NCBI GenBank assembly: GCA_038203825.1
Contig: JBBRDO010000006.1
Coordinates: forward strand, 3,760 to 67,759
Length of the DNA: 64,000 nucleotides
Source of the DNA: Chloroflexia bacterium
Lineage (GTDB): Bacteria; Chloroflexota; Chloroflexia; QHBQ01; JADMIH01
Reading direction: 5' to 3'
The notes under the pieces are model-generated. The model saw only the letters and a list, made by a program, of their open reading frames with translations, had not been told where the DNA came from and ran no database searches. Within the stretch, counting starts at the first letter, position 1; each line of letters opens with the position of its first letter. Positions 1 through 64,000 of this stretch are shown piece by piece. A program made the translations under genes and the position numbers.

Positions 1-600
1 CTGGCCGAGTTCGTTGTCCCACTTGTCCGCCACGCGCTGCATAGCGCCATCAAATGCCAACCCGGCCTCCACGCTGATCGTCATCAAATCAATGGCATCC
101 GGTAGGGTCTTCAGAATGACCTTCTGCCGTTTCTTTACCCGCCCCCGCAGCCAGTAAACCGGCAGGAGATAGCCAACCAGGGCCATGATCATGGGAAAGA
201 GCAGTAGAGCAAGTGGTTCACCCTGCATCAGTAACACCAACCCGAACGTTACACCCCCAAGTACAACCATGGCCATCATGCGCGCACCCATAAACTCCGA
301 CGTACCCATGTTGTATGGATTGCCTGCAAGAACTATCTGCTGGCGCACTTTCTCCATACCCTGGGACGGAGTAAGCTTGCCCAGGGCGCGAGTTATGCCC
401 GCGATCATCGGCTTCAATACCCGCTCACTGAAGGGCTGTTCGAGCTCCATTTCTTCAATCGACACGGGCCGATCAGCGAAGTTCGCGAGACGCGCCTCTA
501 TAGATACAGCGTTTCGCTTGGGCAGTGCCATCCAGAGGAATAGACCAAATACCGCGGCCGCAATCAGTATAGGTATTGCGTATAGAATTATCTGTCCCAC
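1..600 (-). CDS. tadC: Type II secretion system F-family membrane protein, TadC-like (3' end runs off the window)
   Basis: My own reverse-strand translation from GTG (600-598) reads VGQIILYAIPILIAAAVFGLFLW...TLPDAIDLMTISVEAGLAFDGAMQRVADKWDNELGQ, which is GspF/TadC-like. There is a GGAGGC RBS (gcctcc on + at 605-610) and no stop before position 1. The + ORF 185..619 is its antisense shadow. Confidence 0.8.
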   Translation of the reverse strand, partial: MGQIILYAIPILIAAAVFGLFLWMALPKRNAVSIEARLANFADRPVSIEEMELEQPFSERVLKPMIAGITRALGKLTPSQGMEKVRQQIVLAGNPYNMGTSEFMGARMMAMVVLGGVTFGLVLLMQGEPLALLLFPMIMALVGYLLPVYWLRGRVKKRQKVILKTLPDAIDLMTISVEAGLAFDGAMQRVADKWDNELGQ

Positions 601-649
601 ATTTGCCTCCGTTCTTTAATGAGCAGGGTTCCGGCCCCTGAGTCCCGCC

Positions 650-1648
650 TTATACTTCGATGTTTACAATCTTCCGTATGATCATGAAGCCCGAGAATAC
701 CAGGATCCCACCGCATATTGGCATGATAATCCAGGGAAAGACCCACAGTGAACTCATGTATTCGGGATTGATTAGCGTAACCGCTATACCTATCAAGATG
801 GGCAATGATGTAATGATGTATCCCGACACGCGGCCCTGTGCCGTCAATGTCTGCATCTCGCCCTTTATGCGAACTCGCTCGCGTATGGTATGAGATATCG
901 AGTCCAGAATTTGCGCCAGGTTACCGCCCACCTCATATTGAATATTGATAGCCGTAATCATGAGATCCAGGTCATCTGACGGCATGCGCCGGTAAAGATT
1001 GGCAAGTGCATCCTGAATAGTAAGGCCCAAACCCACTTCGCGCACAATACGCTTGAACTCAGCCCCGATCGGGTCCTGCGCCTCACGCGCAACCAGGTCG
1101 ATCGACTGCAACATGGAATATCCCGAGCGAAGTGAGTTCGCAAGCAAAGACAGCGTGTCACTGAGTTGATCGCCGAATGCCTTCAGCCTCTTGGCAATTC
1201 GAAACTTCACAAACAGGTCCGGACCAAGGAAACCAATCGCAATTCCGGACAGACCGAATACGACGCTTTCCACCGGGCCTCCGCGGCCAATGAACAGCCC
1301 CACCGCTGCCCCTGCAATCGTCATAGACACCTTGGCAAGCATAAACTCGAACAAGGTCAGCTTGAGGTCGGCCTGCGCCAGCTTGCGTTGCACATTCTTG
1401 CCAAAGGTACCCTGCGCTACAGCCTTGTCAACTCTTGCGGCGATCTGCGTCTCGCCAAGGCCGAGACTAAACTGCTTCTTCTCGCCCTTCTTGTCATCAC
1501 TCTTTTCTTCGGCCACCTTGCCGGCACCGCCGACAAACGAGGTCAGGCGGCCCTGAATATTGGAGCCTCCCAGGCTCAATTTCGCTATTATCGCGAAAAG
1601 CCCCAGCACTCCAAGCGCGACTAACGCAGGCACTAAGAATTGTTCCAA
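650..1648 (-). CDS. tadB: Type II secretion system F-family membrane protein, TadB-like
   Basis: 332-aa ORF with an N-terminal TM segment and a C-terminal T2SSF-like region (LSDTLSLLANSLRSGYSMLQSI...GAEFKRIVREVGLG). It sits between cpaF and tadC. Confidence 0.85.
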   Translation of the reverse strand: MEQFLVPALVALGVLGLFAIIAKLSLGGSNIQGRLTSFVGGAGKVAEEKSDDKKGEKKQFSLGLGETQIAARVDKAVAQGTFGKNVQRKLAQADLKLTLFEFMLAKVSMTIAGAAVGLFIGRGGPVESVVFGLSGIAIGFLGPDLFVKFRIAKRLKAFGDQLSDTLSLLANSLRSGYSMLQSIDLVAREAQDPIGAEFKRIVREVGLGLTIQDALANLYRRMPSDDLDLMITAINIQYEVGGNLAQILDSISHTIRERVRIKGEMQTLTAQGRVSGYIITSLPILIGIAVTLINPEYMSSLWVFPWIIMPICGGILVFSGFMIIRKIVNIEV

Positions 1649-1712
1649 CTGTTTCCCCCTTCGGACCCTGGCCCTAGATTACCAATCCGGTGATCGCAAT
1701 CTAAACCCGCGA

Positions 1713-3179
1713 TTAGAAGAATCTTTCGTTATATCCGAACAGGTTCGGAGGTAGATAAATATTCGCCGCCTCAAACTTCTCAATGAACTTGGGCCGAATA
1801 CCCGTCGGCTTCATGCGCCCAACAATCTTGCCACCTTCGATACCCGTCTGCTCGAACACGAACACATCCTGCATTACGATTACGTCGCCTTCCATGCCCT
1901 GCACTTCGGCGATATTTGAAATCTTACGTGTTCCATCCTTGAACCGCGTCTGCTGGACGATGAGGTCCACCGCTGCCGCAATCTGCTCGCGAATAGCCTT
2001 CACAGGCAAGTCCATACCTGCCATTAGCACCATCGTCTCCAAACGTGACAGGGCATCGCGTGGAGTGTTCGCGTGCAACGTCGTTAGAGAACCGTCGTGA
2101 CCGGTGTTCATGGCCTGGAGCATGTCCAGCGCCTCGCCTCCTCGACACTCACCAACCACGATGCGGTCGGGACGCATTCGCAGGCAGTTGATAACAAGGT
2201 CGCGAATAGTGACCTCGCCACGACCTTCAATGTTCGGCGGCCGAGACTCCAGCGTGATCACATGTTCCTGGCGCATTTGAAGCTCTGCAGCGTTCTCAAC
2301 AGTGATGATGCGCTCATCATTCGGTATGAAGCTTGACAGCACGTTGAGGGTGGTCGTCTTCCCCGAGCCCGTGCCCCCAGATACGACTGTATTCAACCTG
2401 GCTTCGATACAGGCCTTGAGGAAGGTCGCCATCTCAGGGGTAAATGTTCCGAACCTAATCAGGTCGTCCGAAGTGAACGGATCTTTGGAGAACTTACGAA
2501 TGGTGATCGTCGGGCCGTTGATGGCCAGCGGCGGGATGATTGCGTTCACACGCGAGCCGTCCGGCAGGCGGGCGTCCACGTAAGGCGAGCTCTCATCTAT
2601 GCGCCTGCCCAGCGGAGCCACGATGCGGTCGATGACGCGCATCACATGCTCGTCGTTCTGGAATGTCACGTTCGTCTTCTCCAGGCGACCGTGGCGCTCT
2701 ATGTAGACCATCTTGGGACCGTTCACCATGATCTCATTGATGGAGTTGTCCTTCAACAACGGCTCGATGGGCCCGAAGCCTAAGATTTCCGCCGCGACAG
2801 CCTCGAATAGCCGGGCGCGGTCCACCCGCGTCAGTACGATATTCTCTGCGTCGAGTATGTCGTTGAAGATCTCTTCAACCTGGCGCCTCACCTCGTCGGT
2901 GCGCGTCAGGTCAAGCTTCGGATCAAGCTCCGCGATCAGCTTATGCTGGACCCTGTTCTTCAGGTCAAGGAAGTTGTCGCTGCCCGTTGGCATTGACTGC
3001 CGGCCATTATCCCCAGCGCCAAGGCGCCCCGTTCCCCTTGGCAGCACACTTGAAGGCGACGCGGTTCCGGGGGTTGGTCCCGTGCCGCCCGGCCTCTGCA
3101 GTTGCCCCGTGCTCGCCGGTTGCGGCGTGCCGCCATTAGGTAGTGAGTCTGTTGTACCGATTCGTTTTAGTAGAGACAT
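1713..3179 (-). CDS. cpaF: Tad/Flp pilus assembly ATPase CpaF/TadA (T2SS/T4SS E family)
   Basis: Walker A motif [15 protein letters not shown]. It also carries [36 protein letters not shown], the hallmark of CpaF/VirB11-like ATPases. GAGGAA RBS before the ATG at 3179. Confidence 0.93.
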
Positions 3180-3284
3180 TTTGTTTCCTCATCTACGTGA
3201 TAGGTGATAAGTGACCTGATACATGACGAGGCTTATACCCCGGTTATCACGTAGCGCGTATCACCTATCACGACGGGTCACTGC

Positions 3285-4601
3285 CTACCGGAAGGCCGAC
3301 TTCAGCTTGGACAGTAGTTTGCCTTGCATTGCCCCGTCCTGGGCTGCGGCTGTCGCCTGTGCCAGCTGTGCTTCCTCGGTTGTGGTTGAGGTCAGGAGGC
3401 GAGCCAGCCGGTATACGTCACGCGAGAATGGGTGCTCGCGGGCTGATATTACCAGGGGAACGCCCTGGTTGATCGCCATAAGCATCGCCACCCCGTCATT
3501 GCTGAGGCCAACCAGCACCTTCTGTCGCAAGGTCTCCTCAACGGCTTCCACCTTGATGCCGCCTGCGCTACCCGATCTGTTCAGCACCAGCTTCACTTTC
3601 TCGGTCGGGTAGTTCAGCTTCTCGACTACTTCCAGATACAGCTTCACATCCTTGATGGCGGTCATTTCGAGCGTCATCACAAGCAATATGTCGTCGGCCA
3701 GGTCCATTGCCGTCAACACCGTGTCGGCGAAGGAAGGCCATGTATCCACTATTACATAGTCATAGTGGGCGGAAAGCTCTAATAGTATTCGGCGAATATG
3801 CTCCGCCGTTATGAGCTCGGCCATCTCAGGCTGCGGGGGTCCAAGCAGGACCTTAACACCTGATGAGTGCGTGACCATTATGTCGTTGAGGAGGTCGGCG
3901 TCCAGTTCGTCTATGTGCTCCACGGCGTCTACCATGGTCTTGTTGGAGAGAAGATTTAGCATTACGCCCAGGTCGCCAAAGTAGAGCGAGCTATCGACCA
4001 GCGCAACTTTCTTCTGCGTCGACAGTCGCAGCGCCACGGCCAGGTTGGCCGAGAGCACCGTTCTCCCCACGCCCCCCTTTGGGCTCACGACCGCCATAAT
4101 GCGTCCCTGAGTCGATTCGTCGTCGCCGTTCTTGCCGTTGGACGCGCCCATACCCTGTGCAGGAGTCATCATCATCGCCTGCGCCATGCTGCGCTTGCTC
4201 GACTCAAGCCTATATACGTGCCGTATAGAGCGGACCAGGTCATCGCCTGAGAAGGGCTTGACAAGGAATTCGCGTGCCCCGGCAAGCATTGCGCGCCGCA
4301 GATAGTCCTGCTCGCCTTGCACCGACATCATGATGATGCCTATGCCGGTCATTTCAGTACTCATCAGCTCTGCAGCCTTGATACCGTCCATCTCAGGCAT
4401 ATTGATATCCATGAGTACGACATCCGGGTGCAGCTTGCGGGCTGTGTCAAGTGCCTCTGGCCCGCTGGCCGCCGTTCCTACGACTTCGATGTCGCGCTCA
4501 AACATCAGTAATTTGCTGAGGTTTTCGCGTGTGTCCGAGATGTCATCTACTATTAACACCCCTATCTTAGGCATTGAGCTGTTTGCTCCGGGGCTATCCA
4601 T
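3285..4601 (-). CDS. cpaE: CpaE/TadZ-like pilus localisation protein: N-terminal response-receiver domain fused to a ParA/MinD-type ATPase
   Basis: Receiver-like N-terminus (VLIVDDISDTRE...DVVLMDINMPEMDG...KPF). Deviant Walker A SPKGGVGRTVLSANLA. AGGAG RBS 6 nt before the ATG at 4601. Confidence 0.85.
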   Translation of the reverse strand: MDSPGANSSMPKIGVLIVDDISDTRENLSKLLMFERDIEVVGTAASGPEALDTARKLHPDVVLMDINMPEMDGIKAAELMSTEMTGIGIIMMSVQGEQDYLRRAMLAGAREFLVKPFSGDDLVRSIRHVYRLESSKRSMAQAMMMTPAQGMGASNGKNGDDESTQGRIMAVVSPKGGVGRTVLSANLAVALRLSTQKKVALVDSSLYFGDLGVMLNLLSNKTMVDAVEHIDELDADLLNDIMVTHSSGVKVLLGPPQPEMAELITAEHIRRILLELSAHYDYVIVDTWPSFADTVLTAMDLADDILLVMTLEMTAIKDVKLYLEVVEKLNYPTEKVKLVLNRSGSAGGIKVEAVEETLRQKVLVGLSNDGVAMLMAINQGVPLVISAREHPFSRDVYRLARLLTSTTTEEAQLAQATAAAQDGAMQGKLLSKLKSAFR

Positions 4602-4697
4602 TCTGCTCTCCTACGTGGTTAGTGATACGTGCTATGTGTCCGGGGACCGGAAGTGACAAGTCGGCACCGTCACCCGACCTGCTGATCGCTGCGTGGC

Positions 4698-5630
4698 TTA
4701 CGGCTGAGCGACGGGCGCCTGCAGTCCATATTCCTTTATCAGTGTTTGAATCGAGACACCCGTCGTCTTTTCTACGTCTTTATCGCCCCGGACATCGTTG
4801 CCTTTGTCGTCCTTCACCACCTGGCCCGCGTCATCCTTTTGTATGGCCGAAGAGCGAAGTGTGAGGTCCACTGAGCCATTCTGCCGGGCGTATGCGATGA
4901 CTTCAGCCTGCTGGTCAGTTACTCCAAGTACGAGCACCGTCTGATAGGGCGCCGCATCCAAATACATTGCTGCTGTGCTGGGCGGGGGCAGGGTTGCTGT
5001 CGTAGCGTTCGCGTTTGTGGCCTGGCCATTAGCGCCTGCCGGTACTTCCTGCGCCAACTTCATTACCCGGAGCACATGTATGTTCTGGAGCAAGGTCTTC
5101 GTAGAAGTGTAGTAATCTTCCACGGTGGTAGTTTTCCCCTCAGAGTCAACCTTTGGCCGGTCATACTTCAGCACTGCCGTCCAGATCAAGTCCACTCGAT
5201 CATTCTCCATAACGGCGTCACCGAATGTGCTCTTGGCAGGTACTGCCAGCACGAAACCGCGTTCTCCTTTGGCCAGAATGTCCGCAAAGCCGCTCTCCGT
5301 GAGCTGGTCCGTGCGCACCAGTTGGCCTTTGGTGAGGGGCAGCAGCGTCATCTTCCCGTATAAAGTGGAAGGTGAAGTGGTGGTATTGGTCGGTACTGTG
5401 CTTTGTTCTACACTGACCGTAGCTACATTGCCGGCGTCTAGCAGCGTATAAGCGGGCAAGTCTCGGTTGACGACCGCTACATCCACCATCACCGGGGCAG
5501 TAGTGGGTACTGTTGCTGCGTTACCGGTTGTCGTCAGTTTGCCCGACATTACCACGTATACGACGACGAACGCCATCGCCGCAAGCAATCCGCCGAGCAA
5601 GAGCAGAAATTTTCCACCGCGTGTTTTCAT
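4698..5630 (-). CDS. cpaB: Flp pilus assembly protein CpaB/RcpC (SAF domain)
   Basis: N-terminal TM anchor MKTRGGKFLLLLGGLLAAMAFVVVYVV followed by a CpaB-like region. First gene of the Tad block. GGAGG RBS before the ATG at 5630. Confidence 0.8.
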   Translation of the reverse strand: MKTRGGKFLLLLGGLLAAMAFVVVYVVMSGKLTTTGNAATVPTTAPVMVDVAVVNRDLPAYTLLDAGNVATVSVEQSTVPTNTTTSPSTLYGKMTLLPLTKGQLVRTDQLTESGFADILAKGERGFVLAVPAKSTFGDAVMENDRVDLIWTAVLKYDRPKVDSEGKTTTVEDYYTSTKTLLQNIHVLRVMKLAQEVPAGANGQATNANATTATLPPPSTAAMYLDAAPYQTVLVLGVTDQQAEVIAYARQNGSVDLTLRSSAIQKDDAGQVVKDDKGNDVRGDKDVEKTTGVSIQTLIKEYGLQAPVAQP

Positions 5631-5749
5631 GGCTTAGTGCCTCCATTTATGTTGAGAATTCGAAATACCAGGATTCGATCTCCGAGCGTCCGATAAGATA
5701 TGACAAAGTACGATTGCTTCTAAAGGCCCACGTGCGTGCCGCCCACGCC

Positions 5750-5781
5750 CTGCCTTATAGGTCATCCCAACTATAAGGCAG
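5750..5781. repeat. Perfect 11-bp inverted repeat (ctgccttatag / ctataaggcag) with a 10-nt loop, in the 380-bp non-coding gap upstream of cpaB
   Basis: Read directly: 5750-5760 and 5771-5781 are exact reverse complements. A second 7-bp hairpin (cccctat/atagggg) lies at 5793-5811. Confidence 0.7.
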
Positions 5782-6010
5782 CGCGTGCTCAACCCCTATA
5801 GCCAATAGGGGGGTGAAGGCACTAGCCCGTTTGTCCCACTGGGTGTTACACAAGCACAAATTAGCCGCTAGCACGCACCAACAGATGCACCTGAGCAGCT
5901 ATCCTGACCACGTCCGGTGGCCGGCTCAAGGAAATCCTAAGTAATAGACCTACCGCCGCCGCACAACGGTCTGCAATCGCCCCAACTCGGAACGTTCCAC
6001 GTTGCAAGTC

Positions 6011-7852
6011 TCACGAATCAATTGCTGGAAGATCAAAGGAAAATACAGTCCCCTCCCCTACCCTGCTACTGACCCAGATGCGACCGTTGTGCGCCTGCAC
6101 AATGTGTTTAGCAATAGCGAGGCCCAGGCCTGTGCCTGCTTCTCCGTGGCGCGTGCCGGTGCGCGCCTTGTCAACTTTGTAGAAGCGCTCAAAGATACGG
6201 GGAAGATCCTCCTCAGGAATGCCCACTCCTGTATCGGACACTCTAACAAGCACGTCACCGTCGTGTCGGGCTGCACTCAGAATAATCTTCCCGCCGGGGT
6301 TGGTGAACTTAATGGCATTGTGGAGCAGGTTGACGAGCACCTGCTCTATCCGCACGGCGTCCGCGTGAGCGCTCGGCAGCCCCTCCTCCGCCTCGACAGA
6401 AAGTGAAAGACCCGCCCGCTCAGCCTGCGCTCGCAACCGGCCGGCAGCACGCTCCAGCAACTCGTGCACATCTACAGCTGCAAGGTTCAGCTGCACCTGG
6501 CCCGACTCGATTCGCGATAGCTGCAAAAGCTCGCGTACAAGCTGGGTGAGGCCATCCAGCTCGACGTCGATCCGCGTCAGAAAAGCGAGCGCATCGACGT
6601 TGGCCGGGTTAAGAGTAGTACTGAGGGTTTCGGCCAGCAACTTGATAGAGGTAATAGGAGTGCGCAGTTCATGGCTGATGTTGGCCACAAAGTCGCGCCG
6701 CGCACGCTCCAGCTTCCGTAGCTCGGTAACGTCTTGCAGGACGACGAGCCCCGCGGGCGGCTTGCCATCGGGCGCAGGCACCCGCGTCACCACAACGGAC
6801 ACCGCGTTCTTCCCAATCTCCAGTTCGAGCTTATCGTTCGCAACTGGATGGGGCGCCTTACCCTGTAGAGCCGCTTGTAGCGCCGAATGTATCTCGTATT
6901 CGTGCGTAACCTCGATGAGAGAACGCCCCAGGACGGCCTCCGGCGAACCGGTCGAGATCCCAAAGAGGAGCAGCGCGGGTGGGTTCATGCTCTCGACGCG
7001 ACCCTCGCTGTCGGTTAGTATGATGCCGTCGTGCATGTGTTCCAGCACCGCCGCCATGCTGTTGCGCTGCTCGGTGCGCTCACGGATGAGATCGCTCAGG
7101 AGATCCGACGTACTATCAAGCTGCTGACTCAGCTTGCCTATTTCGTCGCTCGACCGGATGTTGGAACGGGCATTGAGATCACCCTCGCCAAATCGCCGGG
7201 CCACTGCCCCCAGGTGAGAGAGAGGCCCGGCAACAGAGCGAGCCACCCACACGCCAAGCGCAGCGGCCGGGAGCGTTACAAGAACGATCGTAAGCGCTAT
7301 CCCCTGCCAAAGCGCATCCCGTGCCTGGTCCACAGCCGTCAGCGGATAGGCCACCCGCGCCACTCCGACCGGGTGTGACGATGCCGCAGGGTCAAACATG
7401 ACCGCCGCCACATACAGCAGGTTGCGGCCAACCGATACGCTGAGGCGGCTGGCTGTGCCTGTGTGTTGTGGGCTTGAGAGAGCCTGGAGAACCTCGGGAC
7501 GCCTGGCGTGGTTCTCCATTATGAGCGGGTCGTCCTCTGAGTCGCCCACCACGACGCCGTCAAGTTGGATCAATGTGACGCGGGTATCGAACAGTGAAGA
7601 CAGGTCGTGCGCCAGTTGGTTGGTAGAAGTGAGGGGAGCGGCGGCCACAAAGAGAGGAGCGGCGGCAAAAGCAACGGCGCGAGCCTGGTCGGTAAGCCGT
7701 GCGCGCAACGCATCCTCTTCACGCCGTTCAAATTCGCCTCCCAGGAAGAAGGCCAGCAGGCCGCCCATGACCAGCACCAGCGCTGCATAGCTGAGGGCTA
7801 TTCGTGTCCAGGTATGAGATAGCATATCTTTCCGGCTAACATTGAACGACAC
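6011..7852 (-). CDS. Sensor histidine kinase (TM, HAMP, PAS, HisKA, HATPase_c)
   Basis: H-box FVANISHELRTPITSI. N/G boxes LLHNAIKFTNPGG, DTGVGIP, GTGLGLAIAKHIV. The start may be the ATG at 7852 or the downstream MLSHTW. Confidence 0.9.
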   Translation of the reverse strand: MSFNVSRKDMLSHTWTRIALSYAALVLVMGGLLAFFLGGEFERREEDALRARLTDQARAVAFAAAPLFVAAAPLTSTNQLAHDLSSLFDTRVTLIQLDGVVVGDSEDDPLIMENHARRPEVLQALSSPQHTGTASRLSVSVGRNLLYVAAVMFDPAASSHPVGVARVAYPLTAVDQARDALWQGIALTIVLVTLPAAALGVWVARSVAGPLSHLGAVARRFGEGDLNARSNIRSSDEIGKLSQQLDSTSDLLSDLIRERTEQRNSMAAVLEHMHDGIILTDSEGRVESMNPPALLLFGISTGSPEAVLGRSLIEVTHEYEIHSALQAALQGKAPHPVANDKLELEIGKNAVSVVVTRVPAPDGKPPAGLVVLQDVTELRKLERARRDFVANISHELRTPITSIKLLAETLSTTLNPANVDALAFLTRIDVELDGLTQLVRELLQLSRIESGQVQLNLAAVDVHELLERAAGRLRAQAERAGLSLSVEAEEGLPSAHADAVRIEQVLVNLLHNAIKFTNPGGKIILSAARHDGDVLVRVSDTGVGIPEEDLPRIFERFYKVDKARTGTRHGEAGTGLGLAIAKHIVQAHNGRIWVSSRVGEGTVFSFDLPAIDS

Positions 7853-7884
7853 TGAGTACTGCTATGCGCATAGCCCTCTTAGCG

Positions 7885-7905
7885 GTCACTTATCACTTAT
7901 CACTT
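7885..7905. repeat. Heptamer tandem repeat (g/a)tcactt x3 (reverse complement AAGTGAT) between the RR stop and the HK start
   Basis: Read directly: gtcactt atcactt atcactt. Confidence 0.75.
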
Positions 7906-7921
7906 CCCGTCGCGTCCCCAC

Positions 7922-8746
7922 TCACCCAAACCTGTACCCAACACCATACACTGTCTGTATATACTGAGGCTGGCGGGCGTCGGGTTCCAGTTTGGAGCGA
8001 AGCCAGCGAACGTGTACGTCGACCGTGCGGGTGCCACCGATGAAATCGTAGCCCCATACCCGATCGAGCAACGTCTCCCGCGAGAATACCTGTTGCCGGT
8101 GCGCTGCGAGGAAGGCCAGCAGATCAAACTCCTTGGGCTTGAGAGGGATTACCTCCCCGCCTCGATGAACGCTGCGCCGAGAGCGATCAATTAGCAGGTC
8201 CCCAGCCACCAGGACGGGAGCCGGCTCATCGTCCGGCGGTCCGGCGTTCCTGCCGTTAGTCGCGGTCAAAGGTGCTGGATCAGGTGCTGCAGCGGCAGCC
8301 GGAGTCGCAACTGGCTGTGCGGGAGCGGAGTGAACCTGTATCATCTCTGCCCGCCGCAACATCGCACGCACCCGCGCAAGCAGTTCTCGCAGGCTGAAAG
8401 GCTTGGTCAGGTAATCATCTGCGCCCAGTTCGAGGCCGACCACCTTGTCGATCTCCTCTTCGCGCGCAGACAACATCAGCACGGGCACCGTTAGCTGGCG
8501 ACGTACCGCCCGTACCACATCGAACCCGCTCATGCCGGGGAGCATTACGTCCAGAATGATCAGGTCGGGCTGCTCATCAAACGCCACCTTCAGCGCCTCG
8601 GACCCATCCGCGGCCACTAGCACCCGGTAGCCTTCGCGCACCAGGTTGTACTCCAGCATGTCGCGCAAGGTCTTTTCGTCATCTACTACTAAGATCGTAG
8701 GAATTACGATCACCTTTTCGGGCCCCGTGCCTGCAACTGACTGCAT
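7922..8746 (-). CDS. OmpR/PhoB-family response regulator with an unusually long Pro/Ala linker
   Basis: Receiver domain (ILVVDDEKTL...LIILDVMLPGMSG...KPF). Winged-helix C-terminus (LKPKEFDLLAFLAAH...RTVDVHVRWLRSKLE). About 45 aa of PA-rich linker lies between them. Confidence 0.9.
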   Translation of the reverse strand: MQSVAGTGPEKVIVIPTILVVDDEKTLRDMLEYNLVREGYRVLVAADGSEALKVAFDEQPDLIILDVMLPGMSGFDVVRAVRRQLTVPVLMLSAREEEIDKVVGLELGADDYLTKPFSLRELLARVRAMLRRAEMIQVHSAPAQPVATPAAAAAPDPAPLTATNGRNAGPPDDEPAPVLVAGDLLIDRSRRSVHRGGEVIPLKPKEFDLLAFLAAHRQQVFSRETLLDRVWGYDFIGGTRTVDVHVRWLRSKLEPDARQPQYIQTVYGVGYRFG

Positions 8747-9490
8747 TCAGCTCCTGCCAATACGCATCTCAATGGGGAACACCACATGCTTGCGTTCCTG
8801 CGGTTCGCCCCAGGCTTCAGCCAGGGGTCCGGCTATTAGCTCGGTGGGGTCGCTGCCATGTGCCTCCAGATAACGGCGGACAGGTGACCACGTCTGGAGA
8901 TACCCCTTCATGTCGCTCAAGTCCCAATCGAGACCTATCGTGAAGGTCGGAGCCTCGAACTCATCGAAGGGGAAATCGATGGTCCTGTACTTTTCCTCCA
9001 CCAATCTGCGCTCGGGCGGCCAGTATGGCCCGACTATGTTGTAATAGAAGTCGTCGACTATGCTGTCGACCTCCGGCGTAATCTTGCATAGAGTATAAGC
9101 CCATACGGCCACCACGCCCCCCGGCTTGAGCACCCGCCGCGCTTCCTCGAAGAAGCGCACCGTATCAAACCAATGTAGCGCCTGCGCCACCGTAACGAGA
9201 TCTACCGAGGCCGAATCCAGGCCACTATCCTCAGCAGACGCCTGCTTATAGCTTACTTTGGCGTGCTGGAAGGCATTCCGAAGCTGGCCGGCGCTGGGGT
9301 CGGTAGCAATCACACGGTCGAAGCAGGGGGCAAGGCCCACCGCCGCCTGCCCATTTCCCGTGCCGCAGTCCCAGGCGACTTCATGCCCCTTCGCCACTGA
9401 CGACAAGTAATCGAACAACTCGGGCGGATATTGCGGCCTGCTCCGCGCATACTCGGCAGAGTGCCCGGAAAAGTAGTCTTTGAACACCAT
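8747..9490 (-). CDS. Class I SAM-dependent methyltransferase
   Basis: Motif I VAWDCGTGNGQAA plus a Methyltransf_11-like core. I place the start at MVFKDYFSG (ATG at 9490) because the longer ORF (to 9628) overlaps the MMPL gene. Its stop abuts the RR start codon (8746/8747). Confidence 0.8.
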   Translation of the reverse strand: MVFKDYFSGHSAEYARSRPQYPPELFDYLSSVAKGHEVAWDCGTGNGQAAVGLAPCFDRVIATDPSAGQLRNAFQHAKVSYKQASAEDSGLDSASVDLVTVAQALHWFDTVRFFEEARRVLKPGGVVAVWAYTLCKITPEVDSIVDDFYYNIVGPYWPPERRLVEEKYRTIDFPFDEFEAPTFTIGLDWDLSDMKGYLQTWSPVRRYLEAHGSDPTELIAGPLAEAWGEPQERKHVVFPIEMRIGRS

Positions 9491-9497
9491 GCCCCTA

Positions 9498-11870
9498 TTA
9501 TACACTTTGCTTTGCGCCCGCTTCGACCTTTTCACGGTTCGTAGCGGCGGCCTCAGGCATGGTCGCGGCAACCTCCTGCGGCTCTTCGCTTTCCGTCTCG
9601 CCCAGCCCCAACTTCTTATAGAGGGCAACCAGTGGACGTGGCGCCCACCAGTTGTATTTCCCTAACAGTCGCATCGTTGCAGGCACCAGCAGCAATCGCA
9701 CTATGGTCGCGTCGACGAATATCGCCAGCGCAAGGCCGGTCCCTACAAGCTTGATGAGCAGCACCTGCCCGAGCGAGAAGGTCCCGATCACGACCACGAG
9801 CAAGACGGCAGCGCTTGTTATGATGCCGCCTGTGCGCTGGACACCCGTTGCCACTGCTTTTACGGTGTCCCCCGTCCGATCGTAGCTCTCCTTGATGCGA
9901 CTCAACAAAAATACCTCATAGTCCATTGAGAGGCCAAAAGCGATCGCGAAGATAAGCACCGGCATCGTGCCGTCAATGCTACCGGTGGGCGTGAAGCCCA
10001 GGATGTTGGACAGGTTGCCGTCTTGAAAGATCCAGACGATCGCCCCGAAGCTCGCGGATAGCGAAAGCACGTTCAGCACAACCGCTTTCAACGGCACAAT
10101 CAGGCTGCCGAGCATCAGAAACAACAGCACAAACATAACGATCACAATCAGGCCAAGGGCAAAAGGTATCCCCATCTCCAGGCTGGATAGAAAGTCGACT
10201 AACTGTGCCGACTGACCCCCCACCTGTGCATTCATCCCCTGTGGCGGTGCCAGTCCCCTTAAGCTTTTCACCAGCGCCTGCGCTTGAGCCCCCAGCGGTG
10301 CCCCGTCATAAAGCACATTAACCAGGCTGTACTCGCCATTCGAATAGTGCCCGGCAGCCTGCGCAGCCAGCCCCGCCATCGGGCTCGTGGCGTTGCCAAT
10401 CGACGAGTAGAATGCCTCGTAGCCCGCTTTGCCTGCTGCATCTAGCTGCGGATCCAGGGTTACAAGACTTTCTACCTTGGTGACCCCAGGCACAGTCTCT
10501 ATCCGGCGCGTGTAGTCGAATAACGCGTCCAAAGACGCCTTGTCGAGTGCAGGGCTTGTGCTGTGCACGACTAACTGAATTGGCTGGGTCTCGTTACTGG
10601 AGAAGTTGTTCATTAACGCGTCGCCCACCTGCCGCCCCTCGGAACCTAAGGGCAGCACACGGTGATCCGGCACCGAAATGTTAATGCTAAAGAAAGGCAA
10701 GCCCACGATCAGTAGCGGCACCACTCCGACTATGAGGATGAGAATCGGGTGCTGCATTACGAAATTGCTGACGTTGTACCAGAAGCCGGCATCGCCCAGG
10801 GTAGCCGGGTCGGTAGCAGCCCTCTTCGCGCCGCGCCTAAATATAGAACGCACCGACAGTGAGTTCACGCGGTGACCCATCACAGCCAGGATGGCCGGAA
10901 GGACAGTCACGGCCCCGATCATCGCTATCATGACCGCTGCCGCCCCGCCCCAGCCAAGGCTCTTCAGGAACATCTGGGGGAAGACCACCAGGCTCAAGAG
11001 ACTGATCATCACGGTCAGACCGCTGAATATGACCGTGCGGCCTGCCGTCTGCATGGTGCGAATAAGAGCTGCATGCACGTCTCCGTCTCGGCGCACCAGC
11101 TCTTCGCGGAAGCGACTCACGATAAAGAGACTGTAGTCAATCGCAAGCCCCAGTCCAAGCATCGTGACGATATTGATCGCGTACACTGACACGTCAGCGA
11201 AGTTCGTGGTGATCCGCAGTACAAGGAACGCGCCCAGAATGGCGAACCCTCCGATAAAGAGCGGCAGCGCAGCAGCCAGCAGGCTACCGAAGATGATTAC
11301 CAGCAACATGAAAACAATCGGGAACGACAATGTCTCCGCCTGAGCGAGGTCGTGCTGCACCAGGGCGTTGATCTCTTCACTTATGGGAGGATAACCGCCC
11401 AGTTGCACCTGCAGAGTGTCGCTAGTGAGCAGAGGACGCAGCCGAGCCATATTCTGTAGCTGCACGTCATCGTCGCCCTCCAGACCAACCGCTGCGTACG
11501 TGCTTGTGTGGTCTTTTGAGACGAAGACGGTCGCGCCTGTGCTGTAAAATGTGCTGATCTTGCCCACGTTTGGCTGCCCATTGAGCTTGCTGAGAGTGCT
11601 CTCGACCGCAGTCTTGTAACTTGCGCTCTCGACCGTTGAGCCATCCTTAGAGGTGAATAGCACGACCAGTATCCGGTCGTCAGCACCAAGCTGGCTCTTG
11701 AGGAGATCCTCTACACGGGTCGACTCGGCAGATGGGTTGTTATAGCCGCCTGCCTTCAACTGCCCGAAGACTCCTATGCCGAAAATGCCGCTCAGCGCCA
11801 TAAAGACCAGGCCTGCCGCCAGCACAATCCAACGGCCGCTGTATATGACCGAGCCCAACCTTTCAAACAT
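9498..11870 (-). CDS. MMPL-family (RND superfamily) membrane transporter
   Basis: 790 aa with two 6-TM bundles and two large extracytoplasmic loops. MMPL-like segments: LAIDYSLFIVSRFREE and GLSMDYEVFLLSRIKE. Confidence 0.9.
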   Translation of the reverse strand: MFERLGSVIYSGRWIVLAAGLVFMALSGIFGIGVFGQLKAGGYNNPSAESTRVEDLLKSQLGADDRILVVLFTSKDGSTVESASYKTAVESTLSKLNGQPNVGKISTFYSTGATVFVSKDHTSTYAAVGLEGDDDVQLQNMARLRPLLTSDTLQVQLGGYPPISEEINALVQHDLAQAETLSFPIVFMLLVIIFGSLLAAALPLFIGGFAILGAFLVLRITTNFADVSVYAINIVTMLGLGLAIDYSLFIVSRFREELVRRDGDVHAALIRTMQTAGRTVIFSGLTVMISLLSLVVFPQMFLKSLGWGGAAAVMIAMIGAVTVLPAILAVMGHRVNSLSVRSIFRRGAKRAATDPATLGDAGFWYNVSNFVMQHPILILIVGVVPLLIVGLPFFSINISVPDHRVLPLGSEGRQVGDALMNNFSSNETQPIQLVVHSTSPALDKASLDALFDYTRRIETVPGVTKVESLVTLDPQLDAAGKAGYEAFYSSIGNATSPMAGLAAQAAGHYSNGEYSLVNVLYDGAPLGAQAQALVKSLRGLAPPQGMNAQVGGQSAQLVDFLSSLEMGIPFALGLIVIVMFVLLFLMLGSLIVPLKAVVLNVLSLSASFGAIVWIFQDGNLSNILGFTPTGSIDGTMPVLIFAIAFGLSMDYEVFLLSRIKESYDRTGDTVKAVATGVQRTGGIITSAAVLLVVVIGTFSLGQVLLIKLVGTGLALAIFVDATIVRLLLVPATMRLLGKYNWWAPRPLVALYKKLGLGETESEEPQEVAATMPEAAATNREKVEAGAKQSV

Positions 11871-11922
11871 CCCATACTCCTTCGCGCACGGCGAAATTTG
11901 ATCGCCGCTTGTTACTCGTCAC

Positions 11923-12567
11923 TTATCCAATGTCAGCCAGCCCAGGCTTCACGAGCCAGCGATTGATTGCGTCCACGAGTGTGTCAATATAAAGCTCCTT
12001 GTGCTTCCCCTGTTCAGCACCAAAGCAGTGCAAGAGCGTACCATTCACCATGGCATAAAGAGCCACGGCTGCAGCCGTCGTGTCGACCGGGCGCAGCGAT
12101 CCGTGCGCAACGCCTTCGTCAAGGAAAGCCTTTAGCGCTGCATAGATAGGCGGGGGCGGCGCTGATGACCACTTGCCGATCATTTCTGCCTGCATGCCCA
12201 TGAGCTGCACCATGTTGTGGTGCCGCGCACAGATATCGAAGACACCCTCCATCATCGGGCGCACTCTCAAGTGGAAAGGAAGCTCCGCGAGCTCACTTCG
12301 CCACAGCGAGCGCAAGACTTCGGCCTCCCAGTCGCTCTTAACGGCAGACAGGAGGTCGTTCTTATTCTGGAAATAGAGGTAAACCGTGCCGACGGCCACC
12401 CCAGCGCGCTGCGCAACTTTGGCCATCGTTGTTGCCTCGTACCCATCCATAGTAAACATTACGCGCGCTGCCTTAACTATAGCTTGACGCTTCTTGGCAT
12501 CCGCGCCCGGCGCGGCCTCGTGATCCGCTACTTTGTGAGCATTTCTCAGGGTTTCGTTGGTACTCAT
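11923..12567 (-). CDS. TetR/AcrR-family transcriptional regulator
   Basis: N-terminal HTH: IVKAARVMFTMDGYEATTMAKVAQRAGVAVGTVYLYFQNKNDLL. Lies directly upstream of the MMPL gene. Confidence 0.92.
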   Translation of the reverse strand: MSTNETLRNAHKVADHEAAPGADAKKRQAIVKAARVMFTMDGYEATTMAKVAQRAGVAVGTVYLYFQNKNDLLSAVKSDWEAEVLRSLWRSELAELPFHLRVRPMMEGVFDICARHHNMVQLMGMQAEMIGKWSSAPPPPIYAALKAFLDEGVAHGSLRPVDTTAAAVALYAMVNGTLLHCFGAEQGKHKELYIDTLVDAINRWLVKPGLADIG

Positions 12568-12583
12568 ATTGGTCCTCGCGGGG

Positions 12584-12608
12584 CATATGAATGAACTTCA
12601 TTCATATG
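12584..12608. promoter_or_regulatory. Perfect 25-bp palindrome CATATGAATGAA-C-TTCATTCATATG, candidate TetR operator
   Basis: Every position pairs when checked by hand (12+1+12). It lies 17 bp upstream of the tetR ATG and overlaps the -10 element. Confidence 0.7.
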
Positions 12609-12634
12609 ATATCACTGCCTCTTTCTCGTGTCAA
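12606..12634 (-). promoter_or_regulatory. Sigma-70-type promoter of tetR-mmpL: TTGACA - 17 bp - TATCAT
   Basis: The minus strand reads TTGACA (12634-12629), a 17-nt spacer, then TATCAT (12611-12606). Confidence 0.65.
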
Positions 12635-12684
12635 GGTATCTGGAGGTCCTGTCTCGTAACGGGGGCGCTCCGACAATATCGTCG

Positions 12685-13458
12685 TTACTTCTCGCGGTAA
12701 TGGTAGGAATAGAGATGTGAGAAAGCCAGTGTGCTGTACAGAGTCATAGCGGGCGCATTCGTGGCAACTACCTGCAGATAGAGGTTGCGCGCGCCTTGAT
12801 CCTGGCTCCAGCCCGCGAGGGCGCTCATGACCTGTTTCGCAACGCCTTGCCGCCTGTACTTCTCGGCTGTGGCGACGCAGAAAATACCCGCCCAACCGCG
12901 CTCGGCAACTGACATGCCAACTCCCACGTCCTCCCGCCCATCATGCAGCAGCACGAAGCACGCCGGTGGGCCTATCGTGCCAAGTATTCGCTCATACGCT
13001 GGCCGCCTGTCGTCGGGGAATCTCTCAATACGCAGGAAAGCGTCGAGCCAGCGCGCCGTAATGCCGCTGTGTGCGTGGAGGCTAAATCGGGACGCTCCAC
13101 GTGCCCTCTCGCAGACGGTCGCTGTGGTGGCGGCCATAACCGAGCTTTCTGCATCAACGCGGTAGCCCTGCTCTTGCAAGAAGCTATCGAGCTCGGGAGG
13201 AGAGGCAGGGCTGATCTGAAAGCGTACGGGCAAGTGGCGCCGCCGGTAGAACAACTCTACGTCCTGGAGCCAGCCCGGGTAGCCAGGCCCGCGCCCGGTG
13301 GACAATACGCTATTGGCACGCCTGGTGACTCCGTCGGCCGCGCGCAACCGCCAGCCGTCAAGCCCCTGCTGCACAATGGCAGGCCAGGCATTGGCAGCCA
13401 GTTCGTCCAACAACCGGATTGTGTCGCTCATGTCCAAACCGGCCGTACTCCTGCCCAC
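12685..13458 (-). CDS. GNAT-family N-acetyltransferase
   Basis: Acetyl-CoA binding motif VATAEKYRRQGVAKQVMSAL in the C-terminal half. The start codon is uncertain (GTG 13458, or ATG 13431 = MSDTIRL). Confidence 0.8.
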   Translation of the reverse strand: MGRSTAGLDMSDTIRLLDELAANAWPAIVQQGLDGWRLRAADGVTRRANSVLSTGRGPGYPGWLQDVELFYRRRHLPVRFQISPASPPELDSFLQEQGYRVDAESSVMAATTATVCERARGASRFSLHAHSGITARWLDAFLRIERFPDDRRPAYERILGTIGPPACFVLLHDGREDVGVGMSVAERGWAGIFCVATAEKYRRQGVAKQVMSALAGWSQDQGARNLYLQVVATNAPAMTLYSTLAFSHLYSYHYREK

Positions 13459-13463
13459 CCCAC

Positions 13464-15335
13464 CTATTTGGGCGCGATCTGAGTGAAATAATCGCGCACC
13501 AGGTCTTTATAACCCTGTGGGATGTAGTCGCTGCTGAGCGCCTCCCCCGCCTGATCCTTGTACTGCCCGTACACGTCCTCATAAGGGGTCAGAGCCTGGC
13601 CTGTGATGTTGTTGTCTGCGTTTGTAGGGGCCGTGCTCTGCTCTCCATTCGGATTGTCCTGTCCCTGCACCGAGACGGGAGTTAACCTCGTCTGCACGCT
13701 ACTCGGAGGCACATACACCGGCTCCTCGTGTCCCTTGCCCCAACCACCGGCAGGCGGTCCGGCGTTCTGCCCTTGACCTTGCCCTTGTCCGTCACCCTGT
13801 CCCTGCCCCTGCCCTTGACTCTGGCCTTGCCCTTGCCCTTGTCCGTCACCCTGTCCCTGCCCTTGACTCTGGCCCGCACCGGGCGTACCTTGACCTTGTC
13901 CCTGACCTGCAACGGGGGTGCCCTGTTCGGGCGTGCCCTGGGCGAGCACGGGCGTACCCGTACCTGCTCCGGCGGGTGTGCCACTTATGGGACTACCAAG
14001 AGCCACCACAGTGCCGCTTGTCGCAACGGGACTGCCACTTCCCGCAACTGACGTGCCGCTCGCACCGGGAGTACCGTTCGCGCCCGCCGTAATCGCAGCT
14101 ACGACGGTGCCATTGGCCCTCGGCGTGGCCCGGTCAGCCCCCGCGATATTCTGCTTGCTCTGCTGAATCTGCGAAAGTGCCTGCTCGATCTGCCTCTGCG
14201 TTGCAAGGTTGTTAGCCGTGTCCTTCACCTTGTCCGCCAGATTTTGTAGCGCGTCTTTCGCCACCTGCGGATCGCCGCTATCGAGCGCATTTGCCGCATC
14301 GTTCAGCCTGCTCGCTAACTCCGGGTCCGAGGCAGCTACCTTGTCTCGTGCGTCGCGCAGCTCCTGAGCAAGGCCTTTACGCTCTTCGGGCGTCATCTTA
14401 TCGACCGACTCGGCGGCTTTGGCAATATCCTCTGCGGCCGTTTGTGGGTCGTTGTTGGCCAGTGCTTCGGATGCGGCCTTTAACGCGCGGTTCTCCGACG
14501 TCCCCAGTTGCTTCGCAAGCTGATCCAGCGCCTCGTGTTGGGCCGCCGCTTGCGGGTCGAGCGCCTGCTGCAATTCTGCCTGCGTTTGAGACAGGCGCGC
14601 AAGGGCTTCTTCGCTCGTCAGGTCGCCTTCTTTGAGATCCTGCGATAGCGCATCCAACTCTTGCAGCAGTTTCTGCAAGGCAGGGTCGTCCGCGTTGGGA
14701 GATTTCTCTATCGCCTGCTTTAGTACTTCTATGTTCTTCTGCTCAGCGGCCACCTGCGGGTCGGCCTTCTTTGCCGCTACCTGTGGTACCATACCCGGAA
14801 CGAACAAGACCGCCAGCAGCAGCAGCGCAAGCGCACCGGACGGCAGGAATGGCCTCCTATCCAGCACAATAGGTAGATCGCGAGCAGGCACCACACCCTC
14901 GAGCGAGTGCAATGCATCGTCCAGTTGAGCATCGCGTAATGCCACGAGCGACGCGGTGGGACTGAGAGGAGGCTTCGATGCGTCCTCAACCGCAGTCGAC
15001 AGGCGCTCGTCCAGGCCAAGCCGCAAATCGGCCTGCAGTGCTGTAGCAAGGGCATCTCGTGGCCGCAAGAATGAATAGCCAACCACGCAGACCCCAGAAG
15101 ATAGCAGAATCAGCGCGCCCGCAAGTCCCAGCCCCGGCAGGTCGGGCCAACCCGCCAACCTCATACTCACCCCAAGCCCGATCGTCAGAACCAGCCCGAA
15201 GCCAAACGCCCACGGGATCAGCCTTGTGGCCTCCTGCAAGCGAAAACGACGCTCCAATGCTGCCAGCAAGCTTCGCAGCCGTTGCAGGCGGGGGTCGATT
15301 ACGTTGCTATTGGGCCGGCGGGTTGGTGAGGTCAT
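13464..15335 (-). CDS. Membrane-anchored protein of unknown function: 2-3 N-terminal TM segments, long Ala/Gln/Leu-rich helical region, GQ/GD low-complexity tract, conserved-looking C-terminal tail
   Basis: 623-aa ORF. Its ATG overlaps the stop of the ABC-2 permease (ATGA at 15335-15332). The sequence ends ...YIPQGYKDLVRDYFTQIAPK. Confidence 0.8.
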   Translation of the reverse strand: MTSPTRRPNSNVIDPRLQRLRSLLAALERRFRLQEATRLIPWAFGFGLVLTIGLGVSMRLAGWPDLPGLGLAGALILLSSGVCVVGYSFLRPRDALATALQADLRLGLDERLSTAVEDASKPPLSPTASLVALRDAQLDDALHSLEGVVPARDLPIVLDRRPFLPSGALALLLLAVLFVPGMVPQVAAKKADPQVAAEQKNIEVLKQAIEKSPNADDPALQKLLQELDALSQDLKEGDLTSEEALARLSQTQAELQQALDPQAAAQHEALDQLAKQLGTSENRALKAASEALANNDPQTAAEDIAKAAESVDKMTPEERKGLAQELRDARDKVAASDPELASRLNDAANALDSGDPQVAKDALQNLADKVKDTANNLATQRQIEQALSQIQQSKQNIAGADRATPRANGTVVAAITAGANGTPGASGTSVAGSGSPVATSGTVVALGSPISGTPAGAGTGTPVLAQGTPEQGTPVAGQGQGQGTPGAGQSQGQGQGDGQGQGQGQSQGQGQGQGDGQGQGQGQNAGPPAGGWGKGHEEPVYVPPSSVQTRLTPVSVQGQDNPNGEQSTAPTNADNNITGQALTPYEDVYGQYKDQAGEALSSDYIPQGYKDLVRDYFTQIAPK

Positions 15336-16312
15336 TCCACACTAGATACGTTCCGGTCGGGCGGAAGGTTGCCGGCGGGCGACTCGGGGACCGCCTGATC
15401 ATACGCATAGGCCACGTTATTGTGCCTGTAATGTATTGGCTTGACGCGACGGATGCTGATTACAACGAGCAGAGCGCTCACCAACAGGGCCTCAATGCAG
15501 AAGATGAGCCACGGCGAGATCACAAACAGGGAATGCCCCTGCCAGATTTCGCTGCTCGTGTATATGAAGAGCGGCTGCCCCTGCAAGAAGAAAGCCTCGC
15601 TCAGGGACATCGCTATAAAGGGGTGAAAAGACAGCACGACGCCACTGATATACCAGAAGCTGGCGTGATCTTGAATGCTCGTGCCGCTCGCCGAGGAACC
15701 GCCGTTGAAGATCGTGACGAAAAGGAAATACAGGAACGGCATGACAAGCAACTGCAAAAGGATCGTGCCGTACGTGAGCACATTGCTGGCAACGCTGCTC
15801 TTCACTACCGTTGACCAGAAGATGCCTATGGAGGCAAACAGAACGGCTGCCATCAGCAGCACCACCTGCGACAATATCACCTCTTCAGGCGACACCCCGC
15901 CGAACATAAACGCGAGGCTTTGCAGCGGTGCGACCGCCAGTATCAGCAAGGCGACCCAGGCAAGCGCGGCGCCCAGCTTGCCGAAGATAACCGACCGCGC
16001 AGGGAGAAGGGTGGTCATTAGCAGGTCATATGTCTTCTGCTCGCGCTCGGAGGTAATCGAGCCCGCTGTGAAAGCCGGGGTAAGGAGCGCCACCATAACG
16101 GTCTGGAAGCCCACCAGCACACCAAAGATCGTCTTCCCGATTTGAGACGACTGCCCTCCATAGTAGTTGTTGGACGAATAGCTGCCGACTGCAAGGAACG
16201 TAAGCCAAGTCACGAGGCTGAGGATCAGCAGATAGATCACGAGGATGGCGACAGAGCGCCAACCGCGCATTCTGCCCCGCAGCTCTTTGACTATTACCGG
16301 ATTAGCTTGCAT
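15332..16312 (-). CDS. ABC-2-type transporter permease
   Basis: 326 aa with about 6-7 TM segments. The N-terminus MQANPVIVKELRGRMRGWRS is typical of ABC-2/GldF-like permeases. Lies downstream of the ABC ATPase. Confidence 0.8.
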   Translation of the reverse strand: MQANPVIVKELRGRMRGWRSVAILVIYLLILSLVTWLTFLAVGSYSSNNYYGGQSSQIGKTIFGVLVGFQTVMVALLTPAFTAGSITSEREQKTYDLLMTTLLPARSVIFGKLGAALAWVALLILAVAPLQSLAFMFGGVSPEEVILSQVVLLMAAVLFASIGIFWSTVVKSSVASNVLTYGTILLQLLVMPFLYFLFVTIFNGGSSASGTSIQDHASFWYISGVVLSFHPFIAMSLSEAFFLQGQPLFIYTSSEIWQGHSLFVISPWLIFCIEALLVSALLVVISIRRVKPIHYRHNNVAYAYDQAVPESPAGNLPPDRNVSSVE

Positions 16313-16326
16313 GGGTTCTCCTGAAG

Positions 16327-16383
16327 CGACGACGGACCACGGACGATAGACTACTAAGCAGCGTCGTCCGTGGCCCGTCGTCT
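16327..16383. repeat. Imperfect 20-bp inverted repeat (GACGACG/GACGGAC heptad family) between the ABC ATPase and permease genes
   Basis: cgacgacggaccacggacga (16327-16346) pairs with tcgtccgtggcccgtcgtct (16364-16383): 18 of 20 positions, 17-nt loop. Confidence 0.7.
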
Positions 16384-16390
16384 GTCGTCC

Positions 16391-17542
16391 TCATTGTACC
16401 AACCCCTTAGTCGTCCGCAAGAATATCTCTTCGAGATCATCGAGCGCCTCTTCATAACCATACACCGGTATCCCGGCAGCCACCAGCCGGGCCAGTATCG
16501 CGCCCAGCAGAAGATTGTCGCCGTCTACTCGTATGTAGATTGTTGCGGGTGCATCGTTGGCCGGCATCACAGAACCCGAAGCGAACGCGCCGGGCGGTGG
16601 AGGTATAGATAAGCCCCCACGGTCGTCCGTGACCGGAGGCGTGGGTACCGGCCCGCGCAACGGACTGGGCGCGATTGGCGCGCTCGGAGCTCCCGCCGCG
16701 GCAACCTTTGCCTCCGCCCCGGCCTCAGGTGCCACCACTTGCCCGTGCTTGAAGTTGGCGGGCAGAATCTGTGACGACAGCACAGTGGGGAAACCTCGCA
16801 CTATGTTGAGTGCATCGCCGGAGCGCGACAGGACGCGCACGTAAAGCTCGCGCGCAGGCTGCATGGCTTTGAGAATATCGGCCACGCTGCCGCTCACCAA
16901 CAGCTTGCCGCGCTCGATAATTGCAATGTGTGTGCACATCTCTGCCAACTCTGTGAGTATATGCGAGGAGACGAGGATCGTCTTGCCGAGGGAGCGAAGT
17001 TCCTTTAGCAGCTCCCGCAGCTCGATTCGGGCATGCGGGTCGAGTCCCGACGCCGGTTCGTCCAGGATGAGCAAATCGGGGTTGTGAACCAGAGTACGCG
17101 CCAGGCACAATCTCTGCTTCATGCCCCGAGACAACTCTTCCACGAAGCTGTCGTGTTTGGCCGACAGATCGACCAGCGATAACAGGTCGCCGATCATACC
17201 CTTGCGCTTGTCCATAGGCACATGATAGGCCGAAGCGAAGAAGTCGAGGTATTCCCACACCTTCATGTTGTCGTACACGCCGAAGAAGTCGGGCATATAA
17301 CCGATCCGCTTGCGCACCTCCATGGGCGCCTCGCTGACCGGGTAGTCCGCGACCCACGCCTGACCTTCCGTCTGCTCCAGCAGGGTGGCGAGGATGCGCA
17401 TTGTCGTGGTCTTGCCTGCGCCGTTCGGCCCGATAAAGCCGTGGATGGCACCACGCTCGATCGTCAGGTTCAGGTTCGAGAGCGCGGTAAATGTTCCATA
17501 GCGCTTGGTCAGGTTTTCAGTTACGACGACGGGGTTGGGCAT
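16391..17542 (-). CDS. ABC transporter ATP-binding protein (ABC-2/DrrA-like) with a Pro-rich insertion in the C-terminal domain
   Basis: Walker A GPNGAGKTT, signature LSRGMKQRLCLA, Walker B LLILDEP. I place the start at MPNPVVVTENLTKRYG (ATG 17542), because the longer ORF overlaps the upstream gene. Confidence 0.9.
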   Translation of the reverse strand: MPNPVVVTENLTKRYGTFTALSNLNLTIERGAIHGFIGPNGAGKTTTMRILATLLEQTEGQAWVADYPVSEAPMEVRKRIGYMPDFFGVYDNMKVWEYLDFFASAYHVPMDKRKGMIGDLLSLVDLSAKHDSFVEELSRGMKQRLCLARTLVHNPDLLILDEPASGLDPHARIELRELLKELRSLGKTILVSSHILTELAEMCTHIAIIERGKLLVSGSVADILKAMQPARELYVRVLSRSGDALNIVRGFPTVLSSQILPANFKHGQVVAPEAGAEAKVAAAGAPSAPIAPSPLRGPVPTPPVTDDRGGLSIPPPPGAFASGSVMPANDAPATIYIRVDGDNLLLGAILARLVAAGIPVYGYEEALDDLEEIFLRTTKGLVQ

Positions 17543-17577
17543 TATGCAGGTCCTTGCGTGTGAGCGCATCGTGTGTC

Positions 17578-20217
17578 TTACCTGGTCGAGTTGAGTGCCA
17601 GCCTGAACGAGCCATTGATGCCGGTGACAGAGCCATCGGGGCTGCTCAGGCGAACAGTAACGTCCCCCGCAGCACCAACATAGAGGGCCGGGTTGGGAAT
17701 CGCTTGCTGTAGCTTGGCGCTCACTGAGCCTATCGTGGCGATACGATCCCACGCCCCTGTCCGGACGTTGTATGCCTGCACGTCAAGCGGTGAGCCTGGT
17801 CCAGGTGGCGGAGGGTCGCTGGTGGAATAGTTGAGGTATAAGCTCTGCGGTTGTATACCTGACGGCAATCTGTATCGAAACTCAATATAGGGCGCAAGGC
17901 TAAGGCCCGAAACTACACCATTCGAAGTAGCGGTCGGCACGGGCTGTGGTATGCCCGGCTGCACCTGGCCGCTTACCGTCGTGAATACCAGGGGCGAACC
18001 GCTACCCATCGGCAGTACGGATGGGCTATTACCTGGGACATAGACACCGTAAGGCACCTTGTCGGCGTCGAGGCTGACCTGATCGCTCACACTTGCGACC
18101 ACATGCACGGTGCTCGCCCACACGTTCACGTCTTGATCCTGCGACAGGTTACTCTTGCCATCAACGCTGAACCGCGCCGCCGGGGTAGGACCCCAGGCCA
18201 GCAGGATCACGTTCAGGTCAGTGGGCGCTTCACCAATCATAAGAGGATAGAGCGCCACTGACAAGGCGTTCACCTTGCGGTCGTATTCGCGCTGGGCCGT
18301 GCCATTCACCTGTCCTGCCTGACCATACATGTACCCATTCTGCGGATTTGCGACGCCGGCAGGCATGGGCAGAAGCTGCTCGGGCGAGCTATTGTTGAAT
18401 ACCCCGTTCTGAACGGGCAAGCGCACATCGGCCTCCTCGCCCGGTGCTATATATCCTATGTACTGCACAGCATCCCCGCGTACAAGCGCCACATCTTGCA
18501 GCGGTCCCGTCGTGCGGTTCTTCACCTTGCCAACGATCGTATTGTTGCCAAGATGCAGGTCGGCCTGCAACGGGGCGTCGAGAACGGCTGTGTGTTCGGC
18601 GACGAAGGCGCGTAGACCCCAGGTATCAATGTTCACGTTGTCGATAGTGGTCGTGCCCGCGCCGCTGCTCACAGGCGCACCGGACGATGTGCGCGCCTGA
18701 TAATACCCGTATGGGTTCATTTCCGTTACGGCGCTGTTCGCGTCGAGCGTGAACCTGTATGTGCTGCGCAGCGGGGAGAAGACGCCGACGTGCTGCTCCA
18801 GCGTAGCCACGGATATGCCTTCTGTGGTGTTTATTGCGTTCACCCGTATGGTAACCAGGTCGCCACCCTTCGATCCCAGCGCAAGTAGATAAGCAATCAC
18901 CGAAAAGAGCAGGACCAATCCGGGAATAGTAAACCACGCCAGCTCGGTGCGGCGCATTCGCCGGAGAATGATGAAGTTCAGCGGGCCGACTATCAGTATG
19001 TAAACCAGCAGGAAGCCCCCAACGAGCCACACGTTCGGCAATTCGAGGCCGGGCAGTTCGAACATGCCGCCATAGGTCTGGAACACGGCAGCCCCGTAGC
19101 CGCCGAAGGGCACGCTGGTATTGCTGACACGGAGGTCAGCGCCATAGGACACACGCAGCGCATGTTCGGAGAAAATGCGTTTCTCCAGAGCCGGGAGACC
19201 GTCCCAGCCCTTGAGCGGGGGCAGAGCGGGCGATGCGCCCATGTAGACGACGCGACCTTGCCCGACATCGCGCACCGCCACCAGAGGCACACCGTCCTGC
19301 ATGGCAAGCACACGGGTGGAGGATGAGAACAGCGCGTCCGACTTGACTGTGGCGTTGCCTATGGTGATCGATCCTGTCGTGGTTAAAGGAGAAGCGGCCA
19401 GGTCGGCCAGGCTCGCAAGAGAAGGGACAGTGCGCGAACTCGACACATTAATAGGCACGAGGCTGTCCAGCCCGGCCAGTGTGTCTGCCCCACCGGCACG
19501 GTATGTGACGAGCAGCAGGCCGCCCCGCGCCACCCAACCCTCGATGCTCTCCCTTTGCTCGGTCGACAGCGTGCTCGAATCCGCGTCGTCAATGACGATT
19601 GCGCCCAGGCTGTCGAGTGCCTGCGAAAGCGCGGGCAGATCGGCCAATGAAATATGCGCGATTGTGGTGGAAGGAACCGGCAGTTGCCCGGTGTAGCCGT
19701 AACCGCGCACCGCGAGTGGAAGGACAACGTGGCCCAGTTGCTCCCCCTTAAGCGAATTCATAAGGGACGCGTCGGACGAAGCGACGGCCACGATCATGCC
19801 TGCAGGCGGCTCGTACGGGTCTGCCGTTGCATCGGCGTATTCCAGCAATGTGCCGCCTTCGTACAGCTCGACGCGGAACTTGTGCGTGAATTCGCTAGAG
19901 TATGTGTAGAGTGTGACCTCTTTGCGCGACTGCGCGGGTAGATCGACCTCTTGTTGATATGTACCGAGCGTACCCTGCCCTGTAGAGCCCGTTGCTACAC
20001 GGACCGTCACGCGACGAGACGCCCCACCGGGCGGGTTGGCCAGCGTCACGCGCACAGGAAGCCACTCGCCCATAAGGTACGCGCCCGCGTCGCCGTAGCC
20101 TGCCTGGGCCGACACGATCAGCTTGGCCTGCGTAGTTCCCTGCGCCAACGCGGGAATACTCCCTGCTATCAGGAGCAAGGCGACTATGAAGGCCATGATC
20201 GTCATGAGTCTGGGCAT
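17578..20217 (-). CDS. Large secreted/membrane protein of unknown function (signal peptide, about 450-aa extracytoplasmic domain, 2 central TM helices, about 380-aa C-terminal domain)
   Basis: The ORF is open to 20517. I favour the start MPRLMTIMAFIVALLLIAGSIPALAQG (ATG 20217), which is signal-peptide-like; the alternative is ATG 20286. Central TM pair: VWLVGGFLLVYILIVGPLNFIIL...WFTIPGLVLLFSVIAYLLALG. Confidence 0.75.
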   Translation of the reverse strand: MPRLMTIMAFIVALLLIAGSIPALAQGTTQAKLIVSAQAGYGDAGAYLMGEWLPVRVTLANPPGGASRRVTVRVATGSTGQGTLGTYQQEVDLPAQSRKEVTLYTYSSEFTHKFRVELYEGGTLLEYADATADPYEPPAGMIVAVASSDASLMNSLKGEQLGHVVLPLAVRGYGYTGQLPVPSTTIAHISLADLPALSQALDSLGAIVIDDADSSTLSTEQRESIEGWVARGGLLLVTYRAGGADTLAGLDSLVPINVSSSRTVPSLASLADLAASPLTTTGSITIGNATVKSDALFSSSTRVLAMQDGVPLVAVRDVGQGRVVYMGASPALPPLKGWDGLPALEKRIFSEHALRVSYGADLRVSNTSVPFGGYGAAVFQTYGGMFELPGLELPNVWLVGGFLLVYILIVGPLNFIILRRMRRTELAWFTIPGLVLLFSVIAYLLALGSKGGDLVTIRVNAINTTEGISVATLEQHVGVFSPLRSTYRFTLDANSAVTEMNPYGYYQARTSSGAPVSSGAGTTTIDNVNIDTWGLRAFVAEHTAVLDAPLQADLHLGNNTIVGKVKNRTTGPLQDVALVRGDAVQYIGYIAPGEEADVRLPVQNGVFNNSSPEQLLPMPAGVANPQNGYMYGQAGQVNGTAQREYDRKVNALSVALYPLMIGEAPTDLNVILLAWGPTPAARFSVDGKSNLSQDQDVNVWASTVHVVASVSDQVSLDADKVPYGVYVPGNSPSVLPMGSGSPLVFTTVSGQVQPGIPQPVPTATSNGVVSGLSLAPYIEFRYRLPSGIQPQSLYLNYSTSDPPPPGPGSPLDVQAYNVRTGAWDRIATIGSVSAKLQQAIPNPALYVGAAGDVTVRLSSPDGSVTGINGSFRLALNSTR

Positions 20218-20320
20218 ATGGCGTGATGTGTCCTCTCTAGTGGCAGCAAGTGGCAGCGGCAGTATCAATATAGCGGCATAGTACATAACGAAGCAAGCAC
20301 ACAAATAGTTGCATCTGCCC

Positions 20321-21640
20321 CTAGCCGCTAGCCCCTCGCCCCTCGTTCGCTTCGTGGTAAGCGCGGATCCACGCTTCGATCTCACGGTCGGGCACAGGAG
20401 CGGCGCGGCGGTTAATGTCCACGCGCTCCATGATGGTCTGCTGCACGCGGCGGGGGTGCGGGATACCCGCGAATACAAGCTCGCTCGCCTCACCCGGCGT
20501 TTTGATAACCACATCACCGAAGTCGAGCAGGTTAGCCAGCGGGCCGGGGATCAAGTACATGACGTCGCTTACACGATTGACAAGGGTTTCCGTGGACTGT
20601 TCACGCAAACCGAGCGGCAGGCTTTCGATGTGGTACAGGCGCTCATGATCGAGCTTGTACACGTCGTTCCGCCAGTCTTCCCACGACCAGGCAATCCACA
20701 AGCCGCACACGGGCACAAGCAGGAGGGCAGCCCAGCCGAGCACGCCCGCGACCGAATCGCCCACACCGGGCCCGGCAATGACATCAAGCACAATCCAGAC
20801 GAGCAATGCTCCGGCCATTAGAATGATGGGAACGCGGCTCGAACGCACCAGGTGGGCCCAGTGCTTGTGCCAGATGAATATTTGCTGCTGTGCGCGTGTC
20901 GGGGCCAGGCTATTCGCATGCGCTTTCGGCGGGATTCCAGAAGGAGATGGCGCCCGCCCAAGAATGATGGCGCGAACCGCCTCTTTGCGCACGTCGTCAG
21001 CGGGCGGTTGCTTGGCCTGATAGGCAGCTTGCTGGCTAAACACCGTCTCGCGGAATTGCGACGGGTGGGGCAGGCTCTTGAAAGTCAGCGCGCCGGTGCC
21101 TGCCGTGTCGATTTCGATATCGCCGAAATCGAGGGCTGTACCAAGTGCGTTGGGGTGGTTGGCTGTGACGTTCTGCACTTTGCTCAGGGGAGCGTCACGC
21201 CGCGTCTCTCGCAGAAAGAGGGTCTTGCTCATCACGATCACGCGCTGGTTAGTAAGGGCTATCCAGTCCTGGCGCCAATCCAGCAAAGCGTAAGCCATCC
21301 AGGCGAGGGCCACCAGCCCGGCGCTCAGCCACGCCACCCATAGCAGAGGCACAAGCCAGGAGGGCGGCGCGCTCGCCACCACGAGGGGATCGACTTCCAG
21401 GCCGGCGACGAAGGGCGCGAAGAAATAGAGGCTTATCAACCAGAGGAGAAGCAGGAGAAGCGGAGCCACCAGATCGCGAGCCAGCACCGCAGGATGGCGC
21501 CGCAATAGAAGCAACACGCGCTCGCCCTGACGGCGGTCATGGATCATGCGGGCATAGCGCGAGCCTGTTGTGGCCTCGGCGTGAGGAACAGCCTTCAGTT
21601 TCCGGTCAGGAGCGCTGTGGGGCGCGGGGTTTGCAGACAT
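20321..21640 (-). CDS. Membrane protein with bacterial PH (bPH_2/YdbT-like) domains
   Basis: 439 aa with a repeated architecture of a TM hairpin followed by a PH-like module (RVLLLLRRHPAVL..., WIALTNQRVIV, DIEIDTAG; IFIWHKHWAHL..., YKLDHERLY, GDVVIKTPG). Confidence 0.65.
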   Translation of the reverse strand: MSANPAPHSAPDRKLKAVPHAEATTGSRYARMIHDRRQGERVLLLLRRHPAVLARDLVAPLLLLLLWLISLYFFAPFVAGLEVDPLVVASAPPSWLVPLLWVAWLSAGLVALAWMAYALLDWRQDWIALTNQRVIVMSKTLFLRETRRDAPLSKVQNVTANHPNALGTALDFGDIEIDTAGTGALTFKSLPHPSQFRETVFSQQAAYQAKQPPADDVRKEAVRAIILGRAPSPSGIPPKAHANSLAPTRAQQQIFIWHKHWAHLVRSSRVPIILMAGALLVWIVLDVIAGPGVGDSVAGVLGWAALLLVPVCGLWIAWSWEDWRNDVYKLDHERLYHIESLPLGLREQSTETLVNRVSDVMYLIPGPLANLLDFGDVVIKTPGEASELVFAGIPHPRRVQQTIMERVDINRRAAPVPDREIEAWIRAYHEANEGRGASG

Positions 21641-21724
21641 ATCATTGGCGGGAAGCGACGCGTGTCACCGCCCGGACCATCTTAGCATCCCCAGGCGGCC
21701 ACCGGCAGCGAACTGCACATTACA

Positions 21725-22207
21725 ATGTATAATACTTTTATGGATGTAGATGGGGTAAAGATAGTCTGCCCGGCGTGCGGCTCACGCCTGGTAATCATGC
21801 CGCGAGTGCAGTACATCGCGTGCAGGCACTGTGGCAGCGAATACACAGTGAACAGGAACGGCAACAGCATTGGCCTGGAGCCTTTTTCACCCGAGCAGTT
21901 CGAGATCAGCCGGCAGATAGCCGACGTCGAGAAAGTGCAGGCTGAGGGGTGCAGCAATGTCTTCTTCTGGATATTGCTGGTCGCGGGTGTGCTCTTCTGT
22001 GGATTGGGCTTCCTCACCCGCGCCTTGTTCCAGTCCAGCTGGATCTTCGTGGCCGGGTGGGCCATCTCACTCATAGTGCTGGTTGCCGCGGCCGGGGTAA
22101 TGCTGCGTATGCTCAATACCCAGCGCGAAGTGCGACTTGAGCTTGAGGCCAAGCAGAGAACACTTTACGAACAAATGGCGACGGACACGTTAGAAGAGGC
22201 CGAATAG
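21725..22207 (+). CDS. Zinc-ribbon membrane protein, unknown function
   Basis: CPACGSRLV...CRHCGSEY zinc ribbon, then 2-3 TM helices and an acidic C-terminus. The start could be ATG 21725 or ATG 21740 (MDVDG), since TATAAT at 21728-21733 lies inside the first codons. Confidence 0.7.
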   Translation: MYNTFMDVDGVKIVCPACGSRLVIMPRVQYIACRHCGSEYTVNRNGNSIGLEPFSPEQFEISRQIADVEKVQAEGCSNVFFWILLVAGVLFCGLGFLTRALFQSSWIFVAGWAISLIVLVAAAGVMLRMLNTQREVRLELEAKQRTLYEQMATDTLEEAE

Positions 22208-22212
22208 TCCCA

Positions 22213-23394
22213 CTACTCCATTGCGGCGGCGAGGTCGCGGATCAGGTCTTGCGAATCCTCGATGCCCACGCTCAACCTGATCAGGTTGTCGGGCACTGCC
22301 AGCGGCGAGTTGGCAACGCTGGCGTGAGTCATCACTCCCGGGTGCTCGATCAACGACTCAACACCTCCCAGGCTCTCGGCAAGCGTAAACAGGTGGGTGC
22401 GCTCGACGATTTGCTGGGCTTGCTCCATACCGCCCCTCACATCGAACGAAATCATGCCGCCAAAGCAGCGCATCTGCCTGCCTGCCAGGTCGTGCTGTGG
22501 GTGTGACGCGAGGCCGGGGTAGCGCACTCGCTCCACGGCAGGGTGCTGCTCCAAAAAGCGCGCTATCTTCAACGCGTTCGACTCGTGAGCCCGCATACGC
22601 ACACCCAGAGTCTTGATCCCTCGCAGGACGAGGAAGCAATCCATTGGGCCGGGAACAGCCCCGATGGCATTCTGCAGATACTTCAGCCGTTCATAATCGG
22701 CATCATCGGACAGCACAACCAGCCCGCCCACAGCGTCGCTGTGACCGCCGAGGTACTTTGTGGAACTGTGAACAACGATATCGGCCCCCATCGTGAGAGG
22801 CTGCTGGCCGTAGGGCGAAGCAAAGGTGTTGTCCACTATCACTCGCAACTTGTGGGAGTGTGCGATGCTTGCCACCGCCGTTATATCGATCAACTTCATA
22901 AGCGGGTTGGACGGGGTCTCAACCCAGATAGCGCGGGTTTCGGGCTTGATATGTTCCTCGACAGTCGCCGGGTCGGTCATGTCGATATAGCTGAATTGAA
23001 GACCATAGAGTGCGAGCACGCGCTCGAATAGGCGATATGTCCCCCCGTACACATCGTTCGAGACGATGATATGATCGCCCGGCGCAAATAGGTACATGAT
23101 CGTCGTTTCTGCTGCCATGCCGGAGGCGAAAGCCAATCCGTATTTCGCGTCCTCGAGCGAGGCGATGCACGTTTCGAGTGCGGTGCGGGTGGGGTTGCCC
23201 GTACGTGAATACTCGTACCCCTTGTGGTGGCCGAGGGCGTCCTGGGCGTAGGTTGAAGTCTGGTAAATCGGCACGATAACCGCGCCTGTAGTGGGATCGG
23301 GATCCTGGCCCGCGTGTATAGCGCGAGTCTCGAAGCCGTACTGTGGGTTGGAGGTGTCCGTACTGGTGTTATCCTGTGGGCTGCCGTTGGTCAT
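22213..23394 (-). CDS. PLP-dependent cystathionine gamma-synthase/gamma-lyase (Cys/Met metabolism family)
   Basis: Family-typical FETRAIHAGQ, YSRTGNPT and the PLP-lysine context VHSSTKYLGGHSD. Confidence 0.9.
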   Translation of the reverse strand: MTNGSPQDNTSTDTSNPQYGFETRAIHAGQDPDPTTGAVIVPIYQTSTYAQDALGHHKGYEYSRTGNPTRTALETCIASLEDAKYGLAFASGMAAETTIMYLFAPGDHIIVSNDVYGGTYRLFERVLALYGLQFSYIDMTDPATVEEHIKPETRAIWVETPSNPLMKLIDITAVASIAHSHKLRVIVDNTFASPYGQQPLTMGADIVVHSSTKYLGGHSDAVGGLVVLSDDADYERLKYLQNAIGAVPGPMDCFLVLRGIKTLGVRMRAHESNALKIARFLEQHPAVERVRYPGLASHPQHDLAGRQMRCFGGMISFDVRGGMEQAQQIVERTHLFTLAESLGGVESLIEHPGVMTHASVANSPLAVPDNLIRLSVGIEDSQDLIRDLAAAME

Positions 23395-23427
23395 CGTCGC
23401 CTCTCCTTGCTGTATTGGAACAGTGTC

Positions 23428-23456
23428 ATTGTAGAGAGGTCGAGCGGGGATGTCAA
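23428..23456 (-). promoter_or_regulatory. Consensus sigma-70-type promoter TTGACA - 17 bp - TACAAT for the cystathionine synthase/lyase gene
   Basis: Minus strand: TTGACA (23456-23451), a 17-nt spacer, TACAAT (23433-23428). AAGGAGAGG RBS and the ATG at 23394 follow. Confidence 0.7.
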
Positions 23457-23467
23457 CTCATGTGGCC

Positions 23468-24559
23468 CTAAGTGTTGGCGCTCTTAGGAACCAGCTCGCG
23501 AAGTATTGAGGTCACACGCATATATGAGGTGTCGTCGAGAGGGGTCCGCGTGACGATTACCCCGGAGTTCAAATCCTTAATCTTGGAAGCCATATCGTAC
23601 TGAAGCCAGATCACAGTTGGAGGATCGGCAAAGTTCGTTACAGGCTGTGGCTGAGTTAAGACAACTACAGGTTCCACCCATTGTTTCGCTATTCCATGCC
23701 GCTTCAGATGGTCGTTCACGGAGGCTGCATTTCCCTTGGCCTGCATGGAGGGATCCGGTCGCAGCGGTCGCCACTGCTTTCCTGTTTGATGCTGCCATTG
23801 GCCATTCCACACTCGCAGAGTGCTCTTATGGGACTTCACTTCTAATGCCCAGACACCACTCGGTCCGACGAGGATGATATCGGTATCTCCACCCTTTTGC
23901 GTATCACTGCCGGATAATACAAGACTACAGAAAACGCTCCATCGATTGTCCAGGTTAGCGCGCAAGACTTCAAGTACGGCTGCTTCACCCTCGCGACCTG
24001 ATCTATAGTTCTTGAATTCCGATAGCTTGTTCTGGACACGATTCTTGAACCACCAGCCTAACGCGACAAATGGGAGTAACAATAGAGCAAGGGCCGTGAA
24101 TACAGTTACCCAGGAATTGCCCTTCGCCAGCGTATTGACAGTGCCGCTTATTAGCCAGTTCAATACGGTAACAGCGATCAGAATACCGACAAACCCATAA
24201 AAGACGGCGTCAAGGAGATTGCCGTACTGTTTCTCCTCTAGGTGCTTACTCTTTCCGAACACGTGGGGACCATAGCGTCGGGTTGCCTCCACAACCTCTC
24301 GGGTGCCCAAGTGATAAATCAACAGCGTGCGGGCTGCTTCTCGAGGCTTTTGCTCGTAAGCATTGACCAGTTCCCAGCCGAGATCTGCAGCCGTTATCTC
24401 TCCCCGACGGAGTAGTTCCCCCATTGCGCCCTTACGGTTTCCCATGTAGGGGACTGTCTCAGCATCCGCTAGAGACATGGTGGGTGTTAGTACGACTCGT
24501 TCAAGAGCGTTCTCAAGTGCGCGGTCACCCGGAGCGGACGACCCAGATTCTATCGCCAT
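23468..24559 (-). CDS. NERD (nuclease-related domain) protein with central TM helices
   Basis: NERD-like core GREGEAAVLEVLRANLDNRWSVFCSLVL...GDTDIILVGPSGVWALEVKSHK. Two TM helices lie upstream of it. The gene looks more AT-rich than its neighbours by eye. Confidence 0.75.
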   Translation of the reverse strand: MAIESGSSAPGDRALENALERVVLTPTMSLADAETVPYMGNRKGAMGELLRRGEITAADLGWELVNAYEQKPREAARTLLIYHLGTREVVEATRRYGPHVFGKSKHLEEKQYGNLLDAVFYGFVGILIAVTVLNWLISGTVNTLAKGNSWVTVFTALALLLLPFVALGWWFKNRVQNKLSEFKNYRSGREGEAAVLEVLRANLDNRWSVFCSLVLSGSDTQKGGDTDIILVGPSGVWALEVKSHKSTLRVWNGQWQHQTGKQWRPLRPDPSMQAKGNAASVNDHLKRHGIAKQWVEPVVVLTQPQPVTNFADPPTVIWLQYDMASKIKDLNSGVIVTRTPLDDTSYMRVTSILRELVPKSANT

Positions 24560-24591
24560 TCAGTTGCCTTTCTGAGACCATGATTCGTTGC

Positions 24592-25125
24592 TTAGCGGAT
24601 AAAGCCACCTACGTACCACAGGTGATAGACCAGCGAACCGCGATACTTGATCGTCTCCTCGCCAAGGAACTCGGCCAGGTGGCCCAGCGGGTGATTGGAA
24701 TACTCAAATCCGTAATATTCGTAGCTGAGAGGCCCACGGAACGGCAGGTCTTCGGTCACCTGAGCGAGGGCAGCACGCATGACGGCGTAGATCCATTGGG
24801 GCTGTAGGTCCCACATGTAGTGATTGATAAGCCCGCCCGAGTAGCCCATGCCCCAGATCGGGCGGCCGTCGTAGTGCACGGTCTCTTGGCCGGAAAAGCG
24901 CTCGAACCCGAAGAAGATGTTTCTGTAGGCAAAGAGGCCGCGGTCATACTGCAGCTGCGCCGCGCCCGGTAGCGCACCCTGCATCTGGACAGGGTCGGCG
25001 ACAGGACGCGCATTGCGCTTGGCCTCCACCAGAAACTGGGTGAACGCCATATTGTCGAACGGCGTGGTTTCACGCTCTCCACCTACTGCTTCGTTCATTG
25101 CGGCCACTTTATTCTCCTTGGGCAA
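24592..25125 (-). CDS. Small soluble protein, DUF5680-like (recollection only)
   Basis: 177-aa ORF. The ...YRNIFFGFERFSGQETVHYDGRPIWGMGYSGG... pattern resembles DUF5680 as I remember it. The name is unverified. Confidence 0.6.
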   Translation of the reverse strand: MPKENKVAAMNEAVGGERETTPFDNMAFTQFLVEAKRNARPVADPVQMQGALPGAAQLQYDRGLFAYRNIFFGFERFSGQETVHYDGRPIWGMGYSGGLINHYMWDLQPQWIYAVMRAALAQVTEDLPFRGPLSYEYYGFEYSNHPLGHLAEFLGEETIKYRGSLVYHLWYVGGFIR

Positions 25126-25173
25126 ATAAGCGCACGACCTGATCTCTCGAACTGTGTTCTGAACTCAAACGCA

Positions 25174-26481
25174 TCAGGCTTTACCCACAGCACTCTTCCA
25201 CTTGAACCGCGCCACGTACACCAGCGCGAGCATTGTCAGCGATTGCACTATGACAGGATATTCCATGCTACTCAATCCCACCTGCAGGGCCACTATTAAG
25301 AACGGCAGTGCAGCCATCCATGCGTAAACGGCCATGCGCCAGAGCTTCCAATTCCGCCAGCCCTGCTCATCGGGCAAACCCGCGGCGGCCAACATAAGCA
25401 GCGCAGGAAACAGCAGGAGCACATGTTCATACCCGAGCATATAGGGGCTGATAACCAGGCCAACGCATAACGTTAGCGCGAGGCTCATGGGAGCCGGAGC
25501 AGCCCGGTCCGTCAGGTCGCGCCACCAGTGGGGAACAAGCGTAGCCAGGCCTACCAGCGTTAGTGCCAGGGCTATCCAGGCCCACGGGAAGCTGCCCGTA
25601 AGCGCCTGGTAGCTAACGCCCCACACCGAAGCCGAAACGCTGGCCTGGCTTCCTGCCTGCCCGCTGGTCACGATGCCAATCCAGTCGCCGAGCGACGAGG
25701 GGTAAGCCAACAACGGTACAAACAAGAGGAGAGCAAGCGTCCCGAGCGCAGAGACAGGTATCGCCCATCTCCTGCGGCTAACGGCCCACAACCCAAGTAA
25801 TATCACGGGGAGCCCAACGGCCTGCGGCTTGGTGGCCAGCACAGCCAGCGCCATGCCAACCAGCACGTCGCCCGCCATCAGGACGCGCTTGCCTGTTTCA
25901 GATTGCGTGCGGGATGAGCTACTAATAAGGTAGCCCCAGATGGCAGCCAGCAAAGCAAACTCAATTATTGAGAACTGCCCCAGGAAGAGAGTCAGCAGAC
26001 TCTCCCGGTAAATAAGCGCGAGGAACGCAGTCAATATGATAGCGGCGATTGCCGGGGCTCTCACCACGCGGAATGCGGGGCCGGAGGACTTCAGAATTCG
26101 AACCACGCCCCAAACCAGCAAGAGCAGGTTAAATGCCCGCCACAGGGCCAGGGCCACTGCTAGTGGAAGGAGCGCAAGCGGCGTAAACAGGAGCGCCACC
26201 CACATAGGGTAAATAAAATGGAAGTTGTCGCCACTGTTGAAGCCCTGGAACTGTGAGGCGTACGAGCCGAGCGCGGCGCTGACCTGAGCAGGCGCGGGAC
26301 TATACGGGTCGACACCGTTCAGGACGAGCCGGGACGGAAGCCAGACATTCTGAGTGAAGTCGTTGTTCACGCTGCCGCCGGCTCCATACATTAGCATGAA
26401 GCCCAATGCAAGCACAAAACCAACCGCCCAGCCCACCGGTCCCCAGACTGAACGGTGCACGAGCACCTCCGAAGTTGTCAT
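25174..26481 (-). CDS. Polytopic membrane glycosyltransferase, GT87/DUF2029-like
   Basis: About 10 TM helices, with a DUF2029-like N-terminal loop (NNDFTQNVWLPSRLVLNGVDPYSP). I place the start at MTTSEVLVHRS (ATG 26481). The 147-codon upstream extension of the ORF looks non-coding. Confidence 0.65.
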   Translation of the reverse strand: MTTSEVLVHRSVWGPVGWAVGFVLALGFMLMYGAGGSVNNDFTQNVWLPSRLVLNGVDPYSPAPAQVSAALGSYASQFQGFNSGDNFHFIYPMWVALLFTPLALLPLAVALALWRAFNLLLLVWGVVRILKSSGPAFRVVRAPAIAAIILTAFLALIYRESLLTLFLGQFSIIEFALLAAIWGYLISSSSRTQSETGKRVLMAGDVLVGMALAVLATKPQAVGLPVILLGLWAVSRRRWAIPVSALGTLALLLFVPLLAYPSSLGDWIGIVTSGQAGSQASVSASVWGVSYQALTGSFPWAWIALALTLVGLATLVPHWWRDLTDRAAPAPMSLALTLCVGLVISPYMLGYEHVLLLFPALLMLAAAGLPDEQGWRNWKLWRMAVYAWMAALPFLIVALQVGLSSMEYPVIVQSLTMLALVYVARFKWKSAVGKA

Positions 26482-26693
26482 GGAACCAGGGACAGCGCTC
26501 TGCACGTCATCATGTGGGCCGTGAGAAATGTCTTTATTCAAGGTGGCGATATGGGAGACAGGCAAGTATAAACACCTCTGGCGTACCAGGCTTTCCTGCG
26601 AGTATAGCAAAGCGCCGCCCACTGTGTAAATGCCCCATTTGGCATAGTGCGGGTGGGCCAATGGTAAGGGTTGAGAGGGGAGGGTTGGCGATG

Positions 26694-26741
26694 GACGACG
26701 GACGACGGACGACCGTTGGCTATGGAGGGTCGTCCGTCGTC
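26694..26741. repeat. GACGACG/GACGGAC heptad tract forming a 14-bp perfect hairpin
   Basis: gacgacggacgacc (26701-26714) and ggtcgtccgtcgtc (26728-26741) are exact reverse complements, separated by a 13-nt loop. Confidence 0.75.
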
Positions 26742-26749
26742 TATTCGTT

Positions 26750-26774
26750 CTCGCGCAAACGTGTAGGGTTTCGG
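26750..26774. repeat. 25-nt motif ctcgcgcaaacgtgtagggtttcgg, copy A (copy B at 27987-28011)
   Basis: The identical 25-mer occurs twice in direct orientation. Each copy lies about 260 nt upstream of a minus-strand gene start (26481 and 27731). Confidence 0.8.
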
Positions 26775-26906
26775 CCAGGGATAGATGGACACATCGGGCT
26801 CTGCTACGTTTGCATACTCTGCATTGCTCAGGGCAAAGCTGTGAGGGTTGGGAACGGTGACACCAAAGGCATAGGAGATACCGAGGCAGACGGGGATGGG
26901 TTGCTG

Positions 26907-27731
26907 TTACGGGCTCACCCACTGGTCTGTGGCAAGATCAAAGACAAACACAAAGTTGGGCACGGGGGTTACAGGTGTTGCCTCCCCGTCCAGTGGCGTA
27001 GGTAGATTGGACTGGACGAGATATACCCGAGTTCCGTCAACTGTAGCTATGTCCACAGTCCCCTGCTTGGACGGGGTCAGATATGTGCCAATCAAGTGAT
27101 AGCTGTCGTCGGGGCCGAGTTCGCTGACTTCAATCGCTCCCTGGTTAGGATCGCCGATACCTAGCCGCCCGGCCATGATATAGATTAGGTGCCCATTCAG
27201 AGACAGTTGCCAGCAACTCGGATACTGTGCTACGTGTGAGTTCTCTCCTGCTCCGCAGCCCCAACCGATCCAGCCCAGGATTTCCGTGGCTGTAGGGGCA
27301 GGTGTGTATGTGGCTGTAGGGGATCCCGGTGTGCTGGAAGGCGTCATAGCCAGGGCTGTTCCCAATGCCGCATGGTTCTGTGCTACGCGTGTCTCAGCCG
27401 CGGACTTGAGGTTGGGATCACCAAGCCCGCGAGTAGGCGCATATTGGGGGGTTCTTACTTCCACTACCCAAGTAGGCGCTTGCGTTCCCGGTATTGTGGT
27501 ACGGAGCATAGTAGCCACTGGCGGGGGTGTAGGTGTATTCGTAGGTTGGGACGTTGGCTGGGTGGTCGCTGTAGCATTCGCAGTTGCAACCGGGCTCGGA
27601 ATCTGGGGTACAGAGGCATCAGGTGCTGTTCCGCAAGCTACCAGCGTGAGGCCAAGCATAGTCGCAAACGACATTATGAGGATATGGACAAGAACTTGAA
27701 GTCTTGTGGGTTGTGTCCGATAGCGGTTCAC
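26907..27731 (-). CDS. Putative lipoprotein with a Thr/Pro-rich linker, unknown function
   Basis: Signal peptide plus lipobox: ILIMSFATMLGLTLVAC-G. TP-rich linker TTQPTSQPTNTPTPPP. Confidence 0.7.
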   Translation of the reverse strand: MNRYRTQPTRLQVLVHILIMSFATMLGLTLVACGTAPDASVPQIPSPVATANATATTQPTSQPTNTPTPPPVATMLRTTIPGTQAPTWVVEVRTPQYAPTRGLGDPNLKSAAETRVAQNHAALGTALAMTPSSTPGSPTATYTPAPTATEILGWIGWGCGAGENSHVAQYPSCWQLSLNGHLIYIMAGRLGIGDPNQGAIEVSELGPDDSYHLIGTYLTPSKQGTVDIATVDGTRVYLVQSNLPTPLDGEATPVTPVPNFVFVFDLATDQWVSP

Positions 27732-27986
27732 TTAGCTACCCCCAAAAGGTGGAAGAGAATGCCAGGAGAGCGGACGGTTAGCCATAATAGAGCCTCTTGT
27801 TTCGGTTCGTCGTGTGGCAATGCAAACCGAATTGATGCGATGGAAGGGGTGTGCGGCGTCATCCTACATCCCGGAACAAGCAAAGTCAATTGCAAATTGA
27901 CACCAAAACGCCGGACAAAGGTACCAAGAAGACGCGACCAGATTCTGCACCAAACTCGCAAGACATCGCTCAGGGCTTATTGATGC

Positions 27987-28011
27987 TCGCGCAAACGTGT
28001 AGGGTTTCGGA
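27987..28011. repeat. 25-nt motif ctcgcgcaaacgtgtagggtttcgg, copy B
   Basis: Exact match to 26750-26774. Confidence 0.8.
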
Positions 28012-28159
28012 CAATTGAGGGTGCAGCGGCAGAGAGAACCGGTCAGCCTGCCATCACTTCGCGCAAGACGGCAGCTTCCGGCTGAAGAACCTTGCTCTAA
28101 AGTCATGAGCACCTGCGCGGGGGATGAGAATGAAGGGACCTTGCCCGTCGTTTGGCGGC

Positions 28160-28189
28160 TTGCTACCGGGGCACGGTTAGGAGTACAAT
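28160..28189 (+). promoter_or_regulatory. Candidate pdxST promoter TTGCTA - 18 bp - TACAAT
   Basis: Read directly. Lies about 115 nt upstream of the pdxS ATG. Confidence 0.35.
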
Positions 28190-28305
28190 TAATATGCTGG
28201 TAAGGTGCCGGCATGTTAGCGCAGAAGACAATAATCGGAGCGACAATGGTGTCAAATGGCAGGTGGTTCTACGCTGCCGGCTTCGGTACTATGGAGGGCC
28301 GTCAA

Positions 28306-29187
28306 ATGGAAAAATCAACATCTACTACAAAAAAAGGACTCGCCCAGATGCTGAAGGGTGGGGTTATCATGGACGTGGTTACTCCCGAGCACGCGCGGAT
28401 CGCTGAAGACGCCGGCGCGTCGGCTGTCATGGCGCTCGAGCGCGTGCCTGCCGACATTCGTGTGCAGGGGGGAGTGGCCCGCATGAGCGACCCCGAAATG
28501 ATCTTGAGCATCATGGAGGCGGTGACTATTCCCGTGATGGCCAAGTGCCGCATCGGACATTTCGTTGAGGCCCGCATCCTCGAAGCCATCGGCGTAGATT
28601 ATATTGACGAAAGCGAAGTGCTGACCCCGGCCGATGAGCGCTTCCATATTAACAAGCAGGACTTCAAAGTGCCATTCGTGTGCGGTTGCCGCGACCTCGG
28701 CGAGGCCCTACGAAGAATAGGCGAAGGCGCCGACATGATTCGCACCAAGGGCGAGGCGGGCACAGGCAATGTGGTTGAGGCGGTCCGCCACATGAGGACT
28801 GTGTGGGACGGCATTCGCAAGCTCCAGAACATGCCCCGCGAAGAGCTCATGGCCGAAGCAAAAGAACTGGGCGCGCCCTACGACCTCGTGGTGTGGGTGG
28901 CAGAGAACGGCAAGCTCCCCGTCGTGAACTTCGCCGCGGGCGGCGTGGCCACTCCTGCCGATGCAGCATTGATGATGGCGCTGGGCGCAGACGGGGTATT
29001 TGTGGGCTCGGGCATATTCAAGTCGGGCGATCCTACCAAGCGTGCCCGTGCTATCGTGCAAGCCGTTACCCATTTCAACGACTACGATATTCTTGCCGAC
29101 GTGAGCAAGAACCTTGGTGAGGCCATGGTCGGAATCAATATCGCAGACCTTCCCAAGGAAGAGCTGCTCTCCGTGCGCGGCTGGTAG
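28306..29187 (+). CDS. pdxS: Pyridoxal 5'-phosphate synthase, lyase subunit PdxS
   Basis: [28 protein letters not shown]...[12 protein letters not shown]...[11 protein letters not shown] is near-canonical PdxS. The start is ATG 28306, preceded by GGAGGG (28293-28298). The ORF track's start at 28213 is probably too long. Confidence 0.95.
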
Positions 29188-29198
29188 TTCTGATTACT

Positions 29199-29855
29199 AT
29201 GCGAATTGGAGTACTTGCCTTACAGGGCGCTTTTCGGGAACACATCGAGGCCCTGCACAAATTAGGTGTGGAGACGGTAGAGGTTCGCCTTCCCGAACAG
29301 TTGGAAGGGCTGGATGGCCTGATCATACCGGGCGGCGAAAGCACGGCGATAGGCAAGCTCGCTGTAAAGTACGGACTGCAGGACGCGATTCGGCGTTACG
29401 TTATGGCGGGTCATGCCGTATATGGTACATGTGCAGGAATGATCATGCTGTCAAAGGATGTTGGGCGCGACCAGCCGCTGCTCTCCCTGATGGACATCAA
29501 GGTGGAGCGCAACGCCTTTGGCAGGCAACTCGACAGCTTTGAAACAGATCTGGAGATACCCGCGCTGGGGGACGAACCGTTTCCCGGAGTTTTTATCCGA
29601 GCACCCCGCATAGAAAGTGTGGGCGACGACGTGGAAGTGCTGGCCAAGCTGGAAAACGGCACACCGGTTGCGGCCCGCGAGGGCAACATGATCGTCACGG
29701 CGTTCCACCCCGAGCTAACGGACGATCTGCGCTGGCACAGGTACTTTCTCTCGTTGATAGAAGGGTCCAAAGATCAGAAATTGCAGGCGGCCGGTACCGC
29801 AAACCATACAGGCAGCAGCCAACTCGATCCTCCTACCGTCGTTTCTGATCCGTAA
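29199..29855 (+). CDS. pdxT: Pyridoxal 5'-phosphate synthase, glutaminase subunit PdxT (with about 25-aa C-terminal tail)
   Basis: [15 protein letters not shown]...[10 protein letters not shown]...GTCAGMI...AFHPE, giving the catalytic Cys/His/Glu context. Confidence 0.93.
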
Positions 29856-29870
29856 CCGCTGGGAGTAATC

Positions 29871-30890
29871 ATGGCCTACAAGCTACGCCATGCCAACCTG
29901 TTCGACCTGCTTAGCATTAGCGCTTCGCGGGGCAAGCAGCGCGTATTGCGGCTCAACCCTCCCTATACCCTTGTTCAGCCTGAGGCCCTGCTGGCGGGCC
30001 TGCTGAAGTCGCAAATTCCTCTCGGCTTGCAATGGAACTTCGTTTACGTTTACCGTGAAGGGGGGCGCATCCTGGGCTGGGTGCAGGCTCGCTCACACTG
30101 GCAGAGGCGCGACGAGTGGACTATCACTATGCTAGCAGGCCCGGAAAAGGCTCCGACCTATGTTTGGGAGCGCCTTCTGGAAGAAGTGATCCGGCAGGCA
30201 GGCGAGCAAGGTGTTATCAGGTTATTCGCAAAATTGCCCGAAGACGAGCCGCAACTGCACGCCTTCCGCATGCTGGGGTTCACCCATTACACGGACGAAG
30301 AAATCTGGGGCAACCTCTATTTCGGCCGGTCCTCTGTTCAGAAAGAAGATGACCCTCTTAGAAAAGTGCTACGACCGCAGGAGGGACGTGATGCGTGGAA
30401 CCTCATGCAGCTTTACTCCGCTGTTACGCCGCCCGTAGTACAAAGAGCCGAGATGTTAACCAGCCGCCAGTGGCAAGTGAGCCGTATGCCCTGGCCCATG
30501 GCTCTGGCACAAAGTCTGCTTGAGAAGAGCTACGTTTGGCAGGACGAGAGTGGTAGAGGCGACGGGCTGGGCGGGTTCGTCAACCTAATGAGCGGAGCGA
30601 GCGGCCATTGGATAACGCTCATGAACCGCCAGGACATGGGGAACCGGCAAATCGTCCCGGCCGCACTGGATTATATATTGTGGAAAGCCGTACGCATGGG
30701 GCATAAACCGGTATATTGTGGCATCAGAGAATATCAGTCAGAGGTAGGAACCTTGCTGGAGGAGCGGGGCTTCCACCTACTCAGTAAGCAAGCCCTCCTG
30801 GTCAAATACCTTGCAGAGCGAATAAAGGAAAAGCAGCCTGCCCTGGCTCCTTTCCGGGTGCAGACAGGGGAACTGGTGGGAACAAAGTGA
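29871..30890 (+). CDS. Hypothetical protein, possibly with a GNAT-like fold in the N-terminal half
   Basis: 339-aa ORF immediately after pdxT. The segment QAGEQGVIRLFAKLPEDEPQLHAFRMLGFTHY resembles a GNAT beta4-alpha3 region. The function is unverified. Confidence 0.6.
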   Translation: MAYKLRHANLFDLLSISASRGKQRVLRLNPPYTLVQPEALLAGLLKSQIPLGLQWNFVYVYREGGRILGWVQARSHWQRRDEWTITMLAGPEKAPTYVWERLLEEVIRQAGEQGVIRLFAKLPEDEPQLHAFRMLGFTHYTDEEIWGNLYFGRSSVQKEDDPLRKVLRPQEGRDAWNLMQLYSAVTPPVVQRAEMLTSRQWQVSRMPWPMALAQSLLEKSYVWQDESGRGDGLGGFVNLMSGASGHWITLMNRQDMGNRQIVPAALDYILWKAVRMGHKPVYCGIREYQSEVGTLLEERGFHLLSKQALLVKYLAERIKEKQPALAPFRVQTGELVGTK

Positions 30891-30995
30891 GTAGAAGATA
30901 TAAGAAAAGCGGCGCAAGAAAGAAAGATGGGACGTAAGATGTAGAATCGGGTGGCAAGCGTCCTGCTTGCGACCGATCTCAAGGGGCGACTGTTT

Positions 30996-31004
30996 TGGTA
31001 CAAT
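30996..31004 (+). promoter_or_regulatory. Extended -10-like element TGgTACAAT
   Basis: Read directly. Lies about 90 nt upstream of the R3H ATPase ATG. Confidence 0.3.
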
Positions 31005-31095
31005 TACCGTAGGACCCTGGACGCAGTTTCTTGCTCCTCAATTGCAGCGCCTTGTTTCTTATTTTCTTAGACCGAAGGGGTGATCCTTTAACATT

Positions 31096-33129
31096 ATGTA
31101 TTCTCCTCAACCAAATCAGTCCGAAACGGACTACAAAGGTTCTAACGCGAACCTGAGCGACAACGACTTTGACAGCAACGGAAGCGCAAGCACACCTGAA
31201 ACATCGTACACGGCAACCGAAAACGCTTTCGCTGCCAACCCAAACGAAATAGTTCGTAACGGAGGCGAACACGTCGTTACCGACGACCTGGATGCACTAC
31301 TTTCTGCCTTGCCCAAAGAGATTGTTGAACCCATAAGGGAGCGCAACAACCGGGTCAACCTGATCGAAATCGTTATGGACCTGGGGCGCAAGCCCGAAGC
31401 ACGCTACCGTGGTAGCGAAGCCACACTCACCGAAACCGAAATAACGCGGGCAGAGCTGGACTATGTTGTAGAACACATCGGCGAATTCGGCGGCGACAAC
31501 CGCGCCGGCATCGAGCGCACGCTGCACCGTATTTCGTGTATTCGCAATCGCCGCGGCGACGTGGTGGGGCTTACCTGCCGTATTGGCCGCGCCGTGTATG
31601 GCACCATTTCCATTATAAAGGACCTCGTGGAAACGGGGCGCAGCATCCTGCTCGTGGGGCCTCCCGGTGTGGGCAAGACCACGATCTTGCGCGAGTGCGC
31701 ACGCGTGCTGGCCGACGAGCTCGGCAAGCGAGTAGTGGTGGTGGACACGTCTAACGAGATCGCGGGCGATGGCGACATCCCCCACCACTCGATTGGCCGC
31801 GCACGCAGAATGCAGGTGCCCGTGCCGGAACGGCAGCACGCGGTGATGATCGAGGCTGTGGAAAACCACATGCCCGAAGTGATCATCATTGACGAGATCG
31901 GCACCGAGCTAGAGGCGCAGGCGGCACGCACGATCGCCGAGCGCGGAGTCCAACTGGTCGGCACAGCCCACGGCACGAGCCTCGAAAATCTGATGCTCAA
32001 CCCAACCCTGAGCGACCTTGTCGGCGGCATCCAATCGGTGACGCTGAGCGACGAGGAAGCGCGCAGGCGAGGTACTCAGAAGTCGGTGCTGGAGCGAAAA
32101 GCCCCTCCAACGTTCGATATCATCGTGGAACTGCTGGATCGCGAGCGCGTGGCGGTTCACCGCGACGTGGCGGAAACGGTCGACTCCCTGTTGAGGGGGG
32201 ACATCATCCCACCCGAGATCAGGACGCGCCGAGCAGATGGCACGATACACACGGAAATCGCATATATCGCGCCACCGCCCAGCAGGCCCGGAAGCAGCAA
32301 CATGAACATGGGTGGGCGCAGCGGCGGACGCGGCGGGCAGGGTGGTAGGAGCTATGGATACGACCAGAACGTCGTGCCGATAGCGCCTCGCCGCCAGCAG
32401 ACGCCTGAGTCACCGGCGATGAGGCGCGACAGGCCATTCGGCAATGGGAATGGGAATGGGAGTGGTAACAGGGGGCGCGACGCAGGGAACAGCGGGCAAA
32501 GCCGCCCTTTTGAACAGGCCGAGACGGGTCAGGCACAGCTACAAATGCAGGCACCAACACAGCGGTACGAGCAGCGCGACCCCTGGATAGCACAACAGGA
32601 AGAGCGCGAGCGAACCCAGACTACCCGAATCGGCCCTAACCCAATGAGCGTTGCGCAGAGCGTGGCGCCGGGCAAGCCTCTCCGCATTTATCCCTTCGGC
32701 GTGGGTCGGAACCGGCTGGAGGCGGCCATCAAGAACCTACGAATACCGGCTACGATAGTACGCGAGATCGCCGACTCAGACCTGGTGATGACCCTCAAGA
32801 ACTACTATCGCAAGAGCCCGCAGTCGCTGCGTGGCGCGGAATCGGCAGGGGTGCCTGTGTTCGTCCTGCGAAGCAACACCCAGATGCAGATTGAGTCGGC
32901 GCTGGCGGGGGTGTTCAACGTTGAGCCGGTGGGTGATCCCACAACGACCGCGCTGGTCGAGACCGAGGACGCGATAACACACGTTATGGAGACCGCGAAG
33001 GCAGTAGACCTCGCGCCCCAGACGGCGGAGATACGCAAATTGCAGCACCAGCTGGCCGAACGCTACAATCTCGCATCAGTAAGCCGGGGCAAAGAGCCGT
33101 TCCGCAGGGTTCGAATCTTTCGGCAGTGA
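31096..33129 (+). CDS. Ycf45/SpoIIIAA-like AAA ATPase with a C-terminal R3H nucleic-acid-binding domain and an internal Gly/Arg/Asn-rich disordered region
   Basis: Walker [10 protein letters not shown] and Walker B VIIIDEIG. The GTAHG...[25 protein letters not shown] block is typical of Ycf45-type proteins. The C-terminal ...[25 protein letters not shown] is R3H-like. Confidence 0.85.
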
Positions 33130-33160
33130 CCGGTGACCAGTGACCAGTGACCAGTGACCA
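33126..33160. repeat. Heptamer tandem array GTGACC(G/A) x5, starting on the TGA stop of the R3H ATPase gene
   Basis: gtgaccg gtgacca gtgacca gtgacca gtgacca. The stop codon 33127-33129 is the TGA of the first heptad. Confidence 0.9.
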
Positions 33161-33226
33161 GTAAGACGACGGATTGCGGACGACCGACGATGTAACACGT
33201 TTCACTTCCGGTCACCAGTCCCCGGC

Positions 33227-33255
33227 TTGACACAATGGCAGGCTTAGGCTAGTAT
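33227..33255 (+). promoter_or_regulatory. Candidate promoter TTGACA - 17 bp - TAGTAT upstream of the DarA-like gene
   Basis: TTGACA at 33227-33232, a 17-nt spacer, TAGTAT at 33250-33255. Confidence 0.5.
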
Positions 33256-33337
33256 TACGTTCGCTGGCCGCTATTCGGTCACTGAAGAGAAACAGTCTAC
33301 GTACTTGGTTCTTCCCGTTCTGAACAAACGCATCCCT

Positions 33338-33667
33338 ATGAAAGCAGTTCTCGCAGTTGTACAGGGACAAGACACGGTGAAGCTGGGCAACGCCCTGCGC
33401 CAGAAGGGCATCCCGTTCACCACGATAGATAGTACAGGTGGCTTTCTGAGGGAACGCAATTCCACCTTTATTCTCGCTATGCCCAACGAGAACCTCGAGA
33501 GCGTGCTATCTGTGATAGCTGAGAATTGCCAGACGCGCAACGAGTATGTGTCGTCTTACCCGTCCGCGTTTGACCCGGCGGAGTTCTATATGCCCCGCCC
33601 AATCGAGGTGCAGGTGGGCGGCGCGTCGGTGTGGGTGCTGGACGTGTTGCACTTCGAGCCTCTATAG
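33338..33667 (+). CDS. darA: PII-like cyclic-di-AMP receptor, YaaQ/DarA (DUF970) family
   Basis: MKAVLAVVQGQDTVKLGNALRQKGIPFTTIDSTGGFLRERNSTFILAMP...VLSVIAENC matches the YaaQ pattern. I prefer ATG 33338 over the TTG at 33305. Confidence 0.8.
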   Translation: MKAVLAVVQGQDTVKLGNALRQKGIPFTTIDSTGGFLRERNSTFILAMPNENLESVLSVIAENCQTRNEYVSSYPSAFDPAEFYMPRPIEVQVGGASVWVLDVLHFEPL

Positions 33668-33704
33668 GGGGACGGAGTCGTAAGTCGTAAGTCGCTGATC
33701 GTAA

Positions 33705-33809
33705 GTCATGCGCGGCATCCTATGACTTACGAGTCGAAAGTCATGCGCGGCATCCTATGACTTACGAGTCGTATGTCATGCGCAGCATCCTATGACTTAC
33801 GACTCGGGA
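33705..33809. repeat. 3 x 35-bp tandem repeat, each unit a hairpin AAGTCAT-gcgcggcatcct-ATGACTT
   Basis: Units start at 33705, 33740 and 33775 (gtcatgcgc(g/a)gcatcctatgacttacga(g/c)tcg). An inverted fourth copy lies at 34462-34490. Confidence 0.9.
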
Positions 33810-33849
33810 CTTACGATCTACGACTCGTATGATATAATGGAGGGTGTAT

Positions 33850-33881
33850 GCGGCCACGGCTAGCGGTTTGGCCGCTTTTTT
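33850..33881 (+). terminator. Rho-independent terminator-like hairpin gcggcca-N12-tggccgc followed by TTTTTT
   Basis: 7-bp GC stem (33850-33856 / 33869-33875) plus T6 (33876-33881). This is the only canonical stem plus U-tract I found in the window. Confidence 0.6.
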
Positions 33882-33955
33882 GCGAAATCGGAACGACGGT
33901 TAGAAACCGGGAGGCGTCATCTCTGTAAACGGGGTGGGGCAAAAGATAGGGAATT

Positions 33956-34390
33956 ATGTCGGCGGAGCTTCTAAATCAGGTAGCGTTTATTCTTCAAATA
34001 CTTCTCGCGTGTACGGGCGCGTATTTACTTGCACTCTATTTTTCGAGCATCGTGTGGGCATATCGTGACATCACTGTGCGCACCCGCGATATCTTCTCAA
34101 TTGCTCTGGGTCTGGCGCTGGTGATACTGGTGCCTTTTGCAGGCCTGGTCTTGTACATGGTGCTGAGGCCGAAAGAGACGTTGTCGGAGTCCTACGAGCG
34201 CGCGCTTGAGGAAGAATATCTGCTACAAGATATTGAGGACACGGAGCTGTGCCCGTCATGCAAGCACCGTGTGAGCCCCGAATTTCTCTATTGCCCCCAC
34301 TGCCGCACCAAGCTGCGCGACGAGTGCGAGAACTGCGGCCGCCCGATTAGCGTACGCTGGGCCGCCTGCCCGTATTGCGGCAAACAGTAG
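33956..34390 (+). CDS. Membrane protein with a C-terminal double zinc ribbon, unknown function
   Basis: Two TM helices followed by CPSCKHRV...CPHCRTKL...CENCGRPI...CPYCG. Confidence 0.75.
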   Translation: MSAELLNQVAFILQILLACTGAYLLALYFSSIVWAYRDITVRTRDIFSIALGLALVILVPFAGLVLYMVLRPKETLSESYERALEEEYLLQDIEDTELCPSCKHRVSPEFLYCPHCRTKLRDECENCGRPISVRWAACPYCGKQ

Positions 34391-34400
34391 ACGAGTCGTA

Positions 34401-34454
34401 GATCGTAAGTCGCTGATCGTAAGTCGCTGATCGTAAGTCGCTGATCGTAAGTCC
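34401..34454. repeat. 14-bp tandem repeat gatcgtaagtcgct x about 4 (two heptads per unit)
   Basis: Read directly. It begins 11 nt after the stop of the zinc-ribbon gene. Confidence 0.9.
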
Positions 34455-34504
34455 CGAGTCGTAAGTCATAAGATGCCGCGCATGACTTACGACTCGGGAC
34501 TTAC
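34447..34504. terminator. Perfect 23-bp inverted repeat with a 12-nt loop between convergent genes (no U-tract)
   Basis: gtaagtcccgagtcgtaagtcat (34447-34469) and atgacttacgactcgggacttac (34482-34504) are exact reverse complements. The loop aagatgccgcgc is the reverse complement of the loop in the upstream 35-bp units, with one change. Confidence 0.6.
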
Positions 34505-34524
34505 GATCTATGACTCGCCCGGCC

Positions 34525-35448
34525 TTACCAGCGGGGCCACGATTCGGTGGCTTCGGCTCTTAGTTTCGTGTAGCTTTCGTAGCGAGAGGGGTAGATTTCG
34601 CCCATGTCGAGGGCGGCGCGTACGGCGCAACCGGGCTCGGTGAGGTGAGCGCAGTTGTTGAACTGGCATTTGCCCAGGTATGGCTCGAACTCGGGAAAGC
34701 AGTAGGGCAATTCGTCGGGCGGCACCAGCCACAAGCCAACCTCGCGCAGGCCGGCAGTATCTGCAACGCGAGCACCATCGGGGAGCCTGATCAGGAATCC
34801 GCCAACTGTTGTATGCCTGCCTTTTCCATAGGCGTCGCTGAGCCTGCCCACCTTGAGGTCGAGGTTCAGCTCGGGATAGAGGCTGTTCAGGAGGCTCGAT
34901 TTGCCCACACCAGAGGGACCGACAAGGACAGACTCTTTACCGGCCAGGCCTGCTCGTAGCTCGTCGAGGCCCTCGCCCGTTTCGGCGCTCGTGAAGTGGA
35001 GAGGGTAGCCAGCGTCGACGTAGGGCTGCAGCAGGGCGGTGATCGCGTCGCGGGAGGCGAGGTCCATTTTGTTAATGACGATGCGAGCAAGGAGCTCGTT
35101 GGCCTCTACTACTACCAGGAAGCGGTCGAGAGTGGGCAGGGTGAGGGCGGGCAAGGTGGCTGAAAAGACCACTATCACCTGGTCTATATTTGCAATAAGG
35201 ACCTGTTTACGGTGCGATGGGCCGGCAGCACGGCGGGCCAGGACGCTCTTGCGCGGCAGGATTCCTTTGATGGCCCAACCCTCGCCCACCTGTTCGATCT
35301 GGACGAAGTCGCCCACAGCGGGCGGGTCGTCGCGGAAGAGCCTGCCACGGATGGTGCACTCGACCATGCGGTCGCCGACCTGCACAGTTGCCACGTCGGC
35401 GTAGAGGCGCACGAGTTGTGCCTGTTCGTTCTCCAGATCCTGCTCCAA
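34525..35448 (-). CDS. rsgA: Ribosome small-subunit-dependent GTPase A (RsgA/YjeQ)
   Basis: OB-fold N-terminus. G motifs NKMDL and GPSGVGKSSLLN. Zinc knuckle CQFNNCAHLTEPGCAV. I place the start at TTG 35448, preceded by AGGAGG. The ORF track's extra 19 codons are encoded by repeat DNA. Confidence 0.9.
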   Translation of the reverse strand: MEQDLENEQAQLVRLYADVATVQVGDRMVECTIRGRLFRDDPPAVGDFVQIEQVGEGWAIKGILPRKSVLARRAAGPSHRKQVLIANIDQVIVVFSATLPALTLPTLDRFLVVVEANELLARIVINKMDLASRDAITALLQPYVDAGYPLHFTSAETGEGLDELRAGLAGKESVLVGPSGVGKSSLLNSLYPELNLDLKVGRLSDAYGKGRHTTVGGFLIRLPDGARVADTAGLREVGLWLVPPDELPYCFPEFEPYLGKCQFNNCAHLTEPGCAVRAALDMGEIYPSRYESYTKLRAEATESWPRW

Positions 35449-35570
35449 AATGCCTCCTGTGGGACGATGGACGACCGATGACCGAATACGGATCACGAAG
35501 ATCACGAAGGTTAAGAGATCACTAAGATTTAGGAAGGTTTAAGAGTTAAGAGCGCAGACCGGCGATATAT

Positions 35571-35614
35571 CACTCATCACTCATCACTCATCACTCATCA
35601 CTTATCACTCATCA
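35571..35614. repeat. Heptamer tandem array CACT(C/T)AT x6 (reverse complement ATGAGTG)
   Basis: cactcat x4, cacttat, cactcat, read directly. It lies in the divergent intergenic region between rsgA and the small ORFs. Confidence 0.9.
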
Positions 35615-35931
35615 GGAAGTATACAGGCAACAAGCGATATACGACGATGCGAAATTAGATATTCGCGTCGGTGATTTGGGTTATAATGAGCCTACTTTTG
35701 TACGTGAGGGCGACCTTGTGCCTGCCCCAAATAGTTTTGAGGACGAACAATCACGCCCAGGTTATGCCGATAGGGACTTTCACGATCATCCTGGGTTTTG
35801 TTTTGGCTTTGTTGATGCCGGGGTGGGGTTGAATATACTCATGAGGCAGCGGTTATTGTTGAGCGAGTTGGAGGATTCGAAGAACCAGACTTTCGCGGGG
35901 TCGATTTGGCCGAGAGCCAGAGGGGCGATGA

Positions 35932-36219
35932 GTGAACGATAACCTGAGCCGGATTAGAGGAGTAGGTCGGGTGTTGCAAGATGGGCGCGAGATAGCGCGT
36001 GTTCATTACGCGCTAACAACCAGTAGAGAGATCTTCAGCACCTCGTCACATACAAGAGGCTATGTGAGACCTGTAAAGGGGCAGATCGAGGTTGGCGAAG
36101 AATATGTGCTACGTCTGGAGAATGGCAAGGAACTGGAATTCTACGCTCGACATACGAATGGCATCGACTATCCATGGTCCACCTATACCGTGACGGTCAA
36201 CGACGAGCCCGAGGTGTAG
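35932..36219 (+). CDS. Small hypothetical protein (95 aa)
   Basis: GTG start preceded by GAGGGG 7 nt upstream. The composition is balanced and not repeat-derived. The overlapping upstream ORF 35676..35942 is less convincing. Confidence 0.45.
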   Translation: MNDNLSRIRGVGRVLQDGREIARVHYALTTSREIFSTSSHTRGYVRPVKGQIEVGEEYVLRLENGKELEFYARHTNGIDYPWSTYTVTVNDEPEV

Positions 36220-36468
36220 AAGAAGGAGGTGGGGTTTGGAACTTCACCCGCATTGCGCCTGCGATGTCCCATCTTTTCGCCCTTGCGTGTGCACGTCACC
36301 ATAAAAGCAGTGCGGGCAGGGCAAACGCATTGAGAGTGGCCGGGGGCGGAGAAGTGCCTTGAGCAAATAGTGGCGGTTCAGAGCACACTTGAGACACTTG
36401 CGCTTTACGCCCGCTATGAGCTTGTTCTGTGGAACATGGGGGAGGGTCTAGGCCCTGGCCTCCCGCGG

Positions 36469-36477
36469 TGATATAAT
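36469..36477 (+). promoter_or_regulatory. Extended -10 element TGaTATAAT upstream of the STAND/cyclase gene
   Basis: Read directly. Lies 69 nt upstream of the ATG at 36546; GGGGAGGGAG RBS at 36534-36543. Confidence 0.45.
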
Positions 36478-36545
36478 CAACAAATAAATATCGTATAAAG
36501 ACTCTAGCTCGAGCCTACCATCTATGGAGTATAGGGGAGGGAGCT

Positions 36546-39443
36546 ATGCTGACCTTGCCTACAGGAACAGTCACGTTCCTTTACACTGACATCGAAGGTA
36601 GCACCAAACGCTGGGAGAAATCGCCGGCGCCGATGCGAGCCGCGGTTGAGCGTCATGATGCCATCTTGCGGCAGGTTATCAAGGAGAGCGGTGGGTCTGT
36701 CTTCAGAACAATGGGAGACGCCTTTTGCGCCTCTTTCGCCACAGCGCCCGAGGCCCTGGCGGCCGCGCTTGCGGCACAGCGCCTGCTCTATGCGGAGCCG
36801 TGGGACGAGCGGGTGGCGCCTATAGCGGTGCGGATGGCCTTGCACACGGGGACCGGGGAAGTGCGCGACGGCGATTATGTGGGCACGCCGCTCAACCGGG
36901 TGGCGCGGCTGCTGAGCACGGGCTACGGCGGGCAGGTGCTCGTATCTCAGCCCACCTACGACCTGGTGCGGGACGTCTTGCCGCCCGACATGCGCATGAT
37001 TGACCTGGGCGAACACCGACTGAAAGATCTTCAGCGTCCCGAGCACATCTACCAAGCGGTGGCGGCGGGCCTGCCTGCCGATTTTCCGGCGCTCAAGGCA
37101 CTCGATATCATGCCGAACAACCTGCCGGTGCAGCGCAGTCCTCTGATTGGGAGGGAGGCGGAAGTGGCAGCGGCGCAGGCCCTGTTGCTGCAGGACGACG
37201 TAAGCCTGCTCACGCTGACGGGGCCGGGCGGAGTTGGAAAGACGCGGCTGGCGTTGCAGATAGCGGCTGATGTGATCGAGCATTTCGAGGAGGGGGTTTT
37301 TTTTGTAGCGCTGCCGGCGGTCAACGAAGCCGACCTGGTGCTTTCTGCGATTGCGGAGGTTCTGGGCATCAGGGAAGCGGGTGGGCAGCCACTCCTCGAT
37401 AATCTCAAGTATTTCCTCAGAGAGAAGCAACTGCTGTTGGTGTTGGACAACTTCGAGCAAGTGCTTGACGCGGGCACGGTGCTGTCGGAGCTGTTGGAGG
37501 CGGCGCCCCGTGTGAAGGTTATGGTGACGAGCCGGGCGGCGCTCAACCTCTATTTCGAGCGACAGTTTGCCGTGCCGCCGCTGGGCCTGCCGGACGACAA
37601 GAAGGCAATCTCGGTCGAGCAGCTCAGTCAATACGAGGCGGTCCGCCTGTTCATAGACAGGGCGCGGTCGGTCAAGCGCGACTTCGCCGTCACTAACGAG
37701 AACGCGCCCGCAGTGGCCGAGATTTGCCACAGGCTGGACGGGCTGCCCCTTGCTATCGAGCTTGCAGCGGCGCGGGTGGCCATCCTGCCGCCACAGGCTA
37801 TGCTGGCCCGATTGCAGAGCAGGCTCAAGCTGCTGACGGGGGGAGCACGCGACCGGCCGGCCCGCCAGCAGACTTTGCGCGGCACGATAGACTGGAGCTA
37901 CCAGCTACTTGACGAGGGAGAGCAGATGTTGTTCCGCAGGCTGGCCGTCTTCCCCGGCAGCTTTTCACTGGACGCCGCAGAGGCCATTTGCAACGCGCCC
38001 GAGGACGTCGAAATGGCTGTGCTGGACGGGGTGATGTCGCTGATATCGAAGAGCCTGCTGCGCCAGATGGAGGAGTTGGCCGGCACATCTCGCTTCACTA
38101 TGCTCGAAACTATACGCGAGTTCGCCGACGAGAAGCTTGCCGAGAGTGGGGAGGTTGAGGCGCTGCGCACCCGGCATGCACAATACTTCGCCGACCTGTC
38201 CGAAAAGGCCGATGTGGACTCGTTCAATGTCCTGCGGCACGAGTGGGTGGCATTGCTCACAGCAGATCACGCTAACGCGCGGGCGGCTCTCGAATGGGCC
38301 CATAAGAGGGGCGACCTGGTGACGGTGATCCGGCTGGCGAGCTCTATGATGTGGTTCTGGAATATTGGTGGTTTCATGAGCGAAGGCCGTGAGTGGGCCG
38401 AAACCTCCCTCGACCGGATAGACGCGCAGGATAGTACGCACCCGGCGATTGACGAGCAATTGCACGCGAGGGCGCTGTTCGTGGCAGGGTACCTGGCTTT
38501 CATCCAGGGGGATTACAGGGACGCCGGGCTGCGGCTGGAAGATGCGATCAGGCGCCAGCGCGGGCTGGAGGACAAGCGGCTGTTGGCTTATATGCTTCAC
38601 CCCGCCGGGATGACGGCCCACTTCCAGAATAAGTTTGCCCTGGCCCGCGCCCACCTTCAGGAGAGCATTGGGTTGCTGCGCTCGTTTGGCTCGTTGTCGC
38701 AGCTGGGTTTGGCGCTGTTTTCTCTTGGAGATACTGCTCTTGCAGAGCGGAAGGACGACGAGGCCAGAGAGCATTACGAGGAGAGCCTGGAGGTTGTCGG
38801 TAAGCTGAACGACGAGTGGGCGATGGCCCTGCCTCTTACCAGCCTGGGCCGCCTGGCCTGGCTGCATGGCGATTATGAGGAGGCGTATGACCTGGTTTCG
38901 CAAGGTTTGGCCGTGCGGCGCAAGGTGGGGGACCGGTGGGAGGGCGCTATTTCGCTGGCCAGCCTGAGCGAGGTGGCCCGATGCCAGGGCAGTTTTGCCG
39001 AGGCTGCCTCGCTTGCAGAGGAGGCGCTGGGCACATTCAGGGAACTGGGCGACAGGTCGGGCGTCGCCTGGTCGCTCTATAACATGGCCTATGTGGCCTA
39101 TTACGAGGCACGCTTCAAGCAGGCGTCCCAGCTTTTCAGGGAAGCCCTCGAGTTGCGCCGGGAGCAGGACAACATCGAGGGCATTACGGTTTGCCTGGCC
39201 GGTATGGCCCAGCTGGCCGCGATGCAGGAGGAGTTTGCGCCGGCGGCTCGCCTGTTCGGTGCTGCCGAGGCGCTGTTCGAGCCTGCGGGCGCCCGCCTGT
39301 CGCCGTTTGACCGGGCCGATTTCGACCGCACCAGGGATGCCACGCGCCTGCACCTGGGCGAGGCTGACTTTCAGGGTGCCCTGTCGGAAGGCGCGAGGAT
39401 GAGCGCCGTCGATGCGGCAGCGTTTGCGCTGGGCAAGCAGTAG
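36546..39443 (+). CDS. Class III adenylate/guanylate cyclase domain, NB-ARC/AAA (STAND) NTPase and TPR array
   Basis: Cyclase metal and transition-state residues are present ([29 protein letters not shown]). Walker [13 protein letters not shown] and Walker [12 protein letters not shown]. About 450 aa of TPR-like repeats (W..AL..LG.LA...GDY.EA). Confidence 0.9.
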
Positions 39444-39551
39444 GAGCGGTTGCCCGGCCCGCGCCCTGCGCGGCTCGGTCGCGATCGGCACTGGCTCAGT
39501 CGTGCACGGAGACTAGTATACGCCGGGTATACGGGGTGCGGGTTAAAAGTA

Positions 39552-39580
39552 TTGACACTCGTCGTCCGCTCTGCTATACT
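39552..39580 (+). promoter_or_regulatory. Near-consensus promoter TTGACA - 17 bp - TGcTATACT
   Basis: TTGACA at 39552-39557, a 17-nt spacer containing TGc, TATACT at 39575-39580. AGGGGAGGA RBS lies before the ATG at 39670. Confidence 0.7.
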
Positions 39581-39669
39581 CTTTCCTGGCCTCCAGCACT
39601 TTGACCTCCTGCGCCATAGCGAGGCCCCGATGTTTGCGCGCCCGGGATAGTTAGGGGAGGAAGTAACAA

Positions 39670-39885
39670 ATGAAGATTGAGGTACGGCGCGGGCCACGCA
39701 TAGTGGCCCTGCTTATTCTCGTGTCGTCCATGATCGCAGCAGCTACGTACGTCAATCCGTTACCGACGCAGTCGAGTGCCGGTACTAGCTCACCTTACCA
39801 CATGGGAACCAAGCGCGCAGCCGAACAGGTGCCCAAAACCGTTCCCCAGTCACCGGCCGCATCAACGCCAAACTCGGCCAACTAG
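39670..39885 (+). CDS. Signal-peptide-bearing 71-aa fragment, in frame with the downstream giant surface protein and separated from it by a single TAG
   Basis: MKIEVRRGPRIVALLILVSSMIAAATYV... has an n-region plus h-region. It is in the same reading frame as 39922..44973, and only one stop (TAG 39883-39885) lies between them. Confidence 0.55.
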   Translation: MKIEVRRGPRIVALLILVSSMIAAATYVNPLPTQSSAGTSSPYHMGTKRAAEQVPKTVPQSPAASTPNSAN

Positions 39886-39921
39886 GCATTCACGACTTCC
39901 ACTAGCGGCACCTTCACTGAC

Positions 39922-42900
39922 ATGAGCAGCGGCACAACCCAGCTCGTCGCAGCCGACAGGGATGACGCAGGGTCGACCGTGCAGACCCTCCCCTTCGACT
40001 TCTATCTGATGGGGCAGCGGTTCAACCAGTTCTCTGCCACTTCGAACGGGATGCTGGGGCTGGGCAGCACTGCAATTGGGAGCGCGGTTTACAACCTTTA
40101 TTCAGGCTCCACATCGGCCCCAACCATCTCAGCTTTCGGCGGCGACCTGAGCACCGGGGCATCGGGGTCGGTCCGGTACAAGGTCACAGGTGCCGATCCG
40201 GGCCGGGTGCTGACCGTAGAATACAACAACATGTCCCTGCTCAAAGTGTCATCACCAGGCTCAAACGATGGCACGTACCAGGTTCGGCTTTACGAGACAA
40301 CAGGCAAGATCGAGTTCGTTTACGGACCCATGACACGCAACGCGGGCACAGGTGCGCTTAACGGCCAGCAAGCAGGCATCGGCTGGGCAACGGCTAACTC
40401 AACCAACAGCCTCGTCAGTATCACAACGACCACCAATCTGGCGAGCACGACGGCACCCTTCGGCCAGGCTCTCTATGCGGTGGGGGCGGTCGCCAACCTG
40501 GACAGCCCAACAGAGGGCGCTCGCCGCACCTACTCGATGCTTCCGCCCGTGCCCACCGCCCCCACCAACCTGGGCTTCTCGGCAGTCACCCCCACGAGCA
40601 TGGACCTCAACTGGAACGACTCGCCGGACGAGGTGAGGTACGCCGTCTATCGCTCCACAGACGGCATCAACTACAGCTACTTTGGCGCTGCCGCTTCAGA
40701 CGCGACAACCTTCAGCGCCACAGGGCTAACGCCAAACACGCCCTACTGGTGGATGGTATACGCGGTCTCGGAAGGCGCACCCAGCGCAACAGCCGCCGCC
40801 GGCAGCCAATCGACCTCCCCCGCAACCAACGTCCTGTCAACCGCAGCCGGGGGAGCGTGGAGCGCCCCGGCCACCTGGGTGGGTGGCGTCGTGCCCGCCT
40901 CGAACGACATCGTCACCATCGCCGACGGGTCAACAGTCACCATTGATGCCGCGTCAACCCCCAGCGCCTACAGCGTCACCGTCGGCCAGGGCACATCGGG
41001 TATACTGGTGTTCAACACGACCACCGCTCGCACCCTCGCCATAGTACAATCGCTAACCGTCGCGCCGGGCGGCAACTTCCGGACGGGCGCCACGGGTAGC
41101 GTAAGCACACACATCGTAAGCGTAGGACAGGATGTGACCAACAACGGCACAATCGACTTCAGCACGGGCAGCGGTGCGGGGGCGGGCTTCGTCTTCACGG
41201 GCGGCTCCGACGCCACCTTCACCAACAACGGCTCGCTCGACCTGCGCAACTCCGTGGGCAGCAACGGCGGCCTGCACGTCAACAAGGGCACGGGGCAGGG
41301 CGCAGTGCTCAACTTCGTGCAGAACAGCGCGAGCAACGTCACCACGCAGGGGGCGGTCTCGCTCGGCTTCCTCACCATAGCCAATGGCACGTTCAAGCTC
41401 TCGGGCAGCGCGGCCTTCAGCAACCCCGTGTTCAACCTGGCTGCTTACACAATAGGTTCCACAGCCGCATTCTGGCTGAACAACGCCAGTGCCATAGTCC
41501 TGGGCCAGAATGGATCGCCCACCAACGCGGGCCTGCTCAGAATAAGCGCGGGCATCTTCAACGTGGGCCTGGTCACAGGCAACTCCATGGGCGCATCGGC
41601 AGGGGCGCAATTCCTGATAGAGGGCGGGGTCAGCAACTACGCCAGCAGGTTCCTCACCTCCGCCGCCGTCACCTACACCCAGAGCGGCGGCACAGTCAAC
41701 GTCGCCACCATCGACAACGGCTCAAGCTCCTCAGCCTCCTTCGGCCTGACGGGCGCGTCCAGCGTCATGAACATGTCGGGCGGCACCATCGTGCTCGTGC
41801 AGCGCAGCACCGGTGGCACGCCCCTCGACTACAACGTGCTGGGCACGCTCAACTACACAGGCGGGACGTTGCAGGTGGGCAACGGGGCCACAAGCACCAA
41901 CTTCGACTTCAGATTGAGAGGCCAGATGCCTGCTCTGCTGGTAGATAACACGGTCAACGCCAAATCTGTGCTGCTGACCGCGCAGGCCGGCATCCTGGGC
42001 AGCCTCACCCTCAACACAGGCACATTGCTCAACCTGGGCGGCTTCCTCTGCTCGATTGCCGGGGCCACCATCACCAACAACGGCACCATCACCAACACCA
42101 CCGCGGGCGGGCGCTTCGACCTCACGGGCAGCGCCCCGCAAGCCTACACAGGCAGCGGCATCATGTCGGCGGGCGGCCTCAACATAGAGCTGGACAACCC
42201 CTCCGGCCTTACCATCGATCCGGCCTCCCCCGCCATCAATGTCCTGCGGCTCAACCTCTGGAGAGGCACGATCACAAATGCCTACAAGCTAACGCTGGGC
42301 ACAGCCGGCGCGAGCTCTGCCACCATACAGGTCGGCGTCTCGGGGGCCACGGGTCCAGGAGGCTCCCTCGACAGCGCGCCCACCTTCAACGCAGGCACGG
42401 GAGGCGTCATCCTCATCTATGCGCAGGAGACAGCACCACGCACCACCGGCTTTGAAGTGCCCCCTGCCCGCATCGTGCAGAGCGTTACCCTCGCCAATAC
42501 CAACGGCGTGATCCTGGCGGGCGGCAGCCTCACCATCAACGGCACCCTCACCTTCACCGCCGGCAACATCACGACCGCGGCCAACACTGTGATCATGGGC
42601 AACTCGGCAACGGTCACGCGCACGAGCGGGCACGTCGTGGGCAACCTCAGAAAGACCTTCACAGGAGTCTCAACGAAGACCTTCGAGGTCGGCACCCCCA
42701 ACGGCTACTCGCCCGTCGCGGTCAACGTCACTGCCGGCACCTACCCTGCCACCTTCACGGCAAAAGCCACACAGGGCTCGATGCCCGCTCTCTTCGACCC
42801 CTCTAGGTCGTTGGCCCGCTACTGGACCCTCGCGGCAACGGGCATCACAGCCGACCTCACCTTCAACTACCTCGACCCCACGGACATCCCGGCAACCGCA

Positions 42901-44973
42901 AACGAGGCCAACTTCGTCATCTTCAAGTACGACGGCACCCTCGTCATGCCGGGCGGCACCGTTAATACAATTGCCAATCAAGCCACCATTACCGGCGTGA
43001 GTACCTTCTCCGACTGGTCCCTGGCCGAGCCAGCCGCCGCCAACACCCCCACCCCGATCCCAACCAACACCCCTACCTCCACACCGACCGTTACAACTGC
43101 ACCAAGCGATACAGTCACCACCGCTGCGACGCAGACCCTCACGACTACGCCAACTGAAACTCCGACGAGCTCGCCGACCTACACCGAAACCCCCACCGAT
43201 CTTCCCGCGCTAACCCCTACCTTAACGCCAACCGACACGAGCACGGCTACCGACACAGCAACGCTTATTCCAACCGGGACCCCTACAAGCACAAGCACGA
43301 ACACGGCAACCGAGACGCCGACAAAAACACCAACGTCTACGCCCACCGATGTGCCCAGCACAAACACCCCCAGCGAAACTCCAACCAGCAGCTCCACGGA
43401 AACAGACACAGCGACCGCCACTGCCACTAACACCAATACCCCGACCGAGACACCAACGAATTCACCGACCGACACTAATACCCCAACAGACACTAACACA
43501 GCTACAAACACGCCAACTGCGTCGCCAACATCTACCTACACCCCAACTCTTACGTCAACGCCAACGCCTACAAACACCAACACACCCACCAACACCCCAA
43601 GCTTAACCCCAACCCCAACAGAATCCAACACATCGACAAACACGCCGACTGACACGAACACGCCCTCTAACACTGCTACCACGACTCCGACGAACACGTC
43701 GACGTACACTGGTACACCAACCTACACTTCGACCAGCATCCCCAGCAACACCCGAACGAATACAGCGACGAGCACGAGTACCCCCACAAGCACGGCGACT
43801 GACACTTCAACAAATACGCCCAGCATAACCCCCACAAATACCGACACGGCTACGGCCAGTCCAACCATCACGTCGACTTACACCAGTACGGCGAGCCAGA
43901 CTCCTACTAACACACCAACCAACACACCAACGAACACAGACACAAGCACACCATCAAGCACGCCAACCACCATCCCGAGCAACACAGCCACAGATACCCC
44001 CACAAATAGTCCGACGAGCATCGGCACCAACACCCCTACTAACACTACGACGAACACAGTCACAAGTACGGCTACCAATACAAGTACAAATACCTTGACG
44101 CCTACGAGCACTGTGCCAACGTCCACCGACACGGCTACCGCGACCCGAACCTCTACTTCAACCGACACTCCCCCAGCTACCGCTACTCAGATGTTCACCA
44201 GTAGCCCAACGAGCACGCCTGCTGACACAACCATACCCACGGACACGCCGACCGACATACCGACGAGCACGATCACCGGCACGCCTTCAGCCACCCCGAC
44301 CGCATGCGAATTGCCGTTCGTCGACGTTGCTCCCTCCGACTGGTTCTACGAGTATGTGCAGTATCTCTACTGCCACGGGGTCATCAACGGCTATGTCACG
44401 GAGCCGCCTTGCGATGGGGGCACACCTTGCTTCAAGCCGGTGAACCCCACGACCAGGGGGCAGCTGTCCAAGATCGTGGTCCTCGCGTTCGCCTTCCCGA
44501 TAGACGTTTCCGCGGGGCCAAGCTTCGAAGATGTAGCCGAGGGAAGTACCTTCTATCCCTACATCGAGACAGCCAGGAGCCTCGGCCTGGTCAACGGCTA
44601 TGATTGCGGCAGGCTGGGCGAGCCCTGCGACCCGTACAATAGGCCATACTATCACCCCGAAAGAAACGTGACAAGAGGCCAGATCACCAAGATCGTAGTT
44701 TCCTCGGCGATCATTGCCGACCCGGTCAGTTGGACGTTGCTTGAGCCGGCAGAGAGCGCCTTCCAGGATGTCCCAGCCGGCAGCACGTTCTTCCGATTCG
44801 TGGAGACGGCCTACGCGCACGGCATCATCAATGGCTATCCATGCGGGCCGGCTCCTGCGGGCGTGTGCGTGCCACCCGACAACAAGCCTTACTTCTTGCC
44901 GAATGCGGATGTGACGCGAGCACAGATCAGCAAGATCGTATATCTCGCGAGGACAAGTTCGGCGCGCAGGTAG
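39922..44973 (+). CDS. Giant cell-surface protein: N-terminal adhesin-like domain, FN3, long Gly/Thr-rich beta-helix-like region, about 420-aa Thr/Pro linker, three C-terminal SLH domains
   Basis: FN3: [35 protein letters not shown] x3: [78 protein letters not shown]. There is no signal peptide at the annotated ATG. Confidence 0.9.
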
Positions 44974-45125
44974 CGCGCAGAGGCCAACAGAGTTCCATAA
45001 TTACTGGAATGTCCGCGCTAGTTCAGAACGTCCGGGCAGGCATTATCGTATCAAGGAACGAGCAGTATCCGGGCGTGACAAGTGATTAGCGGCGATGTAT
45101 GACTTATGACTTTGCCGAGGACAAT

Positions 45126-45395
45126 ATGAACCAACGTGCCGAGGTGGACGTGCGCGTGCGCTTGCTGCTTGCCCGGGTGCTTGAACAGGGCCCGGAGCAT
45201 GTGGGCAGCCTGCCGGAAAGCACACCGCTTTTTGGGGGCGGGTTGTCGCTCGATTCGCTGACAGGGCTTGAGCTGCTCACCGGCATAGAGCAGGAGTTCG
45301 GCGTGGACATCGCCGCCGACGACCTCAACCTTGATAGTCTGCAAACCATCGGGACGTTGGTCCACTACCTGAGCGGACGCCTGCGTAATACGTGA
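45126..45395 (+). CDS. Acyl/peptidyl carrier protein
   Basis: Phosphopantetheine attachment context GGGLSLDSLTGLELLTGIEQEFG. I prefer ATG 45126 (GAGGA upstream). The alternative start, 45099, lies in repeat-like DNA. Confidence 0.8.
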   Translation: MNQRAEVDVRVRLLLARVLEQGPEHVGSLPESTPLFGGGLSLDSLTGLELLTGIEQEFGVDIAADDLNLDSLQTIGTLVHYLSGRLRNT

Positions 45396-45410
45396 TGATG
45401 CATGAGCACG

Positions 45411-45446
45411 ACTTACGATCAGCGATTTACGATCAGCGACTTACGG
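45411..45446. repeat. 14-bp repeat ttacgatcagcga x about 2.5, the reverse complement of the 34401-34454 unit
   Basis: acttacgatcagcg atttacgatcagcg acttacgg, read directly. Confidence 0.85.
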
Positions 45447-45447
45447 C

Positions 45448-45981
45448 CTACAACTCGTCCGGCCAGAGCGACAGGTCACATACGTCACGATAGCCGCAGG
45501 CGCGGCAGCGTGCGGGCACGTCGTGGTTGCGCGCGACCTGCCACTCCTCCTGGGTGGCCGTTGTGCGTATTTGCTCCATAGCCTCCAGAAGATGTGCCCG
45601 CGTCTTGCTGTTGTAGTCCACCTTGAATGTGTTGGTGCTGTATTTGAGCAAGCCGTAGGGAGGCTTTTTGCCCTGGGTTTCTTCCAGCAACAGACAATAA
45701 GCCAGTAGCTGTAGAAGGTGCGATTCGCGCGGCTCACTGTCCGTGCGCGTGGGCTTGACCTCTACGGGAACTGGGCCGCGGGATGTGCTGACCACGTAGT
45801 CCGGAGTGCCGGTCAGCCCGTAGCGCGCCGAAAAGAGGGGCTTGCCTCTCTCCTCGATACCCGTGTCCGACTGCATGATTTTCCCTTTCGGCAATCCACT
45901 CTCCTGCCGAAGGCGCGCCGAACGAGCCAGCATAACGACCGCTAGCGCGACAAGTGCTATCGCAATAAAGACCCAGAACAT
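45448..45981 (-). CDS. Cas4/DUF83-like PD-(D/E)XK nuclease with an N-terminal TM helix (solo, no CRISPR context)
   Basis: Motifs GTPDYVV ... VEVKP (D...ExK), LLQLLAY (QxxxY) and C-terminal CRACGYRDVC (CX2CX5C). TM helix MFWVFIAIALVALAVVMLA. I prefer ATG 45981 (GGGAG RBS); the alternative is GTG 46008. Confidence 0.7.
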   Translation of the reverse strand: MFWVFIAIALVALAVVMLARSARLRQESGLPKGKIMQSDTGIEERGKPLFSARYGLTGTPDYVVSTSRGPVPVEVKPTRTDSEPRESHLLQLLAYCLLLEETQGKKPPYGLLKYSTNTFKVDYNSKTRAHLLEAMEQIRTTATQEEWQVARNHDVPARCRACGYRDVCDLSLWPDEL

Positions 45982-46079
45982 GTCTACTCCCAGGAAGCGG
46001 CCGGACACGGTCGCTTATGAGTGGCAAGCGTCACGCCAGTCGTATTTCTAGCCCCTAACCCCTCGCCACCGGTCACTGG

Positions 46080-47120
46080 TCACCCGGTCGCCACATGAAG
46101 CCAGGGCGGGTAATCGGGCAGGGGTGTCGATAGGTCGCGCTCGACGGTCACAAAGCTGTCGCCCGCAACTTTGGAGAAGCCCATCTGGCGAAAGAGCAGG
46201 CGAATGGGTAGGTTCTGCTGGTTTACCCTGTACACCGCCTTTATACCCTTCATGCCCGCGTTGACTGCCTCGGCGAGTATCCAGCGCAGCAGGGCCGCCG
46301 GGATACCCCTCCCCTCCACGCGACACGACAACATAACCAGCTCCACGAGCCACACATCCGCTGGCCAGGGGGGTTGGGTATCCACCAATGCAGCACCGAT
46401 CAGGCCGTAGTCGCCGAATCGGTCGGTCAGGCGCGCTGCCGGCATTAGCCAGCGGGGATCGCGCCAACGCTCGCGCAACTGCTCAAAGGTATAGCTGCGT
46501 CCCGTCGAGTTCAGTTGGTGCGTGCGCTCGGTGAGTTCGTGGATGCGCGGCAGGTCGGCCTCGGTCGCGGGCGCTATGGCTAGACGCATCTCGCACCAGG
46601 CCATGAAGCTCGCCCGGTCGCCTTTGAAAGTCGTCTGGGCACGTCGTCGCTCATCCTCTTGCCTGTACATACGGGCCCGCCGGGCGCTCTCCTGAGTGGA
46701 GCCAGTCGGACTGAAGGCCGGTGTGTCTATAGCTGCGGCAATCTCTTCAGGCGATAATACAAGAACCTCGGGGAGCATATACTGCACTTCGGCGCGCTCA
46801 AAGGGGCTATCATCTACGAACGCCACCGCATCAAGTCCGATGTTCAGATTGTCCGTGATGCGCCGAATCGACATACTCTTGGGTTCCCAACTCACCTGCG
46901 GCGCCACGAATAGGCCCTGTAGCGAGGGATGGGAAAGCAGGCTGTCCAGCGACGATGGATCGTTCCGGCTCGCGACACTGCTCACAATGCCACGCTTCTC
47001 TAGCGCGGCTATTATGCCAAGCATTTCGGGCTTTGGCTCCAGAACCTGCGCATCGGCCGCTTCAGCCGCTACTCCTTGCCAGAGCGTATTATCAAGATCC
47101 CAAACGACGCATTTTATCAT
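46080..47120 (-). CDS. HAD-IIIC/FkbH-like phosphatase domain fused to a GNAT-like domain
   Basis: MIKCVVWDLDNTLWQG (the DxDxT HAD motif), SRND and FVDDSPFER. The C-terminal half has a GNAT-like fold (CRVEGRGIPAALLRWILAEA). The stop TGA is embedded in GTGACC heptads (46063-46085). Confidence 0.75.
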   Translation of the reverse strand: MIKCVVWDLDNTLWQGVAAEAADAQVLEPKPEMLGIIAALEKRGIVSSVASRNDPSSLDSLLSHPSLQGLFVAPQVSWEPKSMSIRRITDNLNIGLDAVAFVDDSPFERAEVQYMLPEVLVLSPEEIAAAIDTPAFSPTGSTQESARRARMYRQEDERRRAQTTFKGDRASFMAWCEMRLAIAPATEADLPRIHELTERTHQLNSTGRSYTFEQLRERWRDPRWLMPAARLTDRFGDYGLIGAALVDTQPPWPADVWLVELVMLSCRVEGRGIPAALLRWILAEAVNAGMKGIKAVYRVNQQNLPIRLLFRQMGFSKVAGDSFVTVERDLSTPLPDYPPWLHVATG

Positions 47121-47144
47121 AGCTGACTAACCGCAGACGAGAGG

Positions 47145-47246
47145 CGAGTCGTAGATCGTAAGTCTCAGATCGTAGATCGTAAGTCATGCGCCACAGGCAA
47201 TTCGCAACATGCGACTTACGATCAGAGACCTACGATCTACGACTCG
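47145..47246. repeat. Long imperfect palindrome built from GTCGTAG/ATCGTAA heptads
   Basis: Left arm cgagtcgtagatcgtaagtctcagatcgtagatcgtaagtcatgcg (47145-47190). Right arm catgcgacttacgatcagagacctacgatctacgactcg (47208-47246). The outer 16 bp are perfect. Confidence 0.8.
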
Positions 47247-47253
47247 TCGGTCC

Positions 47254-47613
47254 CTACAGCCCCGGACCGGAGTCGCTGCCTCGAACGATGCGGCGCACGC
47301 TGGCGAACCGCGGCTTGAGGCCATTGCGAATCACTTCAAGCACCTTGTCCGTGTCCATCGGGCCGCAGGTGAATATATCTATAGCGGCGAAGCCCTCCTC
47401 CACCCAGGTGTGGATGGATATGTGGGACTCCGCCAGCAGGAGGAAACCGGTCACGCCCGGAGGGGTAAACTGGTGAAAATGGGCGTGCAAAATGGTAGCG
47501 CCGCCCGCCTCCGCCGCCCGGCAAAGCAACTCCTCAAGCGGCTCGGCCTGCGCCAGCAGAGCGGTGTCCTCCACCCACACATCATATAGCACGTGTCGAT
47601 TTATTATGTTCAT
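47254..47613 (-). CDS. speH: S-adenosylmethionine decarboxylase proenzyme (pyruvoyl-dependent, SpeH/SpeD class 1)
   Basis: Self-processing and active-site context LLLAESHISIHTWVEEGFAAIDIFTCG. Confidence 0.9.
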   Translation of the reverse strand: MNIINRHVLYDVWVEDTALLAQAEPLEELLCRAAEAGGATILHAHFHQFTPPGVTGFLLLAESHISIHTWVEEGFAAIDIFTCGPMDTDKVLEVIRNGLKPRFASVRRIVRGSDSGPGL

Positions 47614-47655
47614 TTCTATAATGTGTCTTCCCGGTTTGCGGCTCCAGTTACGCCG

Positions 47656-48147
47656 TCACTTCGATGCGCCAGGCGTTTCGATGCGTTTCATGGTTAGATG
47701 CTCGGCCTGGAAACCGAACTTGCGGTAAACGAGGCGCATGGCGGTGTTATCGACGTGCACCTTGCCTGTGATCTCTTTTATGCCCTTTTGCTCCGCATAA
47801 TCAATGCCATGTGCGAAAAGCAGATCGGCCACCGTTGCGCTTTCTGAGTGGTCCGGTCCGTGCGTCGTGGCCAGCGAGCGGAATGTTGCGTAGTGCTCTC
47901 CCGTCAGGAAGTTGGTATTGAGAGCCACCCAGAGCCAGCCCTCGATTTCGCCCGTCGCTTGATTCTCGGCTACAAACATCCCTTCGCGGTCACGCTCCAA
48001 TGCCTTTGCCAGTTTCTTGTGATGAACAGCGGGGTCAACGATGGCGTCATCGGGGAAGCTGATGCGCGCTATCTCGATCTCGAAGTCGACGATCGCGGGC
48101 AAATCGCTCTCTTGTGGTGCGCGAAGTAAATAGTTGTCTGTGGGCAT
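47656..48147 (-). CDS. GNAT-family N-acetyltransferase
   Basis: 163 aa with a typical GNAT layout and a C-terminal ...NTAMRLVYRKFGFQ motif. Confidence 0.8.
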   Translation of the reverse strand: MPTDNYLLRAPQESDLPAIVDFEIEIARISFPDDAIVDPAVHHKKLAKALERDREGMFVAENQATGEIEGWLWVALNTNFLTGEHYATFRSLATTHGPDHSESATVADLLFAHGIDYAEQKGIKEITGKVHVDNTAMRLVYRKFGFQAEHLTMKRIETPGASK

Positions 48148-48201
48148 AATCGGCTGGCGTACTTTGGATTCCCATAGTGGTGGACAATATAAGTATAACC
48201 T

Positions 48202-49473
48202 CTAAGCACGCGGTTCGCTACTACCCCCAATGTGCCTGCGCCTTACCAGCCGGAAGGTGTGCGAGTCGCAACATGGGCAACCCGCCTCTTTCAGGGCTTC
48301 GATGGTCGCAAACCGGCCGCCCGCTTCGCCGCCGACTGTCACTTCAGTCCCACACACAGTACACGCATATGTCCGGAGCATTGGGCGCAACTGCCCCGTG
48401 TATATCGGCCCTGCGTACTCCCCCTTAACTAGTGCAGCAGATTGGGTGCTCGCGCTGAGGACGTAGAGGTCGCTTACTCCGGCAAGCACACCAGCGCCCA
48501 CATACTCGTTGAAGTTGGGCACTAGCCTCTCGATTACCAGTCCCATCTCCGCTATGGCACGCTGCACCGCCACCTGCTCATCGGGCGGACGGTGGCCGAA
48601 ATGCAAGTATATGCGCCCACCGCCAGGCTTGACGGCTTCGACCGCACGAGAGAGGAACAGTTCAAGGCCGGGCAACGTGTAGGGCGGGTCGGTCGATACT
48701 GTGTCGAACGCGCCCAGCAGTTTGGCTGGCAAGGGCATGCGCACATCGTGCTGCACCGTTTCCAGGGCAACGCCTTCCTCAGAAGCTGCCTCCGTCAGGT
48801 GAAGCAGGATACGCTCGTCGGTGTCGAGGGCCACTATGCGACGTGCCAGCTTGCCGGACGGCGACAACGCTTTGCCCGCGAGAGCCAGCGCCAGTGAAAC
48901 CGAGTCGTCGTCGCCCAGTATCAGCACGTCTTTCCCCGCAAGAGCCCCATCCTCGTACATGAGGGCTGCGCGGCGCAAGTTGGTTTCTGGCGTGCAATGG
49001 CTTTGGTCGAGCGCAACGTCAACGCGGGGGTTGCTGCTGAAATGTCGCTGGAGCGCTTCCAGAACAACACGCCAAACGCCGCCAACCGGCGCGACTCCCA
49101 ACCCGCCGCACGTGGGACAAAGCACACTGCCCGAGCCCGATTCACCGGGCGACTGCAAGCCGGACGCGCTATCCGGCAAAGTGGCCCAGCCCCATTCGTC
49201 GCTCATTGCCTGTTCGGCAGAGTTGGTCAGGCGAAGGTACGGTCCCGGATCAAGCACGCCTGCTTTCTCAAGCTCGCGGCGCACTGCTGTAACCACGGGC
49301 AAGGGCAAGCGGACGAGTCGCGCAAGCGCACGCGCCGTCAGGGGCTCTGCACTCGTCAGGTGTTGCGCTCGATAGACAGTACGCAAAACCTCCTCCACAC
49401 CCGCAGCGCCCTCACGCAACTGGGAGCGCTGGGCCACGGAGTTCAGCAGGCTGTCTTTTTCTATGGGCATCAT
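48202..49473 (-). CDS. DUF43/BpsA-like aminopropyltransferase (branched-chain polyamine synthase family) with extra Cys-rich zinc-ribbon segments
   Basis: KDVLILGDDDSVSLALALAG and FDTVSTDPPYTLPG match the DUF43/BpsA signature as I recall it. CPTCGG and CTVCG...CPCC clusters are present. It is adjacent to speH. Confidence 0.7.
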   Translation of the reverse strand: MMPIEKDSLLNSVAQRSQLREGAAGVEEVLRTVYRAQHLTSAEPLTARALARLVRLPLPVVTAVRRELEKAGVLDPGPYLRLTNSAEQAMSDEWGWATLPDSASGLQSPGESGSGSVLCPTCGGLGVAPVGGVWRVVLEALQRHFSSNPRVDVALDQSHCTPETNLRRAALMYEDGALAGKDVLILGDDDSVSLALALAGKALSPSGKLARRIVALDTDERILLHLTEAASEEGVALETVQHDVRMPLPAKLLGAFDTVSTDPPYTLPGLELFLSRAVEAVKPGGGRIYLHFGHRPPDEQVAVQRAIAEMGLVIERLVPNFNEYVGAGVLAGVSDLYVLSASTQSAALVKGEYAGPIYTGQLRPMLRTYACTVCGTEVTVGGEAGGRFATIEALKEAGCPCCDSHTFRLVRRRHIGGSSEPRA

Positions 49474-49482
49474 AACTCTCGA

Positions 49483-49510
49483 AGTCGCTGATCGTAGGTC
49501 ACAGATCGTA
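49483..49510. repeat. Two copies of the 14-bp heptad-pair repeat (agtcgctgatcgta ggtcacagatcgta)
   Basis: Read directly. It lies between the bpsA-like start and the GH13 stop, followed by a GACGGAC-type tract at about 49530-49555. Confidence 0.75.
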
Positions 49511-49594
49511 AGTCGTCACGTATCACGCCATCGTCCGTCGATGAGACGATGTGTGGTATTAATGGTCCGATGGTCTACAGATTACTGTGCGTTC

Positions 49595-51052
49595 TTACTT
49601 CCCTTGCAGGACGATGGACGACCGGGGCAGGATCGCTACTTTGAACGCGCCATTGGTTATCTGATACTCGTGGCCCTTCCACACGTCTTTGAGAACAGTG
49701 CCATCCTGGAACAGTTCCCCGACAGGTATCAGGACCTCTTCCGGCAATTGGCCTTTATTGAAGGCGACCACCACTTTGTCATCAGCCTGATGACGGGCCA
49801 GGGCATAGACGTTGTCGTCGCCGTAAAGGGTCGTGTACTGGCCCGTGCGGAGGGCAGGGTGCTCACTGCGCAGTTTTATAGCGCGCTTGAAGAAGTCGCG
49901 CAACTCGCTGTCCCAGTGCGTTTCGTCCCACAGGAAAGAAGCCCGGGACAGGGGATCTTTGCCGCCCACTATTCCGACTTCGTCGCCATAATAGACGCAG
50001 GGAGCGCCCGGATATACCATCTGGAAAAGGGTGGAGAGGCAGAGTGCGCTTTTATCACCTCCCGCCAGGGTCAGGTAGCGAGCCGTGTCGTGGCTATCAA
50101 GCAGGTTCAACTGAACGGCTGTTACCTCGGGTGGGTAAAGCTGGAGCAGCGCCTCCACCTCTCTGGCGAATACGCCCGCAGGCAACGTCTTAACGGGCCA
50201 CAGGGACGAGCCTTCCAGCAGGCTCGGATCGTCGATCTTCTCTATGAAGAACTCGATACAGAGCTTGGTGAACAGGTAGTTCATTACCGCGTCGAACTGG
50301 TCGCCCTTAAGCCATCGACGGGCGTCATCCCAGATCTCGCCCACGATGTAGGCTTCGGGGTTCGCGCCTTTCACCCGTCGTCTGAACTCCTGCCAGAACG
50401 CATCGTCGTTGATTTCGGCGGGCACGTCCAGACGCCAGCCATCAATGCCGAACTCTATCCAGTGAACCGCCACATCCAGCAGGAACTCGCGAACATCGGG
50501 GGTCGAAATGTTGAACTTCGGGAGCGCGTGCAGGTTCCACCACGCGTCGTAGTTGGGCTCCCTCTGTTCATCATAGGCGTTGAGCGGCCAGCCCTTGATC
50601 CGAAACCAATCGACATAAGGCGAAAAAGTACCGTTCTCAAGGATATCGTTGAACTGGAAGAACCCGCGGCTGGCATGGTTGAACACTCCGTCGAGGATAA
50701 CCCGAATACCCCGCTTATGGGCTTCGTCCAGGAGGGTGCGCAATGCAGCGTTGCCGCCCAGAAGCGGGTCAACGCTGTAGTAGTCGTAAGTGTGGTAGCG
50801 GTGGTTGGCTGTTGACTGGAATACGGGGTTGAAATATATCGCGTTGATGCCCAGGTCAACCAGGTAGTCCAGGTGCTCAACCACGCCGATCAGGTCGCCG
50901 CCTTTGAACCCGTAGGAGGTGGGTGGGCTGTCCCATGTTTCGAGATTGCCTGGCTTGTGCAGGGTTTCGCTCTTGGCGAACCTGTCGGGGAATATCTGAT
51001 AGAAAACTGCGTTTCGTACCCACTCAGGGGTTTGAATCTCTTGTGTCGTCAT
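49595..51052 (-). CDS. GH13 alpha-amylase-family glycoside hydrolase (neopullulanase/alpha-glucosidase-like)
   Basis: FYQIFPDRF, DGVFNH, GWRLDVPAEI, GEIW and LLDSHD are the four conserved GH13 regions. Confidence 0.92.
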   Translation of the reverse strand: MTTQEIQTPEWVRNAVFYQIFPDRFAKSETLHKPGNLETWDSPPTSYGFKGGDLIGVVEHLDYLVDLGINAIYFNPVFQSTANHRYHTYDYYSVDPLLGGNAALRTLLDEAHKRGIRVILDGVFNHASRGFFQFNDILENGTFSPYVDWFRIKGWPLNAYDEQREPNYDAWWNLHALPKFNISTPDVREFLLDVAVHWIEFGIDGWRLDVPAEINDDAFWQEFRRRVKGANPEAYIVGEIWDDARRWLKGDQFDAVMNYLFTKLCIEFFIEKIDDPSLLEGSSLWPVKTLPAGVFAREVEALLQLYPPEVTAVQLNLLDSHDTARYLTLAGGDKSALCLSTLFQMVYPGAPCVYYGDEVGIVGGKDPLSRASFLWDETHWDSELRDFFKRAIKLRSEHPALRTGQYTTLYGDDNVYALARHQADDKVVVAFNKGQLPEEVLIPVGELFQDGTVLKDVWKGHEYQITNGAFKVAILPRSSIVLQGK

Positions 51053-51115
51053 CGATTATTATTGTCGCTCCGTCCTAAATTAATCAGCTCTTTCTGCTGT
51101 CCTTCTCCTATAATT

Positions 51116-51763
51116 TTACCTTAACCGCGCCCGCATTATTTCGACAAGAGTCATTATAGCCGCCACGTTATAGTTATCTTCGTTCCAGGGGATAATTATA
51201 TCAGCATATCGTTTGCTCGGTTCGACAAATGCCAGGTGCATGGGACGCACTGTGCGCTTGTACTGCTCAACTATAGAGTTTACGACTCTGCCCCGCTCGT
51301 CGACGTCCCTCTTGAGCCGCCTGATGAAGCGAATGTCGGCATCAGTGTCCACATATACCTTTATGTCAAGTAGATCTCTCAGCGCGTGCTCGACCAGGAT
51401 CATTATACCTTCGACTATGATCACGGGCCGGGGTTCTACACGAATCGTGTCAGGCTTGCGGGCGTACGTGGCGAAATCGTAATGCGGGCGCTCGATGGCC
51501 CGGCCATTGATCAGCGAGCGAAGATGGGTGATGAGGAGCTCGGTTTCGAGCACGTTCGGGTCGTCCCAGTTTCTGGCGCTCATTTCTTCAATAGAGAGGC
51601 CTGGATATTCCCTGTAGTATTCGTCGTGGGGCAGAAAGGCCACGTTACGAAGGCCCACAGCCTGCGTCAGTTGGGCAACGACAGTGCTCTTGCCCGAACC
51701 ACTGCCACCGCCTATCCCAATCGTGAGTGGCTTGCCGGAAGAATAGAGGCTGTCCCTGTGCAT
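51116..51763 (-). CDS. udk: Uridine kinase
   Basis: P-loop IGIGGGSGSGKSTV plus the uridine-kinase-like body (DDPNV.E..L...L..L..G..I..P.YDF). Confidence 0.88.
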   Translation of the reverse strand: MHRDSLYSSGKPLTIGIGGGSGSGKSTVVAQLTQAVGLRNVAFLPHDEYYREYPGLSIEEMSARNWDDPNVLETELLITHLRSLINGRAIERPHYDFATYARKPDTIRVEPRPVIIVEGIMILVEHALRDLLDIKVYVDTDADIRFIRRLKRDVDERGRVVNSIVEQYKRTVRPMHLAFVEPSKRYADIIIPWNEDNYNVAAIMTLVEIMRARLR

Positions 51764-51767
51764 AACA

Positions 51768-52937
51768 TCAGTCCCGGATGCGGGCAGTGCGTATGGCCCG
51801 GGGCTGTGGAGCGACTACCGGGCTAGCCACGAGACTGTCGTACACCTCCAGCGTGGCGCGAGCGGCGTTCTCCCACGTGAACTGTCTGGCCCGTGCGCGC
51901 CCCTTAGCGCTCAATTCGGCCGCCAGGTCACTGTCTGTGCACACGCTGTAAAGTGCATCGGCTATTTGCGCCGACGACAGTGGATCGACGAGCAGAGCCG
52001 CGCCGTCGGCCACCTCCGCCAAAGCTGACGAGTGAGAGGTTACCACGGGCGCACCGCACGACATCGCCTCAAGGACAGGCAGCCCAAAGCCCTCGTAGAG
52101 AGAGGGAAAGGCCATGACGGACGCGCCGGAATAGAGAGCAGGTAGATCCTCGAAGGGCACGTAACCCGTAAAGAGGACGTCTTTGCTCATGTTGTGCTTT
52201 TCGACTTCGGCGTAAATAGAGGCGCTGTGCCACCCTTGCTGGCCCACCAGCACAAGTCTGTGGGGCAGGCCGTGTTTCTTGAGTATGCGAAACGCGTTGA
52301 TCAGGCGCACCAGATTCTTCCGCGGCTCAATCGTCCCCACATAGAGTATATATGGGCCATCGAGCCCATAATGGGTGCGTACTAAGTTCAGTTGTGCCGT
52401 ATCGGTAATCTCGTGGAAGGCGCTCGAGACGGCGTTCATTATCACGTGGACTTTGCTCGACGGCACACCAAGGTAGCGCACAATGTCGTCCCCGGCGCTG
52501 TGGGATACCGTGACTATGGCCTGGGCACGGCGTGCGACGAGGGGGATGAGAGTGCGGTCGAGAATGAGCTTCTTCCAGTTGTGAAATCGCGGAGTGACAA
52601 ACAGGGTCATGTCGTGCAGCGTGACGACGGACGGGCACTTGCTGGCGACAGGAGCCAGATAGTTCGGATAATGGCACACATCGGGGCGCACGCGCCGCAA
52701 AGTTCCGGGCAACACTCCCTGCATCCAGGCCATCCTTACAGGAAAGTAGCGCCCTTTATAATGAGACAGGCGCCCGGCGGTAGGTGCGTCCCATGCACCG
52801 GCCATGTCGCGGTTGGAGAACAGCACATAGTCGTGCTGCGGGGCGACGCTCATCATGCCCGCGAGCAAGTTCTCGGCGTAATATCCGACACCCGACTTGC
52901 AGCCCTGCAAGGCGGAGGCCTCGTACCCTATCAACAT
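51768..52937 (-). CDS. Glycosyltransferase family 4 (GT-B, Glycos_transf_1)
   Basis: C-terminal EGFGLPVLEAMSCGAPVVTS motif. Confidence 0.9.
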   Translation of the reverse strand: MLIGYEASALQGCKSGVGYYAENLLAGMMSVAPQHDYVLFSNRDMAGAWDAPTAGRLSHYKGRYFPVRMAWMQGVLPGTLRRVRPDVCHYPNYLAPVASKCPSVVTLHDMTLFVTPRFHNWKKLILDRTLIPLVARRAQAIVTVSHSAGDDIVRYLGVPSSKVHVIMNAVSSAFHEITDTAQLNLVRTHYGLDGPYILYVGTIEPRKNLVRLINAFRILKKHGLPHRLVLVGQQGWHSASIYAEVEKHNMSKDVLFTGYVPFEDLPALYSGASVMAFPSLYEGFGLPVLEAMSCGAPVVTSHSSALAEVADGAALLVDPLSSAQIADALYSVCTDSDLAAELSAKGRARARQFTWENAARATLEVYDSLVASPVVAPQPRAIRTARIRD

Positions 52938-52966
52938 CCTATTGCCCCCTCGCCCAGGTCTTCATA

Positions 52967-54778
52967 TTATTGCACATTCTCGGCTTTTAGAGTCACCCAT
53001 CTTCCGCTTACGGAAAGAAGAAACCAGAAGATTACATAGAGGGGCGTGGAGAAAAGGAAGTAGTCGACCACGCCATGAGTAAAGAATGCCGCCAGCGAGG
53101 CGGTAGCGCCCAGACCTAGCAGCCACATTGGGCCGCGCTGCGAAGTCAGTAGTGCGCGGCCCGCCTGCCAGAGGGCCAATGCAGCCAGCCACAGGAATGC
53201 CAATCCTCCCAGAAGGCCCAGGTTGGTAAACATCTCTATGTAGGTGTTGTTCGTATAGATGTTCCTGTTCCATTGCGCTACGCCTGCATATTCGCCGTAC
53301 AGATTGCGGAAGCCGTCGGGCCCCACGCCCGTGATTGGATGAGCCCGGAACATGGCCCAGGCCGCTCGCCAGAGATTAGAACGCTCAACACTGGAGGTAT
53401 CCGAGAGGGATTGCACGTCAACAGGAGGAGGCATAGCAGAAAGGGGCGGCTGCGTGCTTGCGGCGACCGCAGGCGCGCCGATTGTGTAGGATTCTATTGT
53501 AGAGTTTACCCCCTGTTTGCGGTCGAACCAGGTTACTGTCTCATGAACAAGATCCCACTGCAGGCGGTAAGTGCCCGCCTCCGGCGGAGCTTGCACTATT
53601 GCTAATACGGTCAGGGTTTCACCTGGGCCCACGTCATGCGGTAAAAGGGAACGAAGACCCTCAAATACCAGATATACGTTTTCTGTCTGGCTCATCCAGT
53701 GGTAACTAACGCGCACGGGCAACAGACCCGCAGCGGGCCAGACCATCTCGCCGTCATTGCGCACAGTTACAGGCACAGTGACGATTTCGCTGGCGGACAA
53801 CGTGGGCAGAGGCTCAGCCATGATGGTGGCGCGATACCAGGAGAGGTCGTTCTGCGTCAGCAAGCGCAGTCGAAACATTGGCTGGGTGACGAAAACCAGC
53901 AGGCCGCCCAATGCCATGACACACACGGTGATGGCCAACGAGCGCCAGATCACTCTGCGGCTGACCAAAGCGGCCGTGCCGGCTTGCGTGTCGAGCGTTG
54001 CGGGCCGTCTGCGCAAAAGCGAGCCAACCGCGAAGACAGCCAGCGCTACGAACAGACCCACGAGGGCCGCTCGGCTGAGCGTGAGGATAAGAGCCATGAC
54101 GTAGATAACCATGACCAGGCAAAGCCCAACGACAATAGCCCATCGCTTCCGCTCGGAAAGCTGGGATCCGAACAGGGCCGAAATGAGCTGGCGCGCCGAG
54201 AAAAGCATCACGATCGCAATCAATACGGGCAGGGCCATCTCAAAGTACATGGCCGCGCCATTGGCATATTCAAAGCTGCCGCTGAGGCGCAATATGCCTC
54301 CCACTTCGGTCGCGTGAGGCTTGAAGGCACGCAGGAGTGGCTGGATATCCACGGACGGAGCGAACTCGAGGAGGCCAAGCACCGCAGAGACCGCACCGGC
54401 ACCCACAAAAGTCAGCAGGGCACCAACGAAACGCCTGCGCGTGCTCAGGGCTTCCCAGGCAGCGGCATAGAACATTACTCCCATCAGCAGCCTGTAAGTG
54501 AACTGAAGTCCCAGAGAACCATACTCGGCAAACAGGGTGGAGATGACCGAGGAGCCCACCAGCGCGACGATGGGCAAACGCAAAGGAAGGCGCAGCAGCC
54601 TGTGGCGCGCTTCGGGATTGGTGGCGAGCGTAAGCGCAAAGGCAGCCGCCAGCAGGAACAATACGCCTTCCAGGTCGGTGTAAGTCGCCCACAGGAAGCG
54701 CCCCAGAGGAGGGTAACCGGCCTCGAACGGGCTGAAAGCGAGCGCCAGCAACAGCGCTCCATAAAGCACCTTATTCAT
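52967..54778 (-). CDS. O-antigen ligase/polymerase-like (Wzy_C) membrane protein with an inserted Ig-like extracytoplasmic domain
   Basis: About 12 TM helices with a Wzy_C-like loop (LTLSRAALVG). Insert ...VTVPVTVRNDGEMVWP...GTYRLQWDLVHE. The start ATG 54778 overlaps the flippase stop (ATGA at 54778-54775). Confidence 0.75.
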   Translation of the reverse strand: MNKVLYGALLLALAFSPFEAGYPPLGRFLWATYTDLEGVLFLLAAAFALTLATNPEARHRLLRLPLRLPIVALVGSSVISTLFAEYGSLGLQFTYRLLMGVMFYAAAWEALSTRRRFVGALLTFVGAGAVSAVLGLLEFAPSVDIQPLLRAFKPHATEVGGILRLSGSFEYANGAAMYFEMALPVLIAIVMLFSARQLISALFGSQLSERKRWAIVVGLCLVMVIYVMALILTLSRAALVGLFVALAVFAVGSLLRRRPATLDTQAGTAALVSRRVIWRSLAITVCVMALGGLLVFVTQPMFRLRLLTQNDLSWYRATIMAEPLPTLSASEIVTVPVTVRNDGEMVWPAAGLLPVRVSYHWMSQTENVYLVFEGLRSLLPHDVGPGETLTVLAIVQAPPEAGTYRLQWDLVHETVTWFDRKQGVNSTIESYTIGAPAVAASTQPPLSAMPPPVDVQSLSDTSSVERSNLWRAAWAMFRAHPITGVGPDGFRNLYGEYAGVAQWNRNIYTNNTYIEMFTNLGLLGGLAFLWLAALALWQAGRALLTSQRGPMWLLGLGATASLAAFFTHGVVDYFLFSTPLYVIFWFLLSVSGRWVTLKAENVQ

Positions 54779-56112
54779 AATGGCAATTCCAAATCCGGCT
54801 GGACGCTGTCTGCCAATGTCGCATAAGCAAGCTGTTCGCGACCCGAGGTTAATAGATGCTGAAGGACAGCGCCGCCACACAGGGCCAGCAAGACCAGTTC
54901 GGTGCCGACGGTAGCAATGGCCGCGCCGGTAACCCCCAGAGCAGGAATAAGAGCCAGGTTCATCGCGAGGTTCACGAACAGCGAGACCAGGGTGAAGATG
55001 GCATACAAGCGTGGCTTGTCAACGGCGATCAGTGTGTGAGTAAGTCCGTAGTTCAGATACATAGGCACGCAAGCGAACGCCAGCACCACGAGGACAGGAG
55101 CAGAGGCAAGATACGGCGCACCGTAGAGCAGCATAAGTAGTGGCGTTGCGAACAGCGCCAGGGCAAATGTAGCCAGCAGGCCGAGGCCTAACAGGGCGAG
55201 ATGGGTCTGCCTGATCACAACGCGCATCGAGGCCGGAGTGTGCGCAGCCTGCGACAACATAGGGAAGACAGCGGCCAACAGGACACCTGGTAGGATCAGG
55301 CTTGGCTCGAACAGTTTGTAAGCGACATTGTACACGGCAAGTGCCTCGGTACCCACTATGGGCGGGATTAAGAGATTGTCCAGACGAAAAGAAACGATGC
55401 TAAAGACTATGCCAATGCCGACTGCCGTTGGCTGGCCCATTGAAGCGCGCCAGTAAGCCCAGTCAGTTCGCCAAACAGGACGAACATAACGTAATAGAAG
55501 CCTGTAGCCTAGCAGCACTGCCACGGCCATCGACACGAAGCTTGCGACCGCGAGGCCCCATACTCCGGCGCCCCAGAGCAACAGTCCGACACCAAGCAGA
55601 AGGTTGAGCAACCTCGCCACGAAGCCCAACCGCGCTTCCCAACCCAACCTGCCGAACGCACGAAAACAATAGGACAGGTACTCCAGCGTCGTGCCAAGTA
55701 GCATCGCAATCCCGACCAGCAGGAGAGCGCCACGATTGCCTACGGGTTCCAGGAGCACAGCGCCAATTATTAGCAGCATGGCCAGCACGGAGAGGGCACC
55801 CTTGATCACCAGCCCGCCGCCAACCAACCGTCCCGCTAGTTGCGGATCTGTTATGAGCACATTGCCGGCGCTATCATGCTCAACGAGGCGCGAGAGCTCT
55901 CGCTGAACATAGAGTTGCAGGCCGAAGTCGGCGACCTGTGCCAGCATATACCCTATACTGAGGGCAAAGGTGAAATCACCGAAATCAGACTGTGCCAGGT
56001 TCCGCGCCGCGACCCACAGCAAAGCATACTGAAAAACCCTGCCTGCAAGGTCAGACCCCAGTTTCCAAAGCGCCCCGCGCCGACCTATTGTGCGAGCAAA
56101 ATTGGAAGTCAC
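54775..56112 (-). CDS. Oligosaccharide flippase (Wzx/MOP superfamily)
   Basis: 445 aa with about 12-14 TM helices. The N-terminus ...LGSDLAGRVFQYALLWVAARNL is typical of polysaccharide biosynthesis (Polysacc_synt) proteins. Confidence 0.8.
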   Translation of the reverse strand: MTSNFARTIGRRGALWKLGSDLAGRVFQYALLWVAARNLAQSDFGDFTFALSIGYMLAQVADFGLQLYVQRELSRLVEHDSAGNVLITDPQLAGRLVGGGLVIKGALSVLAMLLIIGAVLLEPVGNRGALLLVGIAMLLGTTLEYLSYCFRAFGRLGWEARLGFVARLLNLLLGVGLLLWGAGVWGLAVASFVSMAVAVLLGYRLLLRYVRPVWRTDWAYWRASMGQPTAVGIGIVFSIVSFRLDNLLIPPIVGTEALAVYNVAYKLFEPSLILPGVLLAAVFPMLSQAAHTPASMRVVIRQTHLALLGLGLLATFALALFATPLLMLLYGAPYLASAPVLVVLAFACVPMYLNYGLTHTLIAVDKPRLYAIFTLVSLFVNLAMNLALIPALGVTGAAIATVGTELVLLALCGGAVLQHLLTSGREQLAYATLADSVQPDLELPL

Positions 56113-56304
56113 AGTACGCTTCTATAGTACGAACCGGGTTACTCGGGCCTGCGGGACAAGTGATAAGTCAGGGGGCGACCGATGTGGCATGTCGGATGGC
56201 GTAGCACTTATCGGGCGCATGGACGCACTTTATTGAACCTGTTACTGTGAAGATTGTATCATAAAGTAGTGTATAGCTCACCACGCGATTAGGAATTCTC
56301 TCTT

Positions 56305-56910
56305 ATGAAGCAGAAGTTACCGCAAGTTTGGAATAGGCAAACGGCCCAGCGCAGTAATGAACTGCCGGCCGCCGAGGGGCTGGCCGACGACTGTGCCTTC
56401 GCGGCGAAGGTAATGGAGGGAGACACGGCAGCGCTCGCACGGCTATTGGATAGACACCAGGCGCGGGTCAACAGATACCTGCAACACAGGCTTGGAGCCG
56501 GCCACGAGCCTTTCATTCAAGACGTGATAAAGGCGACGTTCAGCGATGCGCTTCAGCACATTCGACCCTACGCGAGGGGAACAACGTCCGTACCCATGGA
56601 ATACTGGCTGATCAGGCTTGCCGAGCACAACCTTGTGAAGCTTCAGGGCATTGCGGGCAAAGCACAGGTGCCAAGTGGACCGGCTAAGGAGGAGGTCCAG
56701 CAAGAGGGCGACCTGCCGATTGTGCGGCGGGCACTTACCGTGCTGCCGGCGCAGGACTCTTTCGTGCTGGCGCTTGCGCTGTTTGAGGGGATGTCTGCAC
56801 CAGAAATAGCCGCCACTCTGGGTGTCGGCCAGGTAAGCGCACTGAAGAGGCTGAGGGCTGCCCTGGCGGCTGTTCGCAGGCATTTGCCGCGCGCGGGAGG
56901 GTCGGTCTAG
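56305..56910 (+). CDS. ECF-type sigma-70 family RNA polymerase sigma factor
   Basis: Region 2-like (LLDRHQARVNRYLQHRLG...) and region 4 HTH (LALFEGMSAPEIAATLGVGQVSALKRLRAAL). Confidence 0.8.
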   Translation: MKQKLPQVWNRQTAQRSNELPAAEGLADDCAFAAKVMEGDTAALARLLDRHQARVNRYLQHRLGAGHEPFIQDVIKATFSDALQHIRPYARGTTSVPMEYWLIRLAEHNLVKLQGIAGKAQVPSGPAKEEVQQEGDLPIVRRALTVLPAQDSFVLALALFEGMSAPEIAATLGVGQVSALKRLRAALAAVRRHLPRAGGSV

Positions 56911-56911
56911 A

Positions 56912-58108
56912 ATGGACGCCTTGCGCCGCCTGATACAACCCGAGTCCTCGGGAAACGCGAGGACAGTACGCCGCGTGCCCGCGCAGCCCGCCCTGCAGCC
57001 TGCGAGCCGCCTGCGTGGGCCGAACAAGAGACTGGCAGACGCGCTCGACCAGTTGCTGGCAGGGGTGCCTCTTAACTGGGGGCAGGTGGAGGATGACCCC
57101 GAGCTACTTACGCTGGCACGACTGCAGGTAGCAGGACAGGAGTGCAGGCTGCAGCACGTGACGGCGACAACGGCTGACGAGCGGGCCGCTTTGCTCGAAC
57201 GTTTATCTCCCACGCTTGACAAGATCAAGCGAGTGCCCGTGCCGAAAGCGGAAAAGGTGATGCCGAAGACGCTGGCGGGCTTTTCCGAGAAAGTGCAAGT
57301 GCTTACGCAGCCCGAGGAAGATATTCCGGTCAACACCAATATTCTGGCCTTGATTGTGAGGGTGGTGGCAATAGCTGCGGTTGGAGGCTTGGCGATATGG
57401 GGCATTTTCAGCCTCGTGGCGGCGACGGCTGCGCCCACATTCAGTTGGATCGAGCTGAAGAACGGGGAGACCGTGGTCAACAGGATAGACCGCTCGGGCG
57501 TCTGGCAGAGCTACCCTTGCAAAGTACGCCGGGAAGCAGAGCTGGTCTTCACCGAGTACTACCAGGGATTCACCAGCAAGCGCGACGCGGGTGATGCGCT
57601 GGACTTCATCATCCCCACGCTGCCGTCGCTTATAACCGACCCACCCACGTATACGCTGTCCCTTAACTTGATGTCGATAGCTCCGTGCGAGTTGGGCAGG
57701 ATTGTTGACGCCGACCCTGGGGCCATACTCAAGCTCGACTACGGGGTGCAACATACAATAGTGGCGACAAGTGCCCAGCCGAGCACACCAGGCAGTGGGG
57801 CAGGGGTCGGCATGGTGGCCGGGCCAATGGCTGTGTACATCGCCAAGGTCCAGCCTACTCCCCTGGACGTGAGCGTGGGAAATTGGCACGAGGTGAGGGT
57901 ATCGCCCGCAAATGGAAGAGGCGCGTTTCACGGTGTGTTCTGGCACGGCACACCATACTACGACAGGGCGGGAGTGCGCTGGGCGGGCGATGTTAGCGTG
58001 CTGATGGTGGAGCGCGGCGATATGCTTTACACCCTCATCGGCGCGCCCACCGACGGCATCACCGAGGAGTTTCTGCTATCTGTCGTCAGGAACAGCAACT
58101 GGCAGTGA
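56912..58108 (+). CDS. Putative anti-sigma factor / single-pass membrane protein
   Basis: Starts 1 nt after the sigma gene's stop codon. Central TM helix ILALIVRVVAIAAVGGLAIWGIFSLVAATAA with a large extracytoplasmic C-terminal domain. Confidence 0.6.
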   Translation: MDALRRLIQPESSGNARTVRRVPAQPALQPASRLRGPNKRLADALDQLLAGVPLNWGQVEDDPELLTLARLQVAGQECRLQHVTATTADERAALLERLSPTLDKIKRVPVPKAEKVMPKTLAGFSEKVQVLTQPEEDIPVNTNILALIVRVVAIAAVGGLAIWGIFSLVAATAAPTFSWIELKNGETVVNRIDRSGVWQSYPCKVRREAELVFTEYYQGFTSKRDAGDALDFIIPTLPSLITDPPTYTLSLNLMSIAPCELGRIVDADPGAILKLDYGVQHTIVATSAQPSTPGSGAGVGMVAGPMAVYIAKVQPTPLDVSVGNWHEVRVSPANGRGAFHGVFWHGTPYYDRAGVRWAGDVSVLMVERGDMLYTLIGAPTDGITEEFLLSVVRNSNWQ

Positions 58109-58139
58109 GGACTGATACTTGAGGGGTCAGGCGTCATGC

Positions 58140-58181
58140 GTGACAAGTGATAAGTGATAAGTGGCAGGTCAGCGGTGGACG
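58140..58181. repeat. GTG-phased heptad tract: gtgacaa gtgataa gtgataa gtggcag gtcagcg gtggacg
   Basis: Read directly. It begins 32 nt after the anti-sigma stop. Confidence 0.8.
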
Positions 58182-58191
58182 ATCCTAGAGG

Positions 58192-59949
58192 ATGCACGGG
58201 GCTGCACAGGCGCATGCGACTTTGACAGGGCCACGCCAACGGTTTACAATCGGGCCTGTGACGAGCAATAACGAAAGTGGCGCCCGGCAGGATGCCCGTA
58301 TCCCATTGTGGCCGGTGTGGGTCGTGGGGCTCCTGGTCCTGTTGGCTGCCATTCCTGCGCTGGTGCGGTTCGCGTCAACCTCGGCTTCGTGGCTTGACTA
58401 CCCTTATCCGAGAGCAGGGTCCGAAGGACTAATCCTGTACGAGACCCTTATCGTGAAGCACGGCGGCGATATCTACGCGCCAATTACGCCCGATAGGTTT
58501 ATTTCGGGTCCTTATCCGCCGGTCTACTACTGGCTGGCCTCGTCAGTGCTGCCGGACAGGTTGCCCGATTTCTCGTTGTCCGACAGCGTGACGTCGATAT
58601 TCGAGCCGGGGCGCATCATATCACTGGTCGCGACCCTCTTTGCAGTCCTTGCAGTTGGTGCGCTTGTCCTCGTATCCTTCCCGGGCAGGGACAAAGTCCA
58701 ATGGATGTGCGGGTTGGTGGGCGGTTCCGTGGCGGGTGCGGTCTTTCTGTCCATGCCACAGGTGACGGTCTGGGCTACGCGGTTCAGAGGCGACATGCTG
58801 ATGATTGCGCTGACCGCAGGAGGCCTGTTGTCTGTCGCGCTGGGTTCGGAGGGCGGGTCCCAGGGACGAAGCTGGCTCTGGAAATGGGGATGGCTCGTGG
58901 GGGCTGCCGTGCTGTTCTCAATTGCCTTTTACACCAAGCAGACTGCTCTCGCGGGGCCGATAGCCGCCGCGCTTTACCTGTTTGTCCGCGACTGGCGAGT
59001 TGCAGCAAAGTGGTGCGTGCTCATGTTCATGGCAGTATTGCTGCCTTTCGCCGCGCTGGAGATCGCGACGGGGAACTGGTTCTACCTGAAGATGGTCACG
59101 TACCACTCGCTGCCAATCCGTACTCTTACGCTGGAGCGGCTGCTGCAGTTCGCCTTCTGGGAGGACGAGTGGCCTGTAATACTGCTTGCTCTGGCGTACC
59201 TGTTGTTCGGCCTGATTGGCGTGGGTCGAAGCTGGATAGCGAGCCGTAGAGGGGCCGGGCAGCAGCCGGCACCGTCCACGGCAGCGCATACTTCGGTGAT
59301 CCCATTCTTCCTTCTGGCTGCTCTCGTAACACTGCCCACGGGCGCGGTTGTGGGCGCGGACCATAACCACCTGCTGATGCCTGGCCTTGCGGTTGCGGCG
59401 GGCGTGGGCGCGCTGGTGGCATATCTCCTTGGCAGGGTCATGGACTCTGTGGAAGAGAGGCCAGGAACGCAGGACAACGGGCAACGATGGGTTATGTATG
59501 CTGCAGGAATAGTGGCCATGCTGATGCTCGTCGGGTACTTCTTAGTTACGTCTGAGCCGTCGTCCTGGTACAACCCGGACCTGCAAAAGCCTTCTGCCCA
59601 GCAGCAGGAGCAGCTACGCAAGATCGAGGAAAACGTGCGCCAAAACCCCGGCACAGTATTCTTCGCCGACGATCCGGGCGTGCTTGCTCTGGCGGGCAAG
59701 GTCACACCCTACGATGACCCCTTCACTATGACCGCGCTCGCGCCGCAAGACAGGTGGGACGAAGCTTCCTTCCGCGACCAACTGCGCAGCGGCAAGTTTG
59801 CCCTGCTGATCCTCTCGTGCGACGTCACGGTCGAGAATGGCTGCCGGGGCGACACCTTTACTCCAGGAGTGCTCGACGCTATCCGCGCCGGCTATGATGT
59901 CCTGTTCCGCGATGTGCTGTTTACGTATGCCCCCAAGCACACTCCGTGA
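58192..59949 (+). CDS. GT-C fold polytopic membrane glycosyltransferase (ArnT/PMT, GT39-like)
   Basis: About 11 TM helices. First-loop acidic region, an FYTKQTALAG segment and a soluble C-terminal domain. Family assignment is by resemblance only, and the exact start is uncertain. Confidence 0.6.
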   Translation: MHGAAQAHATLTGPRQRFTIGPVTSNNESGARQDARIPLWPVWVVGLLVLLAAIPALVRFASTSASWLDYPYPRAGSEGLILYETLIVKHGGDIYAPITPDRFISGPYPPVYYWLASSVLPDRLPDFSLSDSVTSIFEPGRIISLVATLFAVLAVGALVLVSFPGRDKVQWMCGLVGGSVAGAVFLSMPQVTVWATRFRGDMLMIALTAGGLLSVALGSEGGSQGRSWLWKWGWLVGAAVLFSIAFYTKQTALAGPIAAALYLFVRDWRVAAKWCVLMFMAVLLPFAALEIATGNWFYLKMVTYHSLPIRTLTLERLLQFAFWEDEWPVILLALAYLLFGLIGVGRSWIASRRGAGQQPAPSTAAHTSVIPFFLLAALVTLPTGAVVGADHNHLLMPGLAVAAGVGALVAYLLGRVMDSVEERPGTQDNGQRWVMYAAGIVAMLMLVGYFLVTSEPSSWYNPDLQKPSAQQQEQLRKIEENVRQNPGTVFFADDPGVLALAGKVTPYDDPFTMTALAPQDRWDEASFRDQLRSGKFALLILSCDVTVENGCRGDTFTPGVLDAIRAGYDVLFRDVLFTYAPKHTP

Positions 59950-60073
59950 GCAGGCGTGATACGGGATTGAGCGCACGAGGCCCGTTTGGTATGACCCTTT
60001 AGGAGCCGTTCGTCTCTTGCGCAGGGAAGACCTGTCACGTACACTTACAGAGATAGACTGTAAGGGGGAAAGC

Positions 60074-61525
60074 ATGGCAGACAAGGTTAGATTACGTATT
60101 GCTCCGTCGCCTACGGGTGACCCACACGTTGGTACGGCTTATATGGCGCTCTTCAACAGGGCATTCGCCCATCACCGGGGCGGAAAGTTCGTGCTGCGTA
60201 TAGAAGATACCGACCAGACGCGATACAATCCAAGCTCGGTGCAGGAGATACTTGATAGCCTCAGGTGGCTGGGTCTGCTCCCGGATGAAGGGCCGGGCCT
60301 CGGCGGCGATTATGGGCCGTATGTGCAGACGGAGCGCCGCGACCTCTACCTTAAGAGCGCACACGAGCTTGTGGAGCGCGGCCATGCATACCGCTGCTTT
60401 TGTACAAGGGAACGACTCGAAGCATTAAGGCAGGAGCAGGCCGCCCGGAGAGAGCCCCCCCGTTACGACCGGCACTGCCGCGATCTTTCCGGCGAAGAAA
60501 TCGCGAGTAATCTTGCGGAAAGCAAGCCCTATACAATCCGGCTCAAGGTACCGGATGAGGGGCACACGACCTTCCGCGATCTGATACGGGGCGACATTAC
60601 CTTTGAGAATAAGGAGCTGCAGGACCCAATTCTGCTCAAGTCAGACGGCTTGCCTGTGTATCATCTGGCGGTGGTGGTAGATGACCACTACATGGAGATC
60701 AGCCACGTTGTGCGCGCCGAAGAGTGGATCAGCAGCACGCCGCTGCACGTCATGCTTTACAGGTTCTTTGGCTGGGACGTGCCCTTATTCGCCCACATGC
60801 CTCTGCTCAGGAATTCGGATCGCTCGAAGATTTCCAAGCGCAAGAACAATACTTCGCTGAAGTGGTATCGCGAGCAGGGGTACTTGCCCGAAGCGATGAT
60901 TAACTTTCTGGCGCTGATGGGGTGGTCGATGCCCGACGGCAGCGAGATCTTCGGCTACGCGGACGTCGAGCGCGAGTTCACGTTCGAGCGGGTCACGACG
61001 AGCGGGCCGGTGTTTGATCTGGTGAAGCTAACCAGCATCAACGGCAAGTACATCCGCGCGCTTTCGGACGACGAACTGTTCGAGAGGCTGTTGCCATACC
61101 TGCCTGAAGAGATGGATAAGGAGCGTGCGCGCAAGGTGGCGCCTGTACTGAAGGACAGGTTGACGCGCCTGGGCGAATTCGTGGAGCTAACGGGTTTCTT
61201 CTTTGGCCCAGTGCCCCAGTATCCTGCCGATCTTCTGGTCCCGAAGAAGGGTACGCCGAGCGACGCTGCCAGGGCGCTGGAGCAGGTGAAAGGGCTTCTT
61301 GAGAGCCTAAAGCAGCCCTGGACGCACGAGGACTGGGAAAGCGGAATGCGCGTAATTGCCGACAACCTGGGGCTGAAGGCGGGCGACCTGTTCATGATCC
61401 TGCGGGTGGCAGTAACAGGCAGCAAAGTCTCCCCGCCTCTTTACGAGAGCATGGAGATACTGGGGCGAGACGAAGTATTGTCCCGCGTCGACCATGCACT
61501 GGAACTGGCTCGAAAGGCAAGCTGA
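60074..61525 (+). CDS. gltX: Glutamate--tRNA ligase
   Basis: RIAPSPTGDPHVGTAY (HIGH), KISKRK (KMSKS) and a class I GluRS body. The start is ATG 60074 after AAGGGGGA. Confidence 0.95.
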   Translation: MADKVRLRIAPSPTGDPHVGTAYMALFNRAFAHHRGGKFVLRIEDTDQTRYNPSSVQEILDSLRWLGLLPDEGPGLGGDYGPYVQTERRDLYLKSAHELVERGHAYRCFCTRERLEALRQEQAARREPPRYDRHCRDLSGEEIASNLAESKPYTIRLKVPDEGHTTFRDLIRGDITFENKELQDPILLKSDGLPVYHLAVVVDDHYMEISHVVRAEEWISSTPLHVMLYRFFGWDVPLFAHMPLLRNSDRSKISKRKNNTSLKWYREQGYLPEAMINFLALMGWSMPDGSEIFGYADVEREFTFERVTTSGPVFDLVKLTSINGKYIRALSDDELFERLLPYLPEEMDKERARKVAPVLKDRLTRLGEFVELTGFFFGPVPQYPADLLVPKKGTPSDAARALEQVKGLLESLKQPWTHEDWESGMRVIADNLGLKAGDLFMILRVAVTGSKVSPPLYESMEILGRDEVLSRVDHALELARKAS

Positions 61526-61560
61526 GCGCGTGGTAGTTGTGAGGCAAGTCAGGGAGTGCC

Positions 61561-62337
61561 CTAGATTAGAGCGTTGTTCTTGAACGACTCCCACTCGCCG
61601 TCGCGAAGATGGGCCACGTAGAAGATGTGCTCAAGGAAGCGCGAATGCGCAACCAGCACTTCCTCGTCTGTCTTGAGCTGGGAGTATGCGCCCGCATCGA
61701 CACGGAACACGGCGCGGTTCTTGGGCTTGTCGTCGGAGAGATCGGCGTCAGTCACCAGAGGGGTGGCCTGTATGGAAATGCGCCCCGGCGCAAGGTAGCC
61801 TCCGCGACCCTTAGGTTGAAGACGAGGCAGGGGAGCACTGCGAGTCTGCACGATGCGCGAGCGATCTGCCGAGGCCGCCGCCTGTTCATCAGTTACGTGT
61901 GACGCGGCGGAGATATCCGGCCCCACGTATGAAGGCGAAACGCCTATCCATTCGCCCGCGATCCGCCCAGCTATGGAGCGCTTGTCGGCAATAGATCCGC
62001 GTGTATAGTGCATGGGGGTCATCAGGTCGCGGGCCCCCTTTAGCATAGCCCAGAGCGTATAGAGGCACAGTCCCAGGCCGAGGATGCTCGTGACGCCGCA
62101 GAAGAAACCGCCGATGGTGGCATCGCCTGTGTCGTCTGTGGGTGAGAAAGCGCGTAGTACGTTCGCGACGGAAACGAGCGTGAGAAAAGCCAGCACGAGA
62201 AACAACAAGGCTGTAGTTGCCAGGGATGTCACCAGGGGCAATCGGTAATTGACCACAGGCAATCCTGGCTGCGCCTGTCCCACAGGGAGCTTATCGCCGC
62301 GTCGCCAGAACAACCACTTGCTTCTCATAGATGCCAT
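61561..62337 (-). CDS. Hypothetical 2-TM membrane protein
   Basis: I prefer the start MASMRSK (ATG 62337), preceded by GGAGG 9 nt upstream. The ORF track's start at 62364 lies upstream of that RBS. Confidence 0.65.
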   Translation of the reverse strand: MASMRSKWLFWRRGDKLPVGQAQPGLPVVNYRLPLVTSLATTALLFLVLAFLTLVSVANVLRAFSPTDDTGDATIGGFFCGVTSILGLGLCLYTLWAMLKGARDLMTPMHYTRGSIADKRSIAGRIAGEWIGVSPSYVGPDISAASHVTDEQAAASADRSRIVQTRSAPLPRLQPKGRGGYLAPGRISIQATPLVTDADLSDDKPKNRAVFRVDAGAYSQLKTDEEVLVAHSRFLEHIFYVAHLRDGEWESFKNNALI

Positions 62338-62408
62338 TATATGATTCCTCCATGTGTGGTTCAAGAGAGGCCTGATGCCCGGTGTCCGGCAACTCGCTCA
62401 GTCCCATA

Positions 62409-62417
62409 TGCTATAAT
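62409..62417 (+). promoter_or_regulatory. Extended -10 element TGcTATAAT
   Basis: Read directly. It lies inside the ORF track's 5' extension (62382), which argues for the downstream ATG at 62448. Confidence 0.4.
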
Positions 62418-62447
62418 GTCCCGCAGTACATAGCGTTACCTGAAGCT

Positions 62448-63716
62448 ATGGAGGCGCAAGTGGGTACATGGTTCAACATTAGCATAGCTCTTGTGGTCTT
62501 TATGGGGATCGCCAGTGGGGGCATGTTCAGCCTGGTGCTGATGTCCAATCGCAAGCAGCAACTCCCTTTTACCATCGCGCTTGGTCTGGTCCTGCTGACT
62601 GCGGTGCTGGGCGCCATCGGGTCGGTTAACATACTGAACGACATAGCAGGCGGCCTCGCGAACTCGATTGTGCTGCTCATACTCTCCATAACGCTCGGTT
62701 ACGCCCTCACAACCATCTCGGTGCTGTCAGACACAAGGCGCAAGCCTAGCACCCAGGTCGGCACGGCTGCTTTGCTTATCGACCCCGATGATCGTATCGA
62801 CGTTGTTCTGCTTGCACCGGGAGAGCCTCCTGAGTACAATACGCGCCATGCCGCGAGACGGCTCGAACTGGCAGACGATGCCGTTGACGTGCCGCCTCTG
62901 TTGCTCAGGCCATTCTACATGCGCGATATCAAGAGCAAGTACCAGGCAATCGGTCCAAGCCCGTACAGAGACTCTCACATCGAACTGGCGCGAAAGGTTC
63001 AATCTCGTATCGGCAACGCGCACAGGGTGTCGGTTGCCTTCTACAGTGATGAACCTGAGCTGGCAGTTAAGCTCTCGGCTCTGGTCAAGGAGGGTGCAAG
63101 GCGGATAGTGACAGCGCACGTACGCATTACGGACCCACCCGACGCTGTTGCCTCGGGGGATCTGTACGACGGGATCAACGCTGATCTGTACGGGGTTAGC
63201 ATACGCCAAACGCAACCGATGTGGGACTCGCAGCTATTGCCCCAGATTTACGTGCGGCGCATGATCGAGGCCTTGCCCCACGCGGGCCCCGACCTGGCCG
63301 AGGTGGGACTGTTGCTCGTGGGGCGCGGGCATATTCAGTCGAGCAAGTCAGCGGCCGAGCGCTCTGCCGAAGAGGCGAACTACCTGAGGCGCGTGCGGGA
63401 CGCGATTGTGCGGCTCGGCTTTGACGAGAACAAGTCGGGGATCGGCTGGCTGAGACACGGCCCCACCGTGGCTGAGAGCCTGCGTAAGCTGGTGTCGGCG
63501 GGCTGCAAGACGGTCTACTGTATCCCCGCCTCTTTCACGGCAGATGGGCTGAACACGCTGTTTGACATCCCCGCGCAGGTGGACCCGATTGTGAAGGCCA
63601 GCAATATCAAGCTCATTTCGCTTGGCGGCTGGAACGCCGACGATCTCGCAGCCGAGGAGATCGCGGCCTACGTGCGCGCAGCCTTGCCGGTTCTCGTGGA
63701 GAGTCGAAGGTCTTAG
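62448..63716 (+). CDS. Ferrochelatase-like (class II chelatase fold) protein with an N-terminal 3-TM membrane anchor
   Basis: Two lobes. The first, VVLLAPGEPPEYN...IKSKYQAIGPSPYRDSHIELARKV...VSVAFYSDEPEL...GARRIVTAHV, resembles ferrochelatase (Y..IGG.SPL). The second is GLLLVGRGH...CKTVYCIPASFTADGLNTLFDIP. Unverified. Confidence 0.55.
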   Translation: MEAQVGTWFNISIALVVFMGIASGGMFSLVLMSNRKQQLPFTIALGLVLLTAVLGAIGSVNILNDIAGGLANSIVLLILSITLGYALTTISVLSDTRRKPSTQVGTAALLIDPDDRIDVVLLAPGEPPEYNTRHAARRLELADDAVDVPPLLLRPFYMRDIKSKYQAIGPSPYRDSHIELARKVQSRIGNAHRVSVAFYSDEPELAVKLSALVKEGARRIVTAHVRITDPPDAVASGDLYDGINADLYGVSIRQTQPMWDSQLLPQIYVRRMIEALPHAGPDLAEVGLLLVGRGHIQSSKSAAERSAEEANYLRRVRDAIVRLGFDENKSGIGWLRHGPTVAESLRKLVSAGCKTVYCIPASFTADGLNTLFDIPAQVDPIVKASNIKLISLGGWNADDLAAEEIAAYVRAALPVLVESRRS

Positions 63717-63878
63717 CTGCGCCGGCAGGACGACCGGTACCCCTCGTCCCTCATCAGAAGCGGATCCGAACTATTTCGCTGCTAAAGCGAGCCCAGCGCA
63801 ACCGCCACTCCTCCGATTCGTTCTTCTATTGCGAGCAACTCGCATAGAACAGGGCAAGATCGGAGGAGTCGCAATTCG

Positions 63879-64000
63879 ATGCCTGTCGTCAGAAGATTAT
63901 GGTTTGGTGCCAGTTTCGCGTGCCTGCTTGTGCTTGGTTTAGCCTTAGGCTGGGCAGGCGCGGGCATTTCGAGTGCTCAGGTTTCGCCAACGGGCGATCA
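63879..64000 (+). CDS. 5' end of a secreted protein gene (runs off the window)
   Basis: My translation: MPVVRRLWFGASFACLLVLGLALGWAGAGISSAQVSPTGD, a signal peptide with an AQ cleavage-like site. GGAGGAG RBS at 63862-63868. Confidence 0.55.
   Translation, partial: MPVVRRLWFGASFACLLVLGLALGWAGAGISSAQVSPTGD

Follow-up and report, generated by a model that had tools for sequence, protein, structure and literature searches.

Heptanucleotide repeats in the intergenic DNA of a Chloroflexia bacterium resemble cyanobacterial STRR elements

Tandem repeats with a 7-nt unit are already on record from cyanobacteria, Beggiatoaceae, Xanthomonas and, briefly, Chloroflexus aurantiacus, and passages citing Mrazek 2007 describe heptanucleotide repeats as over-represented in bacteria generally (PMC4679880, PMC4692102). 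Different heptamers can be mixed inside one gap (PMC4679880), and the repeats differ in length and sequence between close relatives (PMC4692102). STRR hairpins are located between hupS and hupL, and a role in transcript stability has been proposed for them (PMC2670836). The original prediction knew of no equivalent in Chloroflexota; a brief description does exist for Chloroflexus aurantiacus, in which 22 dispersed satellites built from the heptamer (GATAGRA)n form the largest bacterial satellite family surveyed, and for which the authors suggested transposition (PMC6749651). The repeats described here occur in a 64-kb stretch of DNA from an uncultured Chloroflexia bacterium, referred to as the window. 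They share with cyanobacterial STRR the 7-nt units, the mixing of unit families in a single gap, the non-coding location, the presence at many loci, and the inverted arrays that form intercistronic hairpins, so that the analogy proposed at the outset holds on each structural point tested. Unlike in STRR1-3, the heptad units are different ones, and the repeats are therefore a functional and structural analogue and not an STRR member in the narrow sense. They are not a new kind of element, and their cyanobacterial counterparts, long known, are still unexplained.

The predicted 7-nt periodicity of the intergenic DNA was borne out by tandem runs, autocorrelation and shuffling. Perfect tandem runs with at least 11 consecutive self-matches number six at period 7 and five at period 14 in the window, and all 11 are intergenic; in coding DNA, such runs have only periods of 6, 12, 18 and 24, together with one of 21. 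Imperfect tracts, defined by at least 15 matches in 21 positions, occur 11 times at lag 7, ten of them in gaps or on a gene end, and seven times at lag 14, always in gaps. Zero or one tract was seen at each remaining lag not divisible by three. In intergenic DNA, autocorrelation rises from a baseline of ~0.25 to 0.312 at lag 7 and to 0.291 at lag 14, and the lag-7 value is still 0.295 with the obvious arrays masked; the coding value at lag 7 is 0.254. Dinucleotide-preserving shuffles of the intergenic segments (n = 200) contained a mean of 0.05 tracts and a maximum of one, compared with nine observed at lag 7 and seven at lag 14. Tracts cover 10.5% of the non-coding DNA of the window versus 0.26% of its coding DNA, and the named heptamers, with the exception of GGGGTTA, are ~3- to 20-fold denser in intergenic DNA. 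The heptads are largely intergenic, as proposed, but two arrays run over gene 3' ends. The statement that almost every gap holds repeats was too strong: among the 33 gaps of at least 40 bp, seven have a strong period-7 signal, and ~15 have a signal when weaker and period-14 cases are included. The excess of periods 7 and 14 extends to related Chloroflexota contigs. The window and 24 related loci, pooled to 262.6 kb, contain 53 lag-7 tracts (four deep in coding DNA) and 41 lag-14 tracts (three deep in coding DNA), with 3–5 tracts for each other lag that is not a multiple of three.

Direct reading and Tandem Repeats Finder recovered the contents first described at every coordinate. Arrays of the A type (GTGAnnn) are mostly unpaired. 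At 7885..7905 on the minus strand, TCACTTA is repeated 2.9 times on the plus strand (Tandem Repeats Finder, 100% matches; perfect run), which reads as GTGATAA in the sense direction of the minus-strand genes that flank it (fold z = +1.15). The array at 58131..58170 (plus strand), 23 nt past the stop of the gene at 56912-58108, reads GTGACAA GTGATAA GTGATAA GTGGCAG (Tandem Repeats Finder; perfect run; unpaired, z = -0.48). The A-type array at 35569..35614 (minus strand; Tandem Repeats Finder score 85; perfect run of 27; unpaired) is ATCACTC x6.6 on the plus strand and GAGTGAT/GTGATGA in the RsgA sense direction. It lies in a likely 5' UTR; immediately upstream of it is the conserved motif TGTATACTT, which we read as -10-like. 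Two A-type sites, both examined by direct reading, are weak. A degenerate array at 4611..4665 (plus strand) consists of GTGGTTA GTGATAC GTGCTAT GTG followed by GTGACAAGTCGG, with a best lag-7 window of 9/14 and no pairing (z = +0.95). The site listed near 56165, in the divergent promoter gap at 56155..56215, holds a single GTGATAA and its inverted partner, CACTTATC (best lag-7 window 10/14).

The sub-families share gaps, as predicted, with A+C at 33119-33196, C+A at 35458-35614, D+A at 46048-46089 and B+C at 49480-49555. In the first of these gaps, the plus-strand array at 33124..33196 begins with GTGACCG and four GTGACCA units and continues with the C-type series GACGACG GATTGCG GACGACC GACGATG (Tandem Repeats Finder, perfect run, lag-7 tract, translation). 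Its first unit supplies the TGA stop codon of the gene at 31096-33129; its hairpin is weak (z = -0.87), and a conserved promoter, TTGACA-17-TAGTAT (33227-33255), follows downstream. The degenerate C-type array at 35458..35482 (plus strand; GGGACGA TGGACGA CCGATGA; lag-7 tract) is upstream of the RsgA start at 35448, which was placed from homologues (307 aa). A fourth sub-family, D (GGGGTTA/GGGGCGA/GGGGCTA), absent from the earlier A–C scheme, occurs at 20317-20343 and 46048-46063. At the former site, on the minus strand, GCCCCTA is repeated 3.9 times on the plus strand (GGGGCGA/GGGGCTA in sense; Tandem Repeats Finder; lag-7 tract), and, by translation, the gene at 20321-21640 ends within these D-type heptads, which encode its final residues (..EGRGASG*) and its stop codon. 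At the latter, the minus-strand composite at 46048..46089 joins D-type CCCCTAA CCCCTCG to A-type CCGGTCA CTGGTCA CCCGGTC, equivalent to GTGACCA on the sense strand (direct reading; Tandem Repeats Finder 46067-46089; z = -1.24). The B+C composite at 49480..49555 contains the B-type arm GTCGCTG ATCGTAG GTCACAG ATCGTAA GTC followed by a small C-type hairpin, CATCGTCCGTCGATGAGACGATG (direct reading; B-type match; overall z = +0.81). A single B-type arm at 45405..45446 (minus strand), the 14-mer CGACTTACGATCAG x2.6 (Tandem Repeats Finder score 67; z = +0.95), abuts the stop of a Cas4/PD-(D/E)XK-like gene at 45448-46008. Tandem Repeats Finder resolved the higher-order periods of 14 and 35 nt into heptads.

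Long hairpins without U-tracts had been predicted, and six elements fold into them with about -38 to -70 kcal/mol and z from -4.1 to -8.4; the remaining elements are essentially unpaired arrays. The A-type hairpin at 3187..3277, located 8 nt past the stop of the minus-strand gene at 3285-4601, combines GTGATAG GTGATAA GTGACCT with the inverted copy GGTTATCAC..TATCACCTATCAC (direct reading; lag-7 tract 3244-3272; -38.8 kcal/mol, z = -4.06). The C-type hairpin GACGACGGACCACGGACGA / TCGTCCGTGGCCCGTCGTC at 16321..16383 (RNA fold, -44.7 kcal/mol, z = -5.80; lag-7 tract) takes up the 78-bp spacer between the stop of an ABC-transporter ATPase gene at 16391 and the permease start at 16312 (Pfam), and the permease ribosome-binding site comes after it. 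Another C-type hairpin, at 26685..26758 just upstream of the start of a GT87 glycosyltransferase gene (26661), consists of three GGACGAC units and the inverted copy GGTCGTCCGTCGTC (perfect run 26693-26713; -38.2 kcal/mol, z = -6.91). The B-type composite at 33675..33830, which starts 8 nt past the stop of a c-di-AMP-receptor gene, contains GTCGTAA heptads, then a 35-bp unit repeated 3.1 times (Tandem Repeats Finder period 35, score 188), then the right arm GACTTACGATCTACGACTC (-63.6 kcal/mol, z = -4.92). Every 35-bp unit forms a hairpin of its own, GTAAGTCAT..ATGACTTAC. The B-type hairpin at 34391..34520, with the 14-mer GATCGTAAGTCGCT x4.8 in its left arm (Tandem Repeats Finder score 111), occupies the entire gap that separates the convergent zinc-ribbon and RsgA genes and folds on both strands (plus, -69.8 kcal/mol, z = -8.38; minus, -63.2 kcal/mol, z = -6.74). 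The B-type hairpin at 47128..47250, with termini GAGTCGTAGATCGTAAGTC ... GACCTACGATCTACGACTC and matches to the B-type terminus, follows the stop of an AdoMet-decarboxylase gene by 4 nt (-64.1 kcal/mol, z = -6.88).

The arrays evolve fast. Relatives carry them in the same gaps with different units and different copy numbers; the flanking promoters are conserved. GTGACCA is present four times in the window and twice in the orthologous gap of L001, the assembly of which is riddled with frameshifts. The A-type array at 35569..35614 corresponds to ATCACTT (ACTTATC) x3 in L001 and to no array in L002, and the 14-mer GATCGTAAGTCGCT is reduced to about one copy in L001. In L001, the zinc-ribbon/RsgA gap contains a B-type hairpin that is shorter than in the window; in L002, it contains D- and C-like heptads that do not fold strongly (z = -0.55). 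Hairpin arms change together, from CCCGAG/CTCGGG in the window to CGCAGG/CCTGTG in L001, and from GTGATAAGTGATAAGTGA/TCACTTATCACTTATCAC in L001 to GAAAAGTGATAAGT/ACTTATCACTTTTC in L002; the right arm of the 33675..33830 element, GACTTACGATCTACGACTC, is kept in both. More distant relatives retain the 7-base period with units unrelated to those of the window. L014 has AATCCGC units and a GAATTAC x5 / x5 hairpin (z = -10.5); L015 has GGTAGCC x10 and GCGAGAC units, and an inverted repeat by sequence reading only. The RsgA protein of L015 contains a 15-residue in-frame insertion built of lineage-specific GCGAGNN heptads, which thus appeared de novo at a new site, and its gap to the zinc-ribbon gene is 1 nt long, without an array. 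Across ten related viral contigs, one heptad is present three, four or five times between conserved flanks. Relatives that are 85–93% identical suggest that copy number is polymorphic in this lineage too.

We consider it about 60% probable that the repeats are STRR-type heptanucleotide microsatellites, which grow through slippage and fold-back copying, pass from one locus to another, and survive only where they leave reading frames intact. A 7-nt unit would duplicate in tandem, sometimes with a stop codon as the seed, and the array would grow, shrink and homogenise through replication slippage. Later duplications would keep the 7-nt register, which accounts for the derived periods of 14, 21 and 35 nt. 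Fold-back (template-switch) copying or arm-to-arm correction may place an inverted array beside the first, giving long, near-perfect hairpins with arms that change together. Unit types could move between loci by ectopic copying or recombination without a recognisable transposase, so that each lineage acquires its own heptad repertoire at many loci. Because a change of 7 nt shifts the reading frame and most units contain stop codons, survival would be limited to spacers, gene ends and in-frame tolerant loops, and within spacers the arrays would end up on the stop side, clear of promoters and ribosome-binding sites. Most copies are probably neutral or selfish. The strong hairpins in 3' UTRs and intercistronic spacers are probably REP/BIME-like RNA structures that act as 3' exonuclease barriers, or as pause or termination sites lacking a U-tract. 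We count in favour of the microsatellite reading the period specificity, the exclusion from coding DNA, the turnover and unit replacement between relatives, the higher periods built of heptads, the co-varying arms, the dispersal of GAGTCGTAGATCGTAAGTC, the L015 insertion, the seeding at a stop codon, the translated tail, the stop-proximal position, the lack of mobility genes among the window proteins, the viral polymorphism and the parallels in the literature. Against it count the choice of 7 nt over 5, 8 or 10, for which it does not account, and the total absence of other periods, which slippage alone does not predict. The sporadic occurrence of the hairpins and the recurrence of identical heptads in contigs of very different GC content, both described below, also count against it.

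It is unlikely that the hairpin sub-families, above all the B type with conserved termini GAGTCGTAGATCGTAAGTC...GACTTACGATCTACGACTC, are REP/REPIN- or MITE-like non-autonomous elements that are moved by a transposase encoded elsewhere, such as an IS200/IS605-family RAYT (REP-associated tyrosine transposase), the heptad texture being secondary. The complex string GAGTCGTAGATCGTAAGTC is found at several loci of the window and at seven loci of one other Chloroflexia MAG, and elsewhere at about chance frequency. The B-type hairpin of the zinc-ribbon/RsgA gap looks replaced in L002, and transposition, as noted, was proposed for the Chloroflexus satellites. B-type elements also contain the tetranucleotide GTAG, and GTAG-tagged REPs, mostly downstream of genes and sometimes inside them, have been reported in Chloroflexi (PMC3733652); here, however, GTAG is within the stem and not an unpaired tag, and the stems measure 20–45 bp versus 5–13 bp in REPs (PMC3733652). 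Length and internal composition differ at each copy, and direct reading found no target-site duplication at the B-type ends. No transposase, RAYT, reverse transcriptase or integrase is present among the ~50 proteins of the window, from which we infer that the genome as a whole may lack such a transposase. Mobility of this kind would also leave the unpaired arrays and the lineage-specific units of 7-nt period unexplained.

Selection of the elements mainly as cis-acting RNA or DNA structures, with heptads as a register-tolerant way of building stems, is likewise improbable. They would serve as terminators without U-tracts, transcription insulators, or mRNA-stabilising 3' hairpins, in line with the stability role proposed for STRR hairpins. 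The high fold stabilities and the arm co-variation agree with this, and five of the six hairpins begin at most 8 nt from a stop codon (folding and direct reading). Canonical hairpin-plus-U terminators number 20, compared with 15.2 ± 4.3 expected, and show no enrichment. L001, L002 and L014 have sequence-unrelated hairpins or inverted repeats in comparable post-stop gaps of the same gene cluster. Tracts are least frequent in divergent gaps, at 20% versus 33% for co-directional and 36% for convergent gaps, but these numbers are small. In co-directional gaps, 24 tracts are nearer the upstream stop and seven nearer the next start, with median distances of 8 nt to the stop versus 48 nt to the start; a passive cause, constraint on the sequences of promoters and ribosome-binding sites, can also account for this placement. 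A strong fold (z < -3) is found at only four of 48 gene 3' flanks, and over half of the arrays do not pair (z about 0). The sites occupied by arrays further include a likely 5' UTR, divergent gaps, the loop of a protein and a C-terminal tail that is translated. Since the hairpins are sporadic and some orthologous gaps, such as that of L015, have none, any RNA function is presumably local and not general.

Conservation of the period but not of the sequence could alternatively mean that the arrays are platforms for cooperative binding by a protein that covers 7 nt of single-stranded nucleic acid or DNA, such as a cold-shock-domain or nucleoid-associated protein, and that this periodic binding would select the period; we regard this as very unlikely. 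A passage in PMC4679880 cites CspB as binding heptamer direct repeats with one protein per heptamer. GTGAnnn units are common to very different genomes; GTGACCA and GTGATAA recur in contigs of 20% to 74% GC, a hint that some sequences are preferred, which would not be expected from pure slippage. GTGA-type arrays tend to share the strand of the adjacent gene: judged by their stop-codon content, 12 are in the sense orientation, two are antisense and seven are ties, but the bias shrinks to six versus two without the arrays that overlap a stop codon, because ORF endings skew the counts in these. The units (AATCCGC, GGTAGCC, GAATTAC, GGGGCGA and others) are too varied for one sequence-specific binder, half of the array sequence is held in duplex stems, and the analysis turned up no candidate protein. 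An artefact of misassembled low-complexity reads, or chance similarity, suggested by the apparent metagenomic source and the frameshifts of L001, is effectively refuted by the shuffles (0.05 tracts versus 16 observed), by the same repeats in independent assemblies from ENA, Logan, JGI and NCBI, and by orthologous arrays between conserved flanks.

The non-coding DNA of the window contains tandem arrays of 7-nt units (heptads), which are best explained as a heptanucleotide microsatellite system resembling the STRRs, the short tandemly repeated repetitive sequences of heterocystous cyanobacteria. Tandem Repeats Finder identified arrays with periods of 7, 14, and 35 nt at the sites listed in the original prediction, each of which was confirmed by direct reading; the arrays of period 14 and 35 are themselves composed of heptads, as higher-order repeats. 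The claim that almost every intergenic gap holds such repeats was too strong, since a strong period-7 signal was found in seven of the 33 gaps of at least 40 bp, and in about 15 of the 33 when weaker or period-14 cases were included. The three predicted unit families, A (GTGAnnn), B (GTCGTAA, GTCGCTG, or ATCGTAA, often as a 14-mer), and C (GACGACG or GACGGAC), are present, but a fourth, D (GGGGTTA, GGGGCGA, or GGGGCTA), was also found, and at least four families are distributed across about 15 gaps. Two of the arrays run over gene ends.

The genes of the window are ordinary housekeeping and envelope genes, and the gene map, which was based on codon-usage log-odds, assigns 89.5% of the window to coding DNA. 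The autocorrelation of the intergenic DNA is raised at lag 7 (0.312) and lag 14 (0.291) versus about 0.25 elsewhere; the lag-7 value of coding DNA is 0.254. With the obvious arrays masked, the intergenic lag-7 value is still 0.295, and decayed heptads therefore reach past the visible arrays. Perfect runs, defined as at least 11 consecutive self-matches, occur six times at period 7 and five times at period 14, always in intergenic DNA, and the perfect runs in coding DNA have periods of 6, 12, 18, and 24 only, in addition to one at 21. Imperfect tracts, with at least 15 matches in 21 positions, number eleven at lag 7 and seven at lag 14, and none or one at every further lag not divisible by three. 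Ten of the eleven lag-7 tracts are intergenic or lie on a gene end; the eleventh (41284–41313) is at chance level. Dinucleotide-preserving shuffles of the intergenic segments contained a mean of 0.05 tracts and a maximum of 1, against the 9 and 7 observed (16 in total). The tracts cover 10.5% of the non-coding and 0.26% of the coding DNA of the window, and a hand-curated list of array parts covers about 17% of the non-coding DNA.

Folding divides the arrays into two forms: long hairpins, in which an array is followed by its inverted copy, and unpaired arrays with RNA-folding z-scores of about 0. The hairpins include one of A-type units at 3187–3277 (−38.8 kcal/mol, z = −4.1), two of C-type units at 16321–16383 (−44.7 kcal/mol, z = −5.8) and 26685–26758 (−38.2 kcal/mol, z = −6.9), and three of B-type units at 33675–33830 (−63.6 kcal/mol, z = −4.9), 34391–34520 (−69.8 kcal/mol, z = −8.4), and 47128–47250 (−64.1 kcal/mol, z = −6.9). 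The unpaired arrays are located at 7885–7905, 33124–33196, 35569–35614, 45405–45446, 46048–46089, 49480–49555, and 58131–58170. The stems are 20–45 bp long and made of heptads. B-type copies have a complex terminus in common, GAGTCGTAGATCGTAAGTC, and their interior is modular, mirrored, and different in every copy, with element lengths from about 40 to 156 bp. The sequence GATC is present in many B-type and related units. The D-type units GGGGTTA and GGGGCGA look capable of forming G-quadruplexes. In L002, a closely related Chloroflexota locus, six GGGGCGA/GGGGTTA units are followed by GACGACG x3 and CCCTAAC x3 (L002 4919–5008); the G-rich run fits the G-quadruplex motif (G4 N3)n and is comparable to the GGGNATC repeats of Xanthomonas and Nostoc.

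Among co-directional gaps 33% carry a tract, compared with 36% among convergent and 20% among divergent ones. In co-directional gaps, 24 tracts are closer to the upstream stop and seven to the next start, with median distances of 8 nt from the stop versus 48 nt from the start. Arrays are located upstream of conserved promoters (promoter at 33227–33255). The stop-proximal placing fits a location in 3′ untranslated regions, and the same result would follow if arrays were passively kept out of promoter and ribosome-binding sequences. The strand that carries the stop codons is the sense strand in twelve arrays and the antisense strand in two, but this count was set aside because arrays overlapping stop codons bias it; without them the numbers are six versus two, and the orientation was dropped as evidence.

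One rival explanation is that the arrays are terminators or stabilisers under primary selection. Five of the six hairpins start within 8 nt of a stop codon, and the hairpin at 16321–16383 fills the spacer between the ATPase and permease genes of an ABC transporter, leaving the ribosome-binding site free. The hairpins lack U-tracts, as had been predicted: direct reading and folding revealed a T-run after none of the six, which excludes intrinsic (Rho-independent) terminators. Canonical terminators are not enriched in the window, where a consensus scan returned 20 sites versus 15.2 ± 4.3 expected, and none of the 20 lies on a heptad element. Strong structure is not general at gene ends, with z below −3 in only four of 48 3′ flanks, and the hairpins are thus not a general gene-end feature. 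We consider it probable that some of the hairpins were exapted as REP-like RNA 3′ structures within the STRR-like microsatellite system. A perfect 25-bp stem located after a gene in the more distant relative L014 (12507–12581; −47.8 kcal/mol, z = −10) has neither heptad texture nor a U-tract, and the long post-stop hairpins of the clade are therefore not always built of heptads. Covariance models of Rfam gave no match at gathering score in the whole window, which rules out known structured RNAs; the region 33000–36600 yielded only chance miRNA-hairpin matches (E = 0.24). The window contains no tRNA gene, and no association of the arrays with tRNA or tmRNA was found. CRISPR arrays contain 23–50-nt repeats separated by unique spacers of similar length. 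The units of the window, 7, 14, or 35 nt long, are joined head to tail with no spacers, and a CRISPR array is ruled out.

Another rival explanation is that the arrays are REP- or MITE-like elements driven by a transposase. REP/BIME and REPIN elements are GTAG- or CGTC-tagged extragenic palindromes that are located mostly downstream of genes, occasionally within them, and vary between strains (PMC3733652, PMC3116915). GTAG-tagged REPs occur in Chloroflexi, and their class is linked to RAYT transposases (PMC3733652). The arrays of the window have in common with REP/BIME that they are dispersed palindromes, mostly placed after genes, probably transcribed, and variable, with a likely RNA-level role in mRNA stabilisation. 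However, REPs are fixed units of 20–40 bp with stems of 5–13 bp and an unpaired tag (PMC3733652), whereas the heptad stems are 20–45 bp long and variable, and no RAYT is encoded in the window. Identity with REP or REPIN therefore fails on stem length and on the GTAG sequence, which is base-paired within the B-type stem instead of forming a free tag. Transposases, RAYTs, reverse transcriptases, and integrases are all absent from the roughly 50 proteins of the window. MITE identity was rejected, since direct reading of the ends of 34391–34520 and 47128–47250 revealed no target-site duplication and the element length is not uniform.

The repeats extend beyond the window, as predicted: related contigs carry several unit families in the same non-coding location. 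The nearest named proteins belong to metagenome-assembled genomes (MAGs) of Chloroflexia and Chloroflexota. The syntenic loci L001 and L002, with RsgA proteins 91–93% identical, carry arrays at the corresponding gaps, although the content of these arrays differs. The gene encoding the SpoIIIAA-R3H protein is followed by GTGACCA x4 and a C-type array in the window, by GTGACCA x2 and a GTGATAA hairpin in L001, and by a GTGAAAA/GTGATAA hairpin in L002. The RsgA/zinc-ribbon gap holds a B-type hairpin with a 14-mer x4.8 in the window, a short B-type hairpin in L001, and D- and C-like heptads with no strong fold (z = −0.55) in L002. Upstream of RsgA, the window has ATCACTC x6.6, L001 has ACTTATC x3, and L002 has no array. 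Promoter-like sequences adjoining the arrays are conserved in all three, and the hairpin arms co-vary between relatives. The syntenic loci L014 and L015, with RsgA 66–69% identical, are equally rich in period-7 and period-14 tracts, but their units are unrelated to those of the window (AATCCGC, GCTGATA, GGTAGCC x10, GCGAGAC, and a GAATTAC x5 / x5 hairpin with z = −10.5). The more distant locus L016 carries only GAAGATA x3, which is the Chloroflexus unit (GATAGAA rotation class), and no period-7 arrays were detected in L013. In the pooled 262.6 kb of the window and 24 related loci there are 53 lag-7 tracts (four deep in coding DNA) and 41 lag-14 tracts (three deep in coding DNA), and three to five tracts at every further lag not divisible by three. 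Across the clade, as the close and distant relatives and the pooled counts show, the period has been retained while the sequence has changed. A third rival explanation is that the arrays are periodic platforms for protein binding.

The B-type 19-mer was searched for in 185,579 species-representative genomes, in which seven loci were found in one Chloroflexia MAG (SMAG_U15799) and three single matches elsewhere; about four matches are expected by chance. The single matches, from MAGs labelled as Acidobacteriota, Myxococcota, and Actinomycetota, were accordingly taken as chance or mis-binning. The SMAG_U15799 loci also carry TTAGATC and ATGCGTC heptads. A metagenome scan for population variants with a conserved 26-mer located beside the arrays returned no match, and a protein-based metagenome scan returned only eight short contigs.

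Several loci preserve signs of how arrays may originate and spread. The TGA stop codon of the gene at 31096–33129 is the first unit of a GTGACCA array, and the L002 ortholog stops one codon later with TAG, its array beginning 8 nt further on. Read from the sequences, this suggests that seeding occurs when a 7-nt stretch across the stop codon is duplicated. A GAATTAC array in L014, which has no stops in the sense strand, is translated as the C-terminal tail of PdxT. There, a 31-bp perfect stem of GAATTAC x5 and its inverse (L014 15888–15988, z = −10.5) overlaps the PdxT (SNO) gene at its called 3′ end, and the last ~23 residues (..RRITNYELRITNGSEPIFVIRNS) are array-encoded and replace the tail found in the window and L002. 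In L015, RsgA contains a 15-residue in-frame insertion (GSSEPRDASSEVEGDGEK region; L015 10385–10423) made of GCGAGNN heptads, the type that also forms the array in the neighbouring gap (L015 11514–11565); arrays can therefore arise at new sites. The related locus L017 (1650 bp), compared with 33220–33673 and 35480–35594 of the window, carries a c-di-AMP-receptor gene 85% identical in DNA sequence, with different neighbours on both sides. The gene is preceded by an unrelated gene and directly followed by GTGACCA x7 with GTGATAA/GTGATGA and then by an inverted RsgA upstream region, and heptad arrays adjoin both junctions where collinearity with the window stops. Among IMG/VR viral contigs, (GTGACCA)3 is present in 20 and (GTGATAA)3 in seven, with GC contents from 20% to 74% and usually with other heptad arrays nearby. 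In ten related viral contigs the flanks are conserved and the number of heptad copies between them is 3, 4, or 5; a (GGAA)n run nearby is variable as well. The viral contig L025 carries A- and D-type units like those of the window. A phage origin of the B-type element was rejected, since its 19-mer had no match in the viral contigs; A-type units do occur there.

Based on these observations, a mechanism can be proposed for the microsatellite system. Tandem duplication in situ and slippage, both in a 7-nt register, would generate the arrays, and fold-back copying or correction of one arm by the other may produce the hairpins. Ectopic copying would spread the lineage-specific units, and the costs of frameshifts and stop codons would confine the arrays to non-coding DNA. 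Slippage alone would predict neither a unit length of seven and no other nor the presence of like units in very different genomes. We speculate that the period could instead be set by a dedicated, sequence-independent process common to filamentous bacteria of unrelated phyla (cyanobacteria, Beggiatoaceae, and Chloroflexota) and their viruses, which we regard as improbable. A candidate would be an enzyme of repair or primer extension that works at DNA breaks, adding or copying 7 nt at a time, in which case the arrays would be scars or filler from break repair and rearrangement. Such a process would cover the arrays at the L017 synteny breakpoints and inside the L015 RsgA loop, and the near-identical GTGACCA, GTGATAA, and TGATAAC units in genomes with GC contents from 20% to 74%.

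The known STRR units are CCCCAGT (STRR1), TTGGTCA (STRR2), and CAACAGT (STRR3). These units do not occur in tandem, in any rotation or on either strand, in the window or in 51 further loci, and the closest likeness is TGGTCAC here versus TGGTCAT, with six of seven bases identical. The STRR class dates from 1990 (Mazel et al., as cited in PMC4692102). The units of cyanobacterial STRRs are 7 bp long, and the repeats can fold into hairpins such as the one in the hupS–hupL spacer; roles in transcript stability or translational coupling were proposed (PMC2670836). STRRs are occasionally inserted in tolerant parts of genes, as in the gene for RNase P RNA (Vioque 1997, as cited in PMC2858038). The predicted analogy is supported by the 7-bp tandem units, the several families, and the many dispersed non-coding loci common to both. 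Inverted arrays form hairpins in intercistronic spacers in both, as in hupS–hupL and the ABC ATPase–permease spacer (16321–16383), and both are occasionally inserted into tolerant gene parts, the RNase P RNA gene and the RsgA loop of L015. The hosts differ, being heterocystous or filamentous cyanobacteria and Chloroflexota, respectively, and the arrays of the window are distinguished by their placing on the stop-codon side of gaps.

Similar repeats are known from other bacteria. Chloroflexus aurantiacus has 22 dispersed satellites derived from (GATAGRA)n, the family Fam_1_14_23 (Subirana & Messeguer 2019, PMC6749651), which have in common with the window arrays the phylum, heptamer-derived arrays, 14-nt higher-order periods, genome scatter, and species specificity. 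However, Fam_1_14_23 is a single unit family, whereas the window has at least four in 64 kb and a hairpin architecture; its description is silent on hairpins, position relative to genes, and turnover (PMC6749651). Neither GATAGAA nor GATAGGA is in tandem in the window, and GATAGAA arrays occur only in L016. Marine Beggiatoaceae, cyanobacteria, and some Bacteroidetes have intergenic TAACTGA direct repeats, often mixed with other heptamers in one gap (MacGregor 2015, PMC4679880). These repeats have 2–6 or more copies, are patchily distributed in phylogeny, and lie in forward orientation directly upstream of start codons (PMC4679880). The unit is one base off the A-type (TGATAAC versus TGATAAG), but these repeats are start-proximal with one dominant unit, whereas the window arrays are stop-proximal, have many units, and are often hairpin-paired. 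There is no TAACTGA tandem in the window and one x2 copy in L014.

According to the papers that cite the work, heptanucleotide repeats are the commonest long simple-sequence repeats, a class with units of 5–11 nt, in many bacteria, and a polymerase-footprint explanation was proposed (Mrazek 2007, via PMC4679880, PMC4692102). The window likewise has arrays of at least about three tandem 7-nt copies, in excess over expectation and mostly intergenic. In Xanthomonas and Nostoc, GGGNATC repeats located at the same gene pairs differ among close relatives both in length and in sequence (Rehm et al. 2015, PMC4692102). The window arrays have in common with this class that heptamers are the dominant non-triplet repeats, intergenic, and variable among relatives. 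They differ in that most units are not G-rich, and in the prominent hairpin pairing of inverted arrays, which is no feature of the GGGNATC description; GGGNATC units are not in tandem in the window. Identity with the STRR1–3, TAACTGA, GATAGRA, and GGGNATC units is thus ruled out for the window, none being found there in tandem. The arrays lie outside every named sequence family, yet they are no new category, and the window therefore adds to a known kind a new and dense example with several families.

Intergenic heptamers have been on record since 1990, and this soil lineage of Chloroflexota is an unusually dense non-cyanobacterial case, with at least four families in 64 kb and about 10–17% of the non-coding DNA. 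Close and distant relatives hold the 7-nt period and swap the sequence, a separation cleaner than in the classical cases. The value of the arrays lies in this separation and in comparative material, for what fixes the number seven and for hairpins as terminators or stabilisers where the canonical terminators of the phylum look scarce, and not in a new mechanism or kind of element. In practice, the arrays can fragment assemblies and displace the stop codons and C-terminal tails of gene predictions, and they coincide with rearrangement junctions.

Other features of the window were noted in passing. At 13768–13874, a 623-residue protein without a Pfam match has a (GQ)n tract (..GQGQGQGDGQGQGQGQSQGQGQGQ..), whose coding repeat has periods of 6, 12, and 48. 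The gene at 39922–44973 encodes a 1683-residue SLH/G8-domain protein and has an extreme strand skew (GC −0.35, AT +0.38), especially at 42000–44300, and many coding repeats of periods 6, 12, and 18 (CACCAA, AACACACCAACC), consistent with a low-complexity linker rich in Thr, Pro, and Asn. A NERD-domain gene at 23468–24559, with a very low codon-usage score of 13.3, is located between the genes of a Cys/Met PLP-enzyme and a DUF5680 protein, is missing at that position in L002, and is probably a recent insertion. In L001 and L002, the orthologous gap between RsgA and NB-ARC lacks about 700 bp that the window has at ~35650–36400; this stretch holds two small open reading frames, 35676–35942 and 35932–36219, without a Pfam match. 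Beside the heptad arrays upstream of RsgA, at 35491–35545, are 9-bp GATCACGAA and 26-bp GATCACGAAGATTCACGAAGGTTTAAGA repeats, which fall outside the fast-turnover class because they are kept in L001 and L017. Upstream of the double-zinc-ribbon gene, a conserved leader at 33838–33955 contains an extended −10 promoter, TGATATAAT, followed by a hairpin and T-tract terminator, GCGGCCACGG..GGCCGC TTTTTT, at 33857–33885, which is the only convincing terminator of this type in the region. The leader is also present in L001, L002, L014, L015, L018, L020, and L023, is conserved in relatives whose c-di-AMP-receptor protein has as little as about 71% identity with that of the window, and has no Rfam match; situated next to the c-di-AMP-receptor gene, the leader may represent an attenuator or small RNA.

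What the first reader, a model, noticed from the sequence alone, without database searches (positions are those of the whole stretch)
33668..34516. Small zinc-ribbon membrane gene bracketed by paralogous composite repeat blocks
- **Upstream block (33668-33830).** It holds GTCGTAA heptads, then 3 x 35-bp hairpin units (AAGTCAT-gcgcggcatcct-ATGACTT), then atgacttacgactcgggacttacgatcta.
- **Downstream block (34391-34516).** It holds 4 x 14-bp repeats and an inverted copy of the hairpin unit inside a perfect 23-bp palindrome. It ends with the same 29-bp sequence atgacttacgactcgggacttacgatcta (33792-33820 = 34482-34510, direct orientation).
- **Loop conservation.** The hairpin loop is conserved across all four copies (gcgcggcatcYt). 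This argues for sequence-specific recognition rather than a generic stem.
- **Consequence.** Direct 29-bp repeats flanking a 435-bp gene could mediate its deletion or duplication, or they could mark a cassette-like unit.
Basis: seen in the sequence. Interest (0 to 1): 0.6.

Follow-up and report, generated by a model that had tools for sequence, protein, structure and literature searches.

The report
Heptad-built foldback repeats flanking core gene
The repeats on both sides of this small zinc-ribbon membrane gene are real, but they are two neighbouring copies of a fast-changing hairpin repeat family that fills many gaps between genes in this soil Chloroflexia lineage; they do not mark a movable gene cassette.

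Summary
**Observation.** Confirmed, and far beyond chance.

**What the blocks are.** Both are copies of one foldback element:
- a 20-nt terminal inverted repeat, CGAGTCGTAGATCGTAAGTC;
- 36-nt arms made of five 7-nt units;
- a 12-nt loop.

The upstream copy has its core tripled (3 x 35 bp). The downstream copy has 3 x 14 bp inserted in one arm.

**Not specific to this gene.**
- The window holds a third full copy (47145-47246) and further arrays of the same units.
- Source-metagenome depth over the 14-bp array is about 300-fold that of the gene.
- 45 JGI metagenome contigs carry the terminus, with very different interiors.

**The gene is not a cassette.**
- It has relatives at 514 or more loci in GTDB representative genomes across Chloroflexota.
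- It lies in the fixed order R3H ATPase, darA, zinc-ribbon gene.

**The blocks turn over quickly.**
- A strain with the identical protein carries different heptad hairpins in both gaps.
- A 98% relative has none.
- Others carry their own 7-8-nt spellings at the same two gaps.

**Other claims.**
- The loop is private to this locus and is no better conserved than the stem.
- No deletion or inversion variant was seen.

**Verdict.** An ordinary REPIN/MITE-like dispersed repeat in an undescribed heptad-armed form. Cassette and loop-recognition readings are not supported.

The parts
33305..33667 (+). darA-like cyclic-di-AMP receptor gene (120 aa). Its stop codon lies 7 nt before the upstream block.
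   Evidence: Pfam PF06153, E = 2.5e-30. It sits directly upstream of the zinc-ribbon gene across Chloroflexia and Thermomicrobiales.
33675..33828 (.). Upstream B-type foldback element (154 nt): heptad left arm, three tandem 35-bp hairpin cores, heptad right arm.
   Evidence: RNA fold -80.5 kcal/mol, z = -8.0. Replaced by other heptad modules in L008/L009 and absent in L010.
33699..33806 (+). 3.1 tandem copies of the 35-bp unit (five heptads): AAGTCAT, GCGCGGCATCCT, ATGACTT plus a linker.
   Evidence: TRF score 188, 93% matches. Pattern search gives 0 expected by chance. Unit alignment.
33792..33820 (+). 29-mer, first direct copy. It is the inner part of the right arm.
   Evidence: Exact match.
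33829..33881 (+). Conserved module that bounds the block on its right: TGATATAAT (-10-like), 11 nt, GCGGCC...GGCCGC hairpin, T-run.
   Evidence: Found with my pattern in 21 of the 30 loci whose protein is at least 70% identical, many of which have no heptad block beside it. Identity between window and L008/L009 resumes exactly at TATGATATAAT.
33956..34390 (+). Zinc-ribbon membrane gene (144 aa): two N-terminal hydrophobic helices, an acidic helix (LEEEYLLQDIED) and a C-terminal double zinc ribbon.
   Evidence: Pfam DZR PF12773, E = 1.5e-11. 153 homologs. 514 or more loci in GTDB representatives. Invariant Cys pairs in alignment A1.
34391..34517 (.). Downstream B-type foldback element (127 nt). 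It fills the gap between the convergent zinc-ribbon and rsgA genes.
   Evidence: RNA fold -72.9 kcal/mol (+ strand) and -68.6 kcal/mol (- strand). Replaced by a 45-nt C-type heptad hairpin in L008/L009. The gap is only 9 nt in L010.
34401..34467 (+). 4.8 copies of the 14-bp unit GATCGTAAGTCGCT. Three of them form a 42-nt insert in the left arm.
   Evidence: TRF. Removing 3 x 14 nt restores a left arm complementary to the right arm with one mismatch. Summed contig depth is about 4000 against about 10 for the gene.
34443..34508 (.). 27-bp perfect stem around the inverted copy of the 12-nt loop (AAGATGCCGCGC).
34482..34510 (+). 29-mer, second direct copy.
   Evidence: Exact match.
34525..35505 (-). 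rsgA GTPase gene, convergent with the zinc-ribbon gene.
   Evidence: Pfam PF03193, E = 1.3e-49.
47145..47246 (.). Third B-type foldback in the window. It has the same 20-nt termini and a different centre.
45409..45445 (-). B-type 14-bp array (reverse orientation) downstream of a small carrier-protein gene.
49480..49518 (+). B-type heptads (AAGTCGCTGATCGTAGGTCACAGATCGTAAGTCG) beside a gene start.

Best explanation
**What the blocks are.** They are two neighbouring copies of one dispersed, non-coding foldback repeat family, here called B-type.

**Basic element (about 84 nt).**
- A 20-nt terminal inverted repeat, CGAGTCGTAGATCGTAAGTC.
- 36-nt arms made of five 7-nt units.
- A 12-nt centre.

**How the two copies arose.**
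- Both descend from the same local master copy, because only they share the centre GCGCGGCATCCT. That sharing is shown. Whether the copying was local duplication or gene conversion over about 700 bp is inferred.
- Each copy then grew by slippage in multiples of 7 nt. The upstream core became 3 x 35 bp. The downstream left arm gained 3 x 14 bp.

**How the family behaves.**
- It spreads and turns over like REPIN/MITE-type selfish DNA combined with microsatellite-type unit gain and loss.
- It fills intergenic gaps up to their functional limits: the stop codon, the ribosome-binding site and the promoter.

**Relation to the gene.**
- The family has no specific relation to the zinc-ribbon gene.
- That gene is a conserved chromosomal partner of darA, with its own conserved promoter-like module.

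**Likely consequence (inferred, not shown).**
- When transcribed, each block forms a very stable hairpin at the 3' end of the darA message and of the convergent zinc-ribbon and rsgA messages.
- This may hinder read-through or 3' exonucleases.
For: **Anatomy**
- The two blocks and the third copy at 47145-47246 share the 20-nt termini and the heptad arms.
- After removal of the 3 x 14 nt, the arms of the downstream copy pair with one mismatch.

**Dispersal**
- The word CGTAAGTC occurs 20 times in the window, counting both strands. All 20 lie in five intergenic gaps. About 2 would be expected by chance (my arithmetic).
- In the source metagenomes the 14-bp-array bin has a summed depth of about 4000, against about 10-15 for the flanking genes. 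181-194 contigs were laid there, and their loose ends are diverse.
- 45 JGI contigs hold the exact 20-mer terminus.
- Intergenic DNA of the window shows an autocorrelation peak at lags 7, 14 and 28, even without these two gaps. Coding DNA does not.

**Turnover**
- L008/L009 encode the identical zinc-ribbon protein. Upstream they keep only the left B terminus followed by other heptad modules. Downstream they carry a C-type heptad hairpin.
- L010 (98% aa) has neither block.
- L107 (98% aa) has the B terminus 1 nt after the same stop codon, with a different interior.
- The allelic pair L095/L097 differs by whole 7-nt units. The pairs L094/L099 and L096/L108 differ by presence or absence of modules or by an indel.
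- More distant relatives carry other 7-8-nt spellings as palindromes in the same two gaps: L016, L019, L023, L029, L017, L014.

**The gene is core**
- It has relatives at 514 or more loci across Chloroflexota.
- The order R3H ATPase, darA, zinc-ribbon gene is conserved.

**No loop-specific signal**
- Two of the three differences among the four copies lie in the loop.
- The loop 22-mer is absent from JGI metagenomes.
- Depth over the loop bin equals single-copy depth.

**Not tied to 3' ends**
- The termini abut gene ends in 19 loci and gene starts in 20 loci.
Against: - No transposase or other mobilising enzyme was identified.
- No target-site duplication was evident.
- The termini sit 0-3 nt after stop codons in about a dozen independent loci, and 16-24 nt before start codons in others. 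This placement is tighter than simple filler predicts. It could reflect target choice or function.
- Orthologous gaps in many relatives hold a palindrome of some spelling. This also fits selection for a hairpin at these positions.
- The private shared loop shows a direct link between the two blocks. The mechanism of that link is not established.
Confidence: 0.72

Rival explanations
1. **Adaptive transcript punctuation.** The foldbacks are selected RNA hairpins. They would terminate transcription without a U-tract, insulate the darA, zinc-ribbon and rsgA transcription units from each other, or protect 3' ends from exonucleases. This is the role proposed for REP elements.
For: - The predicted hairpins are very stable on both strands.
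- Both blocks begin 0-7 nt after a stop codon.
- Relatives keep some palindrome, with a different spelling, in the same two gaps.
- In L016 and L019 the centres of different copies differ yet each still pairs.
I did not check this for the whole window.
Against: - L010 and L001-L003 have no such element in either gap, yet keep the genes.
- As many termini lie just upstream of gene starts as lie after gene ends.
- No T-run follows either hairpin.
- A conserved GC hairpin with a T-run already follows darA at 33850-33881.
- No usable RNA data exist for this organism.
Confidence: 0.18
2. **Cassette or recombination unit.** The direct 29-mers, or the inverted blocks, would let the zinc-ribbon gene be deleted, duplicated, inverted or moved as a unit.
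For: - Exact 29-nt direct repeats lie 690 nt apart.
- A 61-nt inverted match at 92% flanks the gene.
- In L029 the same gap holds a small 23S_rRNA_IVP gene between inverted heptad arrays. Such arms can therefore enclose a gene.
Against: - The gene and its neighbours keep the same order in dozens of genomes, with or without repeats.
- No joint skipping 690 nt, and no credible inversion joint, appears in eight runs. One opposite-strand joint comes from run X4, whose strain lacks these blocks at this locus.
- There are no attC core sites.
- The gene has its own conserved -10-like module.
Confidence: 0.04
3. **Loop-specific binding site.** The GCGCGGCATCCT loop, presented four times on heptad stems, would be recognised by a protein or an RNA that regulates the zinc-ribbon gene.
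For: - There are four copies, at most 1 mismatch in the loop, on both sides of the gene.
- The right arm of the upstream block runs up to the -10-like box, so it occupies the -35 position.
Against: - The loop is not better conserved than the stem.
- It is absent in strains with the identical protein, in L107 and in JGI metagenomes.
- The three upstream copies form a recent tandem duplication, 93-100% identical over all 35 nt.
- The sequence lies in the heptad frame of the array, since 35 = 5 x 7.
Confidence: 0.04
4. **Assembly artefact.** The composite blocks would come from mis-joined repeats in a metagenome-assembled genome.
For: - k=31 contigs break inside both blocks.
- The number of identical 14-bp units cannot be verified from them.
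Against: - Logan contigs from three runs cover 33300-33705, 33678-33732, 33707-33767, 33742-34418 and 34424-34900 with no differences. They link the variant-specific unit junctions to the gene on both sides.
- Orthologous contigs from other samples show elements at the same borders.
Confidence: 0.02

Closest known systems
REP / BIME elements and REPINs (extragenic palindromes of Proteobacteria, linked to RAYT tyrosine transposases; PMC3116915, PMC3733652)
   Same: - Short, dispersed, extragenic, hairpin-forming and species-specific.
- Often placed just after coding regions.
- A REPIN is two inverted arms around a short spacer, as here.
- Clusters and dimers occur.
- No target-site duplication.
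- PMC3733652 reports GTAG-tagged REPs in Chloroflexi as well.
   Different: - The arms here are built of phased 7-nt units that vary in number.
- GTAG lies inside the terminus (positions 7-10), not at its end.
- The interiors are mosaics of further heptad modules.
- No RAYT gene has been tied to them. This could not be tested.
Cyanobacterial STRR heptanucleotide repeats and long simple-sequence repeats of 5-11 nt in prokaryotes
   Same: - Tandem 7-nt units confined to intergenic DNA.
- Lineage-specific spellings and variable copy number.
[quoted passage not shown]
- The description of STRR itself is from my own knowledge (Mazel et al. 1990). I did not read that paper here.
   Different: - Here the arrays are arranged as inverted arms with conserved 20-nt termini. 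They form long foldbacks, not simple direct arrays.
TAACTGA direct repeats of marine Beggiatoaceae (PMC4679880) and the quadruplex-forming repeat of Xanthomonas and Nostoc (PMC4692102)
   Same: - The Beggiatoaceae repeat is a heptamer.
- Abundant intergenic repeats, often close to start codons, with a suspected post-transcriptional role.
   Different: - The Beggiatoaceae case is almost entirely direct repeats of one spelling upstream of start codons. Only one inverted set was reported.
- The present elements are palindromic, use several spellings and lie at both gene ends.
MITEs (for example Correia/NEMIS, ERIC, RUP)
   Same: - Terminal inverted repeats, a size of 100-150 bp, intergenic location and folding in RNA.
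   Different: - No target-site duplication was found.
- No parent insertion sequence was found.
- The interior is made of tandem short units.
Integron gene cassettes with attC sites
   Same: - A small ORF followed by an imperfect palindrome of 57-141 bp.
   Different: - No RYYYAAC/GTTRRRY core sites are present.
- The gene is in fixed synteny across a phylum.
- The gene has its own promoter-like module.
- The palindrome family also lies next to unrelated genes.

Membership tests
REP / REPIN | High-copy dispersal in extragenic DNA of one genome | tested here: inconclusive
   - Five gaps in 64 kb hold the family.
- Source metagenomes show about 300-fold excess depth and 181-194 contigs.
- 45 JGI contigs hold the terminus.
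REP / REPIN | Two inverted arms around a short spacer that fold into one hairpin | tested here: met
   36-nt arms with a 12-nt loop. The downstream copy has a 27-bp perfect stem.
REP / REPIN | GTAG (or CGTC) tetranucleotide at one end of each REP | tested here: not met
   The terminus reads CGAGTCGTAG... GTAG is present but lies 6 nt in from the end. The criterion comes from PMC3733652.
REP / REPIN | A cognate RAYT (IS200/IS605-like Y1 transposase) gene flanked by the repeats | not testable with these tools
None of the four genes scanned near the blocks is a transposase.
MITE | Terminal inverted repeats | tested here: met
   A 20-nt terminus lies at both ends of the copies at 34391-34517 and 47145-47246 and of many JGI copies.
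MITE | Target-site duplication flanking the element | tested here: inconclusive
   None is seen for the three window copies. One JGI copy (L105) has ACAACTAG on both sides, while the others have nothing consistent.
MITE | A related autonomous element with the same termini that encodes a transposase | not tested
The longest interior between two termini (L118, about 340 nt) holds no long ORF by eye.
Heptanucleotide SSR / STRR-type repeats | Tandem 7-nt units, intergenic, with copy number varying between strains | tested here: met
   - TRF finds arrays of period 7, 14 and 35.
- The lag-7 autocorrelation peak appears only in intergenic DNA.
- The allelic pair L095/L097 differs by whole units.
Integron gene cassette (attC) | attC core sites RYYYAAC and GTTRRRY at the ends of the palindrome | tested here: not met
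   Neither block contains a match.
Integron gene cassette (attC) | A mobile, promoterless ORF found in varying contexts | tested here: not met
   The darA, zinc-ribbon gene order is fixed in Chloroflexia and Thermomicrobiales. A conserved -10-like module lies upstream.
Intrinsic (Rho-independent) terminator | A GC-rich stem followed directly by a U-tract | tested here: not met
   No T-run follows either foldback on either strand. The scan reports terminator-like sites only at the separate hairpin around 33857-33876 and a few other places outside the blocks.

The most novel reading that the evidence does not exclude
Heptad-armed foldbacks may be a distinct, still unnamed class of propagating element, not decayed REPs or MITEs.

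**The reading.**
- A lineage-specific trans-acting machine reads or writes the 7-nt units. Candidates are a single-strand HUH nuclease or a templated repeat-adding enzyme.
- This machine sets them down at gene borders: 0-3 nt after stop codons and about 16-24 nt before start codons.
- Each lineage gets its own spelling, while the same gaps stay occupied.
- The elements can take cargo in their loop, as with the 23S_rRNA_IVP gene in L029.

**What it would mean for this locus.** The two blocks around the zinc-ribbon gene would be a recent local write event, and the private loop would mark a shared template.
Probability: 0.1. Interest if true: 0.8.

Novelty: new variant of a known kind. Interest (0 to 1): 0.35.

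Why it matters
**For this locus.**
- The result removes a false lead. The zinc-ribbon gene is not a cassette, and the loop is not a demonstrated recognition site.

**More broadly.**
- It documents a heptad-armed foldback repeat family in uncultured soil and sediment Chloroflexia. My four literature searches found no description of such repeats in Chloroflexi.
- The family has conserved 20-nt termini, interiors that change between strains whose genes are 91-96% identical, and tight placement against stop codons and ribosome-binding sites.
- Such elements break short-read assemblies at nearly every gap.
- They can create or erase RNA hairpins and promoter -35 regions between close strains.
- They offer strain-level markers.
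- Similar designs have been noted by other readers of this scan in unrelated phyla. If one mechanism lies behind them all, it is not yet described.

**A separate lead.**
- The conserved darA and zinc-ribbon membrane protein pair is a testable clue to a c-di-AMP signalling target in Chloroflexota.

Tried and rejected
No census of the window's own genome and no search for a RAYT-type transposase were possible.

**Scans that found nothing**
- The 14-mer-dimer 20-mer gave 0 hits in genome contigs. The window's own assembly is evidently not in that collection, and no representative genome carries this exact array.
- The loop 22-mer gave 0 hits in JGI metagenome contigs.

**RNA families**
- Rfam at E <= 1 gave only a chance mir-44 match on the palindrome.

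**RNA runs**
- No run holds this organism. The best share of words was 0.14. Laying four runs showed only low-depth pieces of relatives, plus B-type arrays from other loci. Transcription and 3' ends remain untested.

**Deletion or inversion variants**
- The joints reported were considered: 33710>34393, 33826>34396, 33827>34391 and the opposite-strand joints.
- They were rejected. Their shorter sides are 18-37 letters, they do not match the 690-nt skip that recombination through the 29-mer would give, and several occur in run X4, whose strain lacks these blocks at this locus.

**Readings rejected**
- An integron attC reading.
- A single heptad superfamily held in constant phase across modules. 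I parsed the phase by eye in L122 and it shifts between modules.

**Literature**
- Searches for heptad repeats in Chloroflexi found nothing specific.

**Strict test too insensitive**
- A strict lag-7 tract caller (19 of 21 matches) found only two arrays, because the units alternate. The autocorrelation profile was used instead.
Full report
**1. The observation**

- TRF finds AGTCGTA-type heptads at 33676-33707, a 35-bp unit repeated 3.1 times at 33699-33806 (93% matches) and a 14-bp unit repeated 4.8 times at 34401-34467.
- The 26-nt hairpin unit AAGTCAT-GCGCGGCATCCT-ATGACTT matches three times on the + strand upstream and once on the - strand downstream. The copies have 0, 0, 2 and 1 mismatches, and none is expected in shuffles.
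- The 29-mer is exact at 33792-33820 and 34482-34510. A third, inverted copy lies at 34441-34469.
- Two details need correction. The perfect downstream stem is 27 bp, not 23. Each block is also one long foldback: -80.5 kcal/mol (z = -8.0) upstream and -72.9 kcal/mol (z = -9.9) downstream, with a similar value on the minus strand.
- Logan contigs of three sediment runs reproduce all unique junctions.

**2. Anatomy**

Parsing in sevens shows that both blocks derive from one design.
- The terminus is CGAGTCGTAGATCGTAAGTC.
- The arm is AGTCGTA GATCGTA AGTCCCG AGTCGTA AGTCAT.
- A 12-nt centre follows, then the complementary arm.
- In the downstream block, deleting the three inserted GCTGATCGTAAGTC units leaves a left arm that pairs with the right arm with one mismatch.
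- In the upstream block, the 35-bp core (five heptads) is tripled.
- A third element at 47145-47246 has the same termini and a different centre.
- Shorter arrays of the same units lie at 45409-45445 and 49480-49518.
- Both blocks fill their gaps. The upstream block runs from 7 nt after the darA stop codon to the base before TATGATATAAT. The downstream block starts at the base after the TAG of the zinc-ribbon gene and ends 7 nt before the rsgA stop codon.

**3. The gene and its neighbours**
- The 144-aa product has two hydrophobic N-terminal helices, an acidic helix and a double zinc ribbon (Pfam DZR; alignment A1).
- It has 153 homologs in the protein search.
- It has relatives at 514 or more loci in GTDB representative genomes of Chloroflexia, Thermomicrobiales, Anaerolineae, Caldilineae and Sphaerobacterales.
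- In Chloroflexia and Thermomicrobiales the order R3H/Ycf45-type ATPase, darA, zinc-ribbon gene is kept. In the closer relatives rsgA converges on it.
- This is a core gene in fixed synteny, not a cassette.

**4. The same gaps in relatives**
- L008/L009 encode the identical zinc-ribbon protein, with neighbouring proteins 93-98% identical.
  - Upstream they keep only CGAGTCGCAGATCGTAAGTCG, followed by GACGGAC- and GGTCGTC-type units.
  - Downstream they carry a 45-nt hairpin of C-type heptads.
  - Identity with the window resumes exactly at TATGATATAAT and at the end of rsgA.
  - C-type hairpins also occur in the window, at 16328-16382 and 26691-26744. One family has therefore replaced another at this site.
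- L010 (98% aa) has no repeat in either gap, and its downstream gap is 9 nt. It does have a GATCGTA x 3 array elsewhere.
- L107 (98% aa, 91% nt) has the B terminus 1 nt after the same TAG. Its interior is made of ATACGTC and ACGTATC units.
- L001-L003 (87% aa) have no repeats there.
- More distant Chloroflexia carry palindromes with their own spellings in these gaps.
  - L016 and L019 have ACGCCAAG octads in both gaps. L016 has a third copy 3 kb away.
  - L023 has GGGTCAG in both gaps.
  - L029 has GAATTAT in both gaps.
  - L017 has GCGTATT, and L014 has ACTGAGG.
  - L011 and L015 have GCGCAGAG-type units.
- Bracketing by same-family foldbacks therefore recurs, each time with unrelated sequences. 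In L016 the same family also lies beside another gene 3 kb away.

**5. Dispersal**
- CGTAAGTC occurs 20 times in the window, counting both strands. All 20 lie in five intergenic gaps by my reading. About 2 would be expected by chance (my arithmetic).
- In the source metagenomes the bin holding the 14-bp array has a summed depth of about 4000, against 10-15 for the genes. 181-194 contigs were laid there, with unrelated loose ends.
- The bin holding the loop (33732-33785) stays at single-copy depth.
- The exact 20-mer terminus occurs on 45 JGI metagenome contigs.
  - The interiors there are mosaics with a recurring order: B, CATRCGT, CACTTAT, GGTCACT or GGTCGTC, B'.
  - The allelic pair L095/L097 differs by whole 7-nt units. 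The pairs L094/L099 and L096/L108 differ by presence or absence of modules or by an indel.
- The termini abut gene ends in 19 cases, often 0-3 nt from the stop codon. They abut gene starts in 20 cases, mostly 16-24 nt upstream.
- Intergenic DNA of the window shows autocorrelation peaks at lags 7, 14 and 28, even when the two gaps are left out. Coding DNA does not.

**6.
- *Loop recognition.*
  - Among the four copies there are three differences, and two of them lie in the loop.
  - The loop is missing from the nearest relatives and from JGI metagenomes.
  - The three upstream copies are a recent tandem duplication.
  - The conservation reflects recency, not constraint.
- *Deletion, duplication or cassette.*
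  - No joint skipping 690 nt was found.
  - The joints listed have 18-37 letters on their shorter side and fit other family members. Several occur in run X4, whose strain lacks these blocks at this locus.
  - Contigs drop rare variants, so rare events are not excluded.
  - attC core sites are absent.

**7. Mechanism**
- *Shown.* The blocks belong to a dispersed foldback family, have rapid interiors with conserved termini, gain and lose whole units, are independent of gene identity, and are directly related to each other.
- *Inferred.* One block was copied from the other, or both were converted from one template. They grew by slippage. When transcribed, they form hairpins at the 3' ends of the darA message and of the zinc-ribbon and rsgA messages.
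- *Function.*
  - Whether the hairpins have a selected role is open.
  - For a role: placement against stop codons, and recurrent occupation of the same gaps.
  - Against a role: close relatives without any element, as many termini at 5' ends as at 3' ends, no U-tract, and a separate conserved hairpin with a T-run at 33850-33881.
- *Odds.*
  - About 0.72 for selfish or neutral repeat turnover with incidental hairpins.
  - About 0.18 for adaptive punctuation.
  - A few percent each for the cassette, loop-binding and artefact readings.

**8. Comparison with known systems**
- The closest systems are REP/BIME/REPIN elements (PMC3116915, PMC3733652), cyanobacterial STRR heptamers (my own knowledge), other long simple-sequence repeats and heptamer arrays (PMC4679880, PMC4692102) and MITEs.
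- The element works like a REPIN: a dispersed extragenic foldback.
- It fails the terminal-GTAG criterion, and a RAYT gene could not be looked for.
- It shares tandem 7-nt units and strain-variable copy number with STRR-type repeats, but it adds conserved termini and inverted arms.
- I file it as a new variant of a known kind.
- Notes from other agents of this scan describe heptad-armed palindromes in Patescibacteria, a Bacillus-like genome and Alphaproteobacteria. In several of these, sister species carry other spellings at the same gaps. These notes are leads, not evidence.

**9. Limits**
- No RNA data exist for the organism.
- The copy number of the 14-bp units rests on the original assembly.

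Noticed in passing
window 33829-33881; also L001-L005, L008-L013, L015, L016, L018-L024, L028: A module of TG-n-TATAAT, 11-13 nt, (G)CGGCC...GGCCGC hairpin and a T-run lies 81-165 nt upstream of the zinc-ribbon start codon. My pattern found it in 21 of the 30 loci whose protein is at least 70% identical. Many of these have no heptad block beside it. The GGCC stem halves are invariant, so there is no covariation. It may be the darA terminator overlapping the zinc-ribbon promoter, or a 5' leader or attenuator.
   Followed up: partly
window 31096-34390; L001-L089: The gene order R3H/Ycf45-type ATPase, darA (c-di-AMP receptor), two-helix double-zinc-ribbon membrane protein is conserved through Chloroflexia and Thermomicrobiales. 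Anaerolineae have the zinc-ribbon gene without darA beside it. This suggests a functional link between DarA and this membrane protein.
   Followed up: partly
L090-L134 (JGI metagenome contigs): Elements with the B-type terminus have mosaic interiors in a recurring order: B heptads, CATRCGT units, CACTTAT units, GGTCACT or GGTCGTC units, then inverted B. Each module varies in copy number. The allelic contigs L095 and L097 swap one CATACGT unit for one CACTTAT unit at constant total length.
   Followed up: partly
L090-L134 and window 34391, 47145: The outer end of the terminus lies 0-3 nt after a stop codon in about a dozen independent loci, and 16-24 nt before a start codon (just outside the ribosome-binding site) in about a dozen others. 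This is tighter packing than I would expect from random insertion.
   Followed up: partly
L029 2474-2930: In this relative the zinc-ribbon/rsgA gap holds a 115-aa 23S_rRNA_IVP (four-helix-bundle) gene, Pfam E = 8.5e-24. It lies between inverted GAATTAT heptad arrays, as if it were carried in the loop of a heptad foldback. L004 has another IVP gene 3 kb downstream.
   Followed up: partly
L016 3600-3860, 4433-4620, 7680-7870; L019 3662-3850, 4433-4620: Foldbacks of about 180 nt have arms of ACGCCAAG octads. Their central hairpins (GGAGCAGGGTAC...GTACCCTGCTCC and variants) differ between copies, yet each stays self-complementary.
   Followed up: no
window 33124-33165 and 35567-35614: The two gaps next to the finding also hold heptad arrays. 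GTGACCA x 5.6 overlaps the stop codon of the R3H ATPase gene, and ATCACTC x 6.6 lies upstream of rsgA. Four consecutive gaps are therefore occupied.
   Followed up: no
L122 535-712: The 15 nt on either side of this B-type element are reverse complements of each other (tctctgggagagtga / tcactctcccagaga). The palindrome therefore extends beyond the termini and includes an apparent stop codon.
   Followed up: no

What the first reader, a model, noticed from the sequence alone, without database searches (positions are those of the whole stretch)
39670..39924. Giant SLH surface-protein gene split from its own signal peptide by a single in-frame TAG
- **Upstream ORF.** A near-consensus promoter (TTGACA-17-TGcTATACT, 39552-39580) and a strong RBS drive a 71-aa ORF that is essentially a signal peptide plus linker.
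- **The interruption.** It ends at TAG 39883-39885. The next 12 codons are open ([12 protein letters not shown]) and run in the same frame into the annotated ATG (39922) of the 1683-aa SLH protein, which has no signal peptide of its own.
- **Domain evidence.** The bridging peptide looks like the start of the N-terminal domain ([20 protein letters not shown]..DRDD....LPFDFYLMG). This suggests the ancestral gene was one 1768-codon ORF.
- **Possibilities.** A recent nonsense mutation or phase-off state of a major surface protein, a sequencing error, programmed amber read-through or suppression, or re-initiation.
Basis: partly seen in the sequence, partly recalled or inferred. Interest (0 to 1): 0.7.

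Follow-up and report, generated by a model that had tools for sequence, protein, structure and literature searches.

The report
Surface-protein gene broken by premature stop
A single C-to-G change turned an invariant tyrosine codon into a stop codon just after the export signal of a giant cell-surface protein gene in an uncultured Chloroflexia bacterium, which is an ordinary, recent gene-inactivating mutation and not a recoding mechanism.

Summary
A 71-codon ORF (39670-39885: signal peptide plus linker) ends at TAG 39883-39885. It is in frame with a 1695-codon open stretch whose first ATG (39922) starts the called 1683-aa SLH protein.

The TAG sits on an invariant tyrosine. A close ortholog from a JGI metagenome (L084, 92% nucleotide identity, no gaps) has the same promoter hexamers and signal peptide and reads TAC there, inside one continuous ORF. 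In 80 more distant genomes, 78 loci have Tyr (TAC 42, TAT 36), one is an alignment offset and one is cut by its contig end. The "start" ATG 39922 is the conserved internal Met of the D-M-S motif and has no ribosome-binding site.

TAG is a normal terminator here: it ends 14 of 43 long ORFs, including this gene. I found no tRNA, no stimulatory RNA structure and no nearby repeat. A separate assembly of run SRR19962010 also carries the TAG.

Best reading: a recent TAC→TAG nonsense mutation, giving a young pseudogene or loss-of-function allele. A consensus sequencing error or functional amber suppression remains possible but unlikely. Interest is low.

The parts
39552..39580 (+). Sigma-70-type promoter-like site: TTGACA, 17-nt spacer, TG-extended TATACT.
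   Evidence: It matches 11 of 12 positions. Both hexamers are identical in the ortholog L084.
39654..39663 (+). Shine-Dalgarno sequence GGGGAGGAAG that serves the true start codon ATG 39670.
   Evidence: Read directly from the sequence. L084 keeps AAGGAAG at the same place.
39670..39744 (+). Sec-type signal peptide, codons 1-25 (MKIEVRRGPRIVALLILVSSMIAAA). The cleavage site after AAA is inferred, not run through a predictor.
   Evidence: The hydropathy profile supports it. It is 85% identical to L084 with dN/dS 0.21. Homologs have equivalent N-terminal hydrophobic segments.
39745..39882 (+). Low-complexity P/S/T/A-rich linker, codons 26-71, between the signal peptide and the first folded domain.
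   Evidence: Its length and sequence vary among homologs. dN/dS against L084 is 0.69.
39883..39885 (+). Premature amber stop TAG that replaces the invariant Tyr codon. It is inferred to be a C-to-G transversion at 39885 (TAC to TAG).
   Evidence: L084 has TAC here within one continuous ORF. Of 79 scorable genome loci, 78 have Tyr (TAC 42, TAT 36), and the remaining one is an indel offset. All 13 protein homologs that cover the site have Tyr.
39886..39921 (+). Twelve open codons ([12 protein letters not shown]) that form the start of the conserved N-terminal domain, including its first beta-strand. They are now stranded between the stop and the called start.
   Evidence: They are identical in L084 and conserved as xF[TA]TxTxGxxTD in homologs. 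The structure model places strand E3-5 here.
39922..39924 (+). ATG called as the start of the 1683-aa protein. It is really the conserved internal Met of the D-M-S motif, and no Shine-Dalgarno sequence precedes it.
   Evidence: The motif DMS or NMT is at this position in nearly all loci. The upstream sequence ACTTCCACTAGCGGCACCTTCACTGAC has no purine-rich SD.
39883..40545 (+). Conserved N-terminal all-beta domain of about 220 residues. It has no Pfam or NCBIfam model and no PDB fold match.
   Evidence: There were 383 relatives in the genome collection. The AlphaFold2 model has pTM 0.82 and mean pLDDT 74.8. No Foldseek PDB hit reached E<=0.001. No family hits were found. dN/dS against L084 is 0.09.
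40546..43035 (+). FN3-like domain, G8 domain and a long T/G/S/N-rich repeat region that is presumed to be a beta-helix. Together with the N-terminal domain it forms a block of about 1050 aa conserved across phyla.
   Evidence: Pfam G8 scores E 7.5e-6. PF00041 is precomputed on the homologs. tblastn gives 41-50% identity over about 1080 aa in dozens of loci. The beta-helix assignment is an inference from composition.
43027..44304 (+). Thr/Pro/Ser-rich low-complexity linker of about 425 aa, 62-76% T+P+S.
   Evidence: A composition scan shows it. Only short tandem arrays are present.
44308..44973 (+). C-terminal cell-wall anchor with three SLH motifs (FVDV..., FEDV..., FQDV...) and the normal stop TAG at 44971-44973.
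   Evidence: Pfam SLH scores E 6.8e-19 with 2 scoring stretches. The third motif was read from the translation.

Best explanation
The locus is one gene for a giant secreted surface protein. Its layout is signal peptide, linker, conserved N-terminal beta domain, FN3, G8 and repeat region, Thr/Pro-rich stalk, and three SLH cell-wall-binding motifs. The host is an uncultured Chloroflexia bacterium.

In this genome a single third-position transversion (TAC to TAG, C to G at 39885) changed the invariant first tyrosine of the mature domain (codon 72) into an amber stop.

**Shown:**
- The stop lies exactly on a Tyr codon that is intact in a close ortholog and in all informative distant homologs.
- TAG is an ordinary terminator in this genome.
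- The downstream ATG is an internal Met without a ribosome-binding site.

**Inferred:**
- Ribosomes that start at the strong SD and ATG 39670 terminate after 71 residues, releasing only a signal peptide plus linker.
- The remaining 1695 codons are largely untranslated.
- Any product made by re-initiation at ATG 39922, or any other internal start, would lack both the export signal and the first beta-strand. It could not reach the cell wall.
- Only rare near-cognate read-through of UAG could give full-length exported protein.

The allele is therefore a recent loss-of-function or strong knock-down mutation, meaning a young pseudogene. It is not a programmed feature.
For: **The stop replaces a tyrosine codon**
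- The close ortholog L084 aligns without gaps at 92% nucleotide identity, from the promoter through codon 225. It reads TAC at the site inside one continuous ORF.
- Tyr occupies this position in 78 of 79 scorable GTDB-genome loci, and the 79th is an indel offset.
- All 13 protein homologs that cover the site have Tyr.

**TAG is an ordinary stop here**
- TAG ends 14 of 43 long ORFs in the window, including this gene and its upstream neighbour.
- TAG-separated same-frame ORF pairs are no more common than TGA or TAA ones.

**The downstream ATG is not a start**
- ATG 39922 matches the conserved internal Met, and no SD precedes it.

**The gene was functional until recently**
- Purifying selection acted on both halves over the lineage's history: dN/dS is 0.21 for the signal peptide and 0.09 for the domain, with dS about 0.5 in the domain.
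- There is no second lesion in 1695 codons. This limits neutral divergence since the event to under about 2.8% (95% bound from stop-gain alone).

**The base call is reproducible**
- The Logan assembly of SRR19962010 matches the window over 9192 bases, including the TAG.

**Nothing suggests a programmed mechanism**
- No tRNA gene and no Rfam element are in the window.
- The RNA after the stop has no unusual structure (z -0.15).
- No tandem repeat lies near the site.
Against: - **Read support:** this could not be inspected. The Logan assembly probably uses the same reads as the deposited contig, so it excludes an assembler artefact but not a systematic base-calling error or a minority or majority strain polymorphism.
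- **Suppressor tRNA:** only 64 kb of the genome was available. A suppressor tRNA elsewhere, for example tRNA-Tyr with a CUA anticodon that would restore the wild-type protein, cannot be excluded.
- **Intact downstream ORF:** the fully intact 1695-codon ORF is also what one would expect if the gene were still expressed and under selection.
- **No expression data:** neither expression nor export was measured.
Confidence: 0.8

Rival explanations
1. Sequencing or consensus error: the organism really has TAC, the gene is intact, and the G at 39885 is a base-calling, polishing or strain-mixture artefact of the metagenome assembly.
For: - The window comes from an uncultured Chloroflexia population. 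The GltX best named hits are MAG sequences, and the exact contig occurs in a metagenome-run assembly.
- The rest of the gene is flawless.
- The ortholog has TAC.
Against: - Two different assemblies, the deposited contig and the Logan assembly, agree over 9192 bases with no mismatch, including this base.
- Single-base substitution errors in a short-read consensus are rare. This point rests on general knowledge and was not tested here.
- No homopolymer or repeat is at the site.
Confidence: 0.08
2. Functional amber suppression or read-through: the TAG is decoded at a useful rate, so full-length exported protein is still made, perhaps at a reduced level. The decoder could be a suppressor tRNA such as a Tyr-inserting CUA tRNA, or near-cognate tRNA-Tyr or tRNA-Gln.
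For: - The stop is one step from Tyr, the residue a supF-type suppressor would insert. The supF comparison is established knowledge, not a test made here.
- The downstream 1695 codons carry no further lesion.
- The promoter and SD are intact.
Against: - TAG terminates about a third of the long ORFs in the window, so an efficient suppressor would be costly.
- The stop is absent from the close ortholog, so it is not a conserved programmed site.
- There is no stimulatory RNA structure.
- No tRNA is in the window, and TAG-split genes are not enriched.
Confidence: 0.05
3. Two-cistron arrangement with re-initiation: after terminating at TAG, ribosomes restart at ATG 39922, 36 nt downstream. This would yield a functional 1683-aa protein exported by some other route, with the 71-aa peptide as a separate product.
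For: - The ATG lies close to the stop, and both ORFs are called as genes in public annotation.
Against: - The ATG is a conserved internal Met with no SD.
- The product would lack the signal peptide and the first conserved strand of its N-terminal domain.
- Orthologs are single ORFs.
- SLH proteins act outside the cell, so they need export. This is established knowledge.
Confidence: 0.02
4. Recoded TAG: pyrrolysine insertion or a lineage-specific reassignment of TAG to a sense codon.
For: Only the presence of an in-frame TAG in an otherwise intact gene.
Against: - TAG is the terminator of 14 of 43 long ORFs.
- Homologs have Tyr, not Lys or Pyl, at the site.
- The protein is unrelated to the methylamine methyltransferases that use Pyl. 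This is established knowledge.
- No tRNA is in the window.
Confidence: 0.01

Closest known systems
Naturally occurring premature stop codons in bacterial surface-protein genes, for example inlA PMSC alleles of Listeria monocytogenes (PMC5131979, PMC12427964)
   Same: A single point nonsense mutation in the gene for a large wall-anchored surface protein disables its surface display. It occurs as an allele in natural populations.
   Different: - inlA stop codons truncate the C-terminal anchor, so a shortened protein is secreted. Here the stop falls directly after the signal peptide and linker, so essentially no mature protein is made.
- The organism is an uncultured Chloroflexia bacterium and the anchor is SLH, not LPXTG.
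- The allele's frequency in the population is unknown.
SLH-domain cell-surface and S-layer-associated proteins (Pfam PF00395)
   Same: It has three C-terminal SLH motifs (plus the translation), an N-terminal Sec-type signal in the reconstructed ORF and a large extracellular region.
   Different: - The extracellular block of about 1050 aa belongs to an uncharacterised family that other phyla join to different C-terminal anchors, for example T9SS sorting domains in Bacteroidota hits.
- In this genome the gene is interrupted.
Amber suppression by tRNA-Tyr(CUA), as with supF in E. coli (own knowledge)
   Same: A TAG derived from a Tyr codon is exactly the kind of lesion such a suppressor would repair to wild type.
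   Different: No suppressor tRNA was seen, although only the window could be searched. TAG is heavily used as a terminator.
Pyrrolysine-encoding in-frame TAG in methylamine methyltransferase genes (own knowledge)
   Same: An in-frame TAG sits within an otherwise intact ORF.
   Different: - The TAG is not conserved in orthologs, which have Tyr.
- The protein family is unrelated.
- TAG is a common terminator here.

Membership tests
Gene inactivated by a nonsense mutation (young pseudogene or premature-stop allele) | The in-frame stop interrupts an ORF that is continuous in orthologs. | tested here: met
   L084 is one continuous ORF from ATG through codon 234, where the contig ends. Thirteen protein homologs and 78 genome loci read through the site.
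Gene inactivated by a nonsense mutation (young pseudogene or premature-stop allele) | The stop is one mutational step from the orthologous sense codon. | tested here: met
   The window has TAG and L084 has TAC. Distant homologs have TAC (42) or TAT (36).
Gene inactivated by a nonsense mutation (young pseudogene or premature-stop allele) | The codon acts as a terminator in the same genome. | tested here: met
   TAG ends 14 of 43 long ORFs.
Gene inactivated by a nonsense mutation (young pseudogene or premature-stop allele) | The stop is real in the DNA, not an assembly or sequencing artefact. | tested here: inconclusive
   A second assembly (Logan, SRR19962010) is identical over 9192 bases. However, the reads themselves could not be inspected, and both assemblies may share the same reads.
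Gene inactivated by a nonsense mutation (young pseudogene or premature-stop allele) | Loss of the full-length protein. | not testable with these tools
   This needs proteomics or immunodetection.
SLH-anchored secreted surface protein | SLH domains, typically three. | tested here: met
   Pfam PF00395 scores E 6.8e-19 with 2 scoring stretches. Three FxDV...NGY motifs are visible in the translation.
SLH-anchored secreted surface protein | An N-terminal export signal on the same polypeptide. | tested here: not met
   The signal peptide is present but is separated from the SLH-bearing ORF by TAG 39883-39885. The feature is met only in the reconstructed ancestral ORF and in the ortholog L084.
Programmed stop-codon read-through | The stop codon is conserved in orthologs. 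| tested here: not met
   The close ortholog has TAC, and all distant homologs have Tyr.
Programmed stop-codon read-through | A stimulatory downstream RNA structure or context. | tested here: not met
   Folding of 39860-39990 gives a z-score of -0.15 against shuffles.
Pyrrolysine or amber recoding | TAG is rare or absent as a terminator, with in-frame TAGs in several genes. | tested here: not met
   TAG is the stop of 14 of 43 long ORFs. TAG-split ORF pairs are not enriched.
Pyrrolysine or amber recoding | pylT and pylSBCD genes, or a CUA-anticodon tRNA, in the genome. | not testable with these tools
   Only the 64-kb window is available, and it holds no tRNA.
Phase-variable surface-protein switch | A simple-sequence repeat or invertible element at the on/off site. 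| tested here: not met
   No tandem repeat lies near 39883. The change is a single transversion in non-repetitive sequence.

The most novel reading that the evidence does not exclude
The TAG is tolerated because this Chloroflexia lineage decodes UAG at an appreciable rate, either through a Tyr-inserting CUA suppressor tRNA or through unusually leaky termination. The giant surface protein would then still be made and exported at a reduced level. That would be a natural case of amber suppression keeping a 1768-codon gene alive.
Probability: 0.04. Interest if true: 0.6.

Novelty: new member of a known kind. Interest (0 to 1): 0.15.

Why it matters
- **Annotation:** the locus should be recorded as one disrupted gene, with the true start at 39670. 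It is not a 71-aa hypothetical protein followed by a signal-less 1683-aa SLH protein.
- **Biology:** this population, or the dominant strain in the sample, has probably just lost a giant surface protein. Such losses are a common outcome of selection on exposed structures, for example by phage or other predation, but nothing here tests the cause.
- **Mechanism:** no new mechanism is implied.
- **By-product:** the extracellular block of about 1050 aa belongs to a widespread family found in several phyla. Its N-terminal domain has no Pfam or NCBIfam model and no PDB fold match.

Tried and rejected
**Searches that led nowhere**
- The exact-sequence look-up did not give an NCBI record name or organism. 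Only the 71-aa ORF was found, as NCBI plus Logan with no name.
- A full-text search for SRR19962010 found no paper.
- The genome-contig scan did not recover the source genome or a close ortholog. The best match was 54% identical.
- The closest protein-database relative is P0017 on L002, at 82%. It could not be used because its contig starts after the Tyr site and its gene is split over frames 1/3/1/2.
- Rfam and tRNA scans of the window found nothing.
- Pfam and NCBIfam gave no family for the N-terminal domain or the 71-aa ORF.
- Foldseek against the PDB gave no match with E<=0.001 for the N-domain model.

**Ideas considered and rejected**
- **Frameshifting or ribosome hopping:** rejected because the residues on both sides of the TAG align to homologs in the same frame with no gap.
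- **Phase variation:** rejected because there is no repeat at the site.
- **Code reassignment:** rejected on stop-codon usage.
Full report
**1. The observation**

- A promoter-like site (TTGACA, 17 nt, TG-extended TATACT) lies at 39552-39580 and matches 11 of 12 consensus positions.
- A purine-rich Shine-Dalgarno sequence (GGGGAGGAAG, 39654-39663) precedes ATG 39670.
- The ORF from 39670 runs for 71 codons to TAG 39883-39885.
- In the same frame, 12 open codons ([12 protein letters not shown]) lead to ATG 39922. A 1683-codon ORF then ends at TAG 44971-44973, for 1768 codons in all.
- The 71-aa product has a basic n-region, a hydrophobic core at residues 11-25 and an AAA motif, followed by a P/S/T/A-rich linker. 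This is a Sec-type signal as judged by eye and hydropathy; no dedicated predictor was available.
- The called 1683-aa protein begins [15 protein letters not shown] and has no hydrophobic N-terminus.
- Pfam finds SLH (E 6.8e-19) at the C-terminus and a G8 domain. Three SLH motifs are visible in the translation.

**2. What homologs show**

A protein search with the fused N-terminus returned 32 hits.
- The homologs whose N-terminus is present are single proteins that begin with a signal or TM segment and a variable linker. They then carry a conserved motif, N-Y-x-F-[TA]-T-x-T-x-x-[FL]-[TE]-[DN]-M-[ST]-G-T-T-Q-L.
- The window reads [23 protein letters not shown], so the TAG occupies the Tyr column.
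- All 13 aligned homologs that cover that column have Tyr.

A scan of one genome per species found 383 relatives, and I kept the best 80 loci.
- At the codon aligned to the TAG, 78 loci have Tyr (TAC 42, TAT 36).
- One locus (L063) is offset by an indel and shows its own N-Y motif eight residues upstream.
- One locus is cut by the contig end.

The Met encoded by ATG 39922 is the conserved Met of the D-M-S motif in these same loci. It is therefore an internal residue and not a start codon. No Shine-Dalgarno sequence precedes it.

**3. The close ortholog**

A scan of JGI metagenome contigs recovered L084 (Ga0207674_10182784, 2048 bp).
- It aligns to the window without gaps at 92% nucleotide identity from the promoter to the contig end. 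The -35 and -10 hexamers are identical.
- It encodes MKIELRRRPRIVALLILVWSMIAVAT...[28 protein letters not shown]... as one continuous ORF.
- The codon at the site is TAC, against TAG in the window. The lesion is therefore inferred to be a C-to-G transversion at 39885, changing Tyr72 to amber.

Codon-wise comparison with L084 gives these values:

| Region | dN/dS |
|---|---|
| Signal peptide | 0.21 |
| Linker | 0.69 |
| N-terminal domain | 0.09 (dS about 0.5) |

Both halves of the split gene were therefore under purifying selection as parts of one protein for most of the time since the two lineages diverged.

**4. Is the stop programmed or decoded?**

- TAG ends 14 of the 43 long non-overlapping ORFs in the window (TGA 15, TAA 14). 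These include the big gene itself and its upstream neighbour.
- Same-frame long-ORF pairs separated by one TAG are no more common than those separated by TGA or TAA (8, 11 and 5). The others are adjacent unrelated genes or opposite-strand shadows.
- No tRNA gene and no Rfam family are in the window.
- The RNA around and after the stop folds no better than shuffled controls (z -0.15).
- No tandem repeat is near the site, so a slipped-strand phase switch is not available.
- Frameshifting or hopping is unnecessary, because the frame and the alignment are continuous across the TAG.
- The stop is not conserved in the closest ortholog.

None of the defining features of programmed read-through, pyrrolysine recoding or phase variation that I could test is met.

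**5. Is it real?**

The Logan assembly of run SRR19962010 contains a 17.5-kb contig. The 9192 bases fetched from it (L001) match the window exactly, including the TAG and both called ORFs.
- This rules out an artefact of one assembler.
- It does not rule out a systematic read error or a strain mixture, because both assemblies may rest on the same reads.
- I could not inspect the reads.

**6. Age**

Only 2.1% of possible single-base changes in the 1695-codon stretch would create a stop. The absence of any second stop limits neutral divergence since the event to below about 2.8%, a 95% bound that ignores indels, which would tighten it. This compares with a dS of about 0.5 to L084. Either the mutation is very recent or the ORF is still under selection.

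**7. Organism and context**

- The window's glutamyl-tRNA synthetase (60017-61525) is 86% identical to a protein labelled "MAG TPA: Chloroflexia bacterium". Other named hits are Chloroflexota.
- The neighbours are ordinary chromosomal genes:

| Gene | Window coordinates |
|---|---|
| PdxS | 28213-29187 |
| RsgA | 34525-35505 |
| Adenylate-cyclase/NB-ARC/TPR STAND protein | 36546-39443 |
| Acyl-carrier-like protein | 45126-45395 |
| Cas4-like PD-(D/E)XK nuclease | 45448-46008 |
| Branched-chain polyamine synthase homolog | 48202-49473 |
| Alpha-amylase | 49595-51052 |

**8. Mechanism, as far as it can be stated**

*Shown:* a TAC-to-TAG change sits at an invariant Tyr between the export signal and the mature protein, in a genome that uses TAG as a terminator.

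*Inferred:*
- Translation from the strong SD ends after 71 residues.
- The downstream 5 kb is mostly untranslated.
- Re-initiated products would be cytoplasmic and would lack the first strand of the N-terminal domain. The AlphaFold2 model places strand E3-5 in the bridging peptide.
- Only rare near-cognate read-through could give functional protein.

I rate this at about 0.8. Rivals are consensus error (0.08), functional suppression or read-through (0.05), functional re-initiation (0.02) and recoding (0.01).

**9. Comparison with known cases**

- The closest known phenomenon is natural premature-stop alleles of surface-protein genes, such as inlA in Listeria monocytogenes (PMC5131979, PMC12427964).
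- The difference is position. Here the stop removes everything after the signal peptide, not only a C-terminal anchor.
- The protein is an SLH-anchored surface protein by domain content, but in this genome it fails the "signal on the same polypeptide" criterion.

**10. Verdict**

The finding is real and was correctly read, but it is ordinary. It is a young nonsense-mutation pseudogene, or a loss-of-function allele, in a metagenome-derived Chloroflexia genome. The practical consequence is an annotation correction. Interest is 0.15.

Noticed in passing
window 39883-43035, plus loci L003-L082: The first 1050 aa or so of the mature protein (N-terminal beta domain, FN3, G8 and repeat region) form one block. 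It is conserved at 41-50% identity in dozens of genomes from Acidobacteriota, Verrucomicrobiota, Bacteroidota, Gammaproteobacteria and Chloroflexia. The N-terminal domain of about 220 aa has no Pfam or NCBIfam model and no PDB fold match with E<=0.001. C-terminal anchors appear to differ by phylum, with SLH here and T9SS sorting domains in some Bacteroidota hits.
   Followed up: partly
L002 (ENA ERZ25039573 contig_31181) 1-4900: The closest database relative of the big protein is 72-77% identical by tblastn. It is split over frames 1/3/1/2 and called as four separate genes. This looks like indel errors in a long-read assembly, or independent decay of the ortholog. It keeps the Cas4-like and PP-binding neighbours, but in a different order and orientation.
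   Followed up: partly
window 43027-44304: A stalk of about 425 aa is 62-76% Thr, Pro and Ser (TPTxTPT-type), yet it has almost no exact tandem repeats at the DNA level. It is presumably an extended, possibly glycosylated spacer between the conserved block and the SLH anchor.
   Followed up: no
window 36546-39443: The upstream neighbour is a 965-aa STAND protein with an N-terminal adenylate/guanylate cyclase domain, an NB-ARC/AAA core and C-terminal TPR repeats. tblastn did not find it upstream of the ortholog in L084, although the promoter region there is conserved.
   Followed up: no
window 48202-49473: A branched-chain polyamine synthase (BpsA_C) homolog. An AdoMet-decarboxylase-type ORF lies just upstream, according to the Logan gene calls. 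To my knowledge this pairing is typical of thermophiles, which hints at the habitat of the organism.
   Followed up: no
window 60017-61525: The listed TTG start of the glutamyl-tRNA synthetase ORF (502 aa) is probably too far upstream. Homologs are about 480 aa and cover 95% of the query.
   Followed up: no
window 45448-46008: A stand-alone Cas4/PD-(D/E)XK nuclease gene sits next to the surface-protein gene. No CRISPR array or other cas gene was noticed nearby, and the same neighbour occurs in L002.
   Followed up: no
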